From: Nitrospirota bacterium
Lineage (GTDB): Bacteria > Nitrospirota > UBA9217
Assembly: GCA_963818475.1 (NCBI GenBank)
Contig: CAWFSF010000006.1
Coordinates: 288,001-352,000, forward strand
DNA length: 64,000 nucleotides
Direction: 5' to 3'
Shown: positions 1-64,000 of the stretch, piece by piece
Layout of the letters: each line of letters begins with the position of its first letter
How positions within the stretch are numbered: the first letter of the stretch is position 1
Notes under the pieces: generated by a model
Database searches by the model: none
Told to the model about the DNA's origin: nothing
What the model saw: only the letters and a program-made list of their open reading frames with translations
Position numbers and translations under genes: made by a program

Positions 1-200
1 GCACGTGCAAAATAGGCGTATGCTCACCAAAGGTGATGGAGACATGGGGGAATATTCAGAAAAGCAACATTTGCGACTATTTTATCGGATACCCCCTTTC
101 CGTGAGTGCTGTAGATATTTAAAAATTTCCGACATATAGTAAAAAAAGTTAAAACAAGAATAAAATGTTTATTTCTCCCTGCAGGAAAGGCTGACTGATT

Positions 201-1385
201 ATGCCGAAAAACCAAAACTATACGAGACCTCTTCTTGGTCAGATATTGCTTGATGGCGGTTTTCTGTCCGTGCAAGACCTGAAACGGTCATTAGAGGAAC
301 AGGTGAGGACGGGCGAGCTCTTGGGCCAGGTGCTGGTCAGAATAGGTATCCTTGATGAAGCGGACATCAAGGCGGCTCTTTCGGTACAACCAAACCTCGG
401 CGGCCTGGAGGACGCTGTCAGGATCGCTGCGGGAGACCGCCGGAAACTGGGTGAGTTGCTTGTTCAATCCGGGCGCATAACGGACAACCAGCTTGAGCAA
501 GCTCTTGCCGAACGAAAAAGAAGCGGCGAAAAGCTGGGTGAAGTTTTTGTACGTCTCGGCGTGCTCACAGAGCTACAGCTTATCGGTCTTCTCGATTTCC
601 AGCGTATCCAGGGCAGGGGGAGCCCCTCTTCCGGCCCGCTCAGGCTCGGTGAACTACTTGTGTCCACAGGCTGCATCTCACGCCTTCAGCTTGATGAGGC
701 GCTCCGAAAACAGACGACCTTCCGGAAATACCTCGGAGAAGTGCTGATCGAAGAGGGCTATGCACAGCCCAAACATGTAAAACGGGGCCTGCGCTTGCAG
801 CAGATGCTTCTGACGGCAGTGCTGGTTTCGCTATTGTCGGCCTGCGGCGGCGACAGGATTGTCGATAACGCTGCCACTTCGAATCCTACGACAACCGAGG
901 AACCGGCCACTTCCGATTCTTCCAACTATTTTGAAATCATCAGCAATGACTACACTGTACTGAAACCCAATTTCTATTACTCCACAAACAATGAAGAATT
1001 CTGGTCGATTCAGGCCGCAGTGGCGCAGGACGTCTGGGACGCGGAGTACAAGTGCGTTGTCAGAATAGATGTTAAAAAATCGGCTAGCGGTGAAATGCCG
1101 GCCATCAACAAAACGTTTTCAATTGAAAATAATCCGCTTTATGAACAATTCCCGGGCGAATTTCTCGTGTTTAATGGAGAAAGATCGGTCAATAAAAAAG
1201 TGGAACAGGGTATTCTCACTTTTACGCCGGATTCAACTGCCTCCGGCGTTGTTCGCGCATCATTTGAGGTGACCGTGACCGATTTTGATTCAACTATCAT
1301 ACCTCCTCCCCAGTATCATCTCACGGGGAGTTTCAGGTTCAAGATGGGGACCTATGGACCTGCGAGCCCCTTGCCGGCTCTGTAA
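201..1385 (+). CDS. Tandem MshEN-like (c-di-GMP-binding) repeat protein with internal lipobox and predicted extracytoplasmic C-terminal domain
   Basis: Six motifs resembling RLGxxLxxxGxIxxxxLxxALxxQ in aa 8-200, then hydrophobic MLLTAVLVSLLSA-C-GG, then a Ser/Thr-rich linker. Confidence 0.75.
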   Translation: MPKNQNYTRPLLGQILLDGGFLSVQDLKRSLEEQVRTGELLGQVLVRIGILDEADIKAALSVQPNLGGLEDAVRIAAGDRRKLGELLVQSGRITDNQLEQALAERKRSGEKLGEVFVRLGVLTELQLIGLLDFQRIQGRGSPSSGPLRLGELLVSTGCISRLQLDEALRKQTTFRKYLGEVLIEEGYAQPKHVKRGLRLQQMLLTAVLVSLLSACGGDRIVDNAATSNPTTTEEPATSDSSNYFEIISNDYTVLKPNFYYSTNNEEFWSIQAAVAQDVWDAEYKCVVRIDVKKSASGEMPAINKTFSIENNPLYEQFPGEFLVFNGERSVNKKVEQGILTFTPDSTASGVVRASFEVTVTDFDSTIIPPPQYHLTGSFRFKMGTYGPASPLPAL

Positions 1386-1443
1386 AGATTGAAGCAAAGA
1401 ACCATCGCAAGTGACGTCGAGAGCGGTTACGTTGATTCGCGGA

Positions 1444-1497
1444 GACTATTGGGGTCAGACTTTAAAATTGACATTCTGGCTTTTCTCGGAGAGCTAC
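1444..1497. repeat. Direct repeat copy 1 (GACTATTGGGGTCAGACTTTAAAATTGACATTCTGGCT..GGAGAGCTAC)
   Basis: Near-identical to 2909-2962. Confidence 0.9.
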
Positions 1498-1612
1498 GGA
1501 GATCTAGAGGGTCGGTCTGCTTTCTTACCATTCGGACTCTTTAGAAAATGGACTTAATCGGGATGGATACGCCGCACTATGAATCCTCGCCCACCAGGAA
1601 AGGACCGCTACA

Positions 1613-2241
1613 GTGTCCCTTGAATTCTGGCTCCTCTACGCTGTCACCGTATTCCTCGCCTCGATCAGCCCCGGCCCCAGCATGTTGCTTGCCCTGACGC
1701 ACGGCATGAAGTACGGTACGCGGCGGACCATAGCGACGGCGGCAGGCAACGTCATCGCCTCGCTGCTCCAGGCGGCGGTGTCCATCGCAGGTCTGGGCGC
1801 AATCCTTACCCTGTCTGAAGGTGTGTTCTCGGTCATCCGGTGGCTGGGGGCGGGTTACCTCATTTACCTCGGCATCGTCACGTGGCGGTCTTCCTCGCTC
1901 TTGCAGGCCGGAGAGGAGGGTGGCGCACCGTCCCGATGCTGACGCTCCGCGCCATGTTCCTCCGGTCGTTCCTCGTTGCAGCGGGGAACCCGAAGGCGAT
2001 CATCTTCTTTACGGCGCTCTTCCCCCAGATCGTCGGCAGCGGCGTGCGGCGGCTTTCCGAGGTCTCGATCCTGCTTGCGACCCTGGCGCTCATCGCCTTC
2101 TTCTGCTTCATGCTCTACGCAACGGCGGGTCAGCGCATCCTTGCGCTCTTCTCCCGGCAGGCCAGCGGCCAGAACCTGAACCGGATCGCCGGCGGCGCCT
2201 TTATCGGGGCCGGTATCGGGCTCGCCGTAAGCAGGCGATGA
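1613..2241 (+). CDS. LysE/RhtB family amino-acid exporter (one frameshift near 1935)
   Basis: ISPGPSMLL..HG..YG motif in ORF 1613-1942 and NPKAIIFFTALFPQ in ORF 1840-2241. Confidence 0.85.
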
Positions 2242-2295
2242 GAGGTGTGAGGGGTGAAGGGTGAATGGTGAAGGAGAGAGGGGAGAGGATGCTGC

Positions 2296-2688
2296 ATGAC
2301 TGACGAGCAAAAAAAAGGCGTTCATGGTTCTGAACGACGATGGGAAGAACGACATCCGGTCCCCGCTGTTTATCAGCGTGAAATCAATTTGAAAGTAAAA
2401 ATAGACAATGTCTTCGTTCCCGTCATTCTTCATAACTTCAGCAACAGTGGTGTTCTCTTCGAAAGCCAGATGCCGTGCGAAATGGGAGCGTCTGCCGACT
2501 GCGTTATTTCCATACCCCGGTCGCTTTCACGAGAGCTCGCGTTCGCTATTCGGGTGAAACACTGTCAGAAAAAACACACTGCCTTCTTTGTCGGTGCGGT
2601 GATCGAGGCGCCGGTGGATGCGACCTGGTTTAATATTTTCAGGGAGGTTCACGATTTTATCATGCAGCGGCAGGGCGAAGTATATTAA
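2296..2688 (+). CDS. PilZ-domain protein
   Basis: ERRWEER (RxxxR) followed by NFSNSG (NxSxxG). Confidence 0.75.
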   Translation: MTDEQKKGVHGSERRWEERHPVPAVYQREINLKVKIDNVFVPVILHNFSNSGVLFESQMPCEMGASADCVISIPRSLSRELAFAIRVKHCQKKHTAFFVGAVIEAPVDATWFNIFREVHDFIMQRQGEVY

Positions 2689-2908
2689 AATAGCGCATCA
2701 GAACGCGGTTCTTTCGGATCGTCCTTTCCAAGTTCAGTTCTCAATAAAAATCCTTCCTTCTTCAAATTATTAGAACCGGGAACCATAGGGTCACGTCTTT
2801 TATTTTGGTGTTCGGAACATAGTGGCCGTCCAGGGCCGTCCAGGGTCTGACATGAATCTATAGTTGTTTCCTTCGCATATATCACAAATCGAGATACCCC
2901 ACACTAGG

Positions 2909-2962
2909 GACTATTGGGGTCAGACTTTAAAATTGACATTCTGGCTCTTCTCGGAGAGCTAC
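2909..2962. repeat. Direct repeat copy 2 of 1444-1497
   Basis: Sequence identity seen by eye, one substitution. Confidence 0.9.
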
Positions 2963-3052
2963 TGCGATCGGACCCAATAGGGTCAGGGCCTTTGTTATGG
3001 TGTCGACCCCCAAAAAGCAGTAGTATGCCGTAACAGAAAATTGACTTTTATT

Positions 3053-3131
3053 GGGATGGATACCCCGCACTGTGAATCCTCGCCCACCAGGAAAGGATCG
3101 CTACCATGTCCCTTGAATTCTGGCTCCTCTA
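3053..3131 (+). repeat. Second copy of lysE leader and first 8 codons (MSLEFWLL*)
   Basis: Matches 1560-1638 with few substitutions; ATG instead of GTG. Confidence 0.9.
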
Positions 3132-3222
3132 GACGGCGGGGTTCAGGGTCCGGGGTCCAGGGCATGGCGGACGTATGCCCATGATGAACCCGTAAGCCGC
3201 GATAAGGCGGGCCTCGCAGCTT

Positions 3223-3528
3223 TTACACGATGTCGTCGAGCTGACGTGATCCATGAAGAACACGGTGTATTTCGACGAGGGGACCCCGTACCTTATAGAA
3301 AACGAGATAGGCGTCAATGACGAGCACACGATAGCCGGAGGCCTGAAGTTTATCGTGTTTCGGGATGCGGCCGAGAAAAGGGTGCGTTGCAAGACGGGCG
3401 ATTCGCTTGTCAAATTTATCCGTAAAGGAAGCGGCTCGTGCAGGACTGTCTGCGGCGATCCAGTCCGAGATGGAGAGAAGATCGTCAACGGCAATGGGAA
3501 GATAGCGGATACGGTATTTATCCGGCAT
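3223..3528 (-). CDS. RelE/ParE family toxin
   Basis: 101 aa; YRIRYLPIAVDDL..I..D.P..A, YLVFY, IHRVLHGSR; overlaps the antitoxin gene. Confidence 0.85.
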   Translation of the reverse strand: MPDKYRIRYLPIAVDDLLSISDWIAADSPARAASFTDKFDKRIARLATHPFLGRIPKHDKLQASGYRVLVIDAYLVFYKVRGPLVEIHRVLHGSRQLDDIV

Positions 3529-3787
3529 GGCTGCGCTGCCGAAGTTTCTGCATCATCTGTGCATGGGTAATGCCCTTTTCTCCTGACGCGGCCTGCGACT
3601 GGGCCACGGCAAGCTTTTCGAAAAGGTCTATCCTGGCGTTCAGCTTTTCAAAGTGTTCAATGCTCATGACGACCAGGTCGCCCTCTCCATTGGTGGTGAG
3701 GTAGACCGGTTCATCCTGGTCATGGCAGATTGATGCAATCTCGCGTGTTTTGTTGCGAAGGCTTGATATGGGTTTAATGATCGGCAT
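3518..3787 (-). CDS. Phd/YefM family antitoxin
   Basis: IKPISSLRN..EI...EPVYLTTNGEGDLVVMS. Confidence 0.85.
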   Translation of the reverse strand: MPIIKPISSLRNKTREIASICHDQDEPVYLTTNGEGDLVVMSIEHFEKLNARIDLFEKLAVAQSQAASGEKGITHAQMMQKLRQRSHAG

Positions 3788-3990
3788 GATTATCTCCTTG
3801 AATGGTTTTTATGCTATCACCATATAATGATAAAATCAAGAGTAAATATTGAGTAGTTCTTCGTTGGGTTATTCTACCTACTTTCCGACTACCATGGTTG
3901 CCATGAAACTGTCCTGCACAACGCGAAGATCGACAAAGCAGGCGTAAACTGATTCGGCCGCAATTGTCCAATAACGCTGGAACAGCAGAA

Positions 3991-4087
3991 CCTCGCTCAC
4001 CAGGAAAGGATCGCCGCCATGTCCCTTGAATTCTGGCTCCTCTACGCAGTCACCGTCTTCCTCGCCTCGATCAGCCCCGGTCCCAGC
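3991..4087 (+). repeat. Third copy of lysE leader and first 23 codons
   Basis: ATG at 4019 gives MSLEFWLLYAVTVFLASISPGPS then W*; synonymous differences from 1613-1681. Confidence 0.9.
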
Positions 4088-4142
4088 TGGTAAATCACTG
4101 TCGGTTCCGCATTGCCGAGAACATGAGAATACATGATCGATC

Positions 4143-4168
4143 AGGGGCTTTCGGGTCCCTTTTTTTAT
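4143..4168. terminator. Probable intrinsic terminator
   Basis: AGGGGC-TTTCGG-GTCCCT hairpin followed by a T-run. Confidence 0.55.
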
Positions 4169-4211
4169 TCTGTGGTTGTGTGCGGGAGGGGTCGGAAAAA
4201 ACAGGATAAGG

Positions 4212-5456
4212 CTATCCCTCAGTGCTGCGTTTCAGCACGAGTGCGGCATTGATCCCGCCGAAGCCGAGGGAATTGGAAAGAGCCGCGTTGACAACCTTCT
4301 TTCTGGCGGTGTTCGGCACAAAGTCCAGGTCGCAATCGGGGTCCCGGTGCTCAAGATTGATGGTTGGAGGAATGGTGCCGTTTTGAATTGCGAGGCAGGT
4401 GATCGCAGCCTCGACCGCTCCTGCGGCTCCGAGCATATGGCCCAGCATTGATTTCGACGAGCTCACTGCAAGCTGACCGGCGTGGCTGCCAAAGGCCTTT
4501 TTGATGGCGATCGTTTCGATGCGGTCGTTGGCCTCGGTGGAGGTGCCGTGGGCATTGATATAGTCAATGTCATGAGGCTCCATGCCCGCATCAGCGATCG
4601 CAAGCTGCATGGCACGGACGGGCCCAGCGCCGTCCGGAGCAGGCCGCGTATAATGGTACGCATCGGATGACAGGCCGTATCCGGCGAGCTCCGCATAGAT
4701 CCGGGCCCCGCGTTTCAGCGCATGTTCCCGTTCCTCAAGCACCAGCACTCCGGCTCCTTCGGCAAGAACGAATCCGTCGCGGTCCCGGTCAAAGGGGCGG
4801 CTGGCCTTCGTTGGTTCGTCGTTGCGTTCCGACAAAGCCCGGGCCTGGCAGAAACCGGCCAGGATGAGCGGCGTGAGCGCTGCCTCGGCGCCGCCGGCCA
4901 TCATGACGTCCGCATCACCCCGTTGAATGATCTTCATGGCCTCGCCGATGGAGTGGGTGCCCGTGGCGCAGGCGGTCGAAACATCGAGGCAGGGTCCTTG
5001 CGCCCCGAGCTTCATGGCAACGTAGCCGGATGCCATGTTCACGAGCGACATGGGCGTATAGAAAGGGGACACTGCTTTCGGCCCCCGGGAGAGAAAGAGC
5101 GCCATGTTCTTCTCAGACGTTGTCACGCCGCCGCGGCCCGAACCGATCAGCACACCGGTGCGGAGTGCGAGGGTTGGATATAGAGAGAGGCCTGCATCTT
5201 CCTGCGCCATCAATGCAGCCGCCACAGCGTACTGGATAACAGGATCGGTCTTCCGGGCCTCCTTCGGGCCGAGATACCGATGCGGTTCGAATCCCTTCAC
5301 TTCTCCGGCGATGCGACAGGGAAAAGCCGAGGCGTCGAACCGTGTTATCAATCCGATGCCGGACATGGCCTTGATGAGCGCGTCCCAGGTCGTTCTCATA
5401 TCGTTCCCGAGGGGCGTCACCGCACCCAGGCCGGTAATAACCACGCGAATGTTCAT
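4212..5456 (-). CDS. fabF: Beta-ketoacyl-ACP synthase II
   Basis: RVVITGLG, TACATG (catalytic Cys), INAHGTST, KSMLGHMLGAAG, NSLGFGG. Confidence 0.95.
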   Translation of the reverse strand: MNIRVVITGLGAVTPLGNDMRTTWDALIKAMSGIGLITRFDASAFPCRIAGEVKGFEPHRYLGPKEARKTDPVIQYAVAAALMAQEDAGLSLYPTLALRTGVLIGSGRGGVTTSEKNMALFLSRGPKAVSPFYTPMSLVNMASGYVAMKLGAQGPCLDVSTACATGTHSIGEAMKIIQRGDADVMMAGGAEAALTPLILAGFCQARALSERNDEPTKASRPFDRDRDGFVLAEGAGVLVLEEREHALKRGARIYAELAGYGLSSDAYHYTRPAPDGAGPVRAMQLAIADAGMEPHDIDYINAHGTSTEANDRIETIAIKKAFGSHAGQLAVSSSKSMLGHMLGAAGAVEAAITCLAIQNGTIPPTINLEHRDPDCDLDFVPNTARKKVVNAALSNSLGFGGINAALVLKRSTEG

Positions 5457-5656
5457 GGCGCGCAGTATACGGTTTTTGCGCGGCTTTGTCAAAAAACCTT
5501 AGTTTTCCTCAGGCTGCGACCGTCTCCATTTTTACATGATACCCCTTCATTTATTGTTCATTCCGTTGCGTTCACCCCTTTGCGTTTGACTTCAGGCCTA
5601 ATTATGTTATAGTTAACTGTGATTTGATCAAAATCTTTTATGGAAGGGAGCTTGAG

Positions 5657-6662
5657 ATGACCAGAAAAGACCTGACCGCATTGACGGTGACCGGACTCAA
5701 AGCCCTCGCCAGGAAGAAAAAGATCGCATTGACCACAGGCGCAAAAAAGGCTGATCTGATCGAGGCGCTTCTCAAGGCAGCCGGCGCTGGAAAAAGTACG
5801 AAAGCAGCCGGATCCGCCCAACTGAAAAAGGCAACTGCAAAAAAGCCGGGCGCAAAAAAGGCCGCTCCCAAAAAAGCAGCAGCGAAAAAAACGGTCTCTT
5901 CCGAAAAGAAAACCTCACCCAAAAAAGCCGCAGTTGCCAAGACGCCAAAGAAGAAGGCAGCAGCAAAAAAAACAGCAACGACGAAGACGGCAGCATCAAA
6001 GTCCGCACCTGTCAAAGCATCACGCCGCACCTGGGTCGGTACCGAAAAGCGTTAAGGAATTGCGGTCCCAGGAGAAGGTTTCCGACGCAAAATTTTATAC
6101 CGGTCCCGAGGTCGATCATGCTGCATTGCGCTCCTCGGACAAGCTTCCGGCGGGATATGACGAGGACCGGATCACGCTCATGGCGCGCGACCCCTCATTG
6201 ACCTATGCCTACTGGGAGGCGACGCCGGAACGGCTCGAGAAGGAGCGATCATGGTTCGGCATGGGATCCGAACTGGTCGTCCGGATCTACGATGTCACGG
6301 GTGTGCAGTTCGATGGCCGGAACGCTGTCGGCTACTTTGATCAGGATGTCGCCGAACCAACCGGCAGCTGGTACTTCGAGACCGGGAGGCCGGGCCATTC
6401 GTTCTGCGCCGACCTGGGGATCCGCTCGCCTGAAGGACGGTTCCTGACGCTGGCGCGCTCCAATTACATCACCATGCCGCGCGAAGGAGTATCGGATGTC
6501 ATCGACGAGGAGTGGATGCTCGCTGATGAGGAATTCTGGCAGCTCTACGGCTTTCCTGACGGCATTTCTTCACCCCAGGTGCAGGAGCTCTGGCGCCGAA
6601 GGCATCAGCAGGAGATATCATCGCCCGGGCTGTTCTCGCGTGCAAAGGGGAAAAACAAGTAA
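5657..6662 (+). CDS. Rho-N-like / Lys-Ala-rich / DUF4912 domain protein (frameshift near 6030)
   Basis: N-terminal L..LTV..LK.LA..K.DLI helix pair and KKAA repeats; C-terminal LP.GY.EDRI.LMARDP..YAYWE..LARSN. Confidence 0.75.
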
Positions 6663-6710
6663 TATGCTGCTGGTACCGGTTTAACGGCGGTTTTAGAAAG
6701 TAAGGAACGC

Positions 6711-6747
6711 AAAAGTCCATCCGGCAAAAAGGATGGGCTTTTTTTTG
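6711..6747 (+). terminator. Possible intrinsic terminator
   Basis: AAAAGTCCATCC..GGATGGGCTTTTTTTT hairpin with T-run. Confidence 0.5.
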
Positions 6748-6765
6748 GGGACGGCAGGCGAGTAT

Positions 6766-8400
6766 ATGCAGGTTGCTGACAAGGCTTCACCTGAGGCACA
6801 CTCCGGGCACGGAACGGGACAAGAAAAGGGCTATCTGGCGCTGGTGCTCCATGGCCATTTGCCGTTCGTGCGCCATCCCGAGTATGAGCAGTTCCTTGAA
6901 GAGGACTGGTTGTTCGAGGCGATCACCGAGACCTATATTCCGCTGCTGCGTGTCTTTGACGGACTGGTCAGGGACCAGGTTGATTTCCGCCTGTGCATGA
7001 GCCTGACGCCGACCCTGGTCTCGATGCTCACTGACCCGCTGTTGCAGGACCGGTTTGTGCTGCATATCAGTAAATTGATAACGCTGTCCGAACGCGAGGT
7101 GCAACGGACCGCGGGGCAGCCGGCCTTTCATGACCTCGCCTGCATGTACCAGGACCTGTTCCGCGAGACGCGCGAGCTCTTCGTCACGACCTACCGCGGC
7201 GACCTGGTGAGCGCTTTTAAAAAGTTTCAGGACCTGGGAAAGCTCGAGATCATCACCTGTGCGGCGACGCACGCCTTCCTGCCGCTCATGCCGAACCAGC
7301 GGGCGGTGCGGGCGCAGATCATGACGGCCGTGGAATTCCATGCCAGGCACTTCGGCAGGGAACCCCGCGGCATCTGGCTTCCTGAATGCGGATACTATGA
7401 GGGGCTCGACACCATCCTGGCCGAAGCGGGCCTCCGGTACTTCTTCACCGACTCCCACGGCATCTTCCACGCCACTCCCCGTCCCCGCTACGGCGTGTAT
7501 GCGCCGATCTTCTGCCCCTCAGGCGTGGCTGCTTTCGGCAGGGACCTTGAATCTTCCAAGCAGGTCTGGAGTTCTGTCGAGGGGTACCCGGGAGACTACG
7601 ATTACCGCGACTTCTACCGGGATGCGGGCTTTGATCTGGACTATGACACGGTTCGTCCTTTTCTCCATCCCGACGGCGCGCGGGTGAGCCTCGGCATAAA
7701 ATACCATCGGATCACGGGGCCTACGGACAAAAAAGCCCCCTACGTCCGGTCCCGGGCGCTCAGGAAGGTGGCCGAGCACGCCGGAAACTTTCTCCAGAGC
7801 AGGATGGAGCAGGTCCATTGGTTGGCGGGACTTTTTGACGACCGCAAGCCGCTCATGGTGGCGCCTTATGACGCCGAGCTTTTCGGACATTGGTGGTTCG
7901 AGGGGCCTGACTGGCTCGACGCACTTCTTCGGAAGATCGCCAGTGACCAGGAGACCCTGTGCCTGATCACGCCGGGCGAGTATTTGCAGGAGTATCCGCG
8001 CTGCCAGGCCGCGACGCCGTCGCCGTCGAGCTGGGGCCAGGAAGGGTATGCCGCGGTCTGGCTCGACCGCTCGAACGACTGGATCTACCGGCATCTGCAT
8101 ATGGCTGCCGACCGGATGGTGGAGCTTGCGCAGACCTACCCCGATGCCGACGGCCTGCTGGGGCGGGCGCTCAAACAGGCGGCCCGGGAGCTTATGCTGG
8201 CCCAGAGTTCTGATTGGGCGTTCATCATGAAGACCGGAAGCCATGCAGAGTATGCGGTCAAGCGGACCAACGACCACATTCTCAGGTTCACCCGGTTATT
8301 TAACGATATCCGGGGAAATACTGTTGACGAAGGCTGGCTTCGCACTATAGAATACGCAGACAATATCTTTCCGGACATTGATTACGGCCACTATGCTTAA
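6766..8400 (+). CDS. GH57 family 1,4-alpha-glucan branching enzyme (DUF1957)
   Basis: LVLHGHLPFVRHP, EAITETYIPL, GIWLPECGY, PYDAELFGHWWFEG, LAQSSDWAF. Confidence 0.93.
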   Translation: MQVADKASPEAHSGHGTGQEKGYLALVLHGHLPFVRHPEYEQFLEEDWLFEAITETYIPLLRVFDGLVRDQVDFRLCMSLTPTLVSMLTDPLLQDRFVLHISKLITLSEREVQRTAGQPAFHDLACMYQDLFRETRELFVTTYRGDLVSAFKKFQDLGKLEIITCAATHAFLPLMPNQRAVRAQIMTAVEFHARHFGREPRGIWLPECGYYEGLDTILAEAGLRYFFTDSHGIFHATPRPRYGVYAPIFCPSGVAAFGRDLESSKQVWSSVEGYPGDYDYRDFYRDAGFDLDYDTVRPFLHPDGARVSLGIKYHRITGPTDKKAPYVRSRALRKVAEHAGNFLQSRMEQVHWLAGLFDDRKPLMVAPYDAELFGHWWFEGPDWLDALLRKIASDQETLCLITPGEYLQEYPRCQAATPSPSSWGQEGYAAVWLDRSNDWIYRHLHMAADRMVELAQTYPDADGLLGRALKQAARELMLAQSSDWAFIMKTGSHAEYAVKRTNDHILRFTRLFNDIRGNTVDEGWLRTIEYADNIFPDIDYGHYA

Positions 8401-9771
8401 ACCATCCATTATCAAAGAACTGAAGAACATCGTCGGGCCCGGCACCTCTACACGGTTGCCGAGGAGCTGGTCGCCTATTCCTACGATGCGACGCGCAAAG
8501 AAGCGCTGCCCTGGGCTGTTGCGCGGCCGTCCTCAACGGAGGAGGTCGCCGCGATCCTGCTGCTGGCGAACCGCGAAGGCTTTCCCGTGGTCCCGCGCGG
8601 GGCAGGCACGGGCATGTCAGGCGGCTCCGTTCCGGTGCAGGGCGGCGTGGTCCTGTCCCTGGAGCGCATGAACCGCATCCTCGAGGTCGATGAACAGGAC
8701 CTCCTGGCCGTGGTCGAGCCCGGGGTCATCACCGGCGAGCTGCAGCGCGTTGTCGAGGCGCGCGGGCTGTTCTATCCGCCCGACCCGGCCAGCCACGCGG
8801 TCTGCACCATCGGCGGGAACGTTGCGGAGTGCGCCGGGGGCTTACGGGCCGTCAAGTACGGCGTTACCAAGGATTATGTGCTGGGGCTCGAGGTGGTGCT
8901 TCCTACGGGCGAAATCATTAAAACCGGCGCGCGCACGGCCAAGAGTGTTGCCGGGTATGACCTTACGAAGCTCATCGTCGGTTCCGAAGGCACGCTCGGC
9001 GTGGCAACGAAGATCATCTTGAAGCTGCTCCCGCTGCCGGAAAGCGTGCTGACCCTGTCGGCGTTCTTTCCCGATATCGATTCCGCCGCGCGGGCCGCAA
9101 GCGGCATCATCAGGGAGCGGGTCCTGCCGCGGGCGCTGGAACTGGTGGACCGCGCATCGCTCCGTGCTGCGGAGCAGTATCTCAAGGAAGACCTGTCCGG
9201 CGGCGCGGCAGCCATGCTGCTGATCGAGGTTGACGGGACCGTTGGATCAGCTGCGCACGAGATGGACCGCGTGACCTCCGTCGTCTCCCGATGCAATGCC
9301 TCGCGGATAGAGCAGGCGCGCGACGATGGTGAGCGCGAACGGCTCTGGAAGCTGCGGCGCTCCATCTCTCCGGCGCTCTACACGATCAAGCCGCGGAAGT
9401 TGAACGAGGACATCGTCGTGCCCCGGAGCAGGATTCCCGATATTCTGCGGGAGATCGAGGCGATCGCGGCCCGGCACGGCCTCCTGATCGCGAACTTCGG
9501 ACATGCCGGCGACGGGAACATCCACACCAATATCATGGTCGATGACGCGGACCTGCCGAAGGCCGAGATCGCGGTGAAGGAGATCTTCGCCGCCACGCTG
9601 CGCATGGACGGCAGCATCTCCGGCGAGCACGGCATCGGTTTGTCGAAAGCTGCCTATCTGCCGATGGAGGTCTCACCGGCGGCGCTCACTGCCATGAAGA
9701 GGATCAAGCAGGCGCTCGACCCGAAGAACATCCTGAACCCCGGGAAGATCTTTTTGGAGGATAAGACGTAA
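8393..9771 (+). CDS. glcD: FAD-linked oxidase, glycolate/D-lactate dehydrogenase GlcD-like (frameshift near 8440)
   Basis: PRGAGTG.SGG, YPPDPAS, GHAGDGNIH, SGEHGIG, DPKNILNPGK. Confidence 0.88.
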
Positions 9772-9834
9772 ATTGGAAGCATCTGTATCGAAGTTGATTC
9801 AGAGGTACTGACGCGGATTGAAGGACAGAATGTC

Positions 9835-9914
9835 TTTGACACTGAAAAACATGATTTTATATGATGCCCCCAGATAGATCGGATCATAATAGATCAGTGT
9901 TAATCAGTGTCAAA
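9835..9914. repeat. Intergenic inverted-repeat element, TTTGACACTGA..TCAGTGTCAAA family
   Basis: Terminal inverted repeats shared with 27284, 32546 and 35324. Confidence 0.75.
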
Positions 9915-9949
9915 AAAAGCAAGCCTTGGGGTCTTCAGTTGCATTAACT

Positions 9950-10596
9950 ATGAAAAGCAAATTCAACAAAACCATACTAACGCTGGTTCTCCTGTCATGC
10001 GCCTTGTCATTCCTTCCCCGGGAAGGGCCGAGGAACCGCATTCTGCCGTGACGATCGAAAGCCTGCGCGCCGAGGTCGCCGCACTGGAGCAGGAAGCCGC
10101 GGTACTGGAGGAGGAGAACCAGGGGCTGCGCCAGATGGTGCAGTCGCTGGGCGACGACGAGGTTTACCTGGTCGTGGACACCGAGAGCAACCGCCTCTTC
10201 ATCCGCCAGGGGGAGCATGTCCTTCAGACCATCGTCGTGTCCACCGGCAGCCGTGAACTGGTGAAGGATGAGAGCGGCAGGAAATGGTTCTTTGAGAGCC
10301 CTACCGGCGTGCTGACCGTGCTCGGCAAGGAGCGGAACCCGGTCTGGATCAGGCCGGACTGGTCCTATGTGGAGGAGAACATGCCGATCCCGCCGAAGAA
10401 CGATCCCGACCGCATCGTTCGCGATGTGATGGGCAAGTACGCGCTGCTTCTCGGCAACGGGTACAAGCTCCACGGGACGACCTACAAGAGCCTCCTCGGC
10501 ACAGCCGTTACCCACGGATGCGTGTCCATGGATGACGACGACCTGGAAACGGTTTACAAAAGCGCCTCGATCGGCACGAAGGTGTATATTTATTAA
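9950..10596 (+). CDS. L,D-transpeptidase (YkuD) family protein; signal peptide separated by a frameshift
   Basis: LHGT..LG..VTHGCV motif; ATG at 9950 gives MKSKFNKTILTLVLLSCAL signal peptide in another frame. Confidence 0.85.
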
Positions 10597-10628
10597 CCCT
10601 GAACTTGGACAAGCCGGAACCAACCTTT

Positions 10629-10729
10629 ACCACGAAGACACGAAGTCGCGAAGAATGATAAAAACCGAAAGATACTGTTTAACTGATTACTATTAAGGCC
10701 GTACTTCGTGATCTTAGTGCCTTCGTGGC
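10629..10729. repeat. Empty shell of the CCACGAAG(ACACGAAG)n inverted-repeat element
   Basis: ACCACGAAGACACGAAGTCGCGAAG ... CTTCGTGATCTTAGTGCCTTCGTGGC. Confidence 0.8.
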
Positions 10730-10763
10730 ATAATGCTTGCTGTTGCGGCTGGAGGCCGCGCTA

Positions 10764-11278
10764 GTGGTGAAAAAAAAGACCGCTCAAATAACAGCCGGCC
10801 TGCTTCTGCTACTCTCGGTGTTCCTCATGGGAATGGACGGGACGGGGATGATGCCGGGCAGGACGGTCTAGCGGCCCGGCAGCGGGAGCTGCAGGCACGG
10901 ATCGAAGCGCTCAGGTCCGAGCAGGACCTGCTGCTTTTTCAGAAGCAGTTCTCCACCATGGATTCCCGGTATGTGGTCCTCGATCTGACCCGCGGCCGCG
11001 GCCAGTTGAAATACCGCTCGCGGGTGTTCCTGGATTTTACGTTCAAGCCTCTTCCGAAAAGTGTGATCCGGACCGTACCGCGGGGAGTGCGGTCGTTGAC
11101 CAAAAAGATCGAAGGAGACGACCGGTTTGCCCTGGTCTTCGGCCCGACCTTCGTACTGCGCACCAAAAACGCAGCCGCACCAAGTCGCGGCGTGCCCCAG
11201 CTCATCGTGCCGCCGAGGGAAATGCGCTCGATCTTTTTTGCGCTCGAAGAAGGATCGATCGCCTATATCCTGCGGTAA
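10764..11278 (+). CDS. Exported hypothetical protein, possibly a degenerate L,D-transpeptidase-like fold (frameshift after the signal peptide)
   Basis: GGAGG RBS and GTG start give MVKKKTAQITAGLLLLLSVF; same layout as the upstream LDT (coiled coil, YVVLDL, terminal GSIAYI) but no catalytic His/Cys. Confidence 0.5.
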
Positions 11279-11295
11279 GCGCAGCACGCTTCCCG

Positions 11296-12183
11296 TTATT
11301 TTTCGGCGAGGTCTCCCACGGGAGGGGCGCTGTAGATCGAGCATTTCAAGCCGTCCTTGCCGCTGTTCTTCACTTCGTACATGACCTCATCCGTAAGCTT
11401 GACCAGGTGGTTGACGGACTGCGGCGCGCTGTCGAAGGTCACCAGGCCGAAGCTGAACGTCACCGGCCAGTTGTTGGCTGTCATAAGCTCCAGCAGTTTT
11501 TCTCTGATCTTCTCAACTGCCGTCCGGGCCATATCGCTGCCCGTTTCCGGGAACAGAATGATGAACTCATCCCCGCCGAGCCGGGCCACGATGTCGGTCG
11601 CCCGTATGGAGTCGGCAATGGTCGCTACGACCAGCTTCAGCAGGCGGTCTCCCTCCTGGTGGCCCTTGTTGTCGTTCACGACCTTGAAATTGTCCAGGTC
11701 AAGGTAGGCAGCGCTGAAAATGTGGCGGTACCGCAGCGCCCGCTGGATCTCACGCTCCGCCAGTTCTGCGAAGTACCTGCTGTTGACCGCCCCGGTCAGA
11801 TAGTCGATCCTCCCCAGTTTCTGCTCCCGTTCCAGCGACGACCGCAACCCCGCCAGCACCGAGCTTGCCAGAAAAAAGAAGGAGAGTTCCATGAACAGGT
11901 TCCAGTAAGGGACGGCGGCATGGCGTCCGGTATGCTGCGAAAGAATATCGGCCAGAGACCAGGCAGCAGCGCTCAAGACAGACAAGCCGATGCCCGTGGC
12001 GGGTCCGGCAAACCAGGTGGCGAGCGAGACCGGGACCAGGTAAAAGATGAAGAGCGAAAGGTCCGGACCGGTCATATAGTCCAGGGCGCCGAGGACTGCG
12101 ATGAGCAGTGAGCCCAGGACCAGGATGGTAGTTCGGGACTGTTTCTCCAGAAAGGCATAGAGCGAAGGCATTGACCGTTTCAT
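11296..12183 (-). CDS. Membrane-bound diguanylate cyclase
   Basis: Four hydrophobic segments, DLDNFK.VND, RATD I-site, GGDEF. Confidence 0.92.
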   Translation of the reverse strand: MKRSMPSLYAFLEKQSRTTILVLGSLLIAVLGALDYMTGPDLSLFIFYLVPVSLATWFAGPATGIGLSVLSAAAWSLADILSQHTGRHAAVPYWNLFMELSFFFLASSVLAGLRSSLEREQKLGRIDYLTGAVNSRYFAELAEREIQRALRYRHIFSAAYLDLDNFKVVNDNKGHQEGDRLLKLVVATIADSIRATDIVARLGGDEFIILFPETGSDMARTAVEKIREKLLELMTANNWPVTFSFGLVTFDSAPQSVNHLVKLTDEVMYEVKNSGKDGLKCSIYSAPPVGDLAEK

Positions 12184-12283
12184 AGTCAAAGCTTAGTTGA
12201 TAATCCTTAAAAAATCAAGCAGAAGGCAGGTTTTTGACTCATTTTCGGTTTGACTCGCGGCGATTTCGCGGTATAATGCCGCC

Positions 12284-13694
12284 ATGCGCGAACTCACGAA
12301 GGGCGAAGATTTTTACGACGGGACGGCTTTGCTGGGCGATCCGGTGCACGGCTATATTTCATTCATCACGCCGAGAACAGCGGGAGAAAAGACTGAAAAA
12401 GACCTTATCGACACGCCCTGGATGCAGCGGCTGCGCCAGATCTACCAGCTGCAGAGCGCCCGCTGGGTCTACCCCTCGGCGGAGCACAGCCGCTTCCAGC
12501 ATTCGCTGGGTGCGATGCACCTGGCCGGCCGGTTCGCCCGCCATCTCTATCCTTCGCTCAAGGCCGCGGTCCCCGACTGCCCCTCGGCCAATTATCATAG
12601 AAGAGCTCCTTCGCGTTACCGCGCTGCTGCACGATGTCGGCCACGGCCCCTTCGGTCATTTCTTCGACGACAACTATCTCGAACAGTTCGGATTGACGCA
12701 TGAGAAGCTCGGCCAGCATATCATCAGGACCGAACTTGCCGACGTCATCAAGGCGATCCGCCGCAGCCCTTCCGGCGATTTCTCGAAAAAAGAAAAACTG
12801 GACCCCGATCAGGTCGCGTTCCTCATCGGCAAAGGCGCCCAATCTCCGGCCCGGCAGCCCAAGTGGCTCGTATTTCTCCAGCCCCTGCTCTCGGGCATCT
12901 ACACGGTGGACAATCTCGATTATGTGCTGCGCGATGCCTACATGTGCGGCGTTGCCGTCGGCGCCGTGGACATCGACCGCCTCATGTACTACACCTTTTT
13001 TACCGACAAAGGACTTACGCTGCACAAATCCGGCCTTACGGCGCTCAACATGTTCCTGAACGCGCGGCTCTACATGTACACCAATGTGTATTACCACCGG
13101 ACCACGAGGGCCATCGACGAACATTTGAAGGAACTGTTCAAGGAGACCATGGCTGCGCTGTTCCCCTACAATCCCGCGGAGAATCTAGCCGAGTACCTGG
13201 AACTTACGGACTGGACGCTGCTCGAAGCGGTGAGACGGTGGGGCAAGGACGAGCAGGGACCGATGTCCTCCCTGGGCCGCGAATGGGCCGCCATCCTCTC
13301 GCGCGAGGTCAAATGGAAGATGGCCTACGATGTGACGCTCTCGATGCGCGCTTTTGAAAAAGGAAAGACCATCATCGACAAGGCCGAGTTGGTCAAACGG
13401 ATCAAGAAAATTCTTCCCCCGCATTTGAAGGACCTGCAGTTCGCCGTGGACATGGCGAGCCAGGACCCGCGTCCCATCAATCCGCTCATGATGGGCGAGC
13501 GGCAGATCCACGTTTTCAATCCCTCGACACGAAAAGTGGAAAAGGAACCGCTCAAGGATTTTTTCGATTATATTCCCGCCCGCGTTGTGCAGTGCCGGGT
13601 ATTCACCCTGAACCACGACCATGACCGGCACCTTGCCGATATTGTCGAGCGCGTTCTGGGGATTCAGGAAGAGAGCAGCAAGACGAACGTTTGA
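12284..13694 (+). CDS. HD-superfamily phosphohydrolase (dNTPase/SAMHD1-like), frameshift near 12590
   Basis: DPVHG, QRLRQIYQL, HSRFQHSLG, ALLHDVGHGPFGH, D.LDY..RD, VYYH. Confidence 0.88.
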
Positions 13695-13746
13695 CCGTGG
13701 CGGCAGGGTTGCCTTCCCGCGCGAAGCTCCCTGCCCTGAGACCGTT

Positions 13747-16190
13747 ATGCAGAACAAAAAGAACCCTCCAAAAAAAACAACCCCGAAGCCAACGGCCGCA
13801 GAGAATGCCGCTGTGCCAACCGCTGCCGCTCTTTCGTCCGGCGACCCGAACGCGATCGTCGCTCACTTGCTGAAACGTGAGCAGTTCTTGAGCGAATCCC
13901 TCCATGCGGCTGAAGAGCGAAGAAAATGGGCGGAAACGGTCCTGGCTGCCATGGGCGACGCCATGAGCATCCAGGACCGCCAGTATAAGGTACTGTACCA
14001 GAACCGGGCGCACATCGATCTTATCGGCTCCCATGCGGGAGAATACTGCTACCGGGCGTACCACGGGCGGGACGCCGTGTGCGATGGCTGTCCCGTGGCC
14101 ATGAGCTTCGATGACGGAAAGCCGCATACCGTCGAGCGCTCGAATGCGAAGGCGCCGGGAACTCTGCAGATGGAGATCATGGCCTCGCCGCTTTTGGACA
14201 GCGCCGGAACGGTCATCGCCGGCATCGAGGTGGCGCGGAACGTGACCCCGCGGTGGCGGGCCGAGAATTCACTCCGGGAAGAGCGGAATTTCGTCAATGC
14301 CGTGCTTGATACCGTGGCATCGCTGGTGCTGGTCCTTGACACGGACGGGCGGATCGTCAGGTTCAACCGGGCCTGCGAACAGCTTACGGGTTACACCTTC
14401 GAGGAAGTGCAGAATGAACATGTCTGGGACCTGTTCATTCTGCCAGAAGAAGCAGCGGGCGTCAAAGGCGTATTCAAAAACCTGAAGGCGGGCATGTTCC
14501 CGAATAGCCATGTCAATTACTGGCGCATCCGCGATGGGAGCAGCCGGCTCATTTCCTGGTCCAATACAGCGCTGCTGAACGATGCAGGCGGCGTCCAGTT
14601 CGTGATCCCCACGGGGATCGACATCACCAACCAGCGCCGTATGGAAGAATCCCTGGCCACGGAAAAGGAACGGCTCGCCGTGACCCTCCGGAGCATCGGT
14701 GACGGCGTCATCACCACGGATACCGAGGGGCGGGTGGTGCTGGTCAACAAGGTCGCCGAATTGCTGACGGGATGGACGCAGGAGCAATCTCTCGGGAAAC
14801 AGCTGGGAGCGATATTCAACATCGTTCACGAAAAGACCCGGAAGCCCCTGACGGCCCCGATAGCGCAGGTGCTCAGCACCGGCAGGATCGCGGAGCTGAT
14901 GAACCATACGGTCCTGATCTCCCGCGACAAAACGGAACGGATCATTGAGGACAGTGCCGCCCCGATCACGGACAGTTCCGGCGCGATCATCGGCGTGGTC
15001 CTGGCGTTCCGGGATGTTACGGAGAAAAAACTGGTCGAAGCCGAGCTCGCCAAGGCTGAGCGTGTCGAGTCCATCGGCGTGCTTGCCGGCGGGATCGCGC
15101 ACGACTATAACAATCTGCTTACCTCGATCCTCGGCAATATAAATCTTGCGCGGACACTGGTACAACGTTCCGATATTGAAAAGGCGGCGGCGCGGCTTGC
15201 CGAAGCTGAGCGGGCGTCCCTGCGGGCCAAGGACCTGACCCGGCAGCTTTTGACCTTCTCGAAAGGGGGGGCCCCGGTCAAAAAGGCGGCCTCCATAGCC
15301 GAGCTCATCAGGGAATCAGCGCTCTTCGCCCTCCGGGGGACGAACGTTGAGTCCGTCTTTACCATTCCCGCAGATCTCTGGACGCTGGAGGTGGATGAAG
15401 GGCAGATAAGCCAGGTCATCAATAACCTCATCATCAACGCGGTCCAGGCAATGCCCGGCGGAGGCGGGACCATCCAGGTCCGGGCCAGGAATGTCGACAG
15501 TCAGGCAAGGCGATGCGCTGCCGCTTACGCCGGGGAGTTACGTGCTCGTCGAGATCGAGGACCAGGGATACGGCATACCGCAGGAGAACCTCAAACGGAT
15601 CTTCGACCCCTATTTTACGACCAAAGAACGCGGCAGCGGTCTCGGTCTGGCGACCAGTTTTTCCATCATTAAAAAACATGACGGGCATATCGCCGTGGAT
15701 TCGGTCCTGAAGGCCGGCACGACGTTCCGCATCTATCTGCCGGCGTTTCACGGGGAGGTCGTTCAGGAAGCGGCACCCATGGAGCGGAGCCATGGGGGGA
15801 CTGGGACTGGACGAGTCCTCGTCATGGACGACGATGCGCTGCTCCGGGAGGTGGCCGGGGAAATGCTGACGAGCCTGGGGTACGAGGCGGAAACCGCCAG
15901 GGACGGAGTAGAGGCTGTCCAGTTGTATCAACCAGGCCCGCAAGGAAGGCCGGCCCTTCGCTGCCGTTATCATGGACATTACCGTTCCCGGCGGCATGGG
16001 CGGCAAGGACGCGGTGACGCTCCTGCGCAAGGTCGATCCGTCGGTGAAGGCGATCGTTTCGAGTGGATATTCCAATGATTCCATCCTTGCGGATTTCCGT
16101 TCCTACGGCTTCAGCGGAGTGCTCGTGAAACCCTACCAGGTCCAGGAATTGGGCGCGGCGCTCAGCGCCGTCTTGCAGCGAAAAGACTGA
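13747..16190 (+). CDS. Multi-PAS hybrid sensor histidine kinase with receiver domain (two frameshifts)
   Basis: Three PAS domains, GGIAHDYNNLL, NL.INA, DQGYG, FDPYFTTK..GSGLGL, receiver VLVMDD..MD..SSGY..KPY. Confidence 0.9.
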
Positions 16191-16336
16191 AGGAAAAGCA
16201 GACCGCATCGGCAGTAATAATGAGGTATAAACGGGATGTGAAAAAGGATCGTTTAATTTTTTTTGCCGCTGCATAGTGACTCAAGTATGCAGCTCCCACT
16301 GCTGGTTCTGCTGGCAAGGGAATAGAAAAGAGTACC

Positions 16337-17844
16337 GTGAGCAGATACAAAGACATATATGTCATCATGACGGTCACGATCGTGGCTGGTATCAGTGCCT
16401 GGATATCCGATGCTGCCTATGATGCCTACATCGCCCACAAGGGCCCCTTCTGGGTCATTCTCACGGATGCTTACAGTCATGAACCTTTTCTCCGTCTTTT
16501 CCTCGTGGCAGGTTTTCTGGTTTTCGGCATCACCCTTTCGGTTATTCTCGCGAAGCGGAACAAGCTCTCGGAACGTATGCCGGGTGAATTCGACGGCCAT
16601 CGAGTCGTCCATGGACGGGATCGCGATCTACGATCGTGACGATAAATATATGTATGTGAATCAGGCCTATGCAAAGCTCAATGGGTACGACAGCCCGTCC
16701 GAGATCATCGGGAAGACCTACCACCTGATGTATGACGAACAGGAACGGGCACGGATGGAACAGATCTGCGCGCCGGCGCTCAGGAAAAACGGCACGTGGC
16801 GCGGCGAGCTGCATGCCACCAGAAAAAACGGCAGCACGTACTACCAGGAAGCATCGGTCACCATGCTCGAGGACGGCGGCCGCATCTACATCGTCCGCGA
16901 CATCTCCTGGCGCAAGCGGGGCGAGGCGCGGCTGCAGCGGTCGGAGCGTTTTTTGAACACCATTTTCGACAGCATCCGCGATCCCTTCTGCATCTTCGAC
17001 CGCGATTTCCAGATCATCCGCGTCAACGACGCCTATGCGCAGATGAAGAACCTGCCCTTGAAGGAGCTGCTCGGTAAAAAATGCTATGAGGTGCTGCACA
17101 ACGGGACCACGGTCTGCGACAACTGCGTCGTGCAGAAGTCGCTTCAATCTGCCGATCCCTGCGCCAAGGACAAGCTCGTCACGCTTCCGAACGGCGACGA
17201 AGTATGGTTTGAGATCTACACGTATCCGATCCTGGATGAGGACGGGAAGGTTTCGCATGTCATCGAGTACACCCGGGACATTACGGACCGCAAGAAGTCA
17301 GAGGCAGACCGTCGGCGCATGATCGAGAAGCTGGAATACCTTTCGAGGACCGACGCGCTGACGGGGTTGATGAACCGGCGGGCGCTGACCGACAGCCTGC
17401 TGTACGAGCTCGACCGGTCCAGACGGTATGATTCAGACCTGTCCCTGATCCTCTGCGATATCGATGATTTTAAGGAGATCAACGATACCTACGGGCATGA
17501 CGCCGGAGACCGCGCTCTCCAGACCCTGTGCTGCGACCTTGACGACGATTCTGCGAAAGACGGACATCGCGGGCAGATACGGCGGGGACGAGTTCATGCT
17601 TATCCTGCCGGAGACCTCGGTCGAGGGGGCTGAGATCCTTGCAGGGAAACTGCTCGATGCGCTCGACGGGATGGACCTCGATTTTATCGGAGGAGAAAAA
17701 CGCACGCTGTCGATCAGCATCGGCATCGCCGGACTTGAGACGAAGAACGATACCATCGATACGCTCGTCAAGCGCGCCGACGAGGCCATGTATATTTCAA
17801 AACATTCGGGCAAGAGCAAGACTTCTTCGGCCCCCGGGGCATAA
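16337..17844 (+). CDS. TM-PAS-PAS diguanylate cyclase (two frameshifts)
   Basis: TM helices at 16337-16560, PAS domains, TDALTGLMNRR, DIDDFKEINDTYGH, RKTD..GGDEF. Confidence 0.88.
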
Positions 17845-17851
17845 AGTGGAT

Positions 17852-17964
17852 GAATGCAAAAGGCAAAGTGCAAAATGCGAACGTTAGGTAAATTGATACA
17901 AAGTCCAAAGTCCGCTTTCCGTTCCAATTTTGCAGGTTGAAATTTGCACTTTACTTTTTGCACT
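17852..17964. repeat. Inverted heptamer tandem repeats (TGCAAAA/TGCAAAG-type)
   Basis: AATGCAA AAGGCAA AGTGCAA AATGCGA ... TTTGCAC TTTACTT TTTGCAC. Confidence 0.6.
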
Positions 17965-17983
17965 ATCCTTTTATTCCCGCCCG

Positions 17984-19820
17984 CTACCGCAATCCCCGCA
18001 TCTCCTTCACTTTCGCGATGATCGCATTCTTCGAGATGTCCTCGTAATCGAGCAGCTCTCCGGGTTTTCCGCTTTTCGGCATCCTGCGCACGGCAAGAGC
18101 GTAGACCGGCACCGGATGTTCGGAAAGCGCGCTTCTGACCGCTTCGCCGATTCCCCCCTCGGCAACATGGTCCTCGACCGTGATGATCGCCCCCGTATCA
18201 TCTGCGGAACGGGCAAGCGTTGCCGCATCGATCGGCTTGATGCTGTACAGGTCGATGATGCGGATCATGACCCCTGCCTTCTTCAGCTCTTCATAGGCCT
18301 TGAGCGCCTCATGCACGGTGATGCCTGCGCCGACCACCGTGGCGACATCCTTTTTGCTCGACCGTAGTATCTTGGACCCGCCGATCCAGAAGGCTTCGTC
18401 ATTACGGTAAATGATGGGCGTGGCCTGCCGCGTGGTCCGCAGATAGGCAATGCCTGTGTGCTGTGCCATCTTTTCGACAAGCTTTTCCGTTGACACGGCA
18501 TCGGAAGGATAGAGCACGACACTGTTTTGCAGCGTTCTGAACATTGCAATGTCCTCGAGGCCCATCTGGGACGAACCGTCTTCGCCGATCGAAACTCCGG
18601 CATGGGAGCCGCAGAACTTGATGTTGGCAAGCGAATACTGGCTCATGCGTATCTGGTCAAAGGCGCGGGTCAGGAAGGCGGCGAAGGTCGATACGAAGGG
18701 GATCTTGCCGCGGATGGACAGGCCGAGCGCCGTGCCGACCATGTTCTGTTCCGCAATGAACATCTCGAAGAAACGCTCCGGGTACTTCGCCTTGAATATC
18801 TCGGCATAGGTCGAGTTGCTCACCTCGGCATCGAGAACGATCATGTCCGGGAAAAAAGGGAAGATCCGTTCCAGTGCCGTGCCATAGGCGTGCCTCGTGG
18901 CAACGGATGGTGTTCGATGCATAGGAGACCGGCTGCAGGGGAAGCGCTTCCTGTTACTCCCGGCTTGAAGCTCTTCGAGGTTTTGTGATCCGGCCCACCA
19001 GCGTCTTGTCAACAGGGCCAAGCTCTGCTATCGCTCGCACAAGCTCTTCCTTGTTGAGGGTCTTTCCGTGCCACCCGTTCTTGTCCTCGATAAAGGAGAC
19101 GCCTTTGCCCTTCAAGGTCTTGGCGATGATCATGACGGGCTTGTCCCTGGCTTCTGTTGCCTGTTTGAATGCCGTAAGGATCTGGGGCAGATGATGTCCG
19201 TCAATGACGATGGGCTCCCATCCGAAGGCAGACACCCGGTTCTTATACACCGAGAGGTCATGTCCGTACATGGTCTCCCCGCGCTGGCCCAGCCGGTTCA
19301 CGTCCATGATGCCCACGAGGTTGTCCAGCTTGTAGTAAGCGGCGAGTTCCATGGCTTCCCATTGCGAACCCTCGGCCATCTCGCTGTCACCGAGAAGCAC
19401 ATAGGTGCGGTAGGGCAGCTTATCGATATATTTCGCGTTCAGCGCCATGCCCAGTCCGATCGAAAGGCCCTGTCCGAGCGAGCCGGTTGCCGCCTCGGTA
19501 TACCGGAAGGCCGGCGTGGGATGGCCTTCAAAGGGGCTGTTGAACTTTCTGAAGGTCAGGAGTTCCTGCTCTGTTACCTTTCCGGCAGCTGCCCAGATCG
19601 AATAAAAGAGCGGCGATGCGTGGCCTTTGGAAAAGATGAGGCGGTCGTTGTTCGGCATGCGCGGGTTGTCCAGGTCGAACCTGAAGGCGCCGCCGAAGAG
19701 GAGTCCGGTCATCAGATCTGCTGCGGACAGGGAGGACGTCGGATGTCCCGAGCCTGCCTCGGTTGACATGACGAGGCTGTAGTAGCGGATGAGTCTGGCA
19801 ATGCTTTCAAGGTTGTTCAT
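17984..19820 (-). CDS. tkt: Transketolase (frameshifted near 18950)
   Basis: GSGHPTSSLS, SKGHA, TGSLGQG, GDSE..EG, IAEQNM, SHAGVSIGEDG. Confidence 0.93.
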
Positions 19821-19859
19821 GGGGCCTCCGGAAAAACCAAAATTTATTAACGGCAGTTG

Positions 19860-19893
19860 GCCGCAGATGTACGCAGATTAACTGCAGATAAAA
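19860..19893. repeat. GCCGCAGAT..ACGCAGAT short tandem repeat (end of a GxxExxY-type shell)
   Basis: GCCGCAGATGTACGCAGATTAACTGCAGATAAAA between nuoN and tkt. Confidence 0.5.
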
Positions 19894-19985
19894 CCAGAGA
19901 TTAAGGTGGAAAAAACTTTACGATAAAATGTTGTTAGATTTTACCGGCGTCCAAATGTTCCCTCACATCTGTCAGCTCAATCGGA

Positions 19986-21419
19986 TCAATAATGCATTGC
20001 ACTCTTTATTATTTCTATCATCGGTCCGGGATACACGCCAAGCCAGATCAGCAGAACCATAAGACACGTAAGAACTGCGCTTCCGAATCTCGATGAAGGA
20101 ACAGCGGGCTCGGCTGACTGTCCTTCCGCCTGTTCAAAGAGCGCCGCGATGATGCGCAGATAGTAGAACAGGCCGATGGCGCTGTTGATGACGAGGACGA
20201 TGACCAGTGCCCAGAGGGACGATTCCGCGCCTGCACCCACCACATAGAACTTGCCGACGAATCCGGCGGTGAGCGGGATGCCTGCGAGCGAGAACAGCAT
20301 GGCGCTGAAAACTGCGGCAAGCCAGGGACGGCGCCAGGCGAGGCCCTGGTAGTCTTCCATGAGGTCGGCGTCACGGTCCTTGCCCGAGACCACGCTTACC
20401 ACGCCGAAAGCGCCGATGGTGGTGATGAAGTAGGCGACGAGGTAAAAGGCGGATGCCGAGATCGCCATGGGTCCGCTTGCCAGAAGCGTTACGAGCAGAT
20501 ACCCGAGATGGGAGATGGACGAGTATGCCAGAATGCGTTTGACGTTGTTCTGCTTCAGAGCGAGCAGGTTGCCAACGAACATCGACGCGATGGCAACGGC
20601 GCTCATGATCAGGAGCAGGGCTGGGCCGTTCATGGATGTCGATGCTCGTAAAGATCCGGAGAAGCACCGCAAAGACCGCGCCCTTTTGATATGGTTGCCA
20701 CGAATGCGGTCACCGGTGCAGGCGCTCCCTCGTATACGTCAGGCGTCCAGAGATGGAAAGGAACGACTGCAAGCTTGAACCCGAGACCTGCCAGGACCAT
20801 GGCGAGCCCGGCTGTCAGCGGCAAACCGTATGTTCCGGGAGCGCCGATGCGGGAAGCGATGTGGGTGAAGGTCATGCTGCCGGTCTCGGCATATACGAGC
20901 GCCATGCCGAAGAGTAGTACTCCTGACGAGGCAGCGGCCAGGATCAGGTATTTGACGCCTGCCTCGGTGCTCCGGAGGCTGTGGCGATGGTAGGCGGTCA
21001 AGGCATAGAGCGATACGCTCAAGCAGTTCGATGCCGAGGAAGAGCGATGCAAAGTGCGTGGCAGCGGTCAGCACCATTGCTCCCAGCGTTGCCAGGAGCA
21101 GCAAAAGATAGAACTCCTCCCGTTCGCCGGTACGGCCTTCAAAGTAGGAATAAGACAAGGCAGCGACTGCAAAGGTGCCGATCACGATCAACCCCAGAAA
21201 GAACAGGGCGTAGTAGTCGATCCTGATGAGCGAGGTTACTTCACGGGGCACGGTACAGATGGCTCCGCTAATGCTTGCAAGCGTCAAGGCAAGGCCTGAG
21301 AGCGTCAGGACCACGGTCAGCAAATGGCTGCGGCGCAGGGCGATCGCGAGCATGACCACGATGGCGGTGATCGACAGCATGATGAAGGGTGAAAGGGCGG
21401 TCAGGTCTCCCATGTTCAT
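19986..21419 (-). CDS. nuoN: NADH-quinone oxidoreductase subunit N (frameshifts)
   Basis: [51 protein letters not shown]. Confidence 0.93.
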
Positions 21420-22925
21420 TGTCCGACTCCCCTGGTTGATATTGGTTGCCCATGGCTTGAACAGCATTCGAGTCCGCTCAGCACGGGCTTGGCAGTATCC
21501 AGAATGGTCTGCGGAAAAAGGCCGATCGTGATTATCGCGATGATCATGATCGCAAGCATTCCCGTCTCGCGAACTGAAAGATCGGGCAGCTTGCTATCTG
21601 CCTATGGTACCGTGGAACACGCGCTGCGCTATCCGGAGCGAGTAGACGACTGAAAGGACGAGGCCCAAAGCGCCGATGACGGTCAAGGCGATATTCACCG
21701 GGAAGGTGCCGAGCAGGACCAGGAACTCGCCGACGAAGTTGGCGGTGCCCGGCAGGCCGAGCGAAGCAAGCACGAACACCAGGCCCATGCTGCTGAGCCG
21801 AGGAGCGCTGGTCCAGAAACCGCCCATGCTCCCCAGCTCGCGCGTATGGATGCGCTCCTGGATCATGCCCACGAGCATGAACAGCGCGCCCGTGGTAACG
21901 CCATGCGCCACGATCTGCATGACCGCACCGGACAAGGCAGCCGTGGTTCCGGCGAAGATCCCGAGCAGCACGAATCCCATATGGCTTACGCTGGTGTAGG
22001 CCACGAGGCGCTTCAGGTCGGTCTGGGCAAAAGCAAGCACGGCCCCGTACAGAATACCCGCAACAGCAAGTCCCATGACCACTGGCGCAACCATTTGCAC
22101 GGCATCGGGGAAGAGCGGCAGCACAAAGCGCAGGAGCCCGTAAGCACCGGTCTTTAAGAGCAGCCCCGCCAGGATGACGCTTCCGGCCGTGGGAGCTTCG
22201 GTATGCGCATCAGGAAGCCAGGGATGGAACGGCAGCATCGGCAGTTTCACGGCAAAGGCAATGAAGAACCCGAGCATGAGCCAGAGGGAAGCAGACGGCG
22301 ACATGGCGGTTCCCAGCAGCAGCGGATAGTCGAAGGTGTAGAAGCCGGTGCTCTTGCCATGAATGAAGTAGAGCCCCAGGATGGAGAGCAGCATCAAAAG
22401 GCCGCCGGCCTGGGTAAAGATAAAGAACTTGTACGAGGCGTATACGCGGTTCTCGTGCCCCCAGATGTTGATCAGGAAGTACATGGGCACGAGCATCAGT
22501 TCCCAGAAGAAATAGAACAGGAACAGGTCGAGCGAGAGGAAAACACCGAGGATGCCAGCCAGGATAAAGAGCAGGTTCAAATGAAAGAACCCGACCCGGT
22601 CGCTGATCTCGGTCCAGGAGCAGAGTACGGCCAGAATGCCGAGAAATATCGTAAGGGACACGAGGATCAGGCTCAGCCCGTCCAAGGCCAGATGGAAGCT
22701 GATGCCGAGCTGCGGAATCCAGGCGCGCTGCATCTCGACCAGCCAGGAATCAGGCGTAAGGGACACCGCAGCAACGTGCTCGTTCCAGAGCAGCAGGACC
22801 AGTACCAGGTCAAACGTGAGCGCACTCAGCGCGATCCAGCGCGGCAGGTTGCTGTTCTTCCCGTCGGAAAGCCATGCTGCCAGTCCGCCCAGAAGCGGTA
22901 TGATGATGAGCAGGAGGAGGATCAT
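21416..22925 (-). CDS. nuoM: NADH-quinone oxidoreductase subunit M (3' frameshift)
   Basis: FFWELMLVP, VKLPMLPFHPWLPDAHTEAP, KRLVAYTSVSH, GLPGTANFVGEF. Confidence 0.93.
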
Positions 22926-22965
22926 GGTGTTTAGTGCTTTCCTCTCAGTATGGTACTTGTTGATT

Positions 22966-23008
22966 CTCATCCTCTCCCCAACGAGGGAGAGGACCGAGGT
23001 GAGGGGGG
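22966..23008. repeat. DUF559-associated palindrome (CCTCTCCC..GGGAGAGG..GGTGAGGGG)
   Basis: Hairpin motif, inverted relative to 23386-23430. Confidence 0.75.
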
Positions 23009-23010
23009 AA

Positions 23011-23361
23011 TCAGATTCCCTTTTCCATCTTTTCCAATATATCAGCCATAACTACTTCCGGCGATTTTAATACGTCATGGTTCCAGTAACGTAAAACACG
23101 GTAGCCCCGTTCTTTCAACCAGGCACTTCTTTTTTCATCATATTGAACTTGATCGGTGTGCTGGCCTCCATCGAGTTCGATGATCAAGCGTTGTTCTAAA
23201 CAGATAAAATCTACAATATAAGACCCGATCGGCTGCTGTCTCCGGAACTTAAATGCACCCAGTTGACGCATTCGCAGGTGTTTCCAAAGAAGCCGTTCCG
23301 CGTCGGTTGCTTTCCTGCGTAATTGCCTTGCGTTTGTGATACTGGTAGGACTGTGCTCCAT
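23011..23361 (-). CDS. DUF559 / Vsr-like endonuclease domain protein inserted between nuoL and nuoM
   Basis: ARQLRR..TDAE..LW..LR, FRRQ.PIG.YIVDF, IELDGGQH, GYRVLR.WN. Confidence 0.9.
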   Translation of the reverse strand: MEHSPTSITNARQLRRKATDAERLLWKHLRMRQLGAFKFRRQQPIGSYIVDFICLEQRLIIELDGGQHTDQVQYDEKRSAWLKERGYRVLRYWNHDVLKSPEVVMADILEKMEKGI

Positions 23362-23385
23362 TTATGGAGATCCTTCCCTTTTATC

Positions 23386-23430
23386 CCCCTCACCCTGGCC
23401 CCTCCCTCGAAGGGGAGAGGGAATAAGGGG
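23386..23430. repeat. DUF559-associated palindrome (CCCCTCACCC..CCCCTCCC..GGGGAGAGGG)
   Basis: Upstream boundary of the DUF559 cassette. Confidence 0.75.
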
Positions 23431-23437
23431 CTACATC

Positions 23438-25326
23438 CTACTGAAAGAGCAATATGAACCCCAAAAACACCACCACACCCACAGCGATCCCCATTGCATA
23501 CCATCGTATATTGCCGGTCTGTGTTCTGCTCAAGACACGGTGCAAGGCCGTATTCATGGTAACGATGCCGTCATATCCGCTATCAATGAAGTCATCCTTA
23601 TTGATCCTCGCGATCCAAAGAAAGGGTTTTACCAAAAGGGCATCATAGAGGGCATCAAATCCCCAGCCTGCGAACCAGAACCTGCGCAGCGCCTCAACCG
23701 GGCTGGCAGTTGCGAACTTATCAGCATAGGCCGGTTTGCGAACGTAGAGAACGTAAGCAAGCACGATACCTGAAACAGAGACTAATGAAGCCACGATCTG
23801 CAAGAGCAGTTCCATGTTTCCTGCTGCATGTATCTGGCGAAGCCGGGAATACCGCTGACATGAAATTCGAGAAGAGCGGCATATTGCCGAGCGTATCAGG
23901 AATTTCGATAAAACCTCCGATAATGGATAAAAGAGCGAGCACGATGAGCGGAGCGGTCATACGTCTCCCCGGTTTCATACTGAGCCCGATCTTTTCTTTT
24001 CCAAAGAAGGTGACAAATACCATCCTGAAGGTATAGAGCGAAGTAATGAACGCCCCCAAAAGGCCTGCCAGCCAGAGCCAGATGTTGCCTGTTGGCGACG
24101 ACCATGCTTGCCACAGGATCAGGTCCTTGCTGTAGAACCCTGCGGTCACGAGCGGCAACGCCGAGAGCGAGGCCGAGCCGATGAGGAATGTCCAGAACAC
24201 CAGCAGGAAGCCGCTTCCTGAGCCCGCCCATCTTGAACATGTCGTGTTCCTCGTGCTGGGCCAGGATGACGACACCTGCGCCAAGGAACAGCAGCGCTTT
24301 GAAGAACGCGTGGGTCATGAAGTGGAACATTGCTGCCGACCAGGCGCCAACGCCCAGGGCAAGGAACATGTAGCCGATCTGACTGATCGTTGAATAGGCA
24401 AGCACCCGTTTGATATCTTTCTGCGTCAGGGCGCTGAAACCTGCAAGCAGCAGCGTTGCTGCACCGATGACTGCTACGGCCGTCTGAACAGGAGGCGCGA
24501 GCAGAAACAGAACGTGGGTACGGGCAATGAGATACACGCCGGCGGTCACCATGGTGGCTGCATGGATGAGCGCGCTGACCGGCGTGGGGCCAGCCATGGC
24601 ATCGGGAAGCCAGGTCTGGAGCGGCAGCTGGGCGGATTTACCGACTGCTCCTCCCAGAAGCAGTGCCGCCGCAGCCATTGCCAGGGGAGAGCCGATCTGC
24701 CATTCAGCCGAGGCCCGCTGCATCAGTTCCTGAATATGGAGCGTTCCGAGGTTCGTGTACAAGAGGAACAGACCGATCGCCATGAAGGTATCGCCGATGC
24801 GCGTTACGATAAAGGCCTTGCGCGCAGCAGCGCCGTTCACGGGATCCTTGTACCAGAACCCGATCAGCAGATAACTGCAGAGGCCCACGCCTTCCCACCC
24901 GAGATACAGGAGCAGCAGGTTGTCAGCCAGTACGAGCGTCAGCATGGATCCGACAAAGAGGTTCATATAAGCGAAGAAACGGCTGTATCCTTCGTCGTTC
25001 TGCATGAATTCAGCAGAATAAAGATGAATGAGGAAGCCCACAAAGGTGATGACGAAAATCATGACGAGCGACAGCGCATCAAGAGAGAATGAAACGCTGG
25101 CCGAGAAACCGCCGACCTTCATCCAGGTCCAGAGCGTCTGTGTGAATGCAATGTCCTGAGACCCGATGAACTCGATCGCCATGATCATGGTCAGGAGAGC
25201 GGACATGCCGACTGAGCCCGCTCCGACGAGGGCGATTGTGGCCCGGGAGAGGCGACGGCCTGCCAGCGCCAGGATCAGGAATCCGGCAAAGGGCAGGGAA
25301 GGTATGAGGAAAAGATAATTAGACAT
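23438..25326 (-). CDS. nuoL: NADH-quinone oxidoreductase subunit L (two frameshifts)
   Basis: GWEGVGLCSYLLIGFW, GKSAQLPLQTWLPDAMAGPTPVSALIHAATMV, HAFFKALLFL. Confidence 0.94.
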
Positions 25327-25337
25327 ACGTTAGATTC

Positions 25338-25427
25338 ACCACAAGACAAGTTGAACCGCAGAGACGCCGAGACGCTGAGAAAATCCTAGCGATTATGCAT
25401 TTCTCTGTGTCTCCGTGCCTCCGTGGT
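25338..25427. repeat. ACCGCAGAGACGCCGAG..CTCCGTGCCTCCGTGGT inverted 8-mer array shell between nuoK and nuoL
   Basis: Tandem 8-mers in opposite orientation at the two ends. Confidence 0.65.
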
Positions 25428-25437
25428 AGATTAGCGT

Positions 25438-25749
25438 TCATCCTTTCATGCTGTTTGCAGCATCAGCATCCAGTGTCTTCAGGTTGTGGTACAGCTGGAT
25501 CACGAGCGCCAATCCGACCGAAACCTCTGCCGCAGCCATGGTCAGGATAAAGATGAACATGACCTGGCCGTCGGGCTGCCCCCAGCGGGCGCCTGCCACG
25601 ACGAAGGCGATGCCGACGGCATTCAGCATGATCTCGATGGACATGAGCATGAACACGATGTTGCGCCGGACCAGTACGCCGACAAAACCCAGCGCAAAGA
25701 TCACGGCTGCCAGGATAAGTCCGTGTTCCATGGGGACCGTTGCCATCAT
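25438..25749 (-). CDS. nuoK: NADH-quinone oxidoreductase subunit K
   Basis: [25 protein letters not shown]. Confidence 0.95.
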
Positions 25750-26264
25750 GATCTGCCCTCTTCAACTTTTCCATGACGATGGGGCCTGCCGAGGTGGTAG
25801 GCGCCAACCAGTCCGCTCAGCAGAAGCATGGACGCCAGCTCAACGCCGATCACATAGGGGCCGAAGAGCGCGATGCCGATCTCCTTGGGCGATATTTCAG
25901 CGCCAACAGAGAGTCGTTCCTGGCCGGTCGCGAACAGGTAGATAAGCTCGGCAGCGAGGACGATGATAAGGAGGGACGGGCCGATCCATATACCCGGTGT
26001 CAAAAGCCGGGCTTCCTCTTTCGCCGCCTGTCCGCCGAGGTTCAGCATCATAATGACGAATATGAAAAGCACCATGATGGCGCCGGCGTAGATGATCACT
26101 TCGAGCGCAGCCACGAAGGGCGCGCCAAGGGCAAAGAAGATCAAAGCTACTGCCAGCAGCGATACAATCAGGTAGAGTAGGGCATGCACGGCATTCGTCC
26201 GGGTAATGACCAGGATGGTCGAGATGACTGCCACGAGGGCTGAGATGTAGAAAAGAAAGTTCAT
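25746..26264 (-). CDS. nuoJ: NADH-quinone oxidoreductase subunit J
   Basis: [23 protein letters not shown]. Confidence 0.93.
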
Positions 26265-26277
26265 GAACACCTTTTTT

Positions 26278-26750
26278 GCCACGAAGGCACGAAGACACGA
26301 AGAACTTCTAAAAAAGTAAAAGCCGCTATACAACAATCCTTTTTATGCCGTGCTTAATAAGGGGGACATTAAAGTTAATGAGAAAACCTAAACGTTTATC
26401 GGTCAATTTTAAGTGACTAATTATCTGGGCTTCCCAGACAGGGTGCATTTCTTCCACTGCTTTTAGCTCGCAAATAGCCAGATTTTCGACAAGAACATCC
26501 AGTCGTAATCCTTCGTCGAATTTAAGTCCGTCGTATTCAATGGGGATGTCCACTTGTCTTTGGTTTTGTAATCCTCGTTTAGTCAACTCATGACAAAAAC
26601 AAATCTCATATACTTTTTCAAGCAAGCCCGGCCCTAGTGCTTTGTGGACAGTGTAAGCCGCATCAACGATTTTCTTGGCAATAACCTCTTCAGTTTCCGA
26701 CAAGTTAAGAGTGCTCATGACTCCCCTTCGTGTCTTCGTGCCTTCGTGGC
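26278..26750 (-). mobile_element. Putative GxxExxY cassette element bounded by inverted (CACGAAGG/CACGAAGA)x3 arrays
   Basis: GCCACGAAGGCACGAAGACACGAAG at the left end and its exact reverse complement at the right end; AT-rich interior. Confidence 0.7.
26326..26718 (-). CDS. GxxExxY protein (PD-(D/E)XK nuclease-like)
   Basis: VHKALGPGLLEKVY, RLDVLVE, ELKAVE, GFLINF. Confidence 0.92.
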   Translation of the reverse strand: MSTLNLSETEEVIAKKIVDAAYTVHKALGPGLLEKVYEICFCHELTKRGLQNQRQVDIPIEYDGLKFDEGLRLDVLVENLAICELKAVEEMHPVWEAQIISHLKLTDKRLGFLINFNVPLIKHGIKRIVV

Positions 26751-26759
26751 AAATTATGT

Positions 26760-27275
26760 TTAGGGTAGTAAGCTCCTTGTATCAACGGGCTTTTCTTCAT
26801 TCTCAGCTTCGCCCTTGTCCTTCCCCTTGATCGACAAGCCTGCGACACGGTAGAAATTATACTCATGGTACTTGCCGGGGCCGCTGATCAGCAGGTCTTC
26901 TTTCTCGTATACGAGGTTCTGCCGCTTATATTCACCCATCTCGAAATCGGTGGTGAGCTGTATGGCATTGGTCGGGCATGCTTCTTCGCAGTATCCGCAA
27001 AAGATGCAGCGCGAGAAGTTGATCCGGAAGAACTCGGGATACCGCCTTCCGTGCTCGTCCTCGGTCGACTGGAGCGAGATGCAGTCCACCGGGCAGGCCA
27101 CGGCGCACAAATAGCATGCGACGCAGCGTTCCTGGCCGTCGGGGTCGCGGGAGAGGATGATCCTGCCGCGCCACCGGGGAGGGATATAAGGCCGCTCCTC
27201 GGGGTACTGGATCGTCGCCCGCTTCCGGAACATGGTCATGAAGACCGTATAGATCGTTTTGAGAAGACTAATCAT
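26760..27275 (-). CDS. nuoI: NADH-quinone oxidoreductase subunit I
   Basis: Two CxxCxxCxxxCP motifs; RDPDGQERC. Confidence 0.96.
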
Positions 27276-27283
27276 ATGAACCT

Positions 27284-27372
27284 TTTGACACTGAAGGACA
27301 CTGATCTCGTTATGATTAAAACATACGATCTAAAGACGTATCATAAAAAATCTGTGTTGATCAGTGTCTAAA
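27284..27372. repeat. TTTGACACTGAAGGACACTGAT..ATCAGTGTC shell between nuoH and nuoI
   Basis: Shares TTGACACTGAAGGACACTGAT with 32546. Confidence 0.75.
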
Positions 27373-27374
27373 TA

Positions 27375-28331
27375 TTATTTTGCCTTAAGCAGTATCCATG
27401 CACCCGTCACCACCAGATTCAGCAGCGACAACGGCAGCATCACCTTCCATCCGAACGACATCAGCTGATCATACCGCGGCCGGGGAAGCGACGCCCGGAG
27501 CAGGATGAAGAAGCAGATGAAGACAAAGGTCTTGATCAGGAACCAGACGATCGGCGGCAGGAACGGCCCCATCCAGCCGCCGAAGAACAGCGCCACCGTG
27601 ATCGCCGAGATGAGCGTGATGCCGAGATATTCACCCACAAAGAACATGCCGAACTTCAGCCCCGAGTATTCCGAATGGAAGCCTGCAACCAGTTCGCTCT
27701 CCGCCTCGGGAAGGTCAAAGGGCAGCCGGTGGGTCTCGGCGACGCCGGCGATGAAGAAGACCACGAAGCCGATGAACTGCGGCACGATGAACCAGCCGTC
27801 GCGCTGCGCCTCGACGATCACGCGCAGATTGAACGAGCCCGCCAGCATGACCACGCCCATGAGCGACAGACCCATGAAGACCTCATAGCTCAGCATCTGC
27901 GCAACCGAACGCAGCCCGCCCAGGAGCGCATATTTGCTGTCCGAAGCCCATCCTGCGAGCGCCACGCTGTACACACCGAGGGACGACATGGCGAGGAAGA
28001 ACAGCAGCCCGATGTTCAGGTCCACGACCTCGATGCCCGGCGCAAAGGGGATGACCGTGAAGGACATGAGCACGACGACCATGATCACGGCTGGAGCAAT
28101 GATGAACACCGGCTTGTCGGCAAAGGGCGGGACCCAGTCCTCTTTTGTCAGGATCTTCACCGTGTCCGCCAGCACCTGCAGCAGGCCGAAGGGCCCCACG
28201 CGGTTCGGGCCGTACCGGTCCTGCCAGAGCGCAAGGAGCCTGCGCTCAAGCCAGATGAGCATTGCGCCGATGGTCAGCACCACGAAGAGGATGCTGAAGA
28301 GGACCAGGATATGATAAAGCGCTTCATTCAT
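27375..28331 (-). CDS. nuoH: NADH-quinone oxidoreductase subunit H
   Basis: [44 protein letters not shown]. Confidence 0.96.
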
Positions 28332-31052
28332 TTGTTTGCCCGTTTGATTCCGATTTTACTCGCTCCCTGATACCCGGCGCATACATGCTGAGTTCTTCTG
28401 AACCAAAAATGCGATACATCGGAGAATCAGGCTTTTCGCCTTGCTTGGATAGATTGGCATCTGGAATGTTTTGGAAGTAGGTTATTTCCGCGACGGTCTC
28501 CCCCCTCACCCCAGCCCTCTCCCGCGAGGGGAGAGGGGAAACTTGTCCCTCTCTTGATGGGAGGGATGAAGGGAGGGTGAGAGGTTCGATCAAGCGAATT
28601 CCCGTATCGCCGCCTTTCAAGCATCACCGCCGATCTCCTCCTGGTACTTGTTCAGCGCCTGGACCGAGTTCCACCCTGGAGACCAGTAGCGCGAAATAAG
28701 CGGGGCAGGCGGTTGGCCTTCGTATCCTTCCATGGAAAAAGACAAGCGGGGAATCAGCATCGTCGGCTGGTTTGGGTTCATGTACGCTGATGTTCGCGAG
28801 CATGGACGTCCTGCCGCTGTACCGGTGCGGCTGACGCGGTATCTTCTGTCCCGATATCCGAAAGTCAGCTGTCGGTGCAATGTCCAGGACAGGCTTGAAA
28901 ACAGGCAAAGAGGAAGCCATCTCCTCAATAACATCATCCAATGATCGTTTGCCCTCTCCCCCGAGGGAGAGGGTTGGGTGAGGGGGGCTTTCCCGATTGC
29001 TTGCATTATATCATCGATCCACTTCCAGCTTTCCTGAATGTCATGGTTCGGATCGAATACCTTATAGAACCGCTGTGCCCTGCCTTCATTATTCACCAGC
29101 GTCCCATGTGCCTCGGCAAATGTCGCAGCAGGCAGGGTTACATCCGCTTTTGATGAGGTTGGGTTGATCAGGTGATCGATAACGATGACGTTCTTTGCAT
29201 GGGATCAATGCTTCATCGACGATCTTTGCATCAGCCCTGCGATAGAGATCATTTTCGAGGATGATCAGCGTATCTGCCTTGACTGTCCTGCATGGTTTTG
29301 AATGCAGCATCTATATTCTTACCCTTCATGAGAGCGAGTCCCATGGTATTGCATTCAAGAGCTCGTGTAGCAGAGGTCGGCCTGCTTGCCAATCGAGCAA
29401 AGAGCCCATGCAACATTGGCTGCTGCCTCGATAACAGCCTGGTTCATGCATCCGGTGCCGCTCACGATGACCGGCCGCTGTGCGTTCTTGAGCGCGGAGG
29501 CGATCTCGCGTGCGAGAGGCATTCTATCGGTGTCCCCCCTCACCTCGAGTCCTCTCCCCCGATGGGAGAGGAGGGAGAGTGTCAGGTGCATCGGGATCCA
29601 GTTCATGTGCCACGGCAAAACCGAGTCTTGCGATGTCATCGTGCGCAGCTAGATAGGTCTTTGTTGCCACATCATCCAGTTTCGTCTTTTCACAGGACGC
29701 TATATAGAGCGGTGTTCTGATGTTCTGTCCTGCGTTCCTGACAGCATTATCATCCCAGACAGGAATCTTCATGGCTGCCGCAGCCTCGCGTTGTTTGTTC
29801 TGTGCCGCCTGACGAAGCGCGAGGGCGAGCATCGGGGCCGTGTTGGTCACATCCTCGCCAAGTATCAAGACCGCATCTGCTGACTGAACGTCATGGAGCG
29901 ACGGTATCCTGGCAGGACCTCTTTGAAGGATATCGATTATGAGTTCTGTTAGCCGGTGCTCTTTATCAGATACCCCTGAATAGAAATTATCCGGTCCCAC
30001 AAGGGTGCGAAGTGCGAAGTTGGATTCCAGCGAGGCCCGGGGAGAACCGATGCCGATCACGCCTTTGCTTTGAGAAAGCATGTCGGCTATGCGTTTGAGG
30101 GCTGTTACTTTTTCAACGGGTTGCTGCTTCCCCTCACCCCGTCCCTCTCCCTCAGGAGAGAGTAGTGCCCCTCCTAGGGAGGGGGAGAGGGTGACGTTGC
30201 AACAAGAGGTTTTCTGATCCTTTTTCCGCTGTTCACGAACTCATAACCGAACCTGCCGCGGTCGCAGAGGAAATAGCCGTTTACCTCATGGTTGTATCGG
30301 TTCAATATCCTGCGCAGCGTGCCGTATCGTTCGCCCGGGATCGTGTTGCATCCGATGCCGCAGTGAACGCAGATGGACGGCGCTGTCTGAAGGTCCCACT
30401 TTCGGGTGTAATGCTGTTTGAGCGTCTTGTCTGTAAAAACACCGGTGGGACAGACCTCTACCAGGTTCCCGCTGAACTCGCTTTCGAGCGCGCCCTCTTC
30501 ATGCCTGCCGAAATAGACGTTGTCATGGGACCCGAACACGTTAAAGTCGCGGCCGCCTGCATAATTACGATAGAACCTGACGCAGCGGTAGCACTGGATG
30601 CAGCGGTTCATCTCATGATTGATGAAGGGGCCGAGGTCCTGGTTTCGGTGCGTCCGTTTTTTGAACCGCGTCCTGCGGTAATTATGGCCGGTCATGACCG
30701 TCATGTCCTGGAGGTGGCACTCGCCGCCTTCGTCGCAGACCGGACAGTCATGCGGATGGTTCAGCATGAGCCATTCGATCACGCTCGACCGGAAGGCCCG
30801 CGCATCAGGATCGTCAATGGACAAACGCATGCCTTCCGCCACCGGGGTCATGCAGGACATGGTGATCCTGCCGCGCGTATCCTTGTCGTCTTTGAACACC
30901 TTGACCGCGCATTGACGGCATGCGCCCACGGAGTGCAGGGCAGGGTGCCAGCAGAAGTAGGGAAGGTCGAACCCCAGCGAGAGGCAGGCCTGGAGGAGGT
31001 TCTGGCCTTCTTTTACCTGATGGGGTTTATTGTCGATGTAGATCGTAAACAT
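28324..31052 (-). CDS. nuoG: NADH-quinone oxidoreductase subunit G (several frameshifts; four internal palindromes)
   Basis: [58 protein letters not shown]-terminal IFGSEELS. Confidence 0.9.
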
Positions 31053-31072
31053 ACAAAACCTTTTACAGAATA

Positions 31073-31253
31073 TTTGACACGGATTTTCACGGATTTAAAC
31101 GCCGATAAGGGCGGATAAATGCAGAATCAAGCTGATTTGTTAAAAGACACGGCGAACTATTTTAAGTTTTTCTCCGAAATTGAGCGTTGTTTCAGCATGT
31201 ATCAAGTTGCTATCAGCCGTGATCATAATTAAATCCGCTCCTTCCGTGTCAAA
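31073..31253 (-). mobile_element. Internally deleted GxxExxY-type element with 28-aa remnant ORF (31140-31226)
   Basis: TTTGACACGGA..TCCGTGTCAAA terminal inverted repeats; remnant MITADSNLIHAETT-LNFGEKLKIVRRVF. Confidence 0.65.
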
Positions 31254-32529
31254 GGATTTTCTCCCACGGGCATTTCTTCTCCCGTATATGCCTCTCAAAA
31301 TCTTCCCGGAAATACTTGATCGCGCTCTGAAGCGGCTCCACCGCGCCCGGCGCGAGCGCGCAGTAGGTGTTCCCGGGGCCGAGCAGCTTGCACTGCTGCG
31401 CAAGGATATCGATGTCTCCGGGTTCTCCCTCGCCGTTCTCGATCGCATGGAGCATTTTCTCGATCCACGGCAGGCCCTCGCGGCAGGGCGTGCACCAGCC
31501 GCAGGATTCGCGGCGGAAGAAAGTCTCAAGGTTATGCACAAAGCCGACGGGGCAGGTCTTGTCATCAAGCACGATCATGGTGCCGGTGCCCATGCGGCTG
31601 CCGGCCTTCATGACCGAGTCAAAGTCCATCTTCACGTCCAGATGTTCGGCAACCAGAAAATCGGTCGACGCGCCGCCGGGGATCACGCCGCGAAATTGAT
31701 AGCCATCCTGCATCCCGCCGGCATGTTCTTCCAGAAGTTCCCGGACCGTGACTCCTATGGGAAGTTCCCAGATTCCGGGTTTTTTCACCCTGCCGCTGAC
31801 GCCGTACAGCTTGGTGCCGGCGTCGGGACCCTTGCTCAATCCCTTGAACCAGTCCGGCCCGTTCTGAACAATATGCGGAATGTTCGCAATGGTCTCGGCA
31901 TTGTTCACGATCGTCGGCCTTCCCCAGAGGCCGCAGACCTGCGGGAAGGGCGGTTTGGAGCGCGGCGTGGCGCGCTTTCCTTCGAGGGCGTTCAAGAGCG
32001 CTGTTTCCTCGCCGCAGATGTAGCGGCCGGCGCTGGAATGGATGCGAAGGTCGAGGTCGAATCCGGAACCAAAGATGTTCTTTCCGAGATACCCTGCTGC
32101 ATAGGCTTCTGCAATTGCTGTCCCCAGCCTCTTCTCGGCAAGCTTGTATGCCCAGCGGAGAAAGATATAAGACTGTTCCGCCTGAATGGCATAGGCGCTG
32201 ACGATCACGCCTTCCACGATCTGGTGCGGATCACCTTCGAGCAGCATGCGGTCCTTGAACGTGCCGGGCTCCATCTCGTCGGCGTTCACCACGAGATATT
32301 TGATCTTCGGCGCGTTGTCGCCCATGGGCACAAAGCTCCACTTGGCGCCTGTGGGGAAGCCTGCACCACCGCGGCCGCGCAGGTTCGAGGCCTTGACCAT
32401 GTCCTGCACCTGCTGGGGCGTCATGGTAAGCGCTTTGCGCGCAGCTTCATAGCCGCCCGCTTTCTCGTAGTCTTTCAGCGAGAGCGGTTCCTGGTTGGGG
32501 CGGATGTTATTGGTGAGCGGTCGTTCCAT
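31249..32529 (-). CDS. nuoF: NADH-quinone oxidoreductase subunit F
   Basis: LRGRGGAGFPTG, NADEMEPGTFKD, GRYICGEETAL, ESCGWCTPCREG. Confidence 0.96.
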   Translation of the reverse strand: MERPLTNNIRPNQEPLSLKDYEKAGGYEAARKALTMTPQQVQDMVKASNLRGRGGAGFPTGAKWSFVPMGDNAPKIKYLVVNADEMEPGTFKDRMLLEGDPHQIVEGVIVSAYAIQAEQSYIFLRWAYKLAEKRLGTAIAEAYAAGYLGKNIFGSGFDLDLRIHSSAGRYICGEETALLNALEGKRATPRSKPPFPQVCGLWGRPTIVNNAETIANIPHIVQNGPDWFKGLSKGPDAGTKLYGVSGRVKKPGIWELPIGVTVRELLEEHAGGMQDGYQFRGVIPGGASTDFLVAEHLDVKMDFDSVMKAGSRMGTGTMIVLDDKTCPVGFVHNLETFFRRESCGWCTPCREGLPWIEKMLHAIENGEGEPGDIDILAQQCKLLGPGNTYCALAPGAVEPLQSAIKYFREDFERHIREKKCPWEKIL

Positions 32530-32545
32530 AGTAAACCTTAAATCA

Positions 32546-32643
32546 TTGACACTGAAGGACACTGATTGCTTATGATCCACATTGATAAGGACACGGCTAA
32601 AATTGATTTATCATAGCCTTTGTCAGTGTAAATCCGTGTCAAA
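32546..32643. repeat. TTGACACTGA..CCGTGTCAA shell between nuoE and nuoF
   Basis: Same terminal family as 27284 and 9835. Confidence 0.75.
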
Positions 32644-32646
32644 AGT

Positions 32647-33111
32647 TTATTCGTATTTATTCAGTATCTCATCCATCATCTCGGCTGTCACAGGACCATA
32701 CAGTTCCTCGTCCACCATCATCGCCGGAGCCCGGTCGCATGCGCCGAGGCAGGAGATCGGGAGCAGCGTGAATCGTTTGTCCCCGGTCGTCTCGCCGAAC
32801 GCGATACCCAATTTAGTCTTCAGCAGGTCCAGCAGGGGATTATATCCCATGACCCAGCAGCTGATGCTGTCGCACACGAGGATCACATGGCGTCCAACCG
32901 GCTGCCTAAAGATGAAGCTGTAGAACGTGGCAACGGCGTCGAGCTCGTCTGCCGACATCTCGAGCACGGCAGCGACATCCCTGATCGCCTCGTCAGATAC
33001 CCAGCCGCGGTGCTTCTGGATGATCTTGAGCGTTTCGATGGATGCGGACTGCTTGAATTCGCAGTGCGCTAGCTCGGAATTGATCTCTATTTTTTCTTGT
33101 TCAGTGAGCAT
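32647..33111 (-). CDS. nuoE: NADH-quinone oxidoreductase subunit E
   Basis: VATFYS, CDSISC, CLGACDRAP. Confidence 0.95.
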   Translation of the reverse strand: MLTEQEKIEINSELAHCEFKQSASIETLKIIQKHRGWVSDEAIRDVAAVLEMSADELDAVATFYSFIFRQPVGRHVILVCDSISCWVMGYNPLLDLLKTKLGIAFGETTGDKRFTLLPISCLGACDRAPAMMVDEELYGPVTAEMMDEILNKYE

Positions 33112-33122
33112 GTTGTACCGCA

Positions 33123-33507
33123 TTACCTCCTCTCCCCAAGGGGAGAGGATTGAGGTGAGGGGGTGTTCTCTGTTGCTCTCAGAATAACTTCACAAACACC
33201 TGCAATATTCATTAAGATGTCCCTGTCGCTGAATCGTAACATCCGTATGCCTTGCATTTCCAAAGCTTCGGTTCTAACTTTATCTTTTGTTACTCCTTCA
33301 TCGGTGTAGTGCTGACCGCCGTCTGCCTCTACTGCGATCTTGTGCTCGGGTGCATAGAAGTCCAGAATATACTTGTCTATCGAGAACTGTCTTCTGAACT
33401 TTATTCCATTGAGCTGACGATTGCGAAGAACAGACCAAAGCTTTCTTTCAGCATCAGTCTAAATTTTTTCGAAGCTTTCTGCTGGCTGATATATTGGGTC
33501 GCTTCAA
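33123..33507 (-). CDS. Second DUF559 / Vsr-like endonuclease, between nuoCD and nuoE (one frameshift; absent from the ORF track)
   Basis: Manual translation: RKLRKN..TDAERKLWSVLRNRQLNGIKFRRQFSIDKYILDFYAPEHKIAVEADGGQH..GIRMLRF; palindromes at 33126-33163 and 33511-33549. Confidence 0.85.
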
Positions 33508-33559
33508 CGTCCCCCCTCACCCCAACCCTCTCCCCGGAGGGTAGAGGGAGTTTTTAATA

Positions 33560-35306
33560 TCACCTATCCAAATCCGCCAGAATAAAGTCAATGCTCCCCA
33601 GGATCGCCAGCAGGTCCGCGATCATCAGTCCCTTGCAGATCTTCGGCACCATCTGCATGATGCGCGAACGAAGGGGTGCGAATGCGCGTTCGGTAGGACT
33701 GGGTGCTGCCGTCGCTGATCAGGTAGTAGCCGTTATTGCCTTTGGTCGCCTCGATGCCCATGAAGGCCTCGCCGGCCGGGATCACCGGGCCCCAGCTTGT
33801 GCTCAGGAAATGCGTGATGAGTGTCTCGATGTCCTGCAGGGTCCGCTCCTTGCGGGGCGGCGTGGCGAGCGGATGGTCGGACTTGTATCTGCCCTCGGGC
33901 ATATTGTTCACGCACTGCTCGACGATTCGCAGGCTCTGGCGCATTTCCTCGACGCGCACCACACCGCGGTCGTAACAGTCGCCGTGAACAGCCGTGGGGA
34001 TATCGAACTCGAAGTTTTCGTACCCGGAGTAGGGCCTTTTTTTACGAAAGTCCCAGTCGAACCGCAGGCCCGAAGTCCCGGCCCGGTGACGCCCCATTCG
34101 ATGGCTTCTTCCAGCGTGTAGGCCCCGACCCCTTTGGTACGGCCTTTGAAAATGCTGTTCTGCATCACAATGGAATCGTATTCCTTAAGCCGCGGCGGCA
34201 GATAGGCGAGAAAATTGCGCACCAAGCGGTCCCAGCCTTTCGGCAGGTCCTGCGCCACGCCGCCGATCCTGAACCATTCAGGATGCATGCGTCCGCCGCA
34301 GATTGCCTCGATAATATCGAAGATGCGTTCGCGGTCCGTGAACATGTAGAACACGGGCGAGAGCGCGCCCACGTCCTGGGCAAAGGTGCCGTACCAGACC
34401 AAATGACTGGCGATCCGGAACAGCTCAGACAGCATGACCCTGATCACTTGCGCGCGCGCAGGCACCTCGATGCCAGCCAGTTTCTCCACTGCGAGGCAGT
34501 AGGCCATGTTGTTCATGACGCCGCCTAAGTAGTCCACGCGGTCCGTGTAGGGGATGAAGGTGTGCCAGGTCTGGCGCTCGGCCATCTTTTCCGCGCCGCG
34601 GTGATGGTAGCCGATGTCGGGCACGCACTCCTTGATCTCCTCGCCGTCGAGCTGCAGGATGAACCGGATGAGCCCGTGCGTGCCCGGATGCTGGGGGCCG
34701 AGGTTCAGGAACATGAAGTCCGTGTCCTCTGCCGTGCGCGTCATGCCCCAGTCTTCGGGCCGGAACTTGAGCGCCTGCTGTTCGATCGCTTCCTTCTCAT
34801 CAGGAAGCTGGAAGGGTCCCATCTCGGTTGCGCGCGCAGGGTGGTCCTTGCGCAGGGGATGGCCTTTCCAGGTCGGCGGCATCAATATCCTGCTCAGGTG
34901 CGGATGGCCGTCGAAGGTGATGCCGAAGAGGTCCCAGACCTCGCGCTCGTACCAGTTGGCTGACGGCCAGAGACCGGTGATGGTCGGAAGGGACGGAGCA
35001 GTGCCAATGAGCGCAACCTTGATGCGGATATCGTCGTTGCGTTCATAGGAAAGAAGATGATAGACAACGGTGAAGTCGCTCTGACGGCTGGTCCGGGCGG
35101 TGACGCCGCACGCGCTCGTCTATGGCAGTGAGGTCGTACAGCATCTTATAGGGACGGTCGATGGCGATCTTGAGATGACGGAGTATGTCGGGGGCCTTCT
35201 CTTTCCTGACCCAGATCGTCGGGATGTTGTCGCGGGTCTGCTGGACCGCGAGGATGGAGTCGCCGAAGGTTGTTGTGAGGTCGTTGATGATGGGATGGAT
35301 ATCCAT
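33560..35306 (-). CDS. nuoC: Fused NADH-quinone oxidoreductase subunit C/D (frameshifts)
   Basis: [57 protein letters not shown], terminal ADLDR; no stop/start between the C and D parts. Confidence 0.9.
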
Positions 35307-35323
35307 AATTAAGGCAAAAGACA

Positions 35324-35508
35324 TTGACACTGATGAACACTGAGAGAAACTATGCTGAACCAGGAGAAACCGGAACAAAAATCTAAAGGCGCCTCTCGCA
35401 ATGGTCCCAGACCACGATGAGGCGCAAAGGGCGCAAAGGAAATCATTTAGTCCTGGTTTTTAACCCGAGTGAATTGCTTTTCTTTGCGAGCTTTGCGCCT
35501 TTGCGAGA
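35324..35508. repeat. Composite repeat shells between nuoB and nuoCD
   Basis: TTGACACTGATGAACACTGA half-element plus GCGCAAAGGGCGCAAAG..CTTTGCGAGCTTTGCGCCTTTGCGAGA inverted array. Confidence 0.7.
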
Positions 35509-35550
35509 AAATTTCTTGACGTTTTGAAGAGAATTTTATTCTTTTCGTTC

Positions 35551-36166
35551 CTACACTTCATCGATCGGCCGCAGGATCGTCGCTTTCATACGCTCCTCCC
35601 GCTTCAGCATCGCGCATGCACGGCATCTCAGGCCGCACGATGCCTTGCGGGCCTGCGGCCCAGCTGAGGGGCCGTCGCTCCTTGCCCACCATGTCCCGGA
35701 GCATGAGCAGTCCTTCCATGAAGGCATCGGGCCGGGGCGGACAGCCGGGAACATACACGTCCACGGGCATGAACTTGTCAACGCCCTGGACAACGCTGTA
35801 GATATCGTACATGCCGCCGGAGTTGGCGCAGGATCCCATGGAGATGACCCAGCGGGGCTCCATCATCTGTTCGTAGAGCCTTCTGATCACCGGCGCCATC
35901 TTGATAAAGACCGTGCCCGCGACGATCATCATATCGGCCTCGCGCGGCGTGCCGCGCATCACCTCCGCCCCGAAGCGGGCGATATCGTACTTGCTGGTCA
36001 GGCTCGTTGCCATCTCCACGTAGCAGCAGGAAAGGCCGAAGTTGAAGGGCCAGATGGAATTCTTTCTGCCCCAGGCGAGCATGTCCTGAAGCCGCGTGAA
36101 CATGAGGCTTTGGCGAACGGCATTATCGAGCGGGTCGCGGTCGGGTTTTGTAATTGAGTAGTTCAT
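35551..36166 (-). CDS. nuoB: NADH-quinone oxidoreductase subunit B (3' frameshift)
   Basis: [26 protein letters not shown]. Confidence 0.95.
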
Positions 36167-36232
36167 AGCTTATAGTTAGGAGTAAGGAGTTAGTTACAAA
36201 TCAAATTCTATACAAAAGACAAGGAACTTATC

Positions 36233-36334
36233 GCCACGAAGGCACTAAGACACGAAGAACTTCATGAAAATTATCGAGTTAATTAAATTACAAAAATACT
36301 CATGCCTCTCTTCGTGCCTTCGTGTCTTCGTGGC
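36233..36334. mobile_element. Empty, non-autonomous copy of the 26278-26750 element
   Basis: GCCACGAAGGCACTAAGACACGAAGAACTTC ... CTCATG..CTTCGTGCCTTCGTGTCTTCGTGGC. Confidence 0.75.
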
Positions 36335-36359
36335 AGGTTTTGTTCCGGTTTGACCGGTC

Positions 36360-36761
36360 TCAACGCCGAACTCGCATCTCAGGCGATCTCCATTCAAGGG
36401 CGCCGAGTCTCCAGAGATACACCAGCGCGGCGGCAAGAACGCCGATGAAGATCAGCATTTCAGTATACCCGGCCCAGCCGCTTTCGCGCAGCGAGACGGC
36501 CCAGGCATAGACGAAGACGGATTCCAGGTCGAAGATGACGAAGAACATCGCGATGAGGTAGAATTTAACATCAAAGCGCACCCGCGCCGAGCCGGTGGAC
36601 ACGATGCCGGACTCGTAGGGTTCATCGGTCTGCTTCTCCCGGTGGCGTTCGCCGAGGAAGTAGGACAAGGACAGCATGGCTGTTACGAGCAGCAGGACCG
36701 CGGCGAAGTACAGTGCCAGCGGCCAAAGGGATGATGACGGCGATCCGGGAATGGAATGCAA
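36360..36761 (-). CDS. nuoA: NADH-quinone oxidoreductase subunit A
   Basis: PYESG, FYLIAMFFVIFDLE, GALEW. Confidence 0.95.
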   Translation of the reverse strand: MHSIPGSPSSSLWPLALYFAAVLLLVTAMLSLSYFLGERHREKQTDEPYESGIVSTGSARVRFDVKFYLIAMFFVIFDLESVFVYAWAVSLRESGWAGYTEMLIFIGVLAAALVYLWRLGALEWRSPEMRVRR

Positions 36762-36952
36762 GCGTGCTGCCTCCTCGTTGACGACTGTAAAAAAAGAATA
36801 GCACAGCGATTGGGAATGTCAAGAACAGGATTGGTGCAACAGATTGAAAGGTTGACAAAAATAATGAACGCTGATACTGTATTCGTCATCATAACGAAGG
36901 TATGATGACTTCCATGTCAGCCTACGTATACCATACGTACAAAGGAGGATGT

Positions 36953-37675
36953 ATGAAATTTCGCTTTGCGGTTGCATTGTGTCTGGTGCTCGTGGCAGGA
37001 CAGGTGCTGGCGGCAGGGGATGTGGAGATAAAGACAGAAAAACAAAAACTGAGCTACAGCATTGGTGTGAATGCCGGCCGTTCCATGAAGGATAGTCTCA
37101 AGACCCAGTCGATTGACGTTGACCCTGCCATTCTCTTAAAAGGGCTGAACGACGGTGTCATGGATGCGAAGCCGCAGATGACCGAGGATGAAATGAAAAA
37201 GGTCCTTGAGGCGCTGCAAAAAACGCTGGCGGAAAAGCAGCAGGAACAGGCGGCAAAACAGCAGGAGCAGGCGAAGGTAGCTGCTGAAAAGAACAAGAAG
37301 GACGGTGAGGCATTCCTCGCAGCCAATAAAAAGAAAGAGGGCGTTATTACCATGCCGAGCGGCCTTCAGTATAAAGTCCTGGTCGCAGGCAAGGGCAAGT
37401 CTCCCAAGGCCACGGATACGGTGACCGTTCACTACCGGGGCACGTTGATCGACGGTACGGAGTTCGACAGCTCTATCAAACGCGGCCAGCCGGCAACATT
37501 CCCCTTGAATCAGGTGATCAAGGGCTGGACCGAGGCGGTCCAGCTCATGAAGGAAGGAGCCAAGTGGGAGCTCTATATTCCGTCGAACCTGGCCTACGGT
37601 GAGCGCGGCGCAGGTGCGACCATCGGCGGCAATGCCACGTTGATCTTCGAGGTCGAGCTTCTGTCGATCAAGTAA
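36953..37675 (+). CDS. Exported FKBP-type peptidyl-prolyl isomerase (FkpA/Mip-like)
   Basis: Signal peptide, SYSIG, VHYRGTLIDGTEFDSS, VIKGW.E, LIFEVELL. Confidence 0.95.
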   Translation: MKFRFAVALCLVLVAGQVLAAGDVEIKTEKQKLSYSIGVNAGRSMKDSLKTQSIDVDPAILLKGLNDGVMDAKPQMTEDEMKKVLEALQKTLAEKQQEQAAKQQEQAKVAAEKNKKDGEAFLAANKKKEGVITMPSGLQYKVLVAGKGKSPKATDTVTVHYRGTLIDGTEFDSSIKRGQPATFPLNQVIKGWTEAVQLMKEGAKWELYIPSNLAYGERGAGATIGGNATLIFEVELLSIK

Positions 37676-37700
37676 GCAGTACCCGTATGCACGCATGCTC

Positions 37701-37729
37701 AGGCCGGCCTTCGGGCCGGCCTTTTGTTT
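37701..37729 (+). terminator. Intrinsic terminator
   Basis: AGGCCGGCC-TTCG-GGCCGGCCT followed by TTTGTTT. Confidence 0.85.
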
Positions 37730-37842
37730 ATGGGTAAGGAAGGGATATCATCCTAAAAAGAGCAGCTGGCCGCAATAGAACGCAAAGATCACAAAGAAAA
37801 GCAAAAGTTTGTTTCGTAGAAATTAATTGCCGTTTCAAGGAT

Positions 37843-37878
37843 CATGCGATATTGGTGCACCATGCGATACTGGTGCAC
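37843..37878. repeat. 18-bp tandem duplication
   Basis: CATGCGATATTGGTGCAC CATGCGATACTGGTGCAC. Confidence 0.8.
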
Positions 37879-37905
37879 AATCGGCACCGTAATCTTCGCC
37901 CCGGT

Positions 37906-38703
37906 TTATTTTCCCTCCCGCACCGGCCCTTCCCATTCCTTCAGTTTTTCCGTGATGAACGAAATGATCTGCTCATGCTCTTCCGTGCCGCGGTCCCTGA
38001 TCGTAAGCGGCCGGCCGAATGCGAAGTGGACCGGACGTGCCGGGTCAATTCTGCCATAATCCTTCAGGAAGCTGCCGTTGCCCCAGGCGTCTGTTTTGAG
38101 CGCGATCGGGACGATCGGCACGCCGGCTTTTTTTGCCAGCTTGATCCCGATGGTGTTGAACGCTGCAGGATCGAAGAGCATGGAGCGGGTGGTCTGGGGA
38201 AAGATGATGATCGAAAGACCGGCGGCAAGCCTTGCCGTACCACCTTCGAGGACCGCCTTGAAATCATCCCGGGCATTTACCCTGCCGACCGTGATCGGGT
38301 CACGGGTGCGCATGATGTGCTTGAACACGGGATAGTCGACCAGGCTCTGCTTCACCACAAAGGTCGTGTCCTTGATCGGCGCAATGAGCGTCGGGAGCAC
38401 AAAGGTCTCGAGCGTGCTCATGTGGTTCCCGATGAAAACGCAGGGGCCTTCGAAGGACGTGATGTTCTCGAGGCCCGTTACTTCCATGGTGACGCCGACG
38501 CGCTCGAGGGCGCGGAGCGTCAATAAGCTGTCGCGGCACCAGTCGGACGTATCGTAGCTCCCGTGTTTCGCCTGTTTGCTGCCGGCTGCGACGATCCTGA
38601 CCAGGTCCGTGTAGAACGTGAGTGACGGCAAGGTCTTTGCCAGGAATGAAATGTGCGAAGCAGCGGTGTGGTAGCGACCGTTCTCAAAAGTAAAGGTATC
38701 CAC
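37906..38703 (-). CDS. plsC: Lysophospholipid acyltransferase (PlsC family)
   Basis: NHMSTLE, IFPQTTR, VPIVP. Confidence 0.8.
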   Translation of the reverse strand: MDTFTFENGRYHTAASHISFLAKTLPSLTFYTDLVRIVAAGSKQAKHGSYDTSDWCRDSLLTLRALERVGVTMEVTGLENITSFEGPCVFIGNHMSTLETFVLPTLIAPIKDTTFVVKQSLVDYPVFKHIMRTRDPITVGRVNARDDFKAVLEGGTARLAAGLSIIIFPQTTRSMLFDPAAFNTIGIKLAKKAGVPIVPIALKTDAWGNGSFLKDYGRIDPARPVHFAFGRPLTIRDRGTEEHEQIISFITEKLKEWEGPVREGK

Positions 38704-38958
38704 AGAAGTTCTCCTGGTGCAGGGGTATGGGCACTGGCTAAGAATGCTGCGTAGTATACCACGGGCGGGGACAGGGACGGAAGGGAAAATGCGGGAGCTC
38801 GCTTCGCAAGACGGGCCTTACTGCAGGTCCGGAGACGGGCGCTGAATGTAGTATCCCTGGGCGTAATCAATGCCCGTGGATTCGACGTGGCCTGGGATAT
38901 TGTGCGTAAAAATAGCGGGTTATAAAATTACTTGCATTCATGTAAAAAAAAAGAGAAA

Positions 38959-40542
38959 ATGCCGTCCATGAAATCGCTGACACAGTTGGTGGCACAGATG
39001 GTGATGCCGAGGATCAACGGCATGCAGCTTGAAGATCCTGTCTATCGTCAGGAGATCGAGGCGCTGGTCCGGGAAGGTATGGGCGGGTTCATTCTCTTCG
39101 GCGGCTCCGTAGAGCATACGCCGGCCAGGCTCGCCGCTCTCCAGGCGCTGGCAACAACGCCGCTTTTGATCTCTTCCGATGTGGAGCGGGGACTGGGCCA
39201 GCAGCTCCAGGGCGGCACCCGCTTCCCGAGCCAACGCGCGGTTGCCGCCGCGATCAGCCGCAGCTCAACGTCAGATGCCGGACTGCTCCAGAGCATGCTC
39301 GACGCAGTCCGGACCGAGACCAGGGCCGCGGGCATCCATATCGTGTTCTCGCCGGTCATGGACGTGAACAACAACTCCGACAATCCGATCATCTGCACCC
39401 GGGCCTTTGGCGATGAGCCCGGGGTCGTTGAGTGGTTCGGTTCCCGCTATATCACCGGCCTGCAGCGGTCGAATCATAACGGAACGCTCGATCTTCTTGC
39501 CTGCGCCAAGCACTTTCCCGGCCACGGAGACACGGACCAGGACTCCCATTCCGTGCTGCCCGTGATCAAAGCGGACCGGGCGCGGCTGAACAGCGTGGAA
39601 CTGCCGCCGTTCCGCGAGGCAGTGAAGGACGGCGTCGGCACCATCATGGTGGCCCATTTGCTCGTTCCGGCACTGGACGCGGAAAAACCGACGACGTTCT
39701 CGAAAAAAACGATCACCGCGCTTCTTCGCGAGGGCATGGGCTTCGATGGATTGATCGTGTCCGATGCGCTTGATATGGGGGCACTGGCCGGGGCCTATTC
39801 TCAGGAAGAGATCGCGGTCCGGGCCGTAACAGCAGGCATGGACATCCTCCTCCATCCTATTGACGCGCGCGTGACCATCAATGCCGTGGCTGCGGCAGTT
39901 GAACAGGGCAGGCTGACCAGGACCAGGATCGAAGAATCGGTCGGCAGGATCCGCGAAGCCAAGATGCGGCTCGGCCTTTTCGACCCGGCTGTAACAAAGA
40001 CCCCGCAGATCGATTACGAAAAGCATCGCGGCATCGCGCGCGAACTGAGCCGGAGGGCGCTGCAGATAGTTTCAGGGGACAAAAAGGTCCTGCCGCTCGG
40101 CATCGATAGCGCAGCCTGCTTTATGCTCGATGACGATGCCGAAGGCAGGGGAGATGTTTTCCTCCGTACGCTCCAGGCAAAGGTCGGCACGTTCAGCGGG
40201 ACCGTGCTGACGCCTGATACGGAATTGCAGCAGTCGCACCTCGGCGAACAGATCGCAGCCGCGGACTGGGTCGTGCTCCCGATCTTCTCAAAGATATCCG
40301 CCTCCAAAGGACGCTCGGGCATTTCGCCGAAGCTCCGGGCCATGGCATCACAGGTCATCGCAGCAGCTCAGGCCGCAAAAAAACGGTCCGTGGTCATTTC
40401 GTTCGACAGCCCCTACATCCTCGAACAATTCAAGAACGCCGATCTCTGCATCGCCGCCTATGACCGTATGGACGAGATCCAGCAGGCCGCGGCGGAGATG
40501 CTGGTGGGGAGTGTCGAGGAGCAGGTAGCAAGTAGCAAGTAG
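38959..40542 (+). CDS. nagZ: GH3 beta-N-acetylhexosaminidase
   Basis: D.E.G, P.MDVNNN..NPII..RAFG, KHFPGHGDT..DSH, SDALDM. Confidence 0.88.
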   Translation: MPSMKSLTQLVAQMVMPRINGMQLEDPVYRQEIEALVREGMGGFILFGGSVEHTPARLAALQALATTPLLISSDVERGLGQQLQGGTRFPSQRAVAAAISRSSTSDAGLLQSMLDAVRTETRAAGIHIVFSPVMDVNNNSDNPIICTRAFGDEPGVVEWFGSRYITGLQRSNHNGTLDLLACAKHFPGHGDTDQDSHSVLPVIKADRARLNSVELPPFREAVKDGVGTIMVAHLLVPALDAEKPTTFSKKTITALLREGMGFDGLIVSDALDMGALAGAYSQEEIAVRAVTAGMDILLHPIDARVTINAVAAAVEQGRLTRTRIEESVGRIREAKMRLGLFDPAVTKTPQIDYEKHRGIARELSRRALQIVSGDKKVLPLGIDSAACFMLDDDAEGRGDVFLRTLQAKVGTFSGTVLTPDTELQQSHLGEQIAAADWVVLPIFSKISASKGRSGISPKLRAMASQVIAAAQAAKKRSVVISFDSPYILEQFKNADLCIAAYDRMDEIQQAAAEMLVGSVEEQVASSK

Positions 40543-40605
40543 CAAGGAGCGACAGTCTCATTTTTACCTTGGCACTTGCTACTTGACCCTTGCCCCTAAT
40601 TTCCT

Positions 40606-41212
40606 ATGATAATCCTCATCTTCCTCTCATTTGCCTTAATCCACAGCATCACGGTCTCGCAAAGGTTCAAGCAGATCTGTCAGAAATTGTTCGGCGAGAC
40701 CTTCATGCGGGTATGGTATCGCTTCCTGTACAATGCCGTGAGCGGCTCTGACGGCTGCTGTTGCGTTCTACCTGATCTACCAGGTGCCGGACAAAACCCT
40801 TTGGACCGGGCCGCTCTGGTTCCGGTGGTGTATGCATGCCATACAGCTGGGTGGACTGGTCTTCGGCGCGCGCGCCTTCGAGCATCTCGATACAGCGGAG
40901 TTCATGGGATTCAAACAGGTCTGGCGATATCTCACGAAGGGGGAAACTGCCGGGAACATCGAGGGTCTTACGCAGAGGGAACTGGTCACGACCGGGGTCT
41001 ACGGTATTGTCCGCCATCCCATGTACCTTGCCGGCATCATTATCTTCACCTTCGAACCGAACATCACGGTCAACGGTCTGATTATCACTGTCCTTGCTGA
41101 CCTCTACTTTATCTTCGGCTCGTTCATCGAAGAGCGCCGGTTCATCAGGACCTTCGGAGACCAGTACCGGGACTATCGGGAGCGCGTGCCGAGGTTGGTG
41201 CCGTTCTGCTGA
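40606..41212 (+). CDS. Isoprenylcysteine carboxyl methyltransferase / NnrU-like membrane protein (frameshift near 40745)
   Basis: LVTTGVYGIVRHPMY, EE..L/F...FG..Y..Y...VP. Confidence 0.8.
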
Positions 41213-41267
41213 AGGCTTTCAATGTCGTTGTGAAGAGGATTGCTGCATCCTCATATTCCTATTTTGG

Positions 41268-41364
41268 TCACTTCATGCCGCTGTCCAATACAGCGATATA
41301 AGGCAGGTTCCGGTACTTCTCTCCAAAATCCATCCCGTATCCCACCACGAACAGATCCGGAATT
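41268..41364 (-). repeat. Orphan 3' end of hpt, copy 1 ([31 protein letters not shown])
   Basis: About 70 bp near-identical to 47934-48005, with its own stop codon. Confidence 0.9.
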
Positions 41365-41559
41365 GTAGTTTGCTGAATTTGTGAATAATTCGTTTCATTG
41401 CTTGCCCTTTGCCACTATATGTAGTAAAGTTTTCAATCAGTTGCCCTAAAACAAAAACATCTAACGGGCGCATGTATGAGCAAGTTCACGGATTACATCG
41501 ATAGTTTCGCGTCAAGTGGTAGAATCTGGTCTTACCGCATATGAATAAAGGATGGTTGA

Positions 41560-42810
41560 ATGGCAATTAAGAAGTCTGAACTTTACAGCTCCCTTTGGGC
41601 ATCCTGCGACGAGCTGCGCGGCGGTATGGATGCCAGCCAGTACAAAGACTACGTACTGGTTCTTCTGTTTATAAAGTACGTCAGCGACAAGTATGCCGGC
41701 CAGCCCTACGCGCCGATCACCATTCCTAAAGGTGCGAGCTTCAAAGACATGGCGGCGCTCAAAGGCAAGAGCGATATCGGCGACCAGATCAACAAGAAGA
41801 TCATCGCACCGCTGGCCAATGCCAACAAGCTCTCCGACATGCCGGATTTCAACGACGTTAACAAACTCGGCAGCGGTAAAGAAATGGTGGACCGGCTCAC
41901 CAACCTCATCGCCATTTTCGAGAACAAGGCGCTCGACTTCTCGGAACACGAACCGCAGCGCGCCGCGCTTTACAAAGCGACAGTCGCGCTGGTGCGAGCC
42001 TATGCAAACATTGCTGATGATCTGGAGCCTGCCGGTTATGGCAGTTCCGACATCAGCCGCATCAGGACGCAAATCGACCACTATCTGAACGTCCGGGAGA
42101 TCATCCGCAAGGCCAGCGGCGAGACGCTTGACCTTAAAGCATACGAAGCAGACATGCGGCACCTGATCGACACCTACATCGAGGCCGCCGAGCCCAGGAA
42201 AATATCGCCTTTCGACAATATGGGCCTGCTGGAACTGATCGTGAAGACCGGCATCGCTGATGCCATTGCCAGACAACTTGGCGGACTGAAGGGCAACAGG
42301 AACGCCATCGCCGAGACGATCGAGAACAATATCCGCAGCAAGATCATCAAAGAACACCTGAACGACCCCGCTTTCTACGAGAAGATGTCGACACAGCTGC
42401 AGGAAATTATTGAACTGCGGAAGGCCAAAGCAATTGAATATGAGGAATACCTGAAGCGCATCGCGGAATTGGCGAAGAAGGTTGGAGCCGGGCATGCCGA
42501 AGATATTCCTGATCAACTAAAGAACAGTCCTGCCCTTCGGGCGCTTTACAATAATTTGAATGTGACTGGCGGTCTGACAGTAAAGACAGGCCTTGCTGCT
42601 GAAACAGCGGCTGATTGGATGAGTGCCGAGGATCCGGTGTTATCACTTACACTGAAGATCGACGAGGTAGTTAAAACGACCCGGCCGGATGGATGGCGGG
42701 GTGTCCAGGCCAGAGAACAGGTTATCAAGGCGGCATTGTATAACATTTTGCAAGATGTCGCCGAGGTAGAACGCATCTTCCTCATTGTCAAAGCGCAGGG
42801 CGAGTACTGA
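41560..42810 (+). CDS. In-frame fusion of a type I R-M HsdM N-terminus and an HsdR C-terminus (deletion product)
   Basis: aa 1-128 LWASCDELRGGMDASQYKDYVL (HsdM_N); remainder DLKAYEADMRHLIDTYI..DPAFYEKMS resembles an HsdR tail; no NPPF, FxGxG or helicase motifs. Confidence 0.75.
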   Translation: MAIKKSELYSSLWASCDELRGGMDASQYKDYVLVLLFIKYVSDKYAGQPYAPITIPKGASFKDMAALKGKSDIGDQINKKIIAPLANANKLSDMPDFNDVNKLGSGKEMVDRLTNLIAIFENKALDFSEHEPQRAALYKATVALVRAYANIADDLEPAGYGSSDISRIRTQIDHYLNVREIIRKASGETLDLKAYEADMRHLIDTYIEAAEPRKISPFDNMGLLELIVKTGIADAIARQLGGLKGNRNAIAETIENNIRSKIIKEHLNDPAFYEKMSTQLQEIIELRKAKAIEYEEYLKRIAELAKKVGAGHAEDIPDQLKNSPALRALYNNLNVTGGLTVKTGLAAETAADWMSAEDPVLSLTLKIDEVVKTTRPDGWRGVQAREQVIKAALYNILQDVAEVERIFLIVKAQGEY

Positions 42811-43526
42811 TGACGACGAAGCTTAAGCTGGGTGACATCACGGTCGATGTGGTGCTGAAGGACATCAAGAACATCCATCTCAGCGTCAACCCCCCGACAG
42901 GCCGGGTGCGGATTTCCGCGCCATCACGCATGAGCCTCAACACGATCCGGGTGTTCACCATTTCCAAACTCGATTGGATCAGGCAGCAGCAGCGGAAGCT
43001 CCGCGAGCAGGAGCGAGAAACGCCCCGCGAGTATCTGGACCGGGAGAGCCATTATGTCTGGGGAAAACGCTATCTGCTCACGGTGATAGAGCAAGACTCG
43101 ATCCCACGGATTGAACTACGACACAGCAAGATTCTACTGCAGGTACGCCCCGGCTCGGGCGAGGAAAAGAAACAGGCTGTCCTGGAAGAATGGTATAGAG
43201 CGCAGCTCAAAGAAGTTGTTCCGCCTTTGATCGCAAAATGGACACCGCTGATGGGCGTGAAAGTGCGGCGGTTTTTTGTGCAAAGAATGAAAACAAAATG
43301 GGGTAGTTGCAACCCCGCCACCGGAAGCATTCGCCTTAACACGGAATTGACCAAAAAACCACGAGAGTGCCTCGAGTACATTTTGGTGCACGAAATGGTT
43401 CACCTGGTGGTGCCTACGCACAATCCTCGTTTTGTTGCTCTTATGGATCAGTTTATGCCCAAGTGGCAGCACTACCGAGACATTCTTAACCGCCTGCCAG
43501 TTAGACATGAGCATTGGGGATGGTGA
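42810..43526 (+). CDS. M48/YgjP-like (DUF45) metal-dependent hydrolase, typical of type I R-M loci
   Basis: MKTKWGSC, EYILVHEMVHL..H. Confidence 0.88.
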   Translation: MTTKLKLGDITVDVVLKDIKNIHLSVNPPTGRVRISAPSRMSLNTIRVFTISKLDWIRQQQRKLREQERETPREYLDRESHYVWGKRYLLTVIEQDSIPRIELRHSKILLQVRPGSGEEKKQAVLEEWYRAQLKEVVPPLIAKWTPLMGVKVRRFFVQRMKTKWGSCNPATGSIRLNTELTKKPRECLEYILVHEMVHLVVPTHNPRFVALMDQFMPKWQHYRDILNRLPVRHEHWGW

Positions 43527-43562
43527 GCGTATTTTGGGAAATTGGACAAGGTCCAGTTTTAT

Positions 43563-43629
43563 TCATCCCGCAGTTTGAAGCGCGGCGATATAAGGCAGGT
43601 TCCGGTACTGCTCCCCAAAATCCATCCCG
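43563..43629 (-). repeat. Orphan 3' end of hpt, copy 2 ([21 protein letters not shown])
   Basis: 55 bp similar to 47924-47978, with its own stop codon. Confidence 0.88.
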
Positions 43630-43699
43630 GGACAACTTTGGGGACGTTGTGTCCGAGGTGTGCTTGTTTTTTTTAAGTGGCGTTCCATATTTATGATGA

Positions 43700-43864
43700 G
43701 ACGACAAGGCCAGCCTCGATATCTTCTGGCTCAAGGATGAATCCCTCGAAGCCTCCGACAACCTTCCCGATCCCGATGTCATTGCACTGGAGATCGTTGA
43801 AGATTTAGAAGCGGCTTTGGAGCAGTTCCGGGAGATTGCGACGGATTTAAATAAGAACAAATGA
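43700..43864 (+). pseudogene. C-terminal remnant of a second type I HsdM
   Basis: DKASLDIFWLKDESLEASDNLPDPDVIALEIVEDLEAALEQF*. Confidence 0.75.
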
Positions 43865-43955
43865 GCTGCGAATCAGTGGAGGGATCATGATTGCAATCAG
43901 GCATGCCCTGGGTGCATCGATACTGGCTGTTGTCGTACTTGCTTTAGCAGGTAGC

Positions 43956-45352
43956 TGACAAGTTTCAGGACATCGGTTACCCGGATGTGTCAAGACATCG
44001 GTTACCCGAAATCCATTTAAATTAGGATGTCAGTTTCCTTAATCAGTTTGATGCTATCATGCTCTCCTAATCTGAATCAAGAAGGAGAGCCTCGATGGAA
44101 GAAGAACTCAGACAGACAGCTATTAGCCGACACATCCAGGGAGGCGAATCACCAAAGGATGTTTATACCAGCCTGAACCGATCCAAGAAGTGGTTCTTCA
44201 AATGGCTGATACGATATCGAACCGGCGCACCCGACTGGTACAAAGAGCAATCTCGCGCTCCCAAAACAAAGCCCTCGGAAATCGACGAGAAGTCGAAAGA
44301 GCGTATTCTTTCGACCAGACAAAACTTGGTGGATGCCCCTTATGCCCAAATTGGCGTTTCCGCCATAAAATGGGAGCTTAAGAAGCAAGGGTTGCCGTTT
44401 CCCTCGGACAGCACGATAAACCGGGTGCTGAAACGCGAAGGGCTCGTTAAAAAAAACAGCCTATGCGCCCAAAGGGGTCGAATACCCGTACTTCACCGAA
44501 GCCTTGGGATGCAACAACATCCACCAGATGGACCTGGTGGGGCCGCGCTACATTAAAGATGACGGCAGATTCTATGCGCTGAATGTCATTGACCTGTTCA
44601 GCCATGAAGTCTACACCGAGGCTCAAAGAACGAAAGAGGATTCCCACGTCTGCCAAGGCCTTTTGCGCTGTTGGAAGACCATGGGCATCCCTGATTACCT
44701 GCAGATGGACAACGCGCTGAACTTCCGGGGCAGCAACCGGTATCCCCGGTCCATGGGGATGGTCATTCGGCTCTGCCTGAGCTACGGCGTCCATCCGGTC
44801 TTCATCCCGATCGGAGAACCATGGCGTAACGGCGTTGTGGAACGTTTCAATGACACCTACGACAAACGGTTCTTTCGTCGGCAATGGTTTTCAAGCTATG
44901 CTGTGCTGAAACAGCAGAACAAGAATTTTCAACGGTTTCACAACAAGCATCACCGATACAGTTGCCTCAAAGGGAAAACGCCTCATGAAATGAAGACTGG
45001 CCCACGGCTTTGCGCCAATAACCGTAAGGTCGAATAGCAAGATGCCGGATCTTAGCTTCATCCCGGATGGAAATGTATCTCTCGTACGATTCATCCGGAG
45101 CAATCGACAGCTTGATATCTTTGGTGAACGTTTCGAGGTATCAAGAGACCTCGTATACTCTTATGTCAGGGCACAGATCGTAACGAATCTACATGCTGTG
45201 CAGCTCTATCTAGGAAATGACATCGTCGATACTTTCGAGTACCGAATGCCGGACGATTTACTACCAGTTGAGCAAACTATCAGACTCGGGTAACCGATGT
45301 CTTGACATATGGGACCATTAGAATCGGGTAACCGATGTCCTGACATTTGACA
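43956..45352 (+). mobile_element. IS481-like insertion sequence, 1397 bp
   Basis: Imperfect terminal IRs, each with two GACATCGGTTACCCG boxes; 6-bp target duplication GGTAGC (43950-43955 and 45353-45358). Confidence 0.9.
44095..45293 (+). CDS. HTH plus rve (DDE) transposase, split at an A8 tract (44449-44456) and again near 45000
   Basis: HQMDLVG, QMDNA, NGVVERFN. Confidence 0.85.
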
Positions 45353-46449
45353 GGTAGCGACACGGCGGCCGAGGAGAAGGAGTTCAACTGGAAGGCGGTA
45401 TGCGACCAGGTAAGGAATCTTCCGCTTCCCACAGAGGACAGGCCTTCACCGGATGAAGCGAAAGCCATTCAGGGCTGTTCTTCGGAAGACATCTATTACG
45501 GCATTACCGGACCGGCTGATCCGGTGAAGGCGCGCAAGTGTGCGTATATCGAGCTGGAACAGGGAGACGAGATGGTCTTCGGGGGTTCATCCAGTCTCAT
45601 GACGATCTATGCAAACGGCAGAGGGGCAAAAAGGAATTACGATCTCGCCATAAAGTTCGCCTGCCTGCAGGAAGGCGCTCCCGCGGAAATGGAAGGACGC
45701 ATACAGAACCTGACCGTGAAAAAGCAGACGGGCTGGAAGGGCGACAATTTCAGCCTCTGCGACGATATCACGAGCGGGTTCATGCAGGGGCATTGCGAGG
45801 CGCACCGCGAACGGTTTAAAGAGGTTGAGCGGAAAAGAAAAACCGAAGCCCTCACGGCGAAGTGGAGCGACGCCGACCGGAAGACGTTCGAGAAGGTGCG
45901 AAAGGCGGCCGATAGCTTTTTCGACCTGAGGTCCGACAGTGAAGTGGATTTGTCGGGAACCGGGAGGGCTGCATTCGAGATAGAGGAAAGGCGAGCTCTT
46001 GAAAACGATTTCGTGGCGATGATCGAATTGCTGGAAAGCGGAAAGTTGCCGATCTTTACGGAAAAGCAGTTCGCGGAGGCCGATAAAAAATTGAATGCCG
46101 TATACAAGAAGATCCAGAAGGCTCCGGACTTTCAAGAAGGTACGGTGACTCAGGAGGACATCAGAAAAACGCAAAGAGCGTGGATCGTCTATCGTGATGC
46201 CTGGGTCGCGTTTTCGACGAGCAAGTATGCAGGCATCGCCGCGGAAAGCATCAAGACACAGCTAACGAGGAAACGAACGAAAATGCTGTCTGAATTTACT
46301 AAATAGTTCGAAGGCGCCGCAAAATCCCATCCTTACCTCGTTCCTCTTCTTGACGAAGAGGGGCAAATGGCAAAGGATATAATTCGCTCCGCGGAGAAAT
46401 TGATGAAAGAACCGGATGATGATCAAAAGATCGAGGAGGGAGCTGCAGT

Positions 46450-47175
46450 ATGCGAACATTTAAATATGATCTGAATCGTTTTGCAGAGCTGAAAAAGACG
46501 ATGTTGAAAGGGACAATACCGATCATGCTCGCTGCGCTTGCGGCAGGACTGTACGTGGGCCTGCATGGCTCACAAACTGAGGCAAGATCCGTCGATATGA
46601 TGCCGATCATTTTACCGGTCGTGGTTCTCGGGGCATTGATTTCACTGGCCATAGGATTGGCCCGGGGTGTCAAGCGGCAGCGAGCCTTGTATGAATCCTA
46701 CCGCCTTTCGATCGATGAAAGCGGCATCACCCGGGAGCAGGCGAATACCCCCTTGATCAGGATCATGAAAAGCGATATTGCCATCATTACCAAAAATGCG
46801 AACAAAAGCTTCACGGTCAAGGGAAAAAACATCCGTGACGTGATCGGCATCGGCGCGCAGATCGAAAATTACGACGAGCTGGAACAGATGCTCCGGCAGA
46901 TCAGGCCATTCGGCGACCATCTGCAGAAGCCACTGCTCGAAAAATACGGCAAACTTGCCGGCCTCGGCACGGTCATCCTGTTCCTTCCCGTGTTTCTCTC
47001 GAATGACAGGGCAGTCGTAACCCCGTGCGCGGTTTCTCTCCTCGGGCTCATGGGCTGGTCGTTTGTCGAAACCCTCCGAAACAAGAACATCGACGCCAGG
47101 ACGAAGCGGAGCATGTATATGATCGTCTTCCCCGTATTCGGCGTTTTGGCGAAACTCGCGTTTATATGGCTGTAA
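46450..47175 (+). CDS. Hypothetical membrane protein
   Basis: 241-aa ORF with RBS and about five hydrophobic segments. Confidence 0.65.
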   Translation: MRTFKYDLNRFAELKKTMLKGTIPIMLAALAAGLYVGLHGSQTEARSVDMMPIILPVVVLGALISLAIGLARGVKRQRALYESYRLSIDESGITREQANTPLIRIMKSDIAIITKNANKSFTVKGKNIRDVIGIGAQIENYDELEQMLRQIRPFGDHLQKPLLEKYGKLAGLGTVILFLPVFLSNDRAVVTPCAVSLLGLMGWSFVETLRNKNIDARTKRSMYMIVFPVFGVLAKLAFIWL

Positions 47176-47325
47176 CATCCGACAGAAAAGTTGTTGCTGA
47201 AACTGCAGCCTTGCAGGCGGTAGGGTCTTTTTTCTTGATATTCCATTGATAAGGGCTCCTATAGACAGGTCTATATATAAGTGCTATAGTAAGACCAGTT
47301 AATAGCACCATTAAGGAGGTCTATT

Positions 47326-47595
47326 GTGAGTACCAAGTTTTCCGAAGACATCGTCCCCCTCAGCGACCTGAAGGTGAATCCCGGCAAAGTGATTTCCCAC
47401 GCGCAAGAGACGCACCGGCCCGTTTTGCTTACGAGCAGGGGCCGCGGGGTTGCCGTGGTCCGATCGCTCAAGGATTATGAGGAAGAGACTGAAGAGCGCG
47501 CCTTTATGCAGGGAGTTGTGAAGGGAATGATGGACCTGGAAGAAGGACGCGAGATCTCGCTCTCCGAGGCGAAAAAACGCCTTGGCCTTAAGTAA
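47326..47595 (+). CDS. Phd/YefM family antitoxin
   Basis: EDIVPLSDLK..RPVLLTSRGRGVAVV. Confidence 0.85.
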   Translation: MSTKFSEDIVPLSDLKVNPGKVISHAQETHRPVLLTSRGRGVAVVRSLKDYEEETEERAFMQGVVKGMMDLEEGREISLSEAKKRLGLK

Positions 47596-47599
47596 TCCC

Positions 47600-47899
47600 A
47601 TGGCTGAACAGACACGGATAACGTTTGCCGCGTCAGCAATCAAGGATCTTGAGGACATGCAGGCCTATTACTCGGGAGAAGGCGTGCCTGACGCGGGAAA
47701 ACGGCTTACTGCTGAGATTGTCGCCAAGATCGAGCGGCTGGGCGCACACCCGTTGAGCGGCCGTGTCGTACCTGAGTTCAATGTCGAACATCTGCGAGAG
47801 ATCATTTCCCCGCCGTTTCGCATTGTTTATCGGCACGATAAAAATAAAGTTCGTATTGTTCGGATCTGGCGAAGTGAAAGACTTCTGAAACTACCATGA
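47600..47899 (+). CDS. RelE/ParE family toxin
   Basis: A..DLEDM, P.SGRVVPE, LREII..PFRIVYR. Confidence 0.85.
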   Translation: MAEQTRITFAASAIKDLEDMQAYYSGEGVPDAGKRLTAEIVAKIERLGAHPLSGRVVPEFNVEHLREIISPPFRIVYRHDKNKVRIVRIWRSERLLKLP

Positions 47900-47908
47900 C
47901 CTCTGCTG

Positions 47909-48439
47909 CTATCGTTCAAAAACTTGAAGCTCGGCGATATAAGGCAGGTTTCGGTACTTCTCTCCAATATCCATCCCGTATCCCACCACGAACAGATCCG
48001 GAATTTCGAATCCCTCGTACGCAATCGGCACCTCGACAGTACGCCGCGGCCTTTTGTCGAGCAGCCCCACGATGGCAAGGCTTGCCGGTTCCTGCTCCGA
48101 AAATCTTTTGTAGAGACATGCCATGGTCTCGCCGGTATCGATGATCGTGTCGATGAGCAGCACGTGTTTGCCCCGGATGTCGGTCGTGATGTCCTTGCTG
48201 ATGACAAGGTTCGTGGAAGAGACCGTGCCTGAACCGTAGCTTGATGCCTGGATGAAGTCAACGAAGACGGGGACGGTGATGCGGCGGACGAGATCGGTGA
48301 AGAAGACCAGCGCACCCTTCAGGATGCAAACCGCAACTACCTCTTTGCCGGCATAATCTCTCGATATCTCCTGTGCCAGCTCTGCTACCCGCTGTTCGAT
48401 CGTTTGTTCGCTGAAGAGTATCCGGTGCGGCGCTTCCAT
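47909..48439 (-). CDS. hpt: Hypoxanthine phosphoribosyltransferase
   Basis: [35 protein letters not shown]. Confidence 0.93.
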   Translation of the reverse strand: MEAPHRILFSEQTIEQRVAELAQEISRDYAGKEVVAVCILKGALVFFTDLVRRITVPVFVDFIQASSYGSGTVSSTNLVISKDITTDIRGKHVLLIDTIIDTGETMACLYKRFSEQEPASLAIVGLLDKRPRRTVEVPIAYEGFEIPDLFVVGYGMDIGEKYRNLPYIAELQVFER

Positions 48440-48523
48440 GACCTTTGCTCCGCTGCTTGAGATGATACGAGAGAAAATGCATTAATCGTCGTCCGTCAAG
48501 GAAAGATCAGTAACAGGTGCCTG

Positions 48524-49099
48524 CTAGTCACCCGGGCGTTTGGTCTCTCTTGGCCCCCAGCCGGCAGGAGTCATGGCGGCGGGTTCTATGATGAACTGCC
48601 ACTCGCTGAACTTGGTCTTTCCCTCGAAGTCTTTCAGCTCTTCGGGAAAATTCGCCTGTTTGATCGGCATCTTTTCGCTTTTGCTGTACACCCCTTTAAT
48701 GGCGTTGCCATGGAGCATATCGCGGACCACTTCGAAATCTTCTCCGGTTATCGGGTCCTTGTACTGCTGACGCAGGTGCCGCTTACCGTTGGGTGATCTT
48801 TCGTCCTTGAGCAGTACGTCGATGGTGTTCGGGAACTGGCGCCTGCCCTGATAGTTATAGTAGCTCTCGATGGCCAGGCGGTACTGGTTGCCTCTGAACA
48901 GCAGCTCTTCCTCTTTTTCGCGTTGAGCAACATTCTGCCACGATTTCGTTGCCGATCCGAGGGTGATGCCGATGATCACAATGGCGGCGAGCAGGGCGAT
49001 GTAGGTGAAGCCGTTGGGATTTCGGATTGCGGATTTCGGATTGCGGAATGCATCGCATGGTGAATCTTGAACTAAGAATATTGAAATTTTCCTGCTCAT
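48524..49099 (-). CDS. Type II secretion / type IV pilus pseudopilin-like protein
   Basis: G|FTYIALL prepilin site, REKEEELLFRG, RHLRQ.YKDP; ATGA overlap with the upstream stop. Confidence 0.8.
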   Translation of the reverse strand: MSRKISIFLVQDSPCDAFRNPKSAIRNPNGFTYIALLAAIVIIGITLGSATKSWQNVAQREKEEELLFRGNQYRLAIESYYNYQGRRQFPNTIDVLLKDERSPNGKRHLRQQYKDPITGEDFEVVRDMLHGNAIKGVYSKSEKMPIKQANFPEELKDFEGKTKFSEWQFIIEPAAMTPAGWGPRETKRPGD

Positions 49100-52000
49100 T
49101 CCAAATTTCCCAGATTTACGAACTTGCCGTTGCACTCGTAGAATATCTCCGTGTCCGGCTGGTCATTTTCGGAGCCGTTCGGAGCAAACAGATATTGAAG
49201 GGACTGCTGCTCCTGGTCAACAGTGAGTTCCCGGGTAAGAACGTTGTTCTCGAACCGGCTTCCCTCGCTCTGCCACAGCAGCTTTGCTCCTGCCGGCAGT
49301 GTTTCTACGATCTTTGCGCGCACCGGTCCGGTAGAAGAGGAAAGCGTTGTTTCGCGCGAGGTCCTGTTGCCGGGATCGGTCTTGGGAAGGGCATGCAGCA
49401 CGGAGTTCCTGAGGAGCAGGCCGTAGAGCGGGAGAGGTCCCGGCATCCCGTGCTGAGCGGATAAGGGAGAAGGGCAAGAGCATGATCGTGCCGCCCTCGC
49501 TCCTATCGATCAGGATCGCCGGCTGGTCTGTGCTGTTCAGCGTTGCAGCCGCATGGACACCTTTTTTCTGCGCTTCCAGGACCGGTCCGGTCACCGGGAT
49601 CGTGCCGGACAGGCCGAATCCCGATCCGCTGGCAACGGTCAGCAGGGCAGTGCTTTCGTCCGTCCTGCCCTTCTTGAAGGTGAAGCCGAATGCCTCAGCT
49701 GCTGTTCGTATACCCTCATCGGAACCGATCAGGACGAGCCCCTGACCCTGATGCAGCTGCTCCCGCAGCCAGTCTGGTTGCGGAAGGTTCTCATGCGTCT
49801 CGAACAGGACATAGATGTTAAACAGGTTGCTCATGGCCTGCGCGGCGAAGTCCGCAGCATTCCCCACGACCTTGGCGTAATAGCCATTCTGTCCAAGGGC
49901 TTGTTTCAGGACCTCTTCGGACAGCGCGCGCTCCAGGGTCGAACCTGCAGTACCCTGCCAGACGAGCACCCGCGGGAAGGGGGTGTCCGATCTCAGGACC
50001 GCGAGCGGCCCCTTGACAATCAGCGGGCGCTCGGCCAGCAGCAGGTCCCGGGATATTTTGTGGTCTTGGTTTGCCACTGCGGCCCTGAGTTGGATGGTAT
50101 AGGCTCCCTGAGGAAATTCCACGTTTTCAATGGTCAGCGTGGAGGATTTTTCCGTAAAGGGGAGCTGGCGGGTGAAAAGCGGTTGTGCGTTGTTTGGTCC
50201 TCTGATCTCGATCCTGAGGGTCCCGGTCGATACGGGAATGTTCCCGGTGCTTGCAGCTTTGTACTGGAGCGTGAAGGGACGGCACAGGGCAGCTGCTTCC
50301 GGCGTGTTATCGAGCGTGCCGCTCACGACCAGCGTGGGAAGGATGTTGATGTCAACGGTCCTTGAGGCGAGCAGCGTTTCACGGGAGAGCTGAATTGCGA
50401 GCTTGTAGATCCCGATGGGCAGCGCTGTTGGCCGGAATGAACGGTCGATGCGTTGCTCCTTGTCCGGGGAGAGCTCGTCGATCCTGATCGTGTCAGTGTG
50501 GACAGCCTTGCCGGCCGGGTTCACCATCTGCAGGGTCATGGCAAGGTCCTTATACGAGGCACGCGTAAGGTTCACCGCGGTAAAGGCGATTGCGATATCT
50601 TCATCGGAACTGAAGGAGCTCTTGCCCGGGTAAAGACCGAGCAGCACGTCAGGGACCTGCACTTCAGCAGTGGCATTATTGTTGCCTTCATTCGATTCGG
50701 TTACCGCATCATCAATATCGACAATTGCATAGAGCGTCCGGGCGCCGTTTTTTTTATGCAGCGGCCAATTGATGAGAACTACCTGCTGATCGCCGGGTAT
50801 GAGCTGATGCACGGCGACCCGCTCGACCAGCTTTCCCCCTGCTTCCGGATTGCCGTCATACAGGGCGACGCGGCTTGGACCTGCCGTGCTCTTTCCTTCA
50901 TTCCTTATCCCGATGCCGACGGGGAGGACCGCTCCAGCAGGCTTCGGAGCCTCGATGGTGACCGCAAGGTCGGGCAGGTGTGCGCCATAGACGACAGTGC
51001 GTTCCCTGGCGCTTTCCAGCAGATCATCGGCAAGAATCGCCTGCAGCGTATGCGTACCGGGCGCGATCTCTGTTACGGGGATCCTCTGGACCGCAACGCC
51101 TGCAAGTTCGATCCGGTCTTTCCGTATTCGTTTGTTGTCGAGGAGCAGTTCGAACTTTGTTTTTCCCCTGCCATAGACATAGGCCGAGACGGCGACCGGG
51201 CCCGACGGTTCATAGTAGAGCGGCTGGGCCGTGGCGATGCCCAGGACAGCGGCATTCCCGGCGTCAAAGAGTGCGCGCCCGGCAGCCACAGACACCGGAC
51301 CGCCAGGCAGTCCCGGCCCTTCCGGAAGGCTGGTCAAGAGGCTGTAGTGCAGTTCCCAGATGCCGGCCTGGTCGATCCTGGTCGTGATCGGCAGCACAAC
51401 CTCCTGTAGGCCCGCGGTCAGGGTGAGCGGACTTTCGATGGCCGGCCGCATCTTTCCGTCGGGCCCCCGGAGCAGAAGTTTTGCGATTGCCGGGAGCGGC
51501 GTTGATGCATTGATACGGAGCAGGGCGATCAGGCCGGATGCGCCGGGTTCAGACCGCTTCCGAACGATCGCATCCTGAATGGTCACGGTGTAGCCGCTGA
51601 CGGCCAGCAGCTCCTTGCCCTCACGGGAACTGCCGTCTATGTTTTGGAGGCTCCACAGGAGGGGATAGATGCCTGTGGGCAGGTCCTTGGGCAGGGAGAT
51701 ATCGAAAGCGCCGGTATCAACAACTATCTGGGTGTCAAGTACGCCGGGTCCGGTCAGCGTGAGTTCGCCCTGGCCCACACCGCTGATCAGGGCTTTTATT
51801 TTTTGGCCCGACCGTGCGACGGAGCGGTCAAAGGCCAGGCTTTTGGCGGCCGCGCCGGCGGGGATGCTTCCCCGGGCCAGCGATCTTCCGCTGGAGTGAT
51901 AGATCGTGTAAGCGACCGGGGCAGCGGCATCGCGTGTTGAAAGTTCAAAGGTGAGCTGCGCTTTATCCGCCGTGAGCCGGAACATTTTTTCCTGGCCCGC

Positions 52001-53341
52001 CAGGCGCATGAAAAAGTCCTGGTTCTGCGCGATGCCTGCTGTATCCAAAGCGGTTATCGCCACGGTTGCCGAGAGGCTGCCGGCGGCCTGCTCCCGCAGG
52101 AGTTCAACGCGAAAGGTCAGCGGGAAGGGGAGCATGGGCTGCTTCTGTTTCTGGAGGGGCGCTGCCACCGGGGGCTGGCCAAGGGAGAAGCGGCCTGCGT
52201 CAGCTTCTACTGCTGCGGTGACGACCCTGCCTGCAGCATCGAGCAGCGCATATTCCAGATGGTAGTTGCCGGCAGGCAGATCTGCCGGGATCGTGAAGGA
52301 AAAAGGCAGGCTCAGCGATTTTGCCTGCACGGCCGGGAGCTTTAGGATCTGGTCCGGGGTTGCTGATTTGCCGGGGCCCACGATGGAGATCCTGGCTGCC
52401 GAGGCCTCCACCTGATCTGTACCCTGTATCAGGAGGTTTACAGCCAACTGCTGGCCCGCGGCGACCGGCAAGGTCTCTTCCGGCGCCTTGGACCATGCCA
52501 CGAGGTCACGAAGCAGAACCTTTTCGTCCTGCTCCAGCCGGCCCTGGCCGAAAGAATAGTCCGTAAAGAGGGCCGTGATCACGACCCAGCCCGCTCCCAC
52601 GGGATAAACGATCAGCGTCGGATAGCCGTCGGGGCGGACCAGCACGACCTGTGCCTTTTCGGGCCAGGAGGCCAGGTACCCGCTCGTTTCGATGTCCGGT
52701 ATGCTTTTTTTTGTTCCGCTCAGCATGGGGTGCGAAGACTGGATCGATGAGGCGCGGAAAAACGGATTATTGTCCTGCGCCCAGCCGGCGCCGCTCACCG
52801 GGGCCTTCGACCCCTCAGGTACGGGCAAGGCGGCCAGATCGCCGGCGTTCTGCTGGGCAAAGACGATGATGACGCCGCCTGACCGCACATAGGCATCCAG
52901 GCTTGCCTTGAAGAACTCTGAAGCGGCATGGCCGGACAGGCCGCCTGAGGGGATGATCAGCAACGGTTTGGTATTTTCGAGCCCGGCGACATTGCTGCTG
53001 TCCACCAGGACAGCCGGTTCACCAAGCGCGGAAAGCAGGGCCGGCCAGGATTCGAAGAACCCGCTTTTGAGCACGGCCGCATCCGGGCCGGCAAAGAGCT
53101 CGGCCTCGAGCATATTGCCGCGGAGCCCTTTTTTTGTGCCGGTTCTGAGCACGGCCGCAGGATCGTCGGAATAAGCCGTCGCAGGATCGGTCTGTTGTGC
53201 AAAGGTCTCATTTGCCGGGTTGGTGCCCTGGGGGAACCAGAACCCTTCTCCGCTCCCTTCCTGCGCCAGGGCAGGGATGGAGGCGCAGAGCAGCAGCGCG
53301 GCAAGGATGAGTGGTTTTATTTTTAGAAGGGATGTGGTCAT
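49096..53341 (-). CDS. Large (about 1400 aa) secreted CARDB/Ig-like domain protein (frameshift near 49440)
   Basis: Signal peptide ..SIPALA-Q; PDLAV..IRNEG..LYDGNP..D....ESNEGNN CARDB motif. Confidence 0.75.
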
Positions 53342-53372
53342 AAGAGTTAATGAAAAAACGGGTAAATCAAAA

Positions 53373-53967
53373 AAAACCTTCGACACGGAAGAATCGGATT
53401 AACTGCTGGTAAAAGATAAGTTAAAGGGCAAGGGGTTCATACGAAGGACAAACCGTTTTTGCCGTATCCGATGTTATCCGGCTTTTATCCGCCTTTATCC
53501 GTGTCCAAGATCTTTCAGGATTTTCTGTCCAATTATTTTATAAACGTCACCCGGTTGATCTCCTTCAAGTAAAACCTTTGACACGGAAGAATCGGATTAA
53601 CTGCTGGTAAAAGATAAGTTAAAGGGCAAGGGGTTCATACGAAGGACAAACCGTTTTTGCCGTATCCGATGTTATCCGGCTTTTATCCGCCTTTATCCGT
53701 GTCCAAGATCTTTCAGGATTTTCTGTCCAATTATTTTATAAACGTCACCCGGTTGATCTCCTTCAAGTAAAACCTTTGACACGGAAGAATCGGATTAACT
53801 GCTGATAAAGGCGGATACGTCAAGGGGCAAGGGGTTCATACGAAGGACAAACCGTTTTCGCCGTATCCGATGTTATCCGGCTTTTATCCGCCCTTATCCG
53901 TGTCCAAGGCCTTTCAGGATTCTCTGTCCCATTATTCTATAAATGTCACCCGGTTGATCTCCTTCAG
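53373..53967. repeat. Three tandem units of about 198 bp, each a pilB 3' end plus an inverted-repeat shell
   Basis: GACACGGAAGAATCGG at 53382, 53580 and 53778; units 1 and 2 differ at one base, unit 3 is more diverged. Confidence 0.92.
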
Positions 53968-55653
53968 AGTGGTTGCGCCGGCCAGGACCTTGGCAACAGC
54001 CGACTGGCGCAGGGTGGTCATGCCTTCGGAGATCGCGACCTTTCTGAGCTCCGAAGACGGCCGCTTTTCGAGGATCATCTCCCTGACATGGTCGGAGAGG
54101 TCAAGGAACTCGTGAATGGCCTTCCTGCCGCGGAACCCGGTAAAGTTGCATTCCTTGCACCCCGGGGCATCGTAGAACACATGGTCATGGTACTGCTCTG
54201 CGTCCATGGCGGAATCGGTGAGATCCTTGCGCGAAATCGTGACGGGTTTCTTACAGTGCACGCAGAGGATGCGCACGAGCCGCTGTGCCAGGATGCAGTT
54301 AAGCGACGATACGAAGTTGTAGGGCTCGATGCCCATGTTCAGAAAGCGGCCGAGCACGTCGAAGGCATTGTTGGCATGCACCGTGGTAAAGACCAGGTGC
54401 CCCGTAAGCGCGGACTGGACCGCGATCTGGCCGGTTTCGGCGTCGCGGATCTCGCCGACCATGATCTTGTCCGGGTCGTGCCGCAGGATGGAGCGGAGGC
54501 CGCGCGCGAAGGTGAGGCCCTTTTTCTCGTTCACCGGTATCTGCGTCACGCCCCTGAGCTGGTATTCAACGGGGTCCTCGATGGTGATGAACTTGTCCTC
54601 GCCGGTGTTGATCTCGGTCAAAGCCGCGTAGAGCGTCGTGGTCTTGCCGCTGCCCGTGGGTCCGGTGACCAGCACCATGCCGTAGGGTTCGCGAATGCTT
54701 TTGCGGAAACGGCGCAGGTCGTTCTCGTCGAATCCGACACTGTCGAGGCTGAGGGTATTGACGCCGGCGGTGATCGATTCCTTGTCCAGGATGCGGATGA
54801 CCACATCCTCGCCGAATGCGCTCGGCAGGATGGAGACGCGGAAGTCGATGGTCTTGCCGCCGGTCCGGATCTTGAACCTGCCGTCCTGGGGCACGCGGCG
54901 CTCGGCGATGTCGAGGTCGCTCATGACCTTGAGGCGCGACACGATGGCGCTGTGAAACTTGATGTCGATCGGTTCGGTGGCAAGGTAGAGCACGCCGTCG
55001 ATGCGGTACTTGATCAACACGTTCTTGTCGGTCGATTCGATATGGATGTCGCTGGCGCGCCGCTGGATAGCATCGAAGATCGTGGTGTGCATGAGCTTGA
55101 CGATGGGGCTTTCGTCCTTGTCGATGCTCTCCAGGGACAGGACCTCCTCGCCGTTCTCCTGCTCCTTGACGATATTGAGCTTAAAGTCCTCCGAAACGTT
55201 GTGGAGCACCCGCTCGGAGGTGCCGCTCCGCTTGACCACCGCCATGATGGACGAGGTGGTGCTGACGCAGACGTCCACCGGCCGGTCAAGGATCATCTCG
55301 AGCTCATCGATTGCCGGGATGTTGTTCGGGTCGGTCATGGCCACGACGATGCCGCCGCCGTCCGTCTCCTCGACGGGCACGAACTGGTAGCGCTGCATGA
55401 GCTCCACCGGGATCTGTTCGAAGAACGCGGGGTTGATACGGAACTCCGCGAGGTCGAGGTAGCGCAAATCGCGCTGCTCGGCAAGCGCCTGGGCCAGCAC
55501 CTCCTCGGAGATGATCCCGTCGGCGGCTAACAGCTCGCCGATGCGCTTTCCCCGGCTCGCGGGCCGCGCCAGGAGCTCGCTGATCTGCTCCTGCGTGGTG
55601 AGCCCCTTGGATACGATGATCTCGCCGAGCCTTTTTCTTCTAAAGGATGTCAT
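53932..55653 (-). CDS. pilB: PilB/GspE family assembly ATPase with N-terminal MshEN domain
   Basis: RLGEII..G, GPTGSGKTTTLY, TIEDPVE, LRHDPD..MVGEIRD, two CxxC motifs. Confidence 0.93.
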   Translation of the reverse strand: MTSFRRKRLGEIIVSKGLTTQEQISELLARPASRGKRIGELLAADGIISEEVLAQALAEQRDLRYLDLAEFRINPAFFEQIPVELMQRYQFVPVEETDGGGIVVAMTDPNNIPAIDELEMILDRPVDVCVSTTSSIMAVVKRSGTSERVLHNVSEDFKLNIVKEQENGEEVLSLESIDKDESPIVKLMHTTIFDAIQRRASDIHIESTDKNVLIKYRIDGVLYLATEPIDIKFHSAIVSRLKVMSDLDIAERRVPQDGRFKIRTGGKTIDFRVSILPSAFGEDVVIRILDKESITAGVNTLSLDSVGFDENDLRRFRKSIREPYGMVLVTGPTGSGKTTTLYAALTEINTGEDKFITIEDPVEYQLRGVTQIPVNEKKGLTFARGLRSILRHDPDKIMVGEIRDAETGQIAVQSALTGHLVFTTVHANNAFDVLGRFLNMGIEPYNFVSSLNCILAQRLVRILCVHCKKPVTISRKDLTDSAMDAEQYHDHVFYDAPGCKECNFTGFRGRKAIHEFLDLSDHVREMILEKRPSSELRKVAISEGMTTLRQSAVAKVLAGATTLKEINRVTFIE

Positions 55654-56840
55654 TTGAGGCGCGCCCCCATTTCGAATATCGGAAGATATAAAGCGACCAC
55701 GATCACCGCGATGATGATGCCCATGGTGAGCATCAGCACCGGCTCGATCATGGTCGTAAGCATGCCAAGCCGGGTCTCGACCTCCTGGTCGTAGAACTCG
55801 GCCACATCCTCGAGCATCTGCGGCAGGTCGCCTGAAGATTCGCCCACCTCGATCATCCGCACCGTCATGTCAGGCGCGATCTTGGTGCGTTCGAAGGCGC
55901 CTGCAAGGCTCACGCCTTCGGTCACCTGCTGCCGGGCGTCGGTGAGCCGTTTAGCGACCACCGAGTTGGCGATGACGCCGGCCGTGGTATTCAGCGCTTC
56001 GACCAGCGGGATGCCGCCGCGGAGCACCGCTGCCAGGGTGCGCGTGAGCTGCGCCAGAACATACTGGGTCACGAGCGTGCGGACCAGCGGGACCCTGAGC
56101 ACGAAACCGTCGAGCGCTGTCTTGCCTTTGGCGGTCCGCTGCCAGAAGTAGATGCCGAAGCCGGCGGCGATGATGCCGGAGAAAATGAAGGGGGCATAGG
56201 TCGTGAGCACGTCAGTGAACGACACAAGCAGCGTGGTCAGGAAGGGGAGCTCACCGCCTTGTTCTCCGTACATCTGGGTGAAGTTGGGAATGATGTACAG
56301 GAAAAAGAGCAGCAGCACGGCGCCGACGATCACCACCAGGAAGGCCGGGTAGGCGAGCGCCGTGACCAGCTTTCGTTTGATGGCCAGCATCTTTTTCTGG
56401 TACGCGATAAAACGGATGATCACCTCAACGAGGGCTCCGCTTTTTTCCCCGGCGCGGACCGTTGCCGTGTAGAGCGGGGGGAAATAGGCGGGATGGCTCG
56501 TCATGGCGTCCGAAAGCGCCGCGCCCGCCCGGATATCGTGCAGGATGCTGGTGAGCGCGGCATGAAAACCTTGTTTCTCAGTCCGTTTTTGCAGGATCTC
56601 CAGCGACTGCACAATGGGTAGCCCCGCCTTGATGAGCGTGGCAAACTCCTGGTTAAAGATGAGAAAGTCCTTGGCAGAGCCGCGGGTGGTGCCGAGCCCT
56701 AACTTCTTTTCCTGCAAGGAGGTTACGAGGTAGCCGCGCGCCTCGAGGTCCTGTCGCAGCTCCTGGACATCAGCGGCCATCGCCTCGTCAGTGACAGCGG
56801 TTCCGTCTTCTCGCATGGCTTTATACGTATAGAGAGGCAT
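55650..56840 (-). CDS. pilC: PilC/GspF platform protein
   Basis: AGLP, GEKSG.L, ALAYP, VGESSGDL, IEP, YLPIF. Confidence 0.92.
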   Translation of the reverse strand: MPLYTYKAMREDGTAVTDEAMAADVQELRQDLEARGYLVTSLQEKKLGLGTTRGSAKDFLIFNQEFATLIKAGLPIVQSLEILQKRTEKQGFHAALTSILHDIRAGAALSDAMTSHPAYFPPLYTATVRAGEKSGALVEVIIRFIAYQKKMLAIKRKLVTALAYPAFLVVIVGAVLLLFFLYIIPNFTQMYGEQGGELPFLTTLLVSFTDVLTTYAPFIFSGIIAAGFGIYFWQRTAKGKTALDGFVLRVPLVRTLVTQYVLAQLTRTLAAVLRGGIPLVEALNTTAGVIANSVVAKRLTDARQQVTEGVSLAGAFERTKIAPDMTVRMIEVGESSGDLPQMLEDVAEFYDQEVETRLGMLTTMIEPVLMLTMGIIIAVIVVALYLPIFEMGARLK

Positions 56841-56900
56841 TCAAAATAATACCAGATAGGGCTCGTATAAGTCAATAAATGTATTGAGGAAACAGTGCAG

Positions 56901-57941
56901 TCAGCGAAGATTCTTCCAGTACTTCTTTTGAACCGAGATGATCTTGTCGATGACCTGTTCTGCTGCGGGTGTTGAATGGACCTTTGCCTGCAGGGGTTCG
57001 GACCCCAGCATTGCCAGAATAACGGCCCGGACCCCGTCGCGCAGGCCTTGGGGGTTGTATCCGCCTTCAAGCGCAAGCAGGACCCTGCCGTTGCAGGTCT
57101 TGTCTGCTATGTCCTTGACAAGCCCTGCCAGGGCGCCGAAGCCTTCGGCAGTCACCTGCATTCCGCCGAGTGGATCTGCAAAATAGGGATCGAACCCGGC
57201 AGATACGAGGACGAACTCGGGCCGGTATTCGAGTGCGATGGGTTTGAGAATGCGTTCGTACACGGAAAGATACTCCTCGTTTCCGAAGCCCGTGGGGAAG
57301 GGTGCGTTCACGGTGAATCCCTCGCCGCTGCCGCTGCCGACCTGGTCGAAATTGCCTGAGCCGGGATAATGGGGGTACTGGTGGGAGGAAAAGTAGAGCA
57401 CAGACCGGTCATCGTAAAATGCGTGCTGGGTGCCGTTCCCGTGGTGAAGGTCCCAGTCCACGATAAGGATCCGTTTCAGCCCGTACTTCTCTTTTGCATA
57501 GGCTGCTGCGATTGCGACATTGTTAAAAAGACAGAAGCCCATGCTATGCCCGGGCTCGGCATGGTGGCCTGGGGGACGGACGAAAGCAAAAACAGGGTTC
57601 AGGGTCCGGGGTCCAGGGTTCAGGAGGGAATCCACTGCCTGGAGCAGGCCGCCTGCGGCCAGGCGGGCGATCTCGTAGGACCGAGCGGACAGTCCGGTGT
57701 CGGCGTCGAGCTGGGTATGGGCCTTTCCTGCTGTGTTCGCCACGGTTTGGATATAGAACGGGTCGTGAATGAGGGCCAGCTCGCTTTCTGTTGCGAGACG
57801 CGGTGCGATCTTCGGGAGGCTGGCAAATTCCCTGTCAAGGAGGTCGTGGATGACTCGCAGCCTATCTGGACTTTCGGGATGGCCGTCGCCGGGGTTGTGC
57901 TCCAGATACCGGTCGTCTCGGATGATCGCAAGGGAGGACAT
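56901..57941 (-). CDS. Histone deacetylase family protein
   Basis: HPESPDR, RPPGHHA, GFCLFNN, DWDLHHGNGTQ, SAGFD, LEGGY. Confidence 0.94.
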   Translation of the reverse strand: MSSLAIIRDDRYLEHNPGDGHPESPDRLRVIHDLLDREFASLPKIAPRLATESELALIHDPFYIQTVANTAGKAHTQLDADTGLSARSYEIARLAAGGLLQAVDSLLNPGPRTLNPVFAFVRPPGHHAEPGHSMGFCLFNNVAIAAAYAKEKYGLKRILIVDWDLHHGNGTQHAFYDDRSVLYFSSHQYPHYPGSGNFDQVGSGSGEGFTVNAPFPTGFGNEEYLSVYERILKPIALEYRPEFVLVSAGFDPYFADPLGGMQVTAEGFGALAGLVKDIADKTCNGRVLLALEGGYNPQGLRDGVRAVILAMLGSEPLQAKVHSTPAAEQVIDKIISVQKKYWKNLR

Positions 57942-57997
57942 TGCTTGCTTCACCTTTCTCTTGATGCGGGGAGATTCTTACCTATAAACCGGAAGCT

Positions 57998-58169
57998 AGC
58001 CACATAAAGCACATAAGTCACATAGACAAAACAAAAAGTTAACTACTCAGGTCAATATATTATCCGCAGATTACGCAGATTTCTCAGGTGTAATGCCATT
58101 CAGGACTCAGATGTTCTGAGTAGCTACTGAGTAGCTACATTCTTTGTGAATTCTGTGCATTTTGTGGCT
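57998..58169. repeat. AGCCACATAAAGCACATAAG..TTTGTGGCT inverted short-repeat shell
   Basis: 9-mer-like tandem arrays in opposite orientation; internal CCGCAGATTACGCAGATT. Confidence 0.55.
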
Positions 58170-58284
58170 CAACTGTTATCTGCCGCACTCTGGCAATAAA
58201 AGAAAAACCCTTCAGTGCATCCGTAGTGACATGCAGAAGGGTTTTAAGGGCACGCTTGCATTTATCTTAAGGCGCGTGAGAGTC

Positions 58285-58839
58285 CTATTTCTGTTCCCCC
58301 GGCCGCGCGATCGGATGCGGCGCTACTTCCTTGTAGTTTTTCACGCCCAGCGACTCAAGCCATTTCTGCATGGCCGGCGAGCTGGGGCACTTGGCCGGCA
58401 TCTTGGCGTCGGGAGCGCAGACGGCAAGGATCGTTTTGACCAGGTCCAGAGCGCTGAACTCCAGGATGTCCTGAATGTTCTTCGGTGTGGCATTGTCGAT
58501 CATCAGGATGTTCTCGCGGTACCAGCCGTCGCCCCGGGGGGTCATCGGTCCGCAGGGGATATGCTCGACATTCTTCGGGAGCGCCCCCTTTTTCAGCGCG
58601 AAATTGGAAACATCGGCGCGCAGCTGCTGGAGGCCTTTAAAGGCGGGGTTCGAGCAGATGCCGGCCTTGCCCCAGCAAATGGGGTCGAACTTGGAGATCT
58701 TGATCCCGCAGCAGTACAGGTATGCCTGGGCGCCCAGTTCAGGCGCCTGGCGGATGACGATGTAAAAATAATCGTTTTTATATTCATACGAGCGTATTGC
58801 ATTTTGAGTGCTCAATGGAGGCTCCGTTTCCCCGGTCAA
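58285..58839 (-). CDS. Hypothetical protein
   Basis: 184-aa ORF, co-oriented with neighbours; start uncertain. Confidence 0.55.
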   Translation of the reverse strand: MTGETEPPLSTQNAIRSYEYKNDYFYIVIRQAPELGAQAYLYCCGIKISKFDPICWGKAGICSNPAFKGLQQLRADVSNFALKKGALPKNVEHIPCGPMTPRGDGWYRENILMIDNATPKNIQDILEFSALDLVKTILAVCAPDAKMPAKCPSSPAMQKWLESLGVKNYKEVAPHPIARPGEQK

Positions 58840-58919
58840 GGAATGGCATCACGCTGGTCAATGAACGTCCGGTGAACGATCGTCGCTCACGGCGGTCCCT
58901 TCACATGCCCGAGGTTCTT

Positions 58920-59258
58920 TTACCTGGTCTTGCTTTTTGTCTTTGCCTTGGTCTTGGAAACAGGGGCTTTTTTCTTCGGAGCCGGTTTTGCTTTTGCTTT
59001 CGCTTTCGCCTGCAGCTGCAGGACCTGTTTTTTCAGCGCATCGATCTCCACGTTCTGGTCCTTTAGCATCTGCTCGAGCTTGGCATTGTCCTGCTTTACT
59101 GTTTCGAGTTCAACGTTTTTCGCGTTCAGCTCGTTGCGCGCCTTGTTCGCATAGCCGAAGCTTACGATCAGCAGGACCACCACCAGGGCGGCCACTGCCA
59201 GGAAAATGAGCTTTGCTTTCTGTGCATCGTCCTTTTCGTTCCGTTCCGTTCTCTCCAT
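58920..59258 (-). CDS. Membrane-anchored coiled-coil protein with Lys-rich tail
   Basis: One TM segment, heptad pattern, GGAGGG RBS. Confidence 0.7.
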   Translation of the reverse strand: MERTERNEKDDAQKAKLIFLAVAALVVVLLIVSFGYANKARNELNAKNVELETVKQDNAKLEQMLKDQNVEIDALKKQVLQLQAKAKAKAKPAPKKKAPVSKTKAKTKSKTR

Positions 59259-59299
59259 GCGTTATTTCTACCCTCCCTCTCTGTCATGAAAAAGCTATG

Positions 59300-59810
59300 T
59301 TAGTGGTATCGTTTGACCTCGAACCTGAACAGTTTGACCGGGGTGCCCGGCGCGATGCCCGCCTTTTGCATGGCAATGCTGATCTGCTGTTCCGCCGTAT
59401 CCACGCCTTCGAGGTCGGGCAGCAGCAGACCGCGCCTTCCGCCGGCCTGCACGATCACGCCGTAGCGTTTCGGATCGAGCATGCTTTTGTCCTCGATCGC
59501 TTCGGGCGGCGACAGCACGTCCACGCTATACTCAAGGGCATCCAGCTCATGGTCGCGTAATGCAGGGAAAGCGCGGATCGCAGGTCGCGGCACTGATCGC
59601 GTTCCGTACGATCTCGTGGGCCACATCGGGCTCTGCGGGCTGAAAGGTGCCGATGCAGCCCCTGAGCATGCCTTTTGATTTGAGGCAGACGAACACGCCT
59701 GCCTGCTGAGTGAACTCGGCGGGAAGGTCGTGCTCCGGGATGGTGAGGATGCTCCCGTTCCGGATGTAGAGCTCAACCGCTTCTTTCGCCAGCGCTACGA
59801 GAGGGTGCAT
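59300..59810 (-). CDS. AMMECR1-domain (AmmeMemoRadiSam protein A) protein, frameshift near 59570
   Basis: [31 protein letters not shown]. Confidence 0.88.
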
Positions 59811-60796
59811 TACATCTCCCGTTGTACCACGTAATCTGCCAGGGCCAGAAGCGCCTGGCGCGGCGACGAATCCGGGAAGATGGTCAGGGCCGCTTTCGCC
59901 CCGTCGGAAAAGGACTGCGCCACGGCGAGCGCTTCATTGACCGTATCGTATTTTTCCATGATGCCGATGGTATAGCTGAGGTCCTCGTCGGTCATGGCCT
60001 CTGCCTGCAGGATCTGGTCGAGCCGGCCTTTTTCTTCGGGAGTGGCCTTGCGGATGGCATAGATGAGCGGAAGCGTGACCTTGCCCTCGGCCAGGTCCTT
60101 GCCGAGCACCTTGCCGAGCTGCTTCTGGTCCGCTGCATAATCGAGGGTGTCGTCGGTGATCTGGAACGCATAGCCCAGCTTTTTCCCGTAGGCCGTGAGC
60201 GCGTCTTCCTGCGAAAGGGGGGCCTTGCCGATGATGGCGCCGAGCCGGCAGGATGCGGAAATGAGCACGCCGGTCTTGCACTCGACGAGGCGATAGTAGT
60301 CGGCCTCGGTGATGTCGATGTTCTGGATCTGCATGAGCTGCAGGACCTCGCCTTCGGACATGGTCGTGGTGGTCTCGGAGAGAACGTCCATGACCCGCTG
60401 GTTCTGGAGGCGGACCCCGTGGTAGAGGGCTTTCGAGTACAGGTAGTCGCCCACGAGGATGCTGGCCTGGTTGCCCCAGAGGGAGTTTGCCGAGGATTTG
60501 CCGCGCCGGACCTTGGCTTCGTCGATCACGTCGTCGTGCAGGAGCGATGCCGTGTGGATGAACTCGACGACGCCGCCCAGGGTATATTCGGCGTTGTGGT
60601 CCCGGCATCCGCAGAGCCGCGCCGAGAGCAGGTGCAGCAGGGGCCGGAACCGCTTGCCGCCCGCGCCGAGGATGTATTTGCTCACCTGCCGGATAAGCTC
60701 GACGTCGGTCCCCAGGCTCTCATGGATGCGGTGCTCCATGCGCTCCATGTCGGACTTGAATTCTTTTAAGACGTCTTGAATGGTCGTTATCATCAC
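59810..60796 (-). CDS. ispB: Polyprenyl (octaprenyl) diphosphate synthase
   Basis: GGKRFRP, LLHDDVID..RRG, FQITDD.LD, GKDL.EGK.TLP. Confidence 0.92.
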   Translation of the reverse strand: MMITTIQDVLKEFKSDMERMEHRIHESLGTDVELIRQVSKYILGAGGKRFRPLLHLLSARLCGCRDHNAEYTLGGVVEFIHTASLLHDDVIDEAKVRRGKSSANSLWGNQASILVGDYLYSKALYHGVRLQNQRVMDVLSETTTTMSEGEVLQLMQIQNIDITEADYYRLVECKTGVLISASCRLGAIIGKAPLSQEDALTAYGKKLGYAFQITDDTLDYAADQKQLGKVLGKDLAEGKVTLPLIYAIRKATPEEKGRLDQILQAEAMTDEDLSYTIGIMEKYDTVNEALAVAQSFSDGAKAALTIFPDSSPRQALLALADYVVQREM

Positions 60797-60985
60797 GTTG
60801 TCTCAGGGGAGATGCTTTAAAAGAATAATAGGTGAGAGGCCCTGTATTGTCAAGGATTTTTGTAGCAGGGAGGGTACGGCACGTGCGTTAGGTGCGGGAA
60901 AAAGGCGCATGCATTGGACCGGAATACCCGCTCAAGTATCGGGGTCCCCCGGTAGGCTCGCTCAATCTGTTGAACCACTGATGTG

Positions 60986-61540
60986 CTATACCGGTTGTCC
61001 ATTCCGGTTCTTTGGAAGCCGGCGCTCAATGCTCTGCAGCAAGGCCAGGACATCAGCGGGAGAGATGGTGTCGCCGATGCACTCGACGCCGGAGAGGGGA
61101 TTGAAGCTTCCTTTGAGCTTATCGTCTATCACGAACCTGCCCCATGCGGCCCTGCGCCTGGGTTCGTCTTTTTTGAAGTAGAAATAATTTCCGTGAGCCG
61201 CTGCGTTGCGAAGGTGACGAAAGACCTCGAATTCCGGCGATTGATCGTTATGAGCGTCGGCGACGGTGTAGGAAGTGCAAAGAAGCATGCAGCAAAGCGA
61301 TTTTATCACTGAATCTGCCGTAAGGTCTCCGGACACAGACAAAGCATGGATCTGCCCCATGTCTATGGCCAGGTCGGGCCGCACCTTGCCGAGATGCCAG
61401 GCAATCTGGTCGGGGCCAGGGGCAAGAGGATCCTCCTTTTCGAAAACGGTGGCTATTCCCGCGGTTGCTGCCAGGAATGTCGTGACCATTTCGTAGAACG
61501 GGCTGTCTTGCGTAAAGATGATAGTGCGTGGATTACTCAT
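60986..61540 (-). CDS. Hypothetical protein (probable gene cassette; RxxxxH motif)
   Basis: 184-aa ORF downstream of an attC 3' half; RHLRNAAAH resembles the HEPN RxxxxH motif. Confidence 0.6.
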   Translation of the reverse strand: MSNPRTIIFTQDSPFYEMVTTFLAATAGIATVFEKEDPLAPGPDQIAWHLGKVRPDLAIDMGQIHALSVSGDLTADSVIKSLCCMLLCTSYTVADAHNDQSPEFEVFRHLRNAAAHGNYFYFKKDEPRRRAAWGRFVIDDKLKGSFNPLSGVECIGDTISPADVLALLQSIERRLPKNRNGQPV

Positions 61541-61615
61541 TGCGCTCGCTCCGATTCCCGATGATTCAAGCTGCAGTTATTAGATGAACACGCGCCTGAC
61601 GCGCCGCCTTCGGGC

Positions 61616-61909
61616 GACTGCTGCCTTCCGTTCGTTCCAGACGTCGCCTTTCCCTCCGCTGCTTTGAAGGTTATCCTATTGTCCACAACTATACATATTT
61701 CGGGATTCAATAACACGGCCTGCAAACTCGCTCCGCCCGGCTTCGTACCTTCCCTCACGGAAACGCACGCGGGCTTCGCTACCGACCTGCCAGCTGGGCT
61801 TTAGTCGGGTGGGACTTGAGCAACGACACTCTCGCCCACTGGACAATAATGACAAATTTCATCACGCCTACGGCGTGATTCCCGATATCTCGGGCTTATC
61901 TTGACGCAA
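61616..61909 (-). mobile_element. 5' fragment (domain I region) of a group II intron; no RT ORF or domains V-VI
   Basis: Begins TTGCGTCAAGATAAG; contains AGTCCCACC..AAAGCCCAG..GGTAGCGAAG..CGAAGC..GAGCGAGTTTGCAGGCCGTG..CGGAAGGCAGCAGTC, typical of bacterial IIB-like introns. Confidence 0.7.
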
Positions 61910-61964
61910 GGAACGACTTGTTACCTTTTTTATCTAATTATTTCGATCATATGAAAGGTTAACT

Positions 61965-62228
61965 TTATCTAAGTTTGGATGATCGATTTTTTTGTCGTGA
62001 ATATTCGCGCAAAATCATAAACATAATTATGCCCACGATAAATGCTAGTATCAGAGAGACGGATAAAAGCGGAATACTAGGAAGTTCATCGCCATTATGA
62101 ATTGGGGTGTCTGCCAAACAGAGAAGGATTATAGGAAAAGAACCAGCAATAGCTGCAATCGCGATAAATAAATGTAAAGCATAACGGAAACAAATTTGCA
62201 CTGGTGTCTGCTTGCTTCCTTTTTTCAT
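61965..62228 (-). CDS. Small two-TM hypothetical protein (gene cassette)
   Basis: AT-rich; ATG shortly after the GTTATCG core; followed by attC start AGGTAACAAGTCGTTCC. Confidence 0.65.
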   Translation of the reverse strand: MKKGSKQTPVQICFRYALHLFIAIAAIAGSFPIILLCLADTPIHNGDELPSIPLLSVSLILAFIVGIIMFMILREYSRQKNRSSKLR

Positions 62229-62238
62229 GTATTAACTC

Positions 62239-62298
62239 CGATAACGCGCGGGTGAGGAGCGTGCATTCCGCGACTCACTCGACCCGCTGGTTGTATCG
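62239..62298 (-). other. Integron attC site
   Basis: CGATACAAC-CAGCGGGTCGAG..CTCACCCGCGC-GTTATCG imperfect palindrome with R and L boxes. Confidence 0.8.
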
Positions 62299-62320
62299 TT
62301 ACTTGTTCGTTTTTATCGCC

Positions 62321-62785
62321 TTAGTCCTGTATTCCGGTCAATTCGCGCAGCTTCATCACAATGGGATGTTCACTCCATATGTTGAATGTCGCTTTAAATT
62401 TCACTTTTGGAATAAATGTAATTCTTTCTCCAAAGTCGCTCGAAGGATAAATAGTGACAGTAATTGTCTTTGGCCTCATTAACCTCGACTCGCTAATATG
62501 TTTAATATTCAACAAAGGAACTCTAATTATTTTTGCGAAATTCTTGATAACCAAAACATCTTTATCAACAGATACGGTTCTTAAACGAAACGTATCGATC
62601 AACAAGAACAAGGAGCCTGCTATCCAAGCAACTAAGAAAATCAATCTCGGATCATCTGAGGATTGTGGTTGGTTGAATGTACCAAGCCACATCGCAATTG
62701 TGCCTGCTCCGAATCCTGTAATCCACAGGAAAGGGAATAGCACTTTATAATAAAACGTCATTGAGGAAGATAATTTCTCGTCCAT
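62321..62785 (-). CDS. Hypothetical membrane protein (gene cassette)
   Basis: AT-rich, two TM segments; bounded by GTTGTATCG (62807-62799) and the complementary CGATACAAC (62298-62290). Confidence 0.75.
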   Translation of the reverse strand: MDEKLSSSMTFYYKVLFPFLWITGFGAGTIAMWLGTFNQPQSSDDPRLIFLVAWIAGSLFLLIDTFRLRTVSVDKDVLVIKNFAKIIRVPLLNIKHISESRLMRPKTITVTIYPSSDFGERITFIPKVKFKATFNIWSEHPIVMKLRELTGIQD

Positions 62786-63113
62786 ATTTGTTTTGTCCCG
62801 ATACAACAAGTGATTGATGGGACGGAAGTTGTTATCTACATATATATAAAAGTATATGCCAGTATATAAAACCATATACCTGTATATAACAGACTTCCAT
62901 ATATAGGTATATATCTTTTCAGGTTAGCAAGCCTCTATGATTCATCTATATGTATATGCTTTTCCGGCATATGTTGCAAGAATATATTCCTGATTCATGG
63001 CGAGGTTGAATGAGTTGAATGAATATATTATGGGCATGTCGAGAATACAGTCTGTAGCTTAAAAGTGTCTCAAAGAAGTGCATCTAGGGCGATTCAGAAA
63101 TTACACAGCGCTT

Positions 63114-64000
63114 TTAGAACTCCATGGGATAATCATGGAAGGGATCGGAGAGTTCGGAGCCGGCAATGGCGATATATTCCTTCACAAACTCGACAATCTC
63201 CTTTTTCCGGCCTGATTCTGAGCAAAGGTCGGTCATGTCGTTAATGTACTCGTTCAGTCGGATACAGGCCTGTTTCAGGTCCTGGATCTCGTGAATCGCC
63301 TGTTGTTCCGACAGATGCCAGAAGTCGTTGATAGGCGTGAACCGGGGATTATAGAACACCGATGCGTGCTCGTCTTCGAGCGCGGCTGCCTGCTCCTTGA
63401 GCGACGCTATATAGAGTTTCAGCTTTTCGTCCGGCAGCGTGTCGAGCGCGCGGGTTTCCGAAGCGACCCATTGCATCTCAAGTTTGAGGAGGGTGGCAAG
63501 GTCTTTATCTGCATAGGCGGCGGTCACCTTCTTCATTAATTCTTCTTTTCGCTTCTTTTCCGCAAAGTCCATTTCCGTGTCCGGGTGCAGGGCCTTTGCC
63601 AGGGAAAGGTAAAGGCTTCGCATACTCTTGAGCTGATGTGCTTCCTCTTTTTGCCGCAGCTCTTCCTTCGCAAGTTGTTTCTTCGATTTATACTTTCGGG
63701 AAAAAGGTTCTTCTCGTTGATTATCGCTGCTCTTGAACTCGTCACGCATGCGCCTGATGAAACGGGCGAATTCCTCGGGAGTATCTCCCATTGAGTCCGG
63801 ATCGATGTCCATGTCGAAGGCGTCCTTCGCGTGTTCCGCGAACGCCCGCTTCATGGCGTTCTGCTGACTTTGAACTTCCTCGCGATAATTCGATTCCGAC
63901 CAGGCATTATAAAACACTTCGGTCTCCTGGTCAGGCTCCACATGGGCGAACGCTTCATCGCACAGGAGGAGGATAACCTTGCGCACATTGTCTGCCTGAC
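63114..64000 (-). CDS. J-domain-like (HPD motif) hypothetical protein, 5' truncated by the window edge
   Basis: RSLYLSLAKALHPD..ELMKKVTAAY; frame open to the window end. Confidence 0.7.
   Translation of the reverse strand, partial: QADNVRKVILLLCDEAFAHVEPDQETEVFYNAWSESNYREEVQSQQNAMKRAFAEHAKDAFDMDIDPDSMGDTPEEFARFIRRMRDEFKSSDNQREEPFSRKYKSKKQLAKEELRQKEEAHQLKSMRSLYLSLAKALHPDTEMDFAEKKRKEELMKKVTAAYADKDLATLLKLEMQWVASETRALDTLPDEKLKLYIASLKEQAAALEDEHASVFYNPRFTPINDFWHLSEQQAIHEIQDLKQACIRLNEYINDMTDLCSESGRKKEIVEFVKEYIAIAGSELSDPFHDYPMEF

What the first reader, a model, noticed from the sequence alone, without database searches (positions are those of the whole stretch)
19860..36761. Complex I operon colonised at 9 of 12 junctions by endonuclease cassettes and their repeat shells
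Seen: junctions A/B, B/CD, CD/E, E/F, F/G, H/I, I/J, K/L and L/M each hold either a nuclease-like gene (DUF559 x2, GxxExxY x1), co-oriented and bounded by class-specific inverted repeats, or an empty shell. The only clean junctions (G/H, J/K, M/N) are those with overlapping stop and start codons. No transposase or integrase is present. Inference: a transposase-free, operon-targeting mobile system, possibly homing-like, in which small PD-(D/E)XK nucleases and their cognate repeats insert at gene boundaries of conserved operons, use the host promoter and then decay to shells. This is the best candidate for an undescribed system here.
Basis: partly seen in the sequence, partly recalled or inferred. 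Interest (0 to 1): 0.85.

Follow-up and report, generated by a model that had tools for sequence, protein, structure and literature searches.

The report
Repeat-bracketed small-gene cassettes colonising nuo operon
The gaps between the genes of this bacterium's respiratory complex I operon are filled with small nuclease genes, each boxed in by its own kind of inverted repeat, and with gene-less hairpin copies of those boxes; the same pairing of gene and repeat turns up across many bacterial phyla and looks like an undescribed kind of mobile DNA.

Summary
The minus-strand nuoA-N operon (36761-19986) has insertions at 9 of 12 junctions:
- an intact GxxExxY gene at I/J, closed by a perfect 28-nt inverted repeat;
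- DUF559 genes at L/M and CD/E, flanked by G/C-rich composite palindromes;
- an internally deleted GxxExxY remnant at F/G;
- gene-less hairpin "shells" at A/B, B/CD, E/F, H/I and K/L.

Four more DUF559-type repeats lie inside nuoG; a congener translates them in frame.

Junction contents vary among relatives: empty, shell, remnant or intact gene. The window's L/M DUF559 belongs to a different lineage from the one at L/M in its congeners.

Each gene family travels with its own repeat architecture:
- GxxExxY with inverted triple 8-10-mers (64 of 78 loci from many phyla, against 11 of 273 controls);
- DUF559 with G/C-rich palindromes (23 of 28, judged by eye);
- the non-nuclease 23S-IVS protein with inverted heptamer arrays (25 of 31).

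Cassettes sit in sense orientation between co-directional genes. Shells form whole-length MITE-like families.

Best reading: selfish cassettes resembling rRNA intervening sequences, plus non-autonomous derivatives. That the nucleases drive movement is inferred. The nuo operon is not uniquely colonised, since the nif cluster carries more arrays. My literature searches found the shells described, but not their link to these genes.

The parts
19986..36761 (-). nuoA-B-CD-E-F-G-H-I-J-K-L-M-N operon, 13 genes with nuoCD fused
   Evidence: NCBIfam matches of all pieces. Single-base frameshifts are judged assembly errors.
36228..36344 (.). A/B shell: inverted triple octamers (CACGAAG class), preceded by an AAACCGGAAC head. 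A decayed heptamer array follows at about 36167-36200.
   Evidence: (I4, I5, D7). RNA fold -48.9 kcal/mol, z -6.6. Member of a 7-copy whole-length family.
35412..35508 (.). B/CD shell (CGCAAAG class), plus a solo arm at 35324-35344
   Evidence: I6, D10. Fold z -3.7. Same class as the arms of cassette G000:C6:1800616.
33124..33587 (-). CD/E cassette: DUF559 gene (about 33174-33482, one single-base frameshift) between G/C-rich arms 33510-33548 and 33140-33163
   Evidence: Orthologues at CD/E in G003 and G021 form one clade (SH-aLRT 95).
32540..32650 (.). E/F shell (GACAC-GGAT/TGA class). Its right arm 32546-32566 lies inside the first-called nuoF frame; the true nuoF start is about 32529.
   Evidence: D10, I13. 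Fold z -3.3.
31053..31248 (-). F/G cassette remnant: arms about 31227-31252 and 31073-31096 around a 28-codon in-frame relic (31140-31226) of a GxxExxY gene
   Evidence: Intact 126-aa orthologues at F/G in L006, L007, L011 and L015, and a truncated one in L016.
30130..30162 (.). DUF559-type repeat inside nuoG (site 1)
   Evidence: Translated in frame as an insert of about 28 aa in the congener's intact NuoG.
29534..29572 (.). DUF559-type repeat inside nuoG (site 2)
   Evidence: insert of about 32 aa in L002.
28954..28987 (.). DUF559-type repeat inside nuoG (site 3)
   Evidence: insert of about 9 aa in L002.
28499..28537 (.). DUF559-type repeat inside nuoG (site 4)
   Evidence: insert of about 30 aa in L002; L005 also has an insert at this site.
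27276..27374 (.). H/I shell (GACACTGA class)
   Evidence: Fold z -4.5. Orthologous in L001 and L002 but replaced by a G/C-rich element in L003.
26263..26759 (-). I/J cassette: GxxExxY gene 26326-26718 with its own Shine-Dalgarno-like GGGGAG, between perfect 28-nt arms 26726-26753 and 26275-26302
   Evidence: The arms pair in the RNA fold, z -5.5. Catalytic D74, E84 and K86 are invariant. Absent from L002; only a right-arm stub remains in L003.
25340..25437 (.). K/L shell (CACGGAG/CACAGAG class)
   Evidence: (D3). Fold z -2.8.
22971..23437 (-). L/M cassette: DUF559 gene 23011-23361 between composite arms 23383-23421 and 22971-23010. Each arm is a small palindrome plus GGTGAGGGGG.
   Evidence: Its nearest relative is a non-nuo copy in another genus (72% identity, SH-aLRT 99), not the L/M copies of its congeners.
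36795..36822 (-). Best promoter-like site (TTGACA, 16 nt, TATTCT, with TG) upstream of nuoA
   Evidence: This is a consensus match only (15 sites found against 9.4 +/- 2.8 in shuffles).

Best explanation
The operon's intergenic gaps are occupied by small selfish cassettes and their derivatives. They resemble the intervening sequences (IVS) of rRNA genes.

Anatomy. A full element is a promoterless small gene with its own ribosome-binding site, inserted in sense orientation between co-transcribed genes. It is closed by inverted repeats whose architecture is specific to the gene family:
- GxxExxY (PD-(D/E)XK fold): inverted arrays of three 8-10-nt units, roughly ACC[AG]C followed by three units of C[AG]C..AG.
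- DUF559 (Vsr-like fold): a small G/C palindrome plus a GGTGAGGGG-type arm.
- Elsewhere in this genome, the 23S-IVS protein: inverted heptamer arrays.

Life cycle. Elements are gained, replaced and lost at junctions. Genes decay by internal deletion. Gene-less hairpin shells persist and also multiply as MITE-like units that share their ends with particular cassettes.

Shown here: the anatomy; the gene-repeat association across phyla; sense orientation; presence/absence and replacement among relatives; remnants; whole-length shell families; intact catalytic residues; purifying selection on some copies.

Inferred:
(a) Expression is by read-through from the operon promoter.
(b) The long stems (28 bp at I/J) are cut in the mRNA by RNase III, as in rRNA IVS.
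(c) The encoded nuclease nicks or cuts its cognate repeats or an empty landing hairpin, and repair copies the cassette or shell in (homing-like), or the protein acts as the transposase for elements with matching ends.
(d) Spacers of essential operons retain the elements because imprecise deletion there is harmful.

My odds: a mobile cassette with derivative shells, about 0.6; step (c) specifically, about 0.35.
For: Variation among relatives.
- I/J is 497 nt in the window, 21 nt in L002, and 34 nt with a right-arm stub in L003. In other genera it holds shells of the same build but other motifs, or is clean at 12 nt or less.
- F/G holds an intact gene in 4 genera and remnants in 2.
- A GxxExxY pseudogene with 3 stops sits at J/K in G016.
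- The H/I shell is replaced in one congener.

Replacement. The window's L/M DUF559, together with its arms, groups with G012:C91 (72% identity, SH-aLRT 99). The L/M copies of G005, G003 and G021 form another group with different arms. Empty L/M sites in L007 and L014 keep a solo small hairpin.

Gene-repeat link.
- GxxExxY: about 10 of 11 loci in this genome; 54 of 60 loci in the same family; 64 of 78 loci from other phyla, against 11 of 273 shifted controls.
- DUF559: 23 of 28 (judged by eye, no control).
- The arm motif tracks the GxxExxY tree: 56 changes against 82.0 +/- 2.1 when shuffled, minimum 75 in 300 shuffles.

Orientation. 10 of 11 GxxExxY loci here lie between co-oriented housekeeping genes. 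Across phyla, of 69 loci, both neighbours are on the same strand as the gene in 50 and on the opposite strand in 7.

Shared ends. The I/J arms match 85 arm sites (29 paired) in this genome. Two other cassettes with near-perfect arms match 65 and 29; cassettes with degenerate arms match 27 or fewer.

Shells multiply. Whole-length families of 24, 7, 7, 5 and 4 copies exist.

Local clustering. 5 of 42 DUF559-type repeats lie in the nuo span, next to the only two small DUF559 genes.

Horizontal signal. The I/J protein is 54-56% identical to proteins of Planctomycetota and Bacteroidota, against 29-48% to paralogues and family members.

Enzyme. D, E and K are invariant. The model has pLDDT 93.6, and its best structural matches are all PD-(D/E)XK nucleases.

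Precedent. The rRNA IVS is a 428-444-nt element with a 28-bp terminal stem and a small ORF, excised by RNase III (PMC4990558, passages read).
Against: - No cleavage, binding or movement was tested.
- A non-nuclease family (IVP) has the same architecture, 25 of 31 loci, so a nuclease is not required for the design.
- F/G orthologues show pN 0.14-0.31 against pS 0.77-0.92, and dN close to that of nuoF. That fits a useful or domesticated gene as well as a selfish one.
- Copy numbers are low (1-8 in family genomes that have it, 12 matches in this genome; 2-7 in five other genomes), and no two cassettes in this genome are near-identical. No recent gene-bearing jump is documented.
- Several genomes carry many CACGAAG arms without a detectable cassette bearing such arms (G006 39, G010 43, G021 22; G001 44 and G004 49, both incomplete).
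- One shell family has 5-bp direct repeats at its ends and no gene-bearing partner, which points to an unlinked mobiliser for at least that family.
- By strict detectors nuo is not unusually colonised.
- Tree-label tests do not prove co-evolution, because kin share labels.
Confidence: 0.6

Rival explanations
1. Host-beneficial RNA elements. The hairpins are intercistronic processing or stability signals (RNase III or RNase E sites, 3'-end protectors) that set the relative output of cistrons in long operons such as nuo and nif. The enclosed small genes are domesticated or incidental.
For: - Strong hairpins at five junctions, z -2.8 to -6.6, and a 28-bp stem at I/J.
- Same-architecture shells at the same junction in several genera, with both arms changed together.
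- Purifying selection and nuoF-like divergence of the F/G gene.
- The densest arrays lie in another multi-subunit operon, nif.
- RNase III processing of the analogous rRNA IVS stems is documented (PMC4990558).
Against: - Close relatives differ at the same junction: empty, shell, other class or gene.
- The most compact relatives have almost no spacers. L018 (G008), which has no GxxExxY, DUF559 or CACGAAG arms, has junctions of -32 to 120 nt.
- The same repeats occur inside coding sequence and between unrelated genes.
- Gene remnants and pseudogenes exist.
- Shell families are copied whole, loop included.
Confidence: 0.2
2. Ordinary MITEs moved in trans by unlinked classical transposases. The small genes are passengers captured between MITE ends, or they simply persist where MITEs accumulate.
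For: - A 25-copy, roughly 143-nt family has about 25-nt terminal inverted repeats and 5-bp A/T-rich direct repeats at its ends in about 16 of 25 copies (judged by eye). No gene-bearing version was found.
- Genomes exist with many arms but no cassette with matching arms.
- The genome also encodes REP-associated (RAYT-like) transposases with their own repeats.
Against: - Three unrelated gene families each keep their own repeat architecture across phyla.
- The arm motif follows the GxxExxY tree.
- Genes sit centrally between the arms, in sense orientation.
- No transposase ORF lies in the operon junctions.
Confidence: 0.15
3. Paired binding sites for a global regulator or nucleoid protein (IHF/HU), as proposed for the same kind of paired tandem octa- and heptanucleotide sites in Geobacter metallireducens.
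For: - Tandem short repeats are typical protein-binding arrays.
- The published class 2 consensus TCTCCGTS is the reverse complement of the CACGGAGA units seen here (PMC2700814, passages read).
Against: - At least 27 motif labels occur among 109 cassettes, and many classes occur within one genome.
- The motif is inherited with the enclosed gene.
- Sites lie inside operons rather than at promoters.
- Both arms always form a hairpin.
Confidence: 0.05

Closest known systems
Intervening sequences (IVS) of 23S rRNA genes with an S23p ORF (Coxiella, Leptospira and others; PMC4990558, passages read)
   Same: - An element of about 430-500 nt closed by a terminal stem of about 28 bp.
- One small ORF inside.
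- Inserted in a transcribed, conserved locus, with sporadic distribution.
- Origin and mobility unknown.
- The S23p/IVP family occurs in this genome in the same cassette form.
   Different: - Here the host site is an mRNA spacer, not rRNA. The single 23S gene found has no large insert.
- The ORFs in the nuo operon are nucleases, not S23p.
- The arms are arrays of short tandem units.
- RNase III cutting was not tested.
REPIN-RAYT systems (PMC3116915, PMC3337134, bioRxiv 10.1101/2021.07.10.451892; search listing and abstract starts only)
   Same: - A low-copy gene flanked by its own inverted repeats.
- Tens of gene-less inverted-repeat doublets with the same ends dispersed in the genome.
- Long vertical persistence of some copies.
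   Different: - The gene is a PD-(D/E)XK or Vsr-like nuclease (or a four-helix bundle), not an HUH tyrosine transposase.
- Several different cassettes occur per genome.
- There are signs of transfer between phyla.
- The position is intra-operonic and in sense orientation.
Paired tandem octa- and heptanucleotide 'global regulator binding sites' and other multicopy sequences of Geobacter (PMC2700814; PMC2996986)
   Same: - Three to five tandem 7-8-nt units, paired on opposite strands at variable distance and lying between genes of operons (for example proB/proA).
- The class 2 consensus equals the CACGGAG units seen here.
- One repeat family lies inside genes without frameshifts, as in nuoG.
   Different: - Those papers interpret the sites as regulator or IHF/HU binding sites. 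In the passages I read they do not link them to enclosed genes.
- Their supplementary alignments could not be seen.
Free-standing and intron-borne homing endonuclease genes, including the Vsr-like group I intron endonuclease that shares a clade with DUF559 in the PD-(D/E)XK survey (PMC3424549, table passage read)
   Same: - A small nuclease gene wedged between conserved genes.
- Patchy presence, decay, and re-occupation of the same site by another lineage.
   Different: - No recognition or cleavage site is known.
- The elements carry inverted repeats and spawn gene-less copies, which homing endonuclease genes do not.
Bacterial MITEs in transcribed regions (Correia, ERIC) and cyanobacterial short tandemly repeated heptamers (STRR); in-frame palindromic elements of Rickettsia. 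All recalled from memory; none comes from a call.
   Same: - Short hairpin elements inside operons.
- Heptamer arrays in nif regions.
- Repeats tolerated in frame inside proteins.
   Different: As far as I recall, none has been tied to GxxExxY, DUF559 or IVP genes. The STRR search returned nothing relevant.

Membership tests
GxxExxY protein (TIGR04256 / Pfam PDDEXK_3 PF13366) | Profile match above the curated cut-off | tested here: met
   136.7 bits against 35. Paralogues match PF13366 at 108-141 bits against 22.
GxxExxY protein (TIGR04256 / Pfam PDDEXK_3 PF13366) | G-x-x-E-x-x-Y motif and PD-(D/E)XK catalytic residues D...E-x-K | tested here: met
   E34, Y37, D74, E84 and K86 are invariant and G31 nearly invariant (at least 90%) in 10 sequences.
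GxxExxY protein (TIGR04256 / Pfam PDDEXK_3 PF13366) | Restriction-endonuclease-like fold | tested here: met
   AlphaFold2 pLDDT 93.6. The top VIA-align rows are all PD-(D/E)XK nucleases: Cas4 SSO0001 Z 7.9, BpuSI Z 7.9, Hjc Z 7.3. None stands out, and all are below Z 8. Foldseek E-values are 0.024 or worse.
GxxExxY protein (TIGR04256 / Pfam PDDEXK_3 PF13366) | Nuclease activity and substrate | not testable with these tools
   The function is listed as unknown in the PD-(D/E)XK survey (PMC3424549). No solved structure was found by sequence.
DUF559 (PF04480, Vsr-like) | Profile match above the cut-off | tested here: met
   148.2 and 106.2 bits against 20.6. Against the NCBIfam equivalog NF007294 the score is 121.5 bits, below its cut-off of 218, so the gene is a family member but not that equivalog.
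DUF559 (PF04480, Vsr-like) | Relative with a solved endonuclease-like structure | tested here: met
   3HRL, E 7.3e-32 over residues 19-113.
rRNA intervening sequence (IVS) elements | Terminal inverted repeats forming a long stem around a small ORF | tested here: met
   A perfect 28-nt stem closes a 423-nt loop holding the ORF.
rRNA intervening sequence (IVS) elements | Located inside an rRNA gene | tested here: not met
   The cassettes lie between protein-coding genes. The 23S gene spans 3002 nt for 2925 model positions.
rRNA intervening sequence (IVS) elements | Excision by RNase III | not testable with these tools
   No RNA run holds the stretch.
REPIN-RAYT system | Gene flanked by its own repeats, which are also dispersed as inverted doublets | tested here: met
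   85, 65 and 29 arm hits for the three cassettes with near-perfect arms.
REPIN-RAYT system | The gene is an HUH (IS200-like) tyrosine transposase | tested here: not met
   The genes are GxxExxY and DUF559.
MITE | Multicopy, non-coding, terminal inverted repeats, whole-length similarity between copies | tested here: met
   17 families were found, one of them the CRISPR array. The A/B shell belongs to a 7-copy family.
MITE | Target-site duplication | tested here: inconclusive
   5-bp direct repeats flank about 16 of 25 copies of one family outside the window (judged by eye). No clear duplication is seen at the window's shells or cassettes.
MITE | Autonomous partner with the same ends that encodes the mobilising enzyme | tested here: inconclusive
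   Cassettes share ends with shell families, but the activity of their proteins is unknown. One family has no partner.
Homing endonuclease gene | Presence/absence at a fixed site, with decay and re-occupation | tested here: met
Homing endonuclease gene | The enzyme cuts the empty allele of its own site | not testable with these tools
Known anti-phage defence systems (PADLOC) | Match to a defence-system protein model | tested here: not met
   0 families for GxxExxY and IVP. DUF559 gave only a weak partial match to DpdF (E 2.8e-4, 16.7 bits).

The most novel reading that the evidence does not exclude
GxxExxY, DUF559 and the 23S-IVS protein each define a guild of one widespread, undescribed class of transposase-free mobile elements. 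In this class a small protein recognises family-specific inverted repeat arrays that bracket its own gene. It mobilises, by homing or by cut-and-copy, both itself and MITE-like shells with the same ends. The elements live in transcribed spacers of essential operons and in rRNA genes. If so, a single mechanism would explain three old puzzles: rRNA intervening sequences, the paired tandem-repeat sites of Geobacter, and cyanobacterial heptamer repeats.
Probability: 0.3. Interest if true: 0.9.

Novelty: new variant of a known kind. Interest (0 to 1): 0.72.

Why it matters
If the link is real, it gives a function and a testable substrate to two very large families of unknown role. GxxExxY/PDDEXK_3 gave at least 586 confirmed loci in a single capped scan; the other family is DUF559. 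It would also tie rRNA intervening sequences, operon-borne hairpin repeats and in-frame repeat insertions in proteins to one kind of element.

There are practical consequences as well:
- These hairpins probably cut or stabilise polycistronic mRNAs of complex I and nitrogenase.
- They inflate and fragment assemblies of such genomes.
- They generate spurious ORFs, for example the repeat-encoded 'SPLPSGERGRGEG' peptides.
- A small sequence-specific or structure-specific PD-(D/E)XK enzyme with a defined repeat target could become a useful tool.

Tried and rejected
- RNA evidence: no RNA holder was listed for 22900-28400, so expression and processing could not be examined.
- Laying four DNA runs: this gave only short contigs of relatives at 85-95% likeness. 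One X5 contig joins 33112 to 33562 with 13 other letters between, which would be an empty CD/E site. It is a single low-depth record at low likeness, so I treat it as a weak hint only. The joint 26303 to 36309 is simply another shell with the same arms.
- Solved structures by sequence: nothing usable for GxxExxY (E 0.037).
- Fold searches: they did not single out a subfamily (Hjc, Cas4, restriction enzymes and splicing endonucleases are all tied below Z 8). I therefore draw no functional inference beyond 'PD-(D/E)XK nuclease fold'.
- Defence-system reading: rejected.
- IVS in this genome's 23S gene: none seen.
- Gene-bearing version of the 143-nt MITE: none found. The larger pairs enclose ordinary genes.
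- dN/dS proper: synonymous sites are saturated between genera, so only pN and pS are given.
- Enrichment of nuo by strict inverted-repeat count: not supported.
- Co-occurrence of CACGAAG arms with a cassette bearing such arms: mixed. Within the genus it fits: G000 has 77 arms and the cassette, G003 has 21 arms and a stub, and G005 has 1 arm and an empty site. Several other genomes break the rule.
- Taxon of the genome: not determined.
- One literature search failed on term format and was dropped.
- The only passage read that mentions GxxExxY in a paper on bacteria concerns Cas4 mis-annotation.

Full report
WHAT IS THERE

The window is G000:C6:288001-352000 of a 4.66-Mb, 7-contig genome, 91% complete. 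The span 36761-19986 on the minus strand is a 13-gene nuoA-N operon with fused nuoCD; every piece matches its NCBIfam model.

Several nuo genes are split by frame changes. Against a congener (L002), each change is a single extra base in the window. Metagenome contigs of relatives lack the extra base at 21024 and 24205. Other genes of this genome are split in the same way, for example patatin, priA and fumarase. I therefore read the frameshifts as assembly errors, including the one in the CD/E DUF559.

JUNCTION BY JUNCTION

- A/B (193 nt): a hairpin shell of inverted triple octamers (CACGAAG class), z -6.6.
- B/CD (about 233 nt): a CGCAAAG-class shell (z -3.7) plus a solo arm.
- CD/E (464 nt): a DUF559 gene between G/C-rich arms.
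- E/F (about 117 nt): a GACAC-class shell (z -3.3).
- F/G (196 nt): arms around a 28-codon in-frame relic of a GxxExxY gene.
- H/I (99 nt): a shell (z -4.5).
- I/J (497 nt): an intact GxxExxY gene between perfect 28-nt arms.
- K/L (111 nt): a CACGGAG/CACAGAG shell (z -2.8).
- L/M (467 nt): an intact DUF559 gene between composite arms.
- G/H, J/K and M/N overlap.

- The F/G 'shell' is a deleted gene. Intact 126-aa orthologues sit at F/G in four other genera and a truncated one in a fifth.
- Four DUF559-type repeats lie inside nuoG. In the congener L002, whose NuoG is an unbroken 930-aa frame, they are translated in frame as inserts of about 9 to 32 residues relative to the shortest relative.

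No transposase or integrase ORF lies in the junctions. No promoter-like site precedes the cassette genes; the best such site lies upstream of nuoA.

IS IT MORE THAN CHANCE, AND IS nuo SPECIAL?

- Tandem 7-10-mer arrays number 403 in the genome. On one contig there are 86, against 1 in a 3rd-order Markov simulation.
- The DUF559-type repeat has 42 copies at up to 4 mismatches (reversed control: 1). Five of them lie in the nuo span, which is 0.36% of the genome, beside the only two small DUF559 genes the genome has.
- The nuo span holds 5 strict arrays. That is the 95th percentile, while the nif cluster holds 11.
- Only 2 strict inverted-repeat elements lie in the span, a count reached by 36% of equal-sized windows. 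Most nuo shells are therefore old and degenerate, and nuo is one colonised operon among several.
- Summing the junction lengths, with my corrected gene starts, the window's operon carries roughly five times more spacer than the most compact relatives. The most compact include G008 (L018), which has no GxxExxY, no DUF559 and no CACGAAG arms.

VARIATION AMONG RELATIVES

I fetched the nuo operons of 18 relatives, 19 loci in all.

- I/J is 497 nt here. It is 21 nt and unrelated in L002. It is 34 nt with a stub of the right arm in L003. In other genera it holds shells of the same build but other motifs, nested shells, or is clean at 12 nt or less.
- The H/I shell is orthologous in three congeners but replaced by a G/C-rich element in the fourth.
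- G016 has an intact GxxExxY at F/G and a pseudogene with three stops at J/K.
- DUF559 sits at L/M in G005, G003 and G021, and at CD/E in G003 and G021.

In a DUF559 tree, the CD/E copies form one clade (SH-aLRT 95). The window's L/M copy groups with a non-nuo copy of another genus (72% identity, SH-aLRT 99). The L/M copies of G005, G003 and G021 form a separate group (SH-aLRT 86, below the star threshold). The arms differ in the same way. So one junction has been occupied by two cassette lineages within one genus. Empty L/M sites in L007 and L014 keep a solo small hairpin of the kind that ends the cassettes. That hairpin is either a footprint of loss or a landing pad.

GENE FAMILY AND REPEAT CLASS GO TOGETHER

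GxxExxY:
- In this genome about 10 of 11 loci are bracketed by inverted arrays of three 8-10-nt units, each locus with its own motif.
- In the same family of genomes, 54 of 60 loci have a flanking inverted repeat of at least 14 matched bases.
- In 80 loci from Planctomycetota, Bacteroidota, Chloroflexota, Acidobacteriota, Verrucomicrobiota, Proteobacteria, Cyanobacteria and others, 64 of 78 testable loci do, against 11 of 273 shifted controls. The arms share the form ACC[AG]C followed by three C[AG]C..AG units.
- The arm motif follows the protein tree: 56 changes against 82.0 +/- 2.1 in 300 shuffles. For the other-phyla loci alone it is 28 against 38.6 +/- 1.6. This shows joint inheritance, not specificity.

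DUF559: 23 of 28 testable loci in relatives are flanked by G/C-run palindromes (classified by eye, no control).

Unexpectedly, genes of the 23S rRNA intervening-sequence protein family (PF05635) are flanked by inverted heptamer arrays in 25 of 31 testable loci. One of them carries the commonest heptamer shell motif of this genome.

POSITION AND ORIENTATION

Ten of 11 GxxExxY loci here, and the IVP locus examined, lie between co-oriented housekeeping genes in the same sense. The neighbours include larC/nadE, rsmI, hemH/hemY, priA/smpB, the two fumarase subunits, mnmE/mnmG and nuoI/nuoJ.

Across phyla, a crude longest-ORF call gives 69 scorable loci. Both neighbours are on the gene's strand in 50, both opposite in 7, and mixed in 12.

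SHELLS

- The arms of the I/J cassette match 85 sites in this genome (29 paired within 250 nt). Two other cassettes with near-perfect arms match 65 and 29. Cassettes with degenerate arms match 27 or fewer.
- Shells form whole-length families with conserved loops, of 24, 7, 7, 5 and 4 copies. The A/B shell belongs to one of them. Shells are therefore copied as units and are not only independent wrecks.
- One 25-copy family outside the window has terminal repeats of about 25 nt and 5-bp A/T-rich direct repeats at its ends in about 16 of 25 copies. No gene-bearing partner was found.
- Within the genus, CACGAAG arms number 77 in G000 (cassette present), 21 in G003 (stub) and 1 in G005 (empty I/J). 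However, several other genomes have tens of arms and no cassette with such arms.

THE PROTEINS

GxxExxY:
- It keeps E34, Y37, Q55, D74, E84 and K86 in all 10 aligned sequences, and G31 in at least 90%.
- It models confidently (pLDDT 93.6).
- It matches only PD-(D/E)XK nucleases, none closely.
- F/G orthologues show pN 0.14-0.31 against saturated pS 0.77-0.92. For one pair, dN is 0.153 against 0.162 for nuoF. That means purifying selection and co-divergence with the operon.
- The I/J protein is nearer to proteins of other phyla (54-56%) than to paralogues and family members (29-48%).

DUF559 is closest to the uncharacterised structure 3HRL. Neither protein belongs to a listed defence system.

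HOW IT MOST LIKELY WORKS

These are selfish cassettes resembling rRNA intervening sequences. Each is a promoterless gene with its own ribosome-binding site, expressed by read-through. In the transcript it is closed by a long stem that RNase III would cut, by analogy with the 28-bp stem of rRNA IVS (PMC4990558).

The cassettes are gained, replaced and lost at junctions. The genes decay by internal deletion. Shells persist and multiply.

The step I think most likely but cannot show is that each protein acts on its own repeats. It would nick or cut a cognate hairpin or shell so that repair copies the element in, or it would serve as the transposase for anything carrying matching ends.

Spacers of essential operons would retain such elements because sloppy deletion there is harmful. 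This cannot be separated from true targeting.

Rivals are host RNA-processing hairpins, ordinary MITEs moved by unlinked transposases, and regulator binding sites. They are weighed in their own sections.

WHAT IS KNOWN

The shells have been seen before. Aklujkar et al. described paired sites of three to five tandem octa- or heptanucleotides on opposite strands in Geobacter metallireducens, including a class with consensus TCTCCGTS. They proposed binding of an unidentified global regulator or IHF/HU, and noted repeats inside genes without frameshifts (PMC2700814; PMC2996986; their supplementary alignments could not be seen).

The PD-(D/E)XK survey lists PDDEXK_3 as of unknown function. It places DUF559 with Vsr and a group I intron homing endonuclease (PMC3424549).

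REPIN-RAYT systems are the nearest worked-out analogue (listings only).

My searches found no paper linking GxxExxY, DUF559 or IVP genes to these repeats or to mobility outside rRNA. The library lacks most subscription journals, so this does not prove the link is unpublished.

VERDICT

I class the finding as a new variant of known kinds (IVS, REPIN-RAYT, MITE), with a real chance of being a new class of mobile element.

Noticed in passing
window 28324-31052 (nuoG); locus L002: Four DUF559-type palindromic repeats sit inside the nuoG coding sequence. In a congener they are read in frame as loop insertions of 9-32 aa, such as '[12 protein letters not shown]' and '[13 protein letters not shown]'. 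This resembles the in-frame repeat insertions reported for Geobacter.
   Followed up: yes
window 20627, 20687, 21022, 21600, 23832, 24203 and others: Single extra bases break nuoN, nuoM and nuoL (and nuoCD and nuoG). They are absent from a congener and, at 21024 and 24205, from metagenome contigs. The assembly seems to carry about one insertion error per 1-2 kb.
   Followed up: partly
G000:C6:59500-69900 (outside the window; loci L030, L031): The nif cluster (nifH, D, K, a TauE-like gene, E, N, a FeMo-cofactor protein, two P-II genes, a ferredoxin) is the densest region for tandem arrays in the genome, with 11. The TauE-like gene between nifK and nifE is itself bracketed by CACGGAG arrays.
   Followed up: partly
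G000, 25 sites, for example C6:113080-113214: A MITE of about 143 nt has terminal inverted repeats of about 25 nt (CCTTAAAAAAGCATTTGGACACGG...), 5-bp A/T-rich direct repeats at its ends and, in some copies, a nested insert of about 25 nt. No gene-bearing partner was found.
   Followed up: partly
G000:C5:67206-67858 and C3:127400-127696: REP-associated tyrosine transposase-like ORFs (one of 187 aa, one a 74-aa fragment) lie between their own palindromic repeats. They are recognised by eye from the translations, not by a family scan. This repeat system is separate from the ones studied here.
   Followed up: no
G000:C6:1998511-2002859: A long CRISPR array with the repeat TCATCCCCGCACGTGCGGGGAACA. 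It had to be masked out of the inverted-repeat counts.
   Followed up: no
window 40529-40585: A heptamer-array hairpin (CAAGTAGCAAGTAGCAAGG) of the class that flanks the IVP gene at G000:C3:7651. It lies outside the operon.
   Followed up: no
G000:C6:2301395-2301889: A second, divergent nuoH-like gene (51% identity over part of the query). Relatives also carry a second copy at about 48-50% identity.
   Followed up: no
G000:C6:1799222-1802977: Shells of the CGCAAAG/CGCAGAG class cluster within 2 kb of the GxxExxY cassette that has CGCAAAG arms (C6:1800616). This hints at local spread, like the DUF559-type repeats around the nuo DUF559 genes.
   Followed up: no
window 31225-31252: The left arm of the F/G cassette contains a good promoter-like match (TTGACA, 16 nt, AATTAT). 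Arms of the GACAC class carry -35-like hexamers.
   Followed up: no

Follow-up and report, generated by a model that had tools for sequence, protein, structure and literature searches.

A GxxExxY gene between inverted octamer arrays and its gene-less hairpin relatives in operon spacers of a Nitrospirota bacterium

RESULTS

A GxxExxY cassette occupies the nuoI-nuoJ spacer

The spacer between nuoI and nuoJ in a 64,000-nucleotide stretch of a Nitrospirota contig (hereafter the window, i.e. the whole stretch of DNA that was analysed) contains a small GxxExxY gene, which is the one ORF between two inverted arms and lies on the same strand as nuoI and nuoJ. The following features were assigned:

26726..26753, minus strand: arm upstream of the gene, with TTTGCC followed by CACGAAGG, CACGAAGA and CACGAAG
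26721..26726, minus strand: putative Shine-Dalgarno-like GGGGAG, 2 nt before the ATG and overlapping the last base of the arm
26326..26718, minus strand: GxxExxY gene, 130 amino acids plus stop, from matches to the TIGR04256 and PF13366 profiles
26275..26302, minus strand: arm downstream of the gene, mirroring the upstream one, from reading of the sequence and an inverted-repeat search

The arms formed a 28-nt inverted repeat with 100% complementarity and 423 nt between them, giving a gene-bearing unit of 479 bp from arm end to arm end. Each arm consisted of TTTGCC and then three tandem 8-mers (i.e. CACGAAG plus one free base). The original prediction had described 25-nt arms of three 8-mers at 26278-26302 and 26726-26750; these were present exactly as claimed and extend to 28 nt. 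The upstream arm begins 6 nt past the nuoI stop codon (26760-26762) and the downstream arm ends 10 nt ahead of the nuoJ start codon (26262-26264). The two-unit pattern CACGAAGNCACGAAG, allowing up to two mismatches, occurred 14 times in the window; shuffled sequences averaged 0.65 occurrences and peaked at 6, so that none of 100 shuffles reached 14.

A crude promoter scan of the minus strand from nuoI to the GxxExxY ORF detected no sigma-70-like site, so that the cassette is probably expressed by read-through from the promoter of the nuo operon; a promoter-like site was present before nuoA in the same scan. At gathering scores, Rfam produced no match in the window except a group II intron, whose domains D1-D4 lie on the minus strand at 61619-61818 (RF02005, 59.3 bits). 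A function of shells (i.e. gene-less arm pairs, described below) as terminators was considered and dropped, as the terminator-like sites detected did not exceed those of shuffles (14 versus 13.4) and none coincided with any shell.

Two further features were noted in the nuo operon. A 116-aa DUF559 gene on the minus strand (23011-23361; PF04480, 5.4e-44) represents a second kind of small-nuclease cassette (22971-23420), the arms of which are of the CCCTCACC...CCCTCTCCC type. It has a decayed copy at 33140-33535 and gene-less hairpins (e.g. ~29508-29582) that were also found in the congeneric genome G003. Additionally, nuoL is seemingly split (23438-25326) into an ORF at 23896-25326 with an Arg-rich, seemingly out-of-frame tail and a separate 125-aa ORF at 23438-23815 resembling the NuoL C-terminus, which may reflect a frameshift or an assembly error.

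The encoded protein has a predicted PD-(D/E)XK fold

The GxxExxY protein matched TIGR04256 (GxxExxY; 4.2e-40, 136.7 bits against a cut-off of 35) and PF13366 (PDDEXK_3; 9e-38, 129.7 bits against a cut-off of 22). The motif residues were assigned as G31-x-x-E34-x-x-Y37 and the nuclease core as D74, E84 and K86. Among 40 sequences taken from related genomes and from other phyla, G31, E34, Y37, D74 and E84 were invariant and K86 was present in at least 90%; the same motif and core residues were invariant across seven paralogues in the window's genome. An AlphaFold (AF2) model had a pLDDT of 94.5, and its fold matches were led by Cas4 SSO0001 (Z 7.9), followed by the BpuSI nuclease domain (7.7), SwaI (7.3) and Hjc (7.3), which places the modelled protein at the generic level of the PD-(D/E)XK superfamily only. 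From profiles and model, the gene is predicted to encode a small protein of the PD-(D/E)XK fold whose D...ExK core is intact. Sequence searches of solved structures gave nothing below E 0.1, a Foldseek search with the model gave nothing at E <= 0.001, and the protein matched no family among the PADLOC defence models (E <= 0.01) or PHROGs. Matches were absent from all 50,697 phage records and were found in 8 of 72,556 plasmid records, each with <60% identity. A survey of the PD-(D/E)XK superfamily lists the function of PF13366 as 'Unknown' in its relevant entry (PMC3424549), and GxxExxY is named in a passage of PMC8934634 that is not about repeats.

Gene-less shells share the arms of the cassette

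Arm pairs without a gene (i.e. shells) were detected at several positions of the window:

36190..36359 (about), unstranded: shell between nuoA and nuoB, with arms at 36233-36257 and 36310-36334, a loop of 52 nt, and flanking outer modules that match those of the ~170-bp unit described below
10597..10749 (about), unstranded: shell of another loop subfamily between two plus-strand genes, with arms at 10629-10653 and 10704-10729
25355..25427, unstranded: shell of a sister arm type (CGCAGAG/CACGGAG units) in the nuoL-nuoK spacer, RNA fold z -4.8
27283-27372, 35420-35500, ~31059-31257, 17855-17962 and 40510-40597: further shells of related kinds

Two gene-less copies had been proposed originally. 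The first, at 36233-36334, does have the same arms as the cassette together with AACTTC and CTCATG and without a gene, but the true shell is longer (~36190-36359); the ATG of this CTCATG is not kept in other members of the shell subfamily. The second, at 10629-10729, is indeed a more diverged gene-less copy and again falls short of the true shell (~10597-10749). Predicted RNA folding was pronounced for both, with -56 kcal/mol and z -6.4 for the former and z -3.9 for the latter.

Inspection of the whole genome revealed 35 inverted pairs of CACGAAG arrays, comprising 34 shells and one gene-bearing unit. Shells spanned 73-109 bp (mostly 95-98) and the gene-bearing pair 469 bp. The sister unit CACGGAG formed 26 pairs, one of which was a 504-bp unit containing another GxxExxY gene. 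Genes flanking the shells were co-oriented in 56 of 61 cases, and shells themselves occurred in either orientation (10 versus 8). Candidate 'cassettes' of 0.7-2.5 kb with periodic arms were rejected, as these were host genes between two neighbouring shells. A separate cluster of at least three ACACGGA-type hairpins was noted at 53364-53921 with a spacing of ~198 bp.

Profile searches of this genome gave 13 matches to TIGR04256, interpreted as ~11 loci, and 7 matches to TIGR02436, the four-helix-bundle protein family of 23S rRNA intervening sequences. In a tally that was partly read by eye from the flanks, inverted tandem arrays, each with its own unit, flanked the gene at no fewer than 9 of 11 GxxExxY loci and at 6 of 7 four-helix-bundle loci. 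All 13 gene-flanking arm types that were probed also occurred as gene-less hairpins, and in 12 of the 13 there was a single pair of gene-bearing size (two in a few rows); these probes were loose and cross-match between related families. The four-helix-bundle cassettes have 7-nt units (e.g. C6:1993523-1994060, C6:864422-864940 and C3:7570-8110) and their own gene-less hairpins (e.g. ~31 of KCGGATT units). No Y1_Tnp (PF01797) gene with CACGAAG arms was found, the 11 matches in the genome carrying other repeats. One of these RAYT-like genes (C6:80629-81414) was flanked by inverted tandem arrays of ~16 nt (GGTCAGGGAGCAAATAG type), unlike the other Y1 genes of the genome, which have palindromic REPs.

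The mobile unit of the shells extends past the arms

Three shells at unrelated loci were 96-97.5% identical over ~160 bp, with unrelated sequence in the next 120 nt on each side. Shells are mobile and have been copied recently. Alignment of the three copies delimited a copied unit of ~170 bp, consisting of a ~44-nt outer module, the hairpin and a second outer module of ~25-30 nt. TTAG was present at both borders of this unit in all three copies and may represent a target duplication or a target preference. As the copied unit reaches 44 and ~30 nt beyond the arms, these are internal to the mobile unit of the shells, and the proposal that the arms define the boundaries of the element does not hold for shells. 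Both outer modules were present in 20 units of the genome, where they enclosed hairpins of five arm types. One outer module of these 20 units (the 36190-36232/36335-36359 kind) has CCGGGTTAGGAG as its end in many cases, immediately ahead of a start codon on that strand, or else CCTAA at a stop codon on the opposite strand, and may supply a ribosome-binding site or a stop to the adjoining genes.

These data bear on the reading originally proposed for the locus, i.e. a classical autonomous transposon with MITEs, in which the arms would be terminal inverted repeats that are cut, GxxExxY the transposase and the shells internal deletions. The common arms of gene-bearing and gene-less units fit with such an element, as does one shell subfamily in which 9 of 12 and 10 of 13 subterminal bases match those of the cassette (by a hand count; other subfamilies differ). 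Furthermore, exact removal at GCCAC...GTGGC would leave a 22-nt spacer with a ribosome-binding site, similar to the 19 nt present in the congeneric genome G005. Against this, no target duplication was observed at the arm ends: among 61 pairs there was no excess of direct repeats of 3-5 nt, and some counts of 2-nt direct repeats were above the control. Recent shell copies share ~170 bp and not merely the arms, all 20 units with both outer modules contain a hairpin so that none is an empty outer-module pair of the kind expected of a target site, each arm family has a single gene-bearing copy, and distant relatives hold the cassette at the same site (see below). A classical transposon is accordingly considered improbable. 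The original pairing of gene-bearing and gene-less elements is upheld insofar as the arms are common to all 35 pairs; the shells do not appear to be simple deletion derivatives of the cassette, which is devoid of the outer modules that shells carry.

Cassette-free alleles and distribution among relatives

As had been anticipated, cassette-free nuoI/J alleles do exist. The junction was assembled in three of five same-genus genomes and none of these three contained the cassette. The gap between the nuoJ and nuoI alignments was 19 nt in G005 and 26 nt in G002, and G003 retained a 13-nt remnant of one arm. In a public collection, two other Nitrospirota records contained the cassette in the nuoI/J spacer with identities of 88 and 82% for NuoI, 72 and 73% for NuoJ, and 76 and 75% for GxxExxY, so the gene-free spacers of the congeners may be losses rather than pre-insertion states. 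Soil contigs 90-95% alike to this locus, from four DNA runs, bridged nuoJ-arm-gene and gene-arm-nuoI; no contig joined nuoJ to nuoI across the element among the short contigs of these runs. Apparent 'joints' in the same contigs were rejected as empty sites since they represented other shells, with other letters between the two sides. The presence of the cassette in the same spacer of the Nitrospirota records and soil contigs indicates that it is old at nuoI/J or has entered repeatedly, and a tree test did not reject the grouping of the three nuoI/J copies as one clade (p-AU 0.38).

Other GxxExxY cassettes were located within a few kb of nuoI/nuoJ in relatives (G011:C14:144546-144887, G014:C14:178478-178819, and G016:C5:40880-41077 and 46043-46381), and such cassettes seem to settle preferentially in the nuo operon. 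A congener with a 160-kb syntenic stretch and ~90% nucleotide identity in genes had other shell types in most nuo spacers, two congeneric genomes carried different shell types in the same operon spacers, and in other genera the nuoI/J spacer held other shells, some of them nested within shells.

Octamer arms numbered 77 in the window's genome; 18 other members of its family had between 0 and 53, and 12 genomes from other families had none. Counts for the genomes named here were as follows:

G003 (arm remnant only at nuoI/J): 21
G002 and G005 (no cassette in the spacer): 1 each
G010: 43
G011: 40 (G010 and G011 both 100% by markers)

A protein with at least 70% identity was encoded only by the window's genome, G009 and G018. 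In G010 and G011, GxxExxY loci are flanked by arms of other types, and none of them has octamer CACGAAG arms. Since these two genomes hold 40-43 arms and no matching gene, shells can exist without their cognate gene; here the shells may outlive their partner, a related protein may serve them, or the link between gene and shells may be weaker than proposed.

A benefit to the host was weighed against these distributions. GxxExxY could be a nuclease or binding protein that acts on spacer repeats, as RNA or DNA, to tune segments of operons, with the shells as its cis sites. The gene is under strong purifying selection (dN 0.15 with saturated dS), the nuoI/J cassette is present in three genomes with a protein that has diverged about as much as NuoJ (75-76% versus 72-73%), and shells are found almost only in co-oriented spacers, all of which would fit with a host function. 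However, congeners differ in the shells of the same spacers, two same-genus genomes have one arm each and no cassette, and near-identical proteins occur in unrelated phyla. For these three reasons a selfish element provides a better fit than service to the host, which we regard as very unlikely.

The same arms accompany GxxExxY genes in many phyla

A scan of a collection with one genome per species identified 601 candidate stretches, 521 of which encode a GxxExxY relative. The best 80 of these 521 were 61-85% identical and derived from at least 10 phyla (i.e. Thermodesulfobacteriota, Nitrospirota, Planctomycetota, Bacteroidota, Ignavibacteriota, Chloroflexota, Acidobacteriota and others), the closest among them to the window's copy (85%) being from Desulfobacterales. 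That copies from so many phyla are nearly identical suggests frequent horizontal transfer.

Inverted CACNAAG arrays were present on both sides of the gene in 76 of 79 testable loci, on one side in three and on neither side in none. In controls, some match in the wrong orientation was seen in 22 of 79 loci and in 7 of 148 flanks located 300-600 nt away. The arm consensus was GCCAC-N-AAG-N-CAC-N-AAG-N-CAC-N-AAG with two free positions per unit, and the fixed positions were conserved at 86-100% in the outermost unit and mostly at 79-99% further in. At the free positions, the two arms of a cassette agreed in 160 of 450 comparisons as compared to 137 expected from permuted partners, i.e. near chance, indicating that the unit sequence and not the pairing has been kept. 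Between GxxExxY homologues dS was saturated and dN was 0.10-0.20. Neutral decay would therefore have erased the arms, and both the protein and the fixed arm bases are under purifying selection. As sequence has been kept and pairing has not, the arrays are read as candidate protein recognition sites and not only as an RNA stem.

Associations between arm type and protein were examined on a tree built from 40 GxxExxY sequences, where 12 changes of the arm core sufficed versus 25.8 in shuffles (0 of 200 as low), and the CACGAAG group formed a clade with 100/99 support, one row excepted. Labels were assigned by eye and are shared by kin, so this result denotes co-descent of gene and arms and is not proof of recognition. 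In the window's genome and 18 others from its family, inverted repeats that exceeded the best of 20 shuffles were detected at 25 of 27 testable GxxExxY loci and at 18 of 25 testable four-helix-bundle loci. All 25 GxxExxY loci had units of 8-10 nt with a core of C-R-C-R-R-A-K (read by eye), and 15 of the 18 four-helix-bundle loci had a 7-nt period by autocorrelation.

An element acting at the RNA level, similar to the intervening sequences (IVS) of 23S rRNA, was the strongest competitor. The arms would then form a double-stranded stem in the nuo transcript that is cut by RNase III, releasing the message of the ORF and sparing the host operon, with the gene as a selfish passenger and movement by host recombination or an unspecified agent. 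The IVS of Coxiella 23S rRNA has the same build and is cut by RNase III at the first repeat, according to the part of PMC4990558 concerned with this element. The stem of the window's cassette is a perfect 28 bp, the shells fold with z-scores of -3.9 to -6.4, 56 of 61 shells had co-oriented genes on their two sides, and location in sense was the rule for the homologues in other phyla, where the gene agreed in strand with its upstream neighbour in 53 cases versus 1 and with its downstream neighbour in 50 versus 3 (the rest being ambiguous). This reading is opposed by the near-chance arm agreement across the 76 two-sided cassettes, most of whose stems would be 3-bp runs interrupted by mismatches, and by the conservation of unit sequence, which pairing alone does not need. 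It also leaves the dependence of unit length on protein family unexplained, and none of the 80 loci lies in a 23S gene, the genome's own 23S being free of such an array. We judge this explanation unlikely; it is compatible with the explanation favoured below.

DISCUSSION

The cassette is best explained, with moderate confidence, as the single gene-bearing member of a hairpin-repeat family, i.e. as one half of a REPIN/RAYT-like pair with a different protein. In favour of this are the ratio of one gene to many shells, the arms common to homologues across phyla, the conservation of the motif, the association of arm type with protein clade, the recent copying of shells, the different repeats at all Y1_Tnp matches and the distribution of octamer arms among genomes. 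The arrays of three CAC-N-AAG-N units (CACGAAGN) would be candidate binding sites of the encoded protein, with one unit per protein subunit or per contact. The protein, made by read-through of the host operon, could act on the shells in trans, either through cleavage or by keeping both arrays together, resulting in the copying of ~170-bp shells into new operon spacers, and the gene-bearing copy would be retained by selection as the source of that activity. A catalytic role of GxxExxY in shell mobility is an inference. Several observations weigh against this explanation: the arms are inside the ~170-bp unit, hence are not cut ends, and have no duplication at their ends; G010 and G011 hold many octamer arms but no gene with matching arms; four-helix-bundle cassettes also have shells yet encode no nuclease fold; relatedness alone could couple arm type and protein clade; and the fold matches of the protein are generic to the superfamily, with Z 7.9 at best.

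The protein-repeat pair is a widespread and so far undescribed kind, as no description of GxxExxY together with tandem arrays and gene-less hairpins was found in the openly accessible literature searched. A broader and more tentative proposal, which we consider possible but somewhat doubtful, is that small sequence-specific proteins with unrelated folds, i.e. GxxExxY nucleases (8-10-nt units), the four-helix-bundle IVS proteins (7-nt units) and perhaps DUF559 nucleases with arms of their own, each keep their own hairpin population in bacterial operon spacers and rRNA and constitute a second replicator class, independent of RAYTs. If true, a class of protein-repeat replicators would span many phyla, explain the intervening sequences of 23S rRNA and provide a role for two large families whose function has not been assigned. 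The question of where these intervening sequences come from could then be approached through elements of ordinary operons.

For the large orphan family GxxExxY (TIGR04256, PF13366), the favoured explanation offers a testable role, and the fixed link between protein and array supplies a candidate binding site. Some hairpin repeats for which no transposase is known could gain a candidate partner. A practical consequence concerns annotation, as intergenic repeats yield spurious peptides in many phyla and recognition of the arrays would help to flag them.

Comparison with known systems

Correia/NEMIS and ERIC elements are hairpin MITEs of 100-170 bp that occur in transcribed spacers in either orientation, and to our knowledge no transposase has been assigned to several of them. 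The present family differs in having a candidate partner gene inside one copy and arms that are tandem arrays of a conserved motif. Free-standing homing endonuclease genes, of which PD-(D/E)XK examples exist, resemble the cassette as small in-sense nuclease genes between conserved genes with presence or absence between relatives; homing, however, predicts neither dozens of gene-less hairpins at unrelated sites nor two-sided arrays.

The closest resemblance in build to an rRNA element is to the Coxiella 23S IVS, which is described in the section of PMC4990558 cited above as an ORF for an S23p four-helix bundle after three tandem heptamers whose number varies by strain, and the same source quotes an older idea that the IVS ORF serves mobility. 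Both systems, as far as that account extends, have a small ORF in the loop of an inverted repeat adjoining tandem short repeats and are transcribed within a host RNA, and cassettes with ORFs of the IVS family are also present in this genome. The host of the present cassette is an mRNA operon spacer (nuoI-nuoJ) and not an rRNA helix, the ORF family is another one, and the units are of 8 nt versus 7 nt. For TAACTGA heptamer repeats, a mobile repeat-binding protein is discussed, with none named, in the relevant passage of PMC4679880.

REPIN-RAYT systems combine REP doublets that form hairpins with a single-copy REP-associated tyrosine transposase, as outlined in the abstracts of PMC3337134, PMC5581495 and bioRxiv 10.1101/2022.05.22.493013. 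Within the scope of those descriptions, the likeness comprises a single gene for each repeat family with that repeat on either side of it, a population of tens of short hairpins built from two inverted halves, and persistence at one site. The two systems differ in the protein, which has a predicted PD-(D/E)XK fold (PF13366) here and is a Y1/HUH transposase (PF01797) there, and in the halves of the hairpin, each of which is a tandem 8-mer array here and one palindrome in REPINs. A further difference is the occurrence of near-identical copies of the present cassette in many phyla.

What the first reader, a model, noticed from the sequence alone, without database searches (positions are those of the whole stretch)
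53373..53967. pilB 3' end triplicated together with a GxxExxY-type shell
Seen: each unit of about 198 bp holds the last 11-12 pilB codons (LKEINRVTFIE* in the gene, ..FIK* in the two orphans) and a GACACGGA..TCCGTGTC inverted shell containing a KRFVL-like reading. The gene-proximal unit is diverged from the two near-identical distal units. Inference: this site links the two phenomena in the window, suggesting that shell acquisition can duplicate the flanking gene end.
Basis: partly seen in the sequence, partly recalled or inferred. Interest (0 to 1): 0.7.

Follow-up and report, generated by a model that had tools for sequence, protein, structure and literature searches.

The report
Tandem hairpin repeat carrying gene tail
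A 198-base stretch holding the last 11 codons of a secretion-ATPase gene and a gene-less hairpin left by a small selfish nuclease cassette has been copied head-to-tail three times, an ordinary local duplication known for similar bacterial hairpin repeats.

Summary
Window 53373-53966 is a 3.0-copy, 198-bp tandem array. Each unit holds the last 11 codons and stop of a PilB/GspE-family ATPase gene, a 27-nt spacer and a 124-127-nt hairpin "shell". The two distal units differ at 1 of 198 positions; the gene-proximal unit is about 92% identical to them.

The shell belongs to a dispersed family: 77 convergent GACACGGA/TCCGTGTC pairs in the genome. One pair encloses a complete GxxExxY gene. A paralogous shell at window 31076-31250 is an in-frame internal deletion of a cassette that is complete in a relative. 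This scan has met such shells before on other DNA.

The inference that shell acquisition duplicates the gene end is not borne out:
- Two same-genus relatives and three metagenome contigs carry the same shell once, with no extra tail.
- 19 of 19 relatives have one tail.
- 0 of 69 other shells have flank repeats.

Best reading: a later, lineage-specific tandem duplication of shell plus flank, then expansion from two to three units. REPIN clusters show the same pattern (PMC3116915). Interest is low to moderate.

The parts
53932..55653 (-). PilB/GspE-family secretion ATPase gene (573 aa) with an MshE-type c-di-GMP N-domain. It is intact. Its last 11 codons and stop (53932-53967) lie inside repeat unit 3.
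   Evidence: Pfam T2SSE 4.2e-132 and MshEN. NCBIfam TIGR02538 PilB scores 580.8 bits, below the 675.65 cut-off. GspE scores 539.1, below 630.25. NF053729 scores 48.9, above 38.
53769..53966 (.). Repeat unit 3, gene-proximal. It holds the gene tail LKEINRVTFIE* (53932-53967), a 27-nt spacer and shell 3 (53778-53904).
   Evidence: It is 91.4-91.9% identical to units 1 and 2.
53571..53768 (.). Repeat unit 2. It holds an orphan tail LKEINRVTFIK* (53731-53766, minus strand), a spacer and shell 2 (53580-53703).
53373..53570 (.). Repeat unit 1, distal. It holds an orphan tail LKEINRVTFIK* (53533-53568, minus strand), a spacer and shell 1 (53382-53505).
   Evidence: It differs from unit 2 at 1 of 198 positions (53381 is C; units 2 and 3 have T).
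53369..53376 (-). Run of eight T on the gene strand, directly after the last hairpin. It looks like an intrinsic terminator for the ATPase gene.
   Evidence: Sequence and hairpin fold. The simple terminator scan did not call it.
49217..53341 (-). Downstream gene: a 1374-aa secreted-looking protein with a CARDB domain. Its start lies 40 nt beyond shell 1.
   Evidence: No NCBIfam family.
31076..31250 (-). Paralogous GACACGGA shell between the nuoF-like and nuoG-like genes. It keeps a 28-codon mini-ORF (31140-31226), made of the first 14 and last 14 codons of a GxxExxY gene that is complete at the same site in relative G002.
26275..26753 (-). Complete GxxExxY cassette in the window: gene 26326-26718, bracketed by perfect 28-nt inverted arms made of CACGAAG words.
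   Evidence: I4; PF13366 9e-38; TIGR04256 136.7 bits.

Best explanation
Shown. A gene-less hairpin shell sat once between the ATPase gene and the next gene in the ancestor of this genus subgroup. The shell is an internally deleted derivative of a GxxExxY nuclease cassette. Its roughly 40-nt arms consist of GACACGGA followed by reiterated CGGAT(A/T) words.

Inferred. In the lineage of this genome a 198-bp segment was duplicated in tandem. One breakpoint lies inside the ATPase gene, 33 nt before its stop. The other lies 11 nt beyond the shell, at the 3' base of the hairpin. This was an ordinary illegitimate event. Replication stalling and template switching at the long hairpin is the likely trigger.

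The two copies then diverged by about 7-8%, with derived changes on both sides. Recently the array grew from two to three units, by unequal exchange or slippage between units. That accounts for the two near-identical distal units.

The real gene keeps its conserved end (...FIE*). The orphan tails (...FIK*) are dead passengers. The hairpins, the last one followed by T8, probably act as a terminator or RNA-end structure for the ATPase transcript.
For: Anatomy and identities.

Single shell without tail duplication: G001 and G005, and contigs in X2, X3 and X4. One tail in 19 of 19 relatives against 3 in G000.

Polarised differences:
- The u1/u2 lineage has 6 substitutions and a 3-bp deletion (plus 1 probable).
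- The u3 lineage has 5 substitutions.
- G000 units are closer to each other (92-93%) than to G001 (89-90%) or G005 (about 86%).

No flank repeats at 69 other shells: the longest is 10 nt, as in 300 random sites.

The shell folds into one long hairpin: -55.6 kcal/mol, z -2.96. The array folds at -173.6 kcal/mol, z -3.04.

Shells are deleted cassettes.

Other shell-plus-flank tandem duplications: C2:774544 (140 bp x1.9, 90%), C6:988083, G046/G069 nifD-nifK and G021 nuoI.

Against: - The unit count could not be confirmed with reads.
- No clear microhomology is left at the junction, so the duplication mechanism is inferred.
- Of the 15 short-range direct repeats I inspected, chosen by eye from 64 loci, word-array shells occur in 3 and partly in a fourth. 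With the pilB and C2:774544 arrays, that is 5-6 shell-linked local duplications. This enrichment could mean an element-specific copying process rather than generic slippage.
- The 7-8% divergence of the first duplicate is almost as large as between-species divergence. Import of a diverged copy is therefore not strictly excluded.
- The terminator role is untested, and the simple scan found none.
Confidence: 0.7

Rival explanations
1. Insertion-coupled duplication: when a shell or cassette lands next to a gene, its insertion mechanism copies the adjacent gene end.
For: Tail and shell form one unit. The distal breakpoint coincides with the outer base of the hairpin. Shell-plus-flank duplicates recur.
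Against: The orthologous single shell has no duplicated tail in G001, G005 and three metagenome contigs. 0 of 69 other shells have flank repeats. The layout has three tails for three shells, not n+1. At the nuoF-nuoG site neither the full cassette nor the shell has a flank duplication.
Confidence: 0.07
2. Element-specific local amplification: the unknown mobility machinery of the cassette family, like REPIN clusters next to RAYT genes, copies a shell to the adjacent position and drags host sequence along. Arrays would then be footprints of that mechanism.
For: Shells are enriched among local duplications. Five of 64 family genomes have head-to-tail adjacent GACACGGA shells, and four of those five include duplicated flank. 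The breakpoint is at the hairpin base. REPIN clusters provide a precedent.
Against: Breakpoint distances from the shell vary. They are 11 and 63 nt here, and 18 and 42 nt at C2:774544. No enzyme is linked to the process. The pattern is equally expected from hairpin-induced replication errors.
Confidence: 0.15
3. Assembly artefact: the two near-identical distal units are one unit counted twice.
For: u1 and u2 differ at only 1 of 198 positions. No reads were available. The genome bin is 91% complete with 6% contamination.
Against: The assembly resolves many internal repeats of 1.2-3.1 kb at 99.3% identity or more, so reads were long. Short-read assemblers collapse such repeats rather than expand them. 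The single u1/u2 difference is a real distinguishing base. Even if this were true, the diverged two-unit duplication remains.
Confidence: 0.08
4. Site-specific cassette array (integron-like or Campbell-type integration of a small circle carrying tail plus hairpin).
For: Units consist of a short segment plus an imperfect hairpin, which superficially resembles ORF plus attC. The window also has integration-like gene-end duplications at hpt and LysE.
Against: No integrase domain was found among 75 window ORFs; only an IS-type rve domain is present. There are n tails for n hairpins. Junction searches found no other copy of the tail-shell junction in two public collections. The unit is far too small to be autonomous.
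Confidence: 0.03

Closest known systems
REPIN clusters of Pseudomonas fluorescens SBW25 (Bertels & Rainey 2011, PMC3116915; abstract and sections 11-12 read)
   Same: Both are short non-coding hairpin elements dispersed in extragenic space. Their commonest higher-order form is a tandem repeat of nearly identical elements including the flanking sequence, up to four units and over 700 bp. Unordered clusters arise by insertion into or next to existing elements. That matches the replaced or nested shells seen here.
   Different: REPINs are REP doublets tied to RAYT (Y1) transposases. Here the arms are reiterated words, and the only associated gene is a PD-(D/E)XK-type GxxExxY gene. The genome's own RAYT-like gene (L032, PF01797) is flanked by an unrelated REP sequence.
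GxxExxY (TIGR04256 / PF13366) cassettes and their empty word-array hairpin shells, noted earlier by this scan in other genomes (e1-728589, e1-981465, e1-2135841, e1-1251993 and others)
   Same: The inverted arms are built from reiterated short words. The complete form carries one small nuclease gene. Gene-less copies are far more numerous. Tandem hairpin arrays were already noted (e1-1251993).
   Different: Here the tandem unit demonstrably includes the coding end of a neighbouring host gene. An orthologous full/deleted pair (G002 against G000 at nuoF-nuoG) shows the deletion route directly.
Multicopy nucleotide sequences and 'predicted global regulator binding sites' of Geobacter genomes (Aklujkar et al. 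2009, PMC2700814; 2010, PMC2996986; passages found by term search)
   Same: These are paired sites on opposite strands, each made of four tandem octanucleotide (or five heptanucleotide) repeats at variable distance, filling intergenic regions. Multicopy sequences occupy 12% of intergenic regions in G. bemidjiensis.
   Different: They were interpreted there as regulator binding sites or RNA elements. The passages I saw make no link to GxxExxY genes or to tandem duplication with gene ends. The supplementary PDFs were not seen.
23S rRNA intervening sequences carrying an S23p four-helix-bundle ORF (Coxiella; PMC4990558, start of the abstract in the search listing only)
   Same: A small selfish element of about 430 nt carries one tiny ORF. 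This genome has a PF05635 gene in a word-array cassette (L033).
   Different: IVS elements sit inside rRNA and are excised from RNA. The element here is intergenic, and nothing is known of its processing.
Target-site duplications of transposons, and att-site duplications of integrative islands at gene 3' ends (recalled general knowledge)
   Same: A copy of a gene end appears next to inserted DNA.
   Different: Those give element-flanking repeats: n+1 copies, short for a TSD, with an integrase for islands. This array has n tails for n shells, and single shells lack any repeat.

Membership tests
GxxExxY-cassette hairpin shell (gene-less derivative) | Inverted arms identical in type to arms that bracket a complete TIGR04256/PF13366 gene | tested here: met
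   GACACGGA...TCCGTGTC arms enclose a 131-aa TIGR04256 gene (132.5 bits) at G000:C1:79152-79624.
GxxExxY-cassette hairpin shell (gene-less derivative) | Derivation from a full cassette by internal deletion | tested here: inconclusive
   Shown for the paralogous shell at 31076-31250. Its mini-ORF matches residues 3-16 (8 of 14) and 115-128 (12 of 14) of the G002 protein. For the ATPase-site shell itself only about 52 nt at one end align (79%), and no relative has a full gene there (0 of 19).
GxxExxY-cassette hairpin shell (gene-less derivative) | Dispersed multicopy, intergenic, no ORF of a known family inside | tested here: met
   77 convergent pairs in the genome, most 85-220 bp. The internal ORFs of 30 and 37 aa hit no NCBIfam family.
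REPIN / RAYT system | REP doublet hairpin associated with a RAYT (Y1 transposase) gene flanked by the same REP | tested here: not met
   The hairpin feature is met. However, the RAYT-like gene of this genome (PF01797) is flanked by a different REP sequence.
REPIN / RAYT system | Ordered clusters: tandem repeats of near-identical elements including flanks | tested here: met
   compared with PMC3116915 section 11. This is a resemblance in behaviour, not membership.
Transposon target-site duplication | Direct repeats on both sides of each single element | tested here: not met
   0 of 69 other shells. Single-shell relatives have none.
Integron cassette array | IntI integrase and attI nearby; attC core sites at unit boundaries | tested here: not met
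   No integrase family among 75 window ORFs. attC core motifs were not specifically searched for.
Intrinsic terminator | Stable hairpin followed directly by a U-run at the 3' end of a gene | tested here: inconclusive
   The last hairpin is followed by T8. The simple scan, limited to stems of 20 pairs or fewer, called 0 sites. No RNA data exist.
Type IV-A pilus ATPase PilB (TIGR02538 equivalog) | Score above the curated cut-off | tested here: not met
   580.8 bits against a cut-off of 675.65. GspE scores 539.1 against 630.25. It is a PilB/GspE-family ATPase, and the name 'pilB' is loose.
Known RNA family (Rfam) | Covariance-model match | tested here: not met
   The only hit in 53000-54200 is a 19-bit match outside the array, E 0.43.

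The most novel reading that the evidence does not exclude
The array is not generic slippage. It is a footprint of how these nuclease-cassette hairpins multiply. A hairpin-anchored copying step places a new copy beside the old one and carries adjacent host DNA with it, coding gene ends included. Arrays like this would then record the otherwise unknown replicative intermediate of a cross-phylum selfish element.
Probability: 0.15. Interest if true: 0.55.

Novelty: new member of a known kind. Interest (0 to 1): 0.3.

Why it matters
On its own this is a small, probably neutral rearrangement. The ATPase gene is intact and the orphan tails are dead.

Its value is as a dated, polarised example. These hairpin shells behave like REPINs. 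They persist at one intergenic site for species-level time. They are replaced or nested there: a different shell in G002 and G003, and other word arrays in other genera. They also make their surroundings prone to tandem duplication that can capture coding sequence.

The nuoF-nuoG comparison found along the way shows directly that a shell is an in-frame internal deletion of a GxxExxY cassette.

For annotation, the short repeated gene-tail ORFs next to such hairpins should not be called genes or pseudogenes of functional interest.

Tried and rejected
Reads. No public run held more than 0.18 of the sampled words. Laying X1-X4 gave only relatives' contigs, none spanning more than one unit. This says nothing about the unit number in this strain.

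Junction searches. The exact 30-nt tail/shell junction and a degenerate tail-gap-GACACGGA pattern gave 0 hits in metagenome contigs and in genome contigs. The window's own genome may be left out of those collections.

KRFVL as a GxxExxY remnant. tblastn with 6 GxxExxY proteins gave only a 5-residue match, E about 9, and it lies on the wrong strand. Rejected.

Target-site duplication. Rejected by the flank test.

Known RNA. None.

Promoter and terminator scan. 0 and 0.

Link to the window's other gene-end duplications (LysE head at 1444-1681 / 2909-3131 / 3991-4087; hpt tail at 41293 / 43575 / 47924). I saw no word arrays at their junctions by eye. I treat them as a separate, integration-like phenomenon.

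First family-wide pattern search. One search used gap ranges that do not fit G000's own array. I complemented it.

Organism.

Tools not used. Structure, complex and atlas tools would not bear on a non-coding duplication.

Full report
WHAT IS THERE

Window 53373-53966 is a head-to-tail array of three 198-bp units: TRF period 198, 3.0 copies, 95% matches, score 1063. Start-to-start spacings are 198 and 201.

On the minus strand, a 573-aa ATPase gene (53932-55653) runs into the array. Its last 11 codons and stop (LKEINRVTFIE*, 53932-53967) open unit 3. Each unit then has a 27-nt spacer, a 124-127-nt inverted-repeat element bounded by GACACGGA and TCCGTGTC, and 11 nt (AAAGGTTTTAC on the gene strand). 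Units 2 and 1 begin with orphan copies of the tail that read LKEINRVTFIK*.

Units 1 and 2 differ at one position of 198. Unit 3 is 91.4-91.9% identical to them and carries a 3-bp indel.

The 8-mer is strongly over-represented in the window: 15 occurrences against 1.87 expected.

The ATPase is a PilB/GspE-family protein with an MshE-type c-di-GMP-binding N-terminus. It scores below the PilB and GspE equivalog cut-offs, so 'pilB' is a loose name.

The next gene (49217-53341, minus strand) encodes a large CARDB-domain protein.

WHAT THE SHELL IS

The genome (G000: 4.66 Mb, 7 contigs) holds 360 copies of the 8-mer. They form 77 convergent pairs within 3 kb, most of them 85-220 bp apart.

The listing of 75 pairs of 700 bp or less shows two arm types by eye:
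- GACACGGA followed by three or four CGGAT(A/T) words about 10-11 nt apart, as at the ATPase gene. Its outer inverted repeat reaches about 10 nt further (…AAAACCTTTGACACGG / CCGTGTCAAAGGTTTT…).
- Three CACGGAG octamers.

Similarity among copies is confined to the roughly 40-nt arms. The interior of the ATPase-site shell is unique in the genome.

One pair (C1:79152-79624, 473 bp) encloses a complete 131-aa GxxExxY gene (PF13366; TIGR04256 132.5 bits). The other PF13366 loci of the genome are bracketed by arms of other vocabularies, such as CACGAAG, CACGGAG and GCAAAGG. One of these is in the window at 26275-26753.

A second GACACGGA shell in the window (31076-31250, between the nuoF-like and nuoG-like genes) gives direct proof of origin:
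- In relative G002 the same site holds a full 128-aa GxxExxY gene (TIGR04256 139.2 bits).
- G000 keeps a 28-codon in-frame mini-ORF (31140-31226).
- Residues 1-14 of that mini-ORF match residues 3-16 of the G002 protein (8 of 14). Residues 15-28 match residues 115-128 (12 of 14).

Shells are therefore internally deleted cassettes, in the way MITEs derive from transposons.

About 52 nt at one end of the ATPase-site shell align with the 5' end of that cassette in the plus-strand sense (79%, I1). The 'KRFVL' reading, which is on the minus strand and only a 5-residue match (E about 9), is thus best taken as chance.

As RNA of the gene strand, the shell folds into one long imperfect hairpin (-55.6 kcal/mol, z -2.96). 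The last hairpin is followed by T8. No Rfam family matches.

This scan has described such cassettes and empty shells in other genomes before. Geobacter genome papers list comparable paired word arrays as 'multicopy nucleotide sequences' or 'predicted global regulator binding sites' (PMC2700814 and PMC2996986; passages only; supplementary PDFs not seen).

WHAT RELATIVES SHOW

In 40 related genomes plus G000 itself, the region was found in 39 of 41. I examined 19 loci with the orthologous gene end.

- All 19 end in …INRVTFIE* and have exactly one such tail. G000 has three, reading E, K, K.
- Same-genus G001 and G005 carry the orthologous GACACGGA shell once between the two genes, with no tail copy.
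- Same-genus G002 and G003 carry a different empty shell (words of the CCGAG type) at the same spot. By my reading of that sequence, they also keep a short remnant of the older arm.
- In other genera the site right after this gene holds word arrays of many other vocabularies (by eye).
- None of the 19 has a GxxExxY gene there.
- Contigs of relatives in three metagenome runs join the downstream gene to a single unit (skips of 404-436). One further contig keeps only a stub.

Polarising the u3 against u1/u2 differences with G001 and G005 gives these results:
- 6 substitutions and the 3-bp deletion are derived on the u1/u2 lineage (one more probable).
- 5 substitutions are derived on the u3 lineage.
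- The units are 92-93% identical to each other, 89-90% to G001 and about 86% to G005.

So the first duplication happened within the G000 lineage, after the shell was already in place. It is old. The third unit is recent.

IS FLANK DUPLICATION A PROPERTY OF SHELL INSERTION?

No. Among 72 GACACGGA-bounded shells of 300 bp or less, only the three of this array have direct repeats between their 90-nt flanks (74 and 22 nt). The other 69 reach at most 10 nt, as do 300 random sites, apart from one of 25 nt.

The layout is (tail-shell) x3 with no trailing tail, so it is a tandem duplication and not a target-site duplication.

The LysE-head and hpt-tail duplications elsewhere in the window flank a toxin-antitoxin pair and a small island. 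They show no word arrays at their junctions.

TANDEM DUPLICATION OF SHELL PLUS FLANK RECURS

Whole-genome TRF (77 rows with period of 60 or more) and a blastn survey of direct repeats 50-700 bp apart (64 loci, 15 of which I picked by eye and inspected) found the following.

Shell-linked cases:
- C2:774544-774823: the last ~14 codons of a GxxExxY gene plus an empty shell, 140 bp x1.9, about 90% identical.
- C6:988083-988581: a shell of the CGCGGAG type plus flanks, offset 293 bp, 91.5% identical.
- C2:752359.
- A PF05635 cassette at C6:1705671.
- C6:1922798, which is only partly shell-linked.

Local duplications without shells:
- C5:459964.
- C6:886880.
- C3:106399.
- A different hairpin element at C3:266315.
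- A REP/RAYT locus at C6:1760604.

Pattern searches for head-to-tail adjacent GACACGGA shells in 64 family genomes, using four gap ranges, found five genomes:
- G000.
- G046 and G069: two shells between nifD and nifK, 88% identical, with about 28 nt of flank repeated.
- G021: two shells upstream of nuoI, with the nuoI start region repeated.
- G048: two unlike shells and no flank repeat.

MECHANISM

Shown:
- The anatomy of the array.
- Its restriction to this lineage.
- The order of events: shell first, then the first duplication, then the recent third unit.
- The intact gene.
- The hairpin potential of the shell.

Inferred: the first event was an illegitimate tandem duplication. One breakpoint is at the 3' base of the hairpin and the other is 63 nt upstream of the shell inside the gene, as expected if replication stalled or switched template at the hairpin. 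The step from two to three units came from unequal exchange or slippage within the roughly 45-nt stretch that is identical in all units. This also fits the one u1/u2 difference (53381 is C in u1 and T in u2 and u3).

After 7-8% divergence no microhomology can be read at the junction. An element-specific copying process cannot be excluded.

The closest published behaviour is that of REPINs. [quoted passage not shown] Membership in the REPIN/RAYT family is not met. The RAYT-like gene of this genome is flanked by another REP sequence.

RELIABILITY OF THE UNIT COUNT

No reads of this strain were available. The junction was not found elsewhere. Two units are secure because they differ by about 8%. 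The assembly contains many internal repeats of 1.2-3.1 kb at 99.3% identity or more. That argues for long reads and hence for a correctly counted 600-bp array, but this is inference.

VERDICT

This is a new member of a known kind, namely tandemly amplified hairpin mini-elements with flanks. Interest is low to moderate. The most useful by-product is the orthologous full/deleted cassette pair at nuoF-nuoG.

Noticed in passing
L004 (G003) and L005 (G002), intergenic region next to the ATPase gene end: The same intergenic spot holds a different empty shell (arms of CCGCCGAG / ACGCGGAG / GCGCCGAG words). A short TCGGATTTAAC remnant resembling the GACACGGA-type arm sits beside it. Shells seem to be replaced or nested in place.
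   Followed up: partly
L006-L020 (19 relatives), first ~300 nt after the ATPase stop codon: In most other genera the site right after this conserved gene end holds word arrays of other vocabularies, such as GACAGTA x4, ATGCGC/ATGCAC words and AATCCGCA words. It looks like a recurrent landing or formation site.
   Followed up: partly
window 31076-31250 and L038:1671-2057: Orthologous pair: a full GxxExxY cassette in G002 against an in-frame deleted 28-codon mini-ORF in G000. The arm words differ consistently between the two (CACTG against CACGG types). G000's right side seems to hold remnants of both arm types. Unexplained.
   Followed up: partly
L030:445-724 (G000:C2:774544-774823): A second tandem duplication of a gene tail plus an empty shell: the last ~14 codons of a GxxExxY gene plus a GCAAAGG/ACAAAGA-word hairpin, 140 bp x1.9, about 90% identical.
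   Followed up: partly
L031 (G000:C6:988083-988581): A duplication offset by 293 bp (91.5% over 213 nt) containing a CGCGGAG-word shell, directly upstream of a frameshifted GxxExxY gene.
   Followed up: no
window 23011-23361 and 26275-26753: The complex I (nuo) operon is peppered with small selfish-looking genes between its subunit genes. One is a DUF559 endonuclease-like gene flanked by CCCCTCACC…GGAGAGGG repeats. Another is a GxxExxY gene in perfect 28-nt CACGAAG arms.
   Followed up: partly
window 1444-1681, 2909-3131, 3991-4087: The promoter-proximal head of a LysE-family gene occurs three times, with a Phd/YefM antitoxin gene and a partner ORF between copies. This is an integration-like gene-end duplication without word arrays.
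   Followed up: partly
window 41293-41364, 43575-43629, 47924-48005: The 3' end of a phosphoribosyltransferase gene occurs three times. The copies bracket two inserts: an HsdM fragment with YgjP, then an IS with rve domain, LprI and ParE. This looks like serial site-specific integration at one att site.
   Followed up: partly
L032 (G000:C6:1760400-1761400): A RAYT-like gene (PF01797, weak hit) is flanked by GGGCGGGTTT…AAACCCGCCC REP palindromes, one of which also seems to be read through inside the ORF. This is a separate REP/RAYT system in the same genome.
   Followed up: partly
L033 (G000:C6:1705500-1706400): A 23S_rRNA_IVP four-helix-bundle gene (PF05635) lies between direct 45-nt repeats made of TTGGAAAT-type words, with the inverted array further on. 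It looks like two cassettes in series sharing arms.
   Followed up: no
G000:C5:522236-522325: A hybrid shell. Its left arm is almost identical to the ATPase-site arm (29 of 29 nt to unit 1). Its right arm is of the CACGGAG-octamer type.
   Followed up: no
L021 (G046), L022 (G069), L023 (G021): Two tandem GACACGGA shells between nifD and nifK in two genera, with the nifD stop codon lying in the TTTGA of the shell end. Two more lie upstream of nuoI with the nuoI start region repeated.
   Followed up: partly
L036 and L043 (G005), nuoF-nuoG site: An insertion-sequence transposase gene appears to sit inside the GACACGGA shell, and the contigs break there.
   Followed up: no
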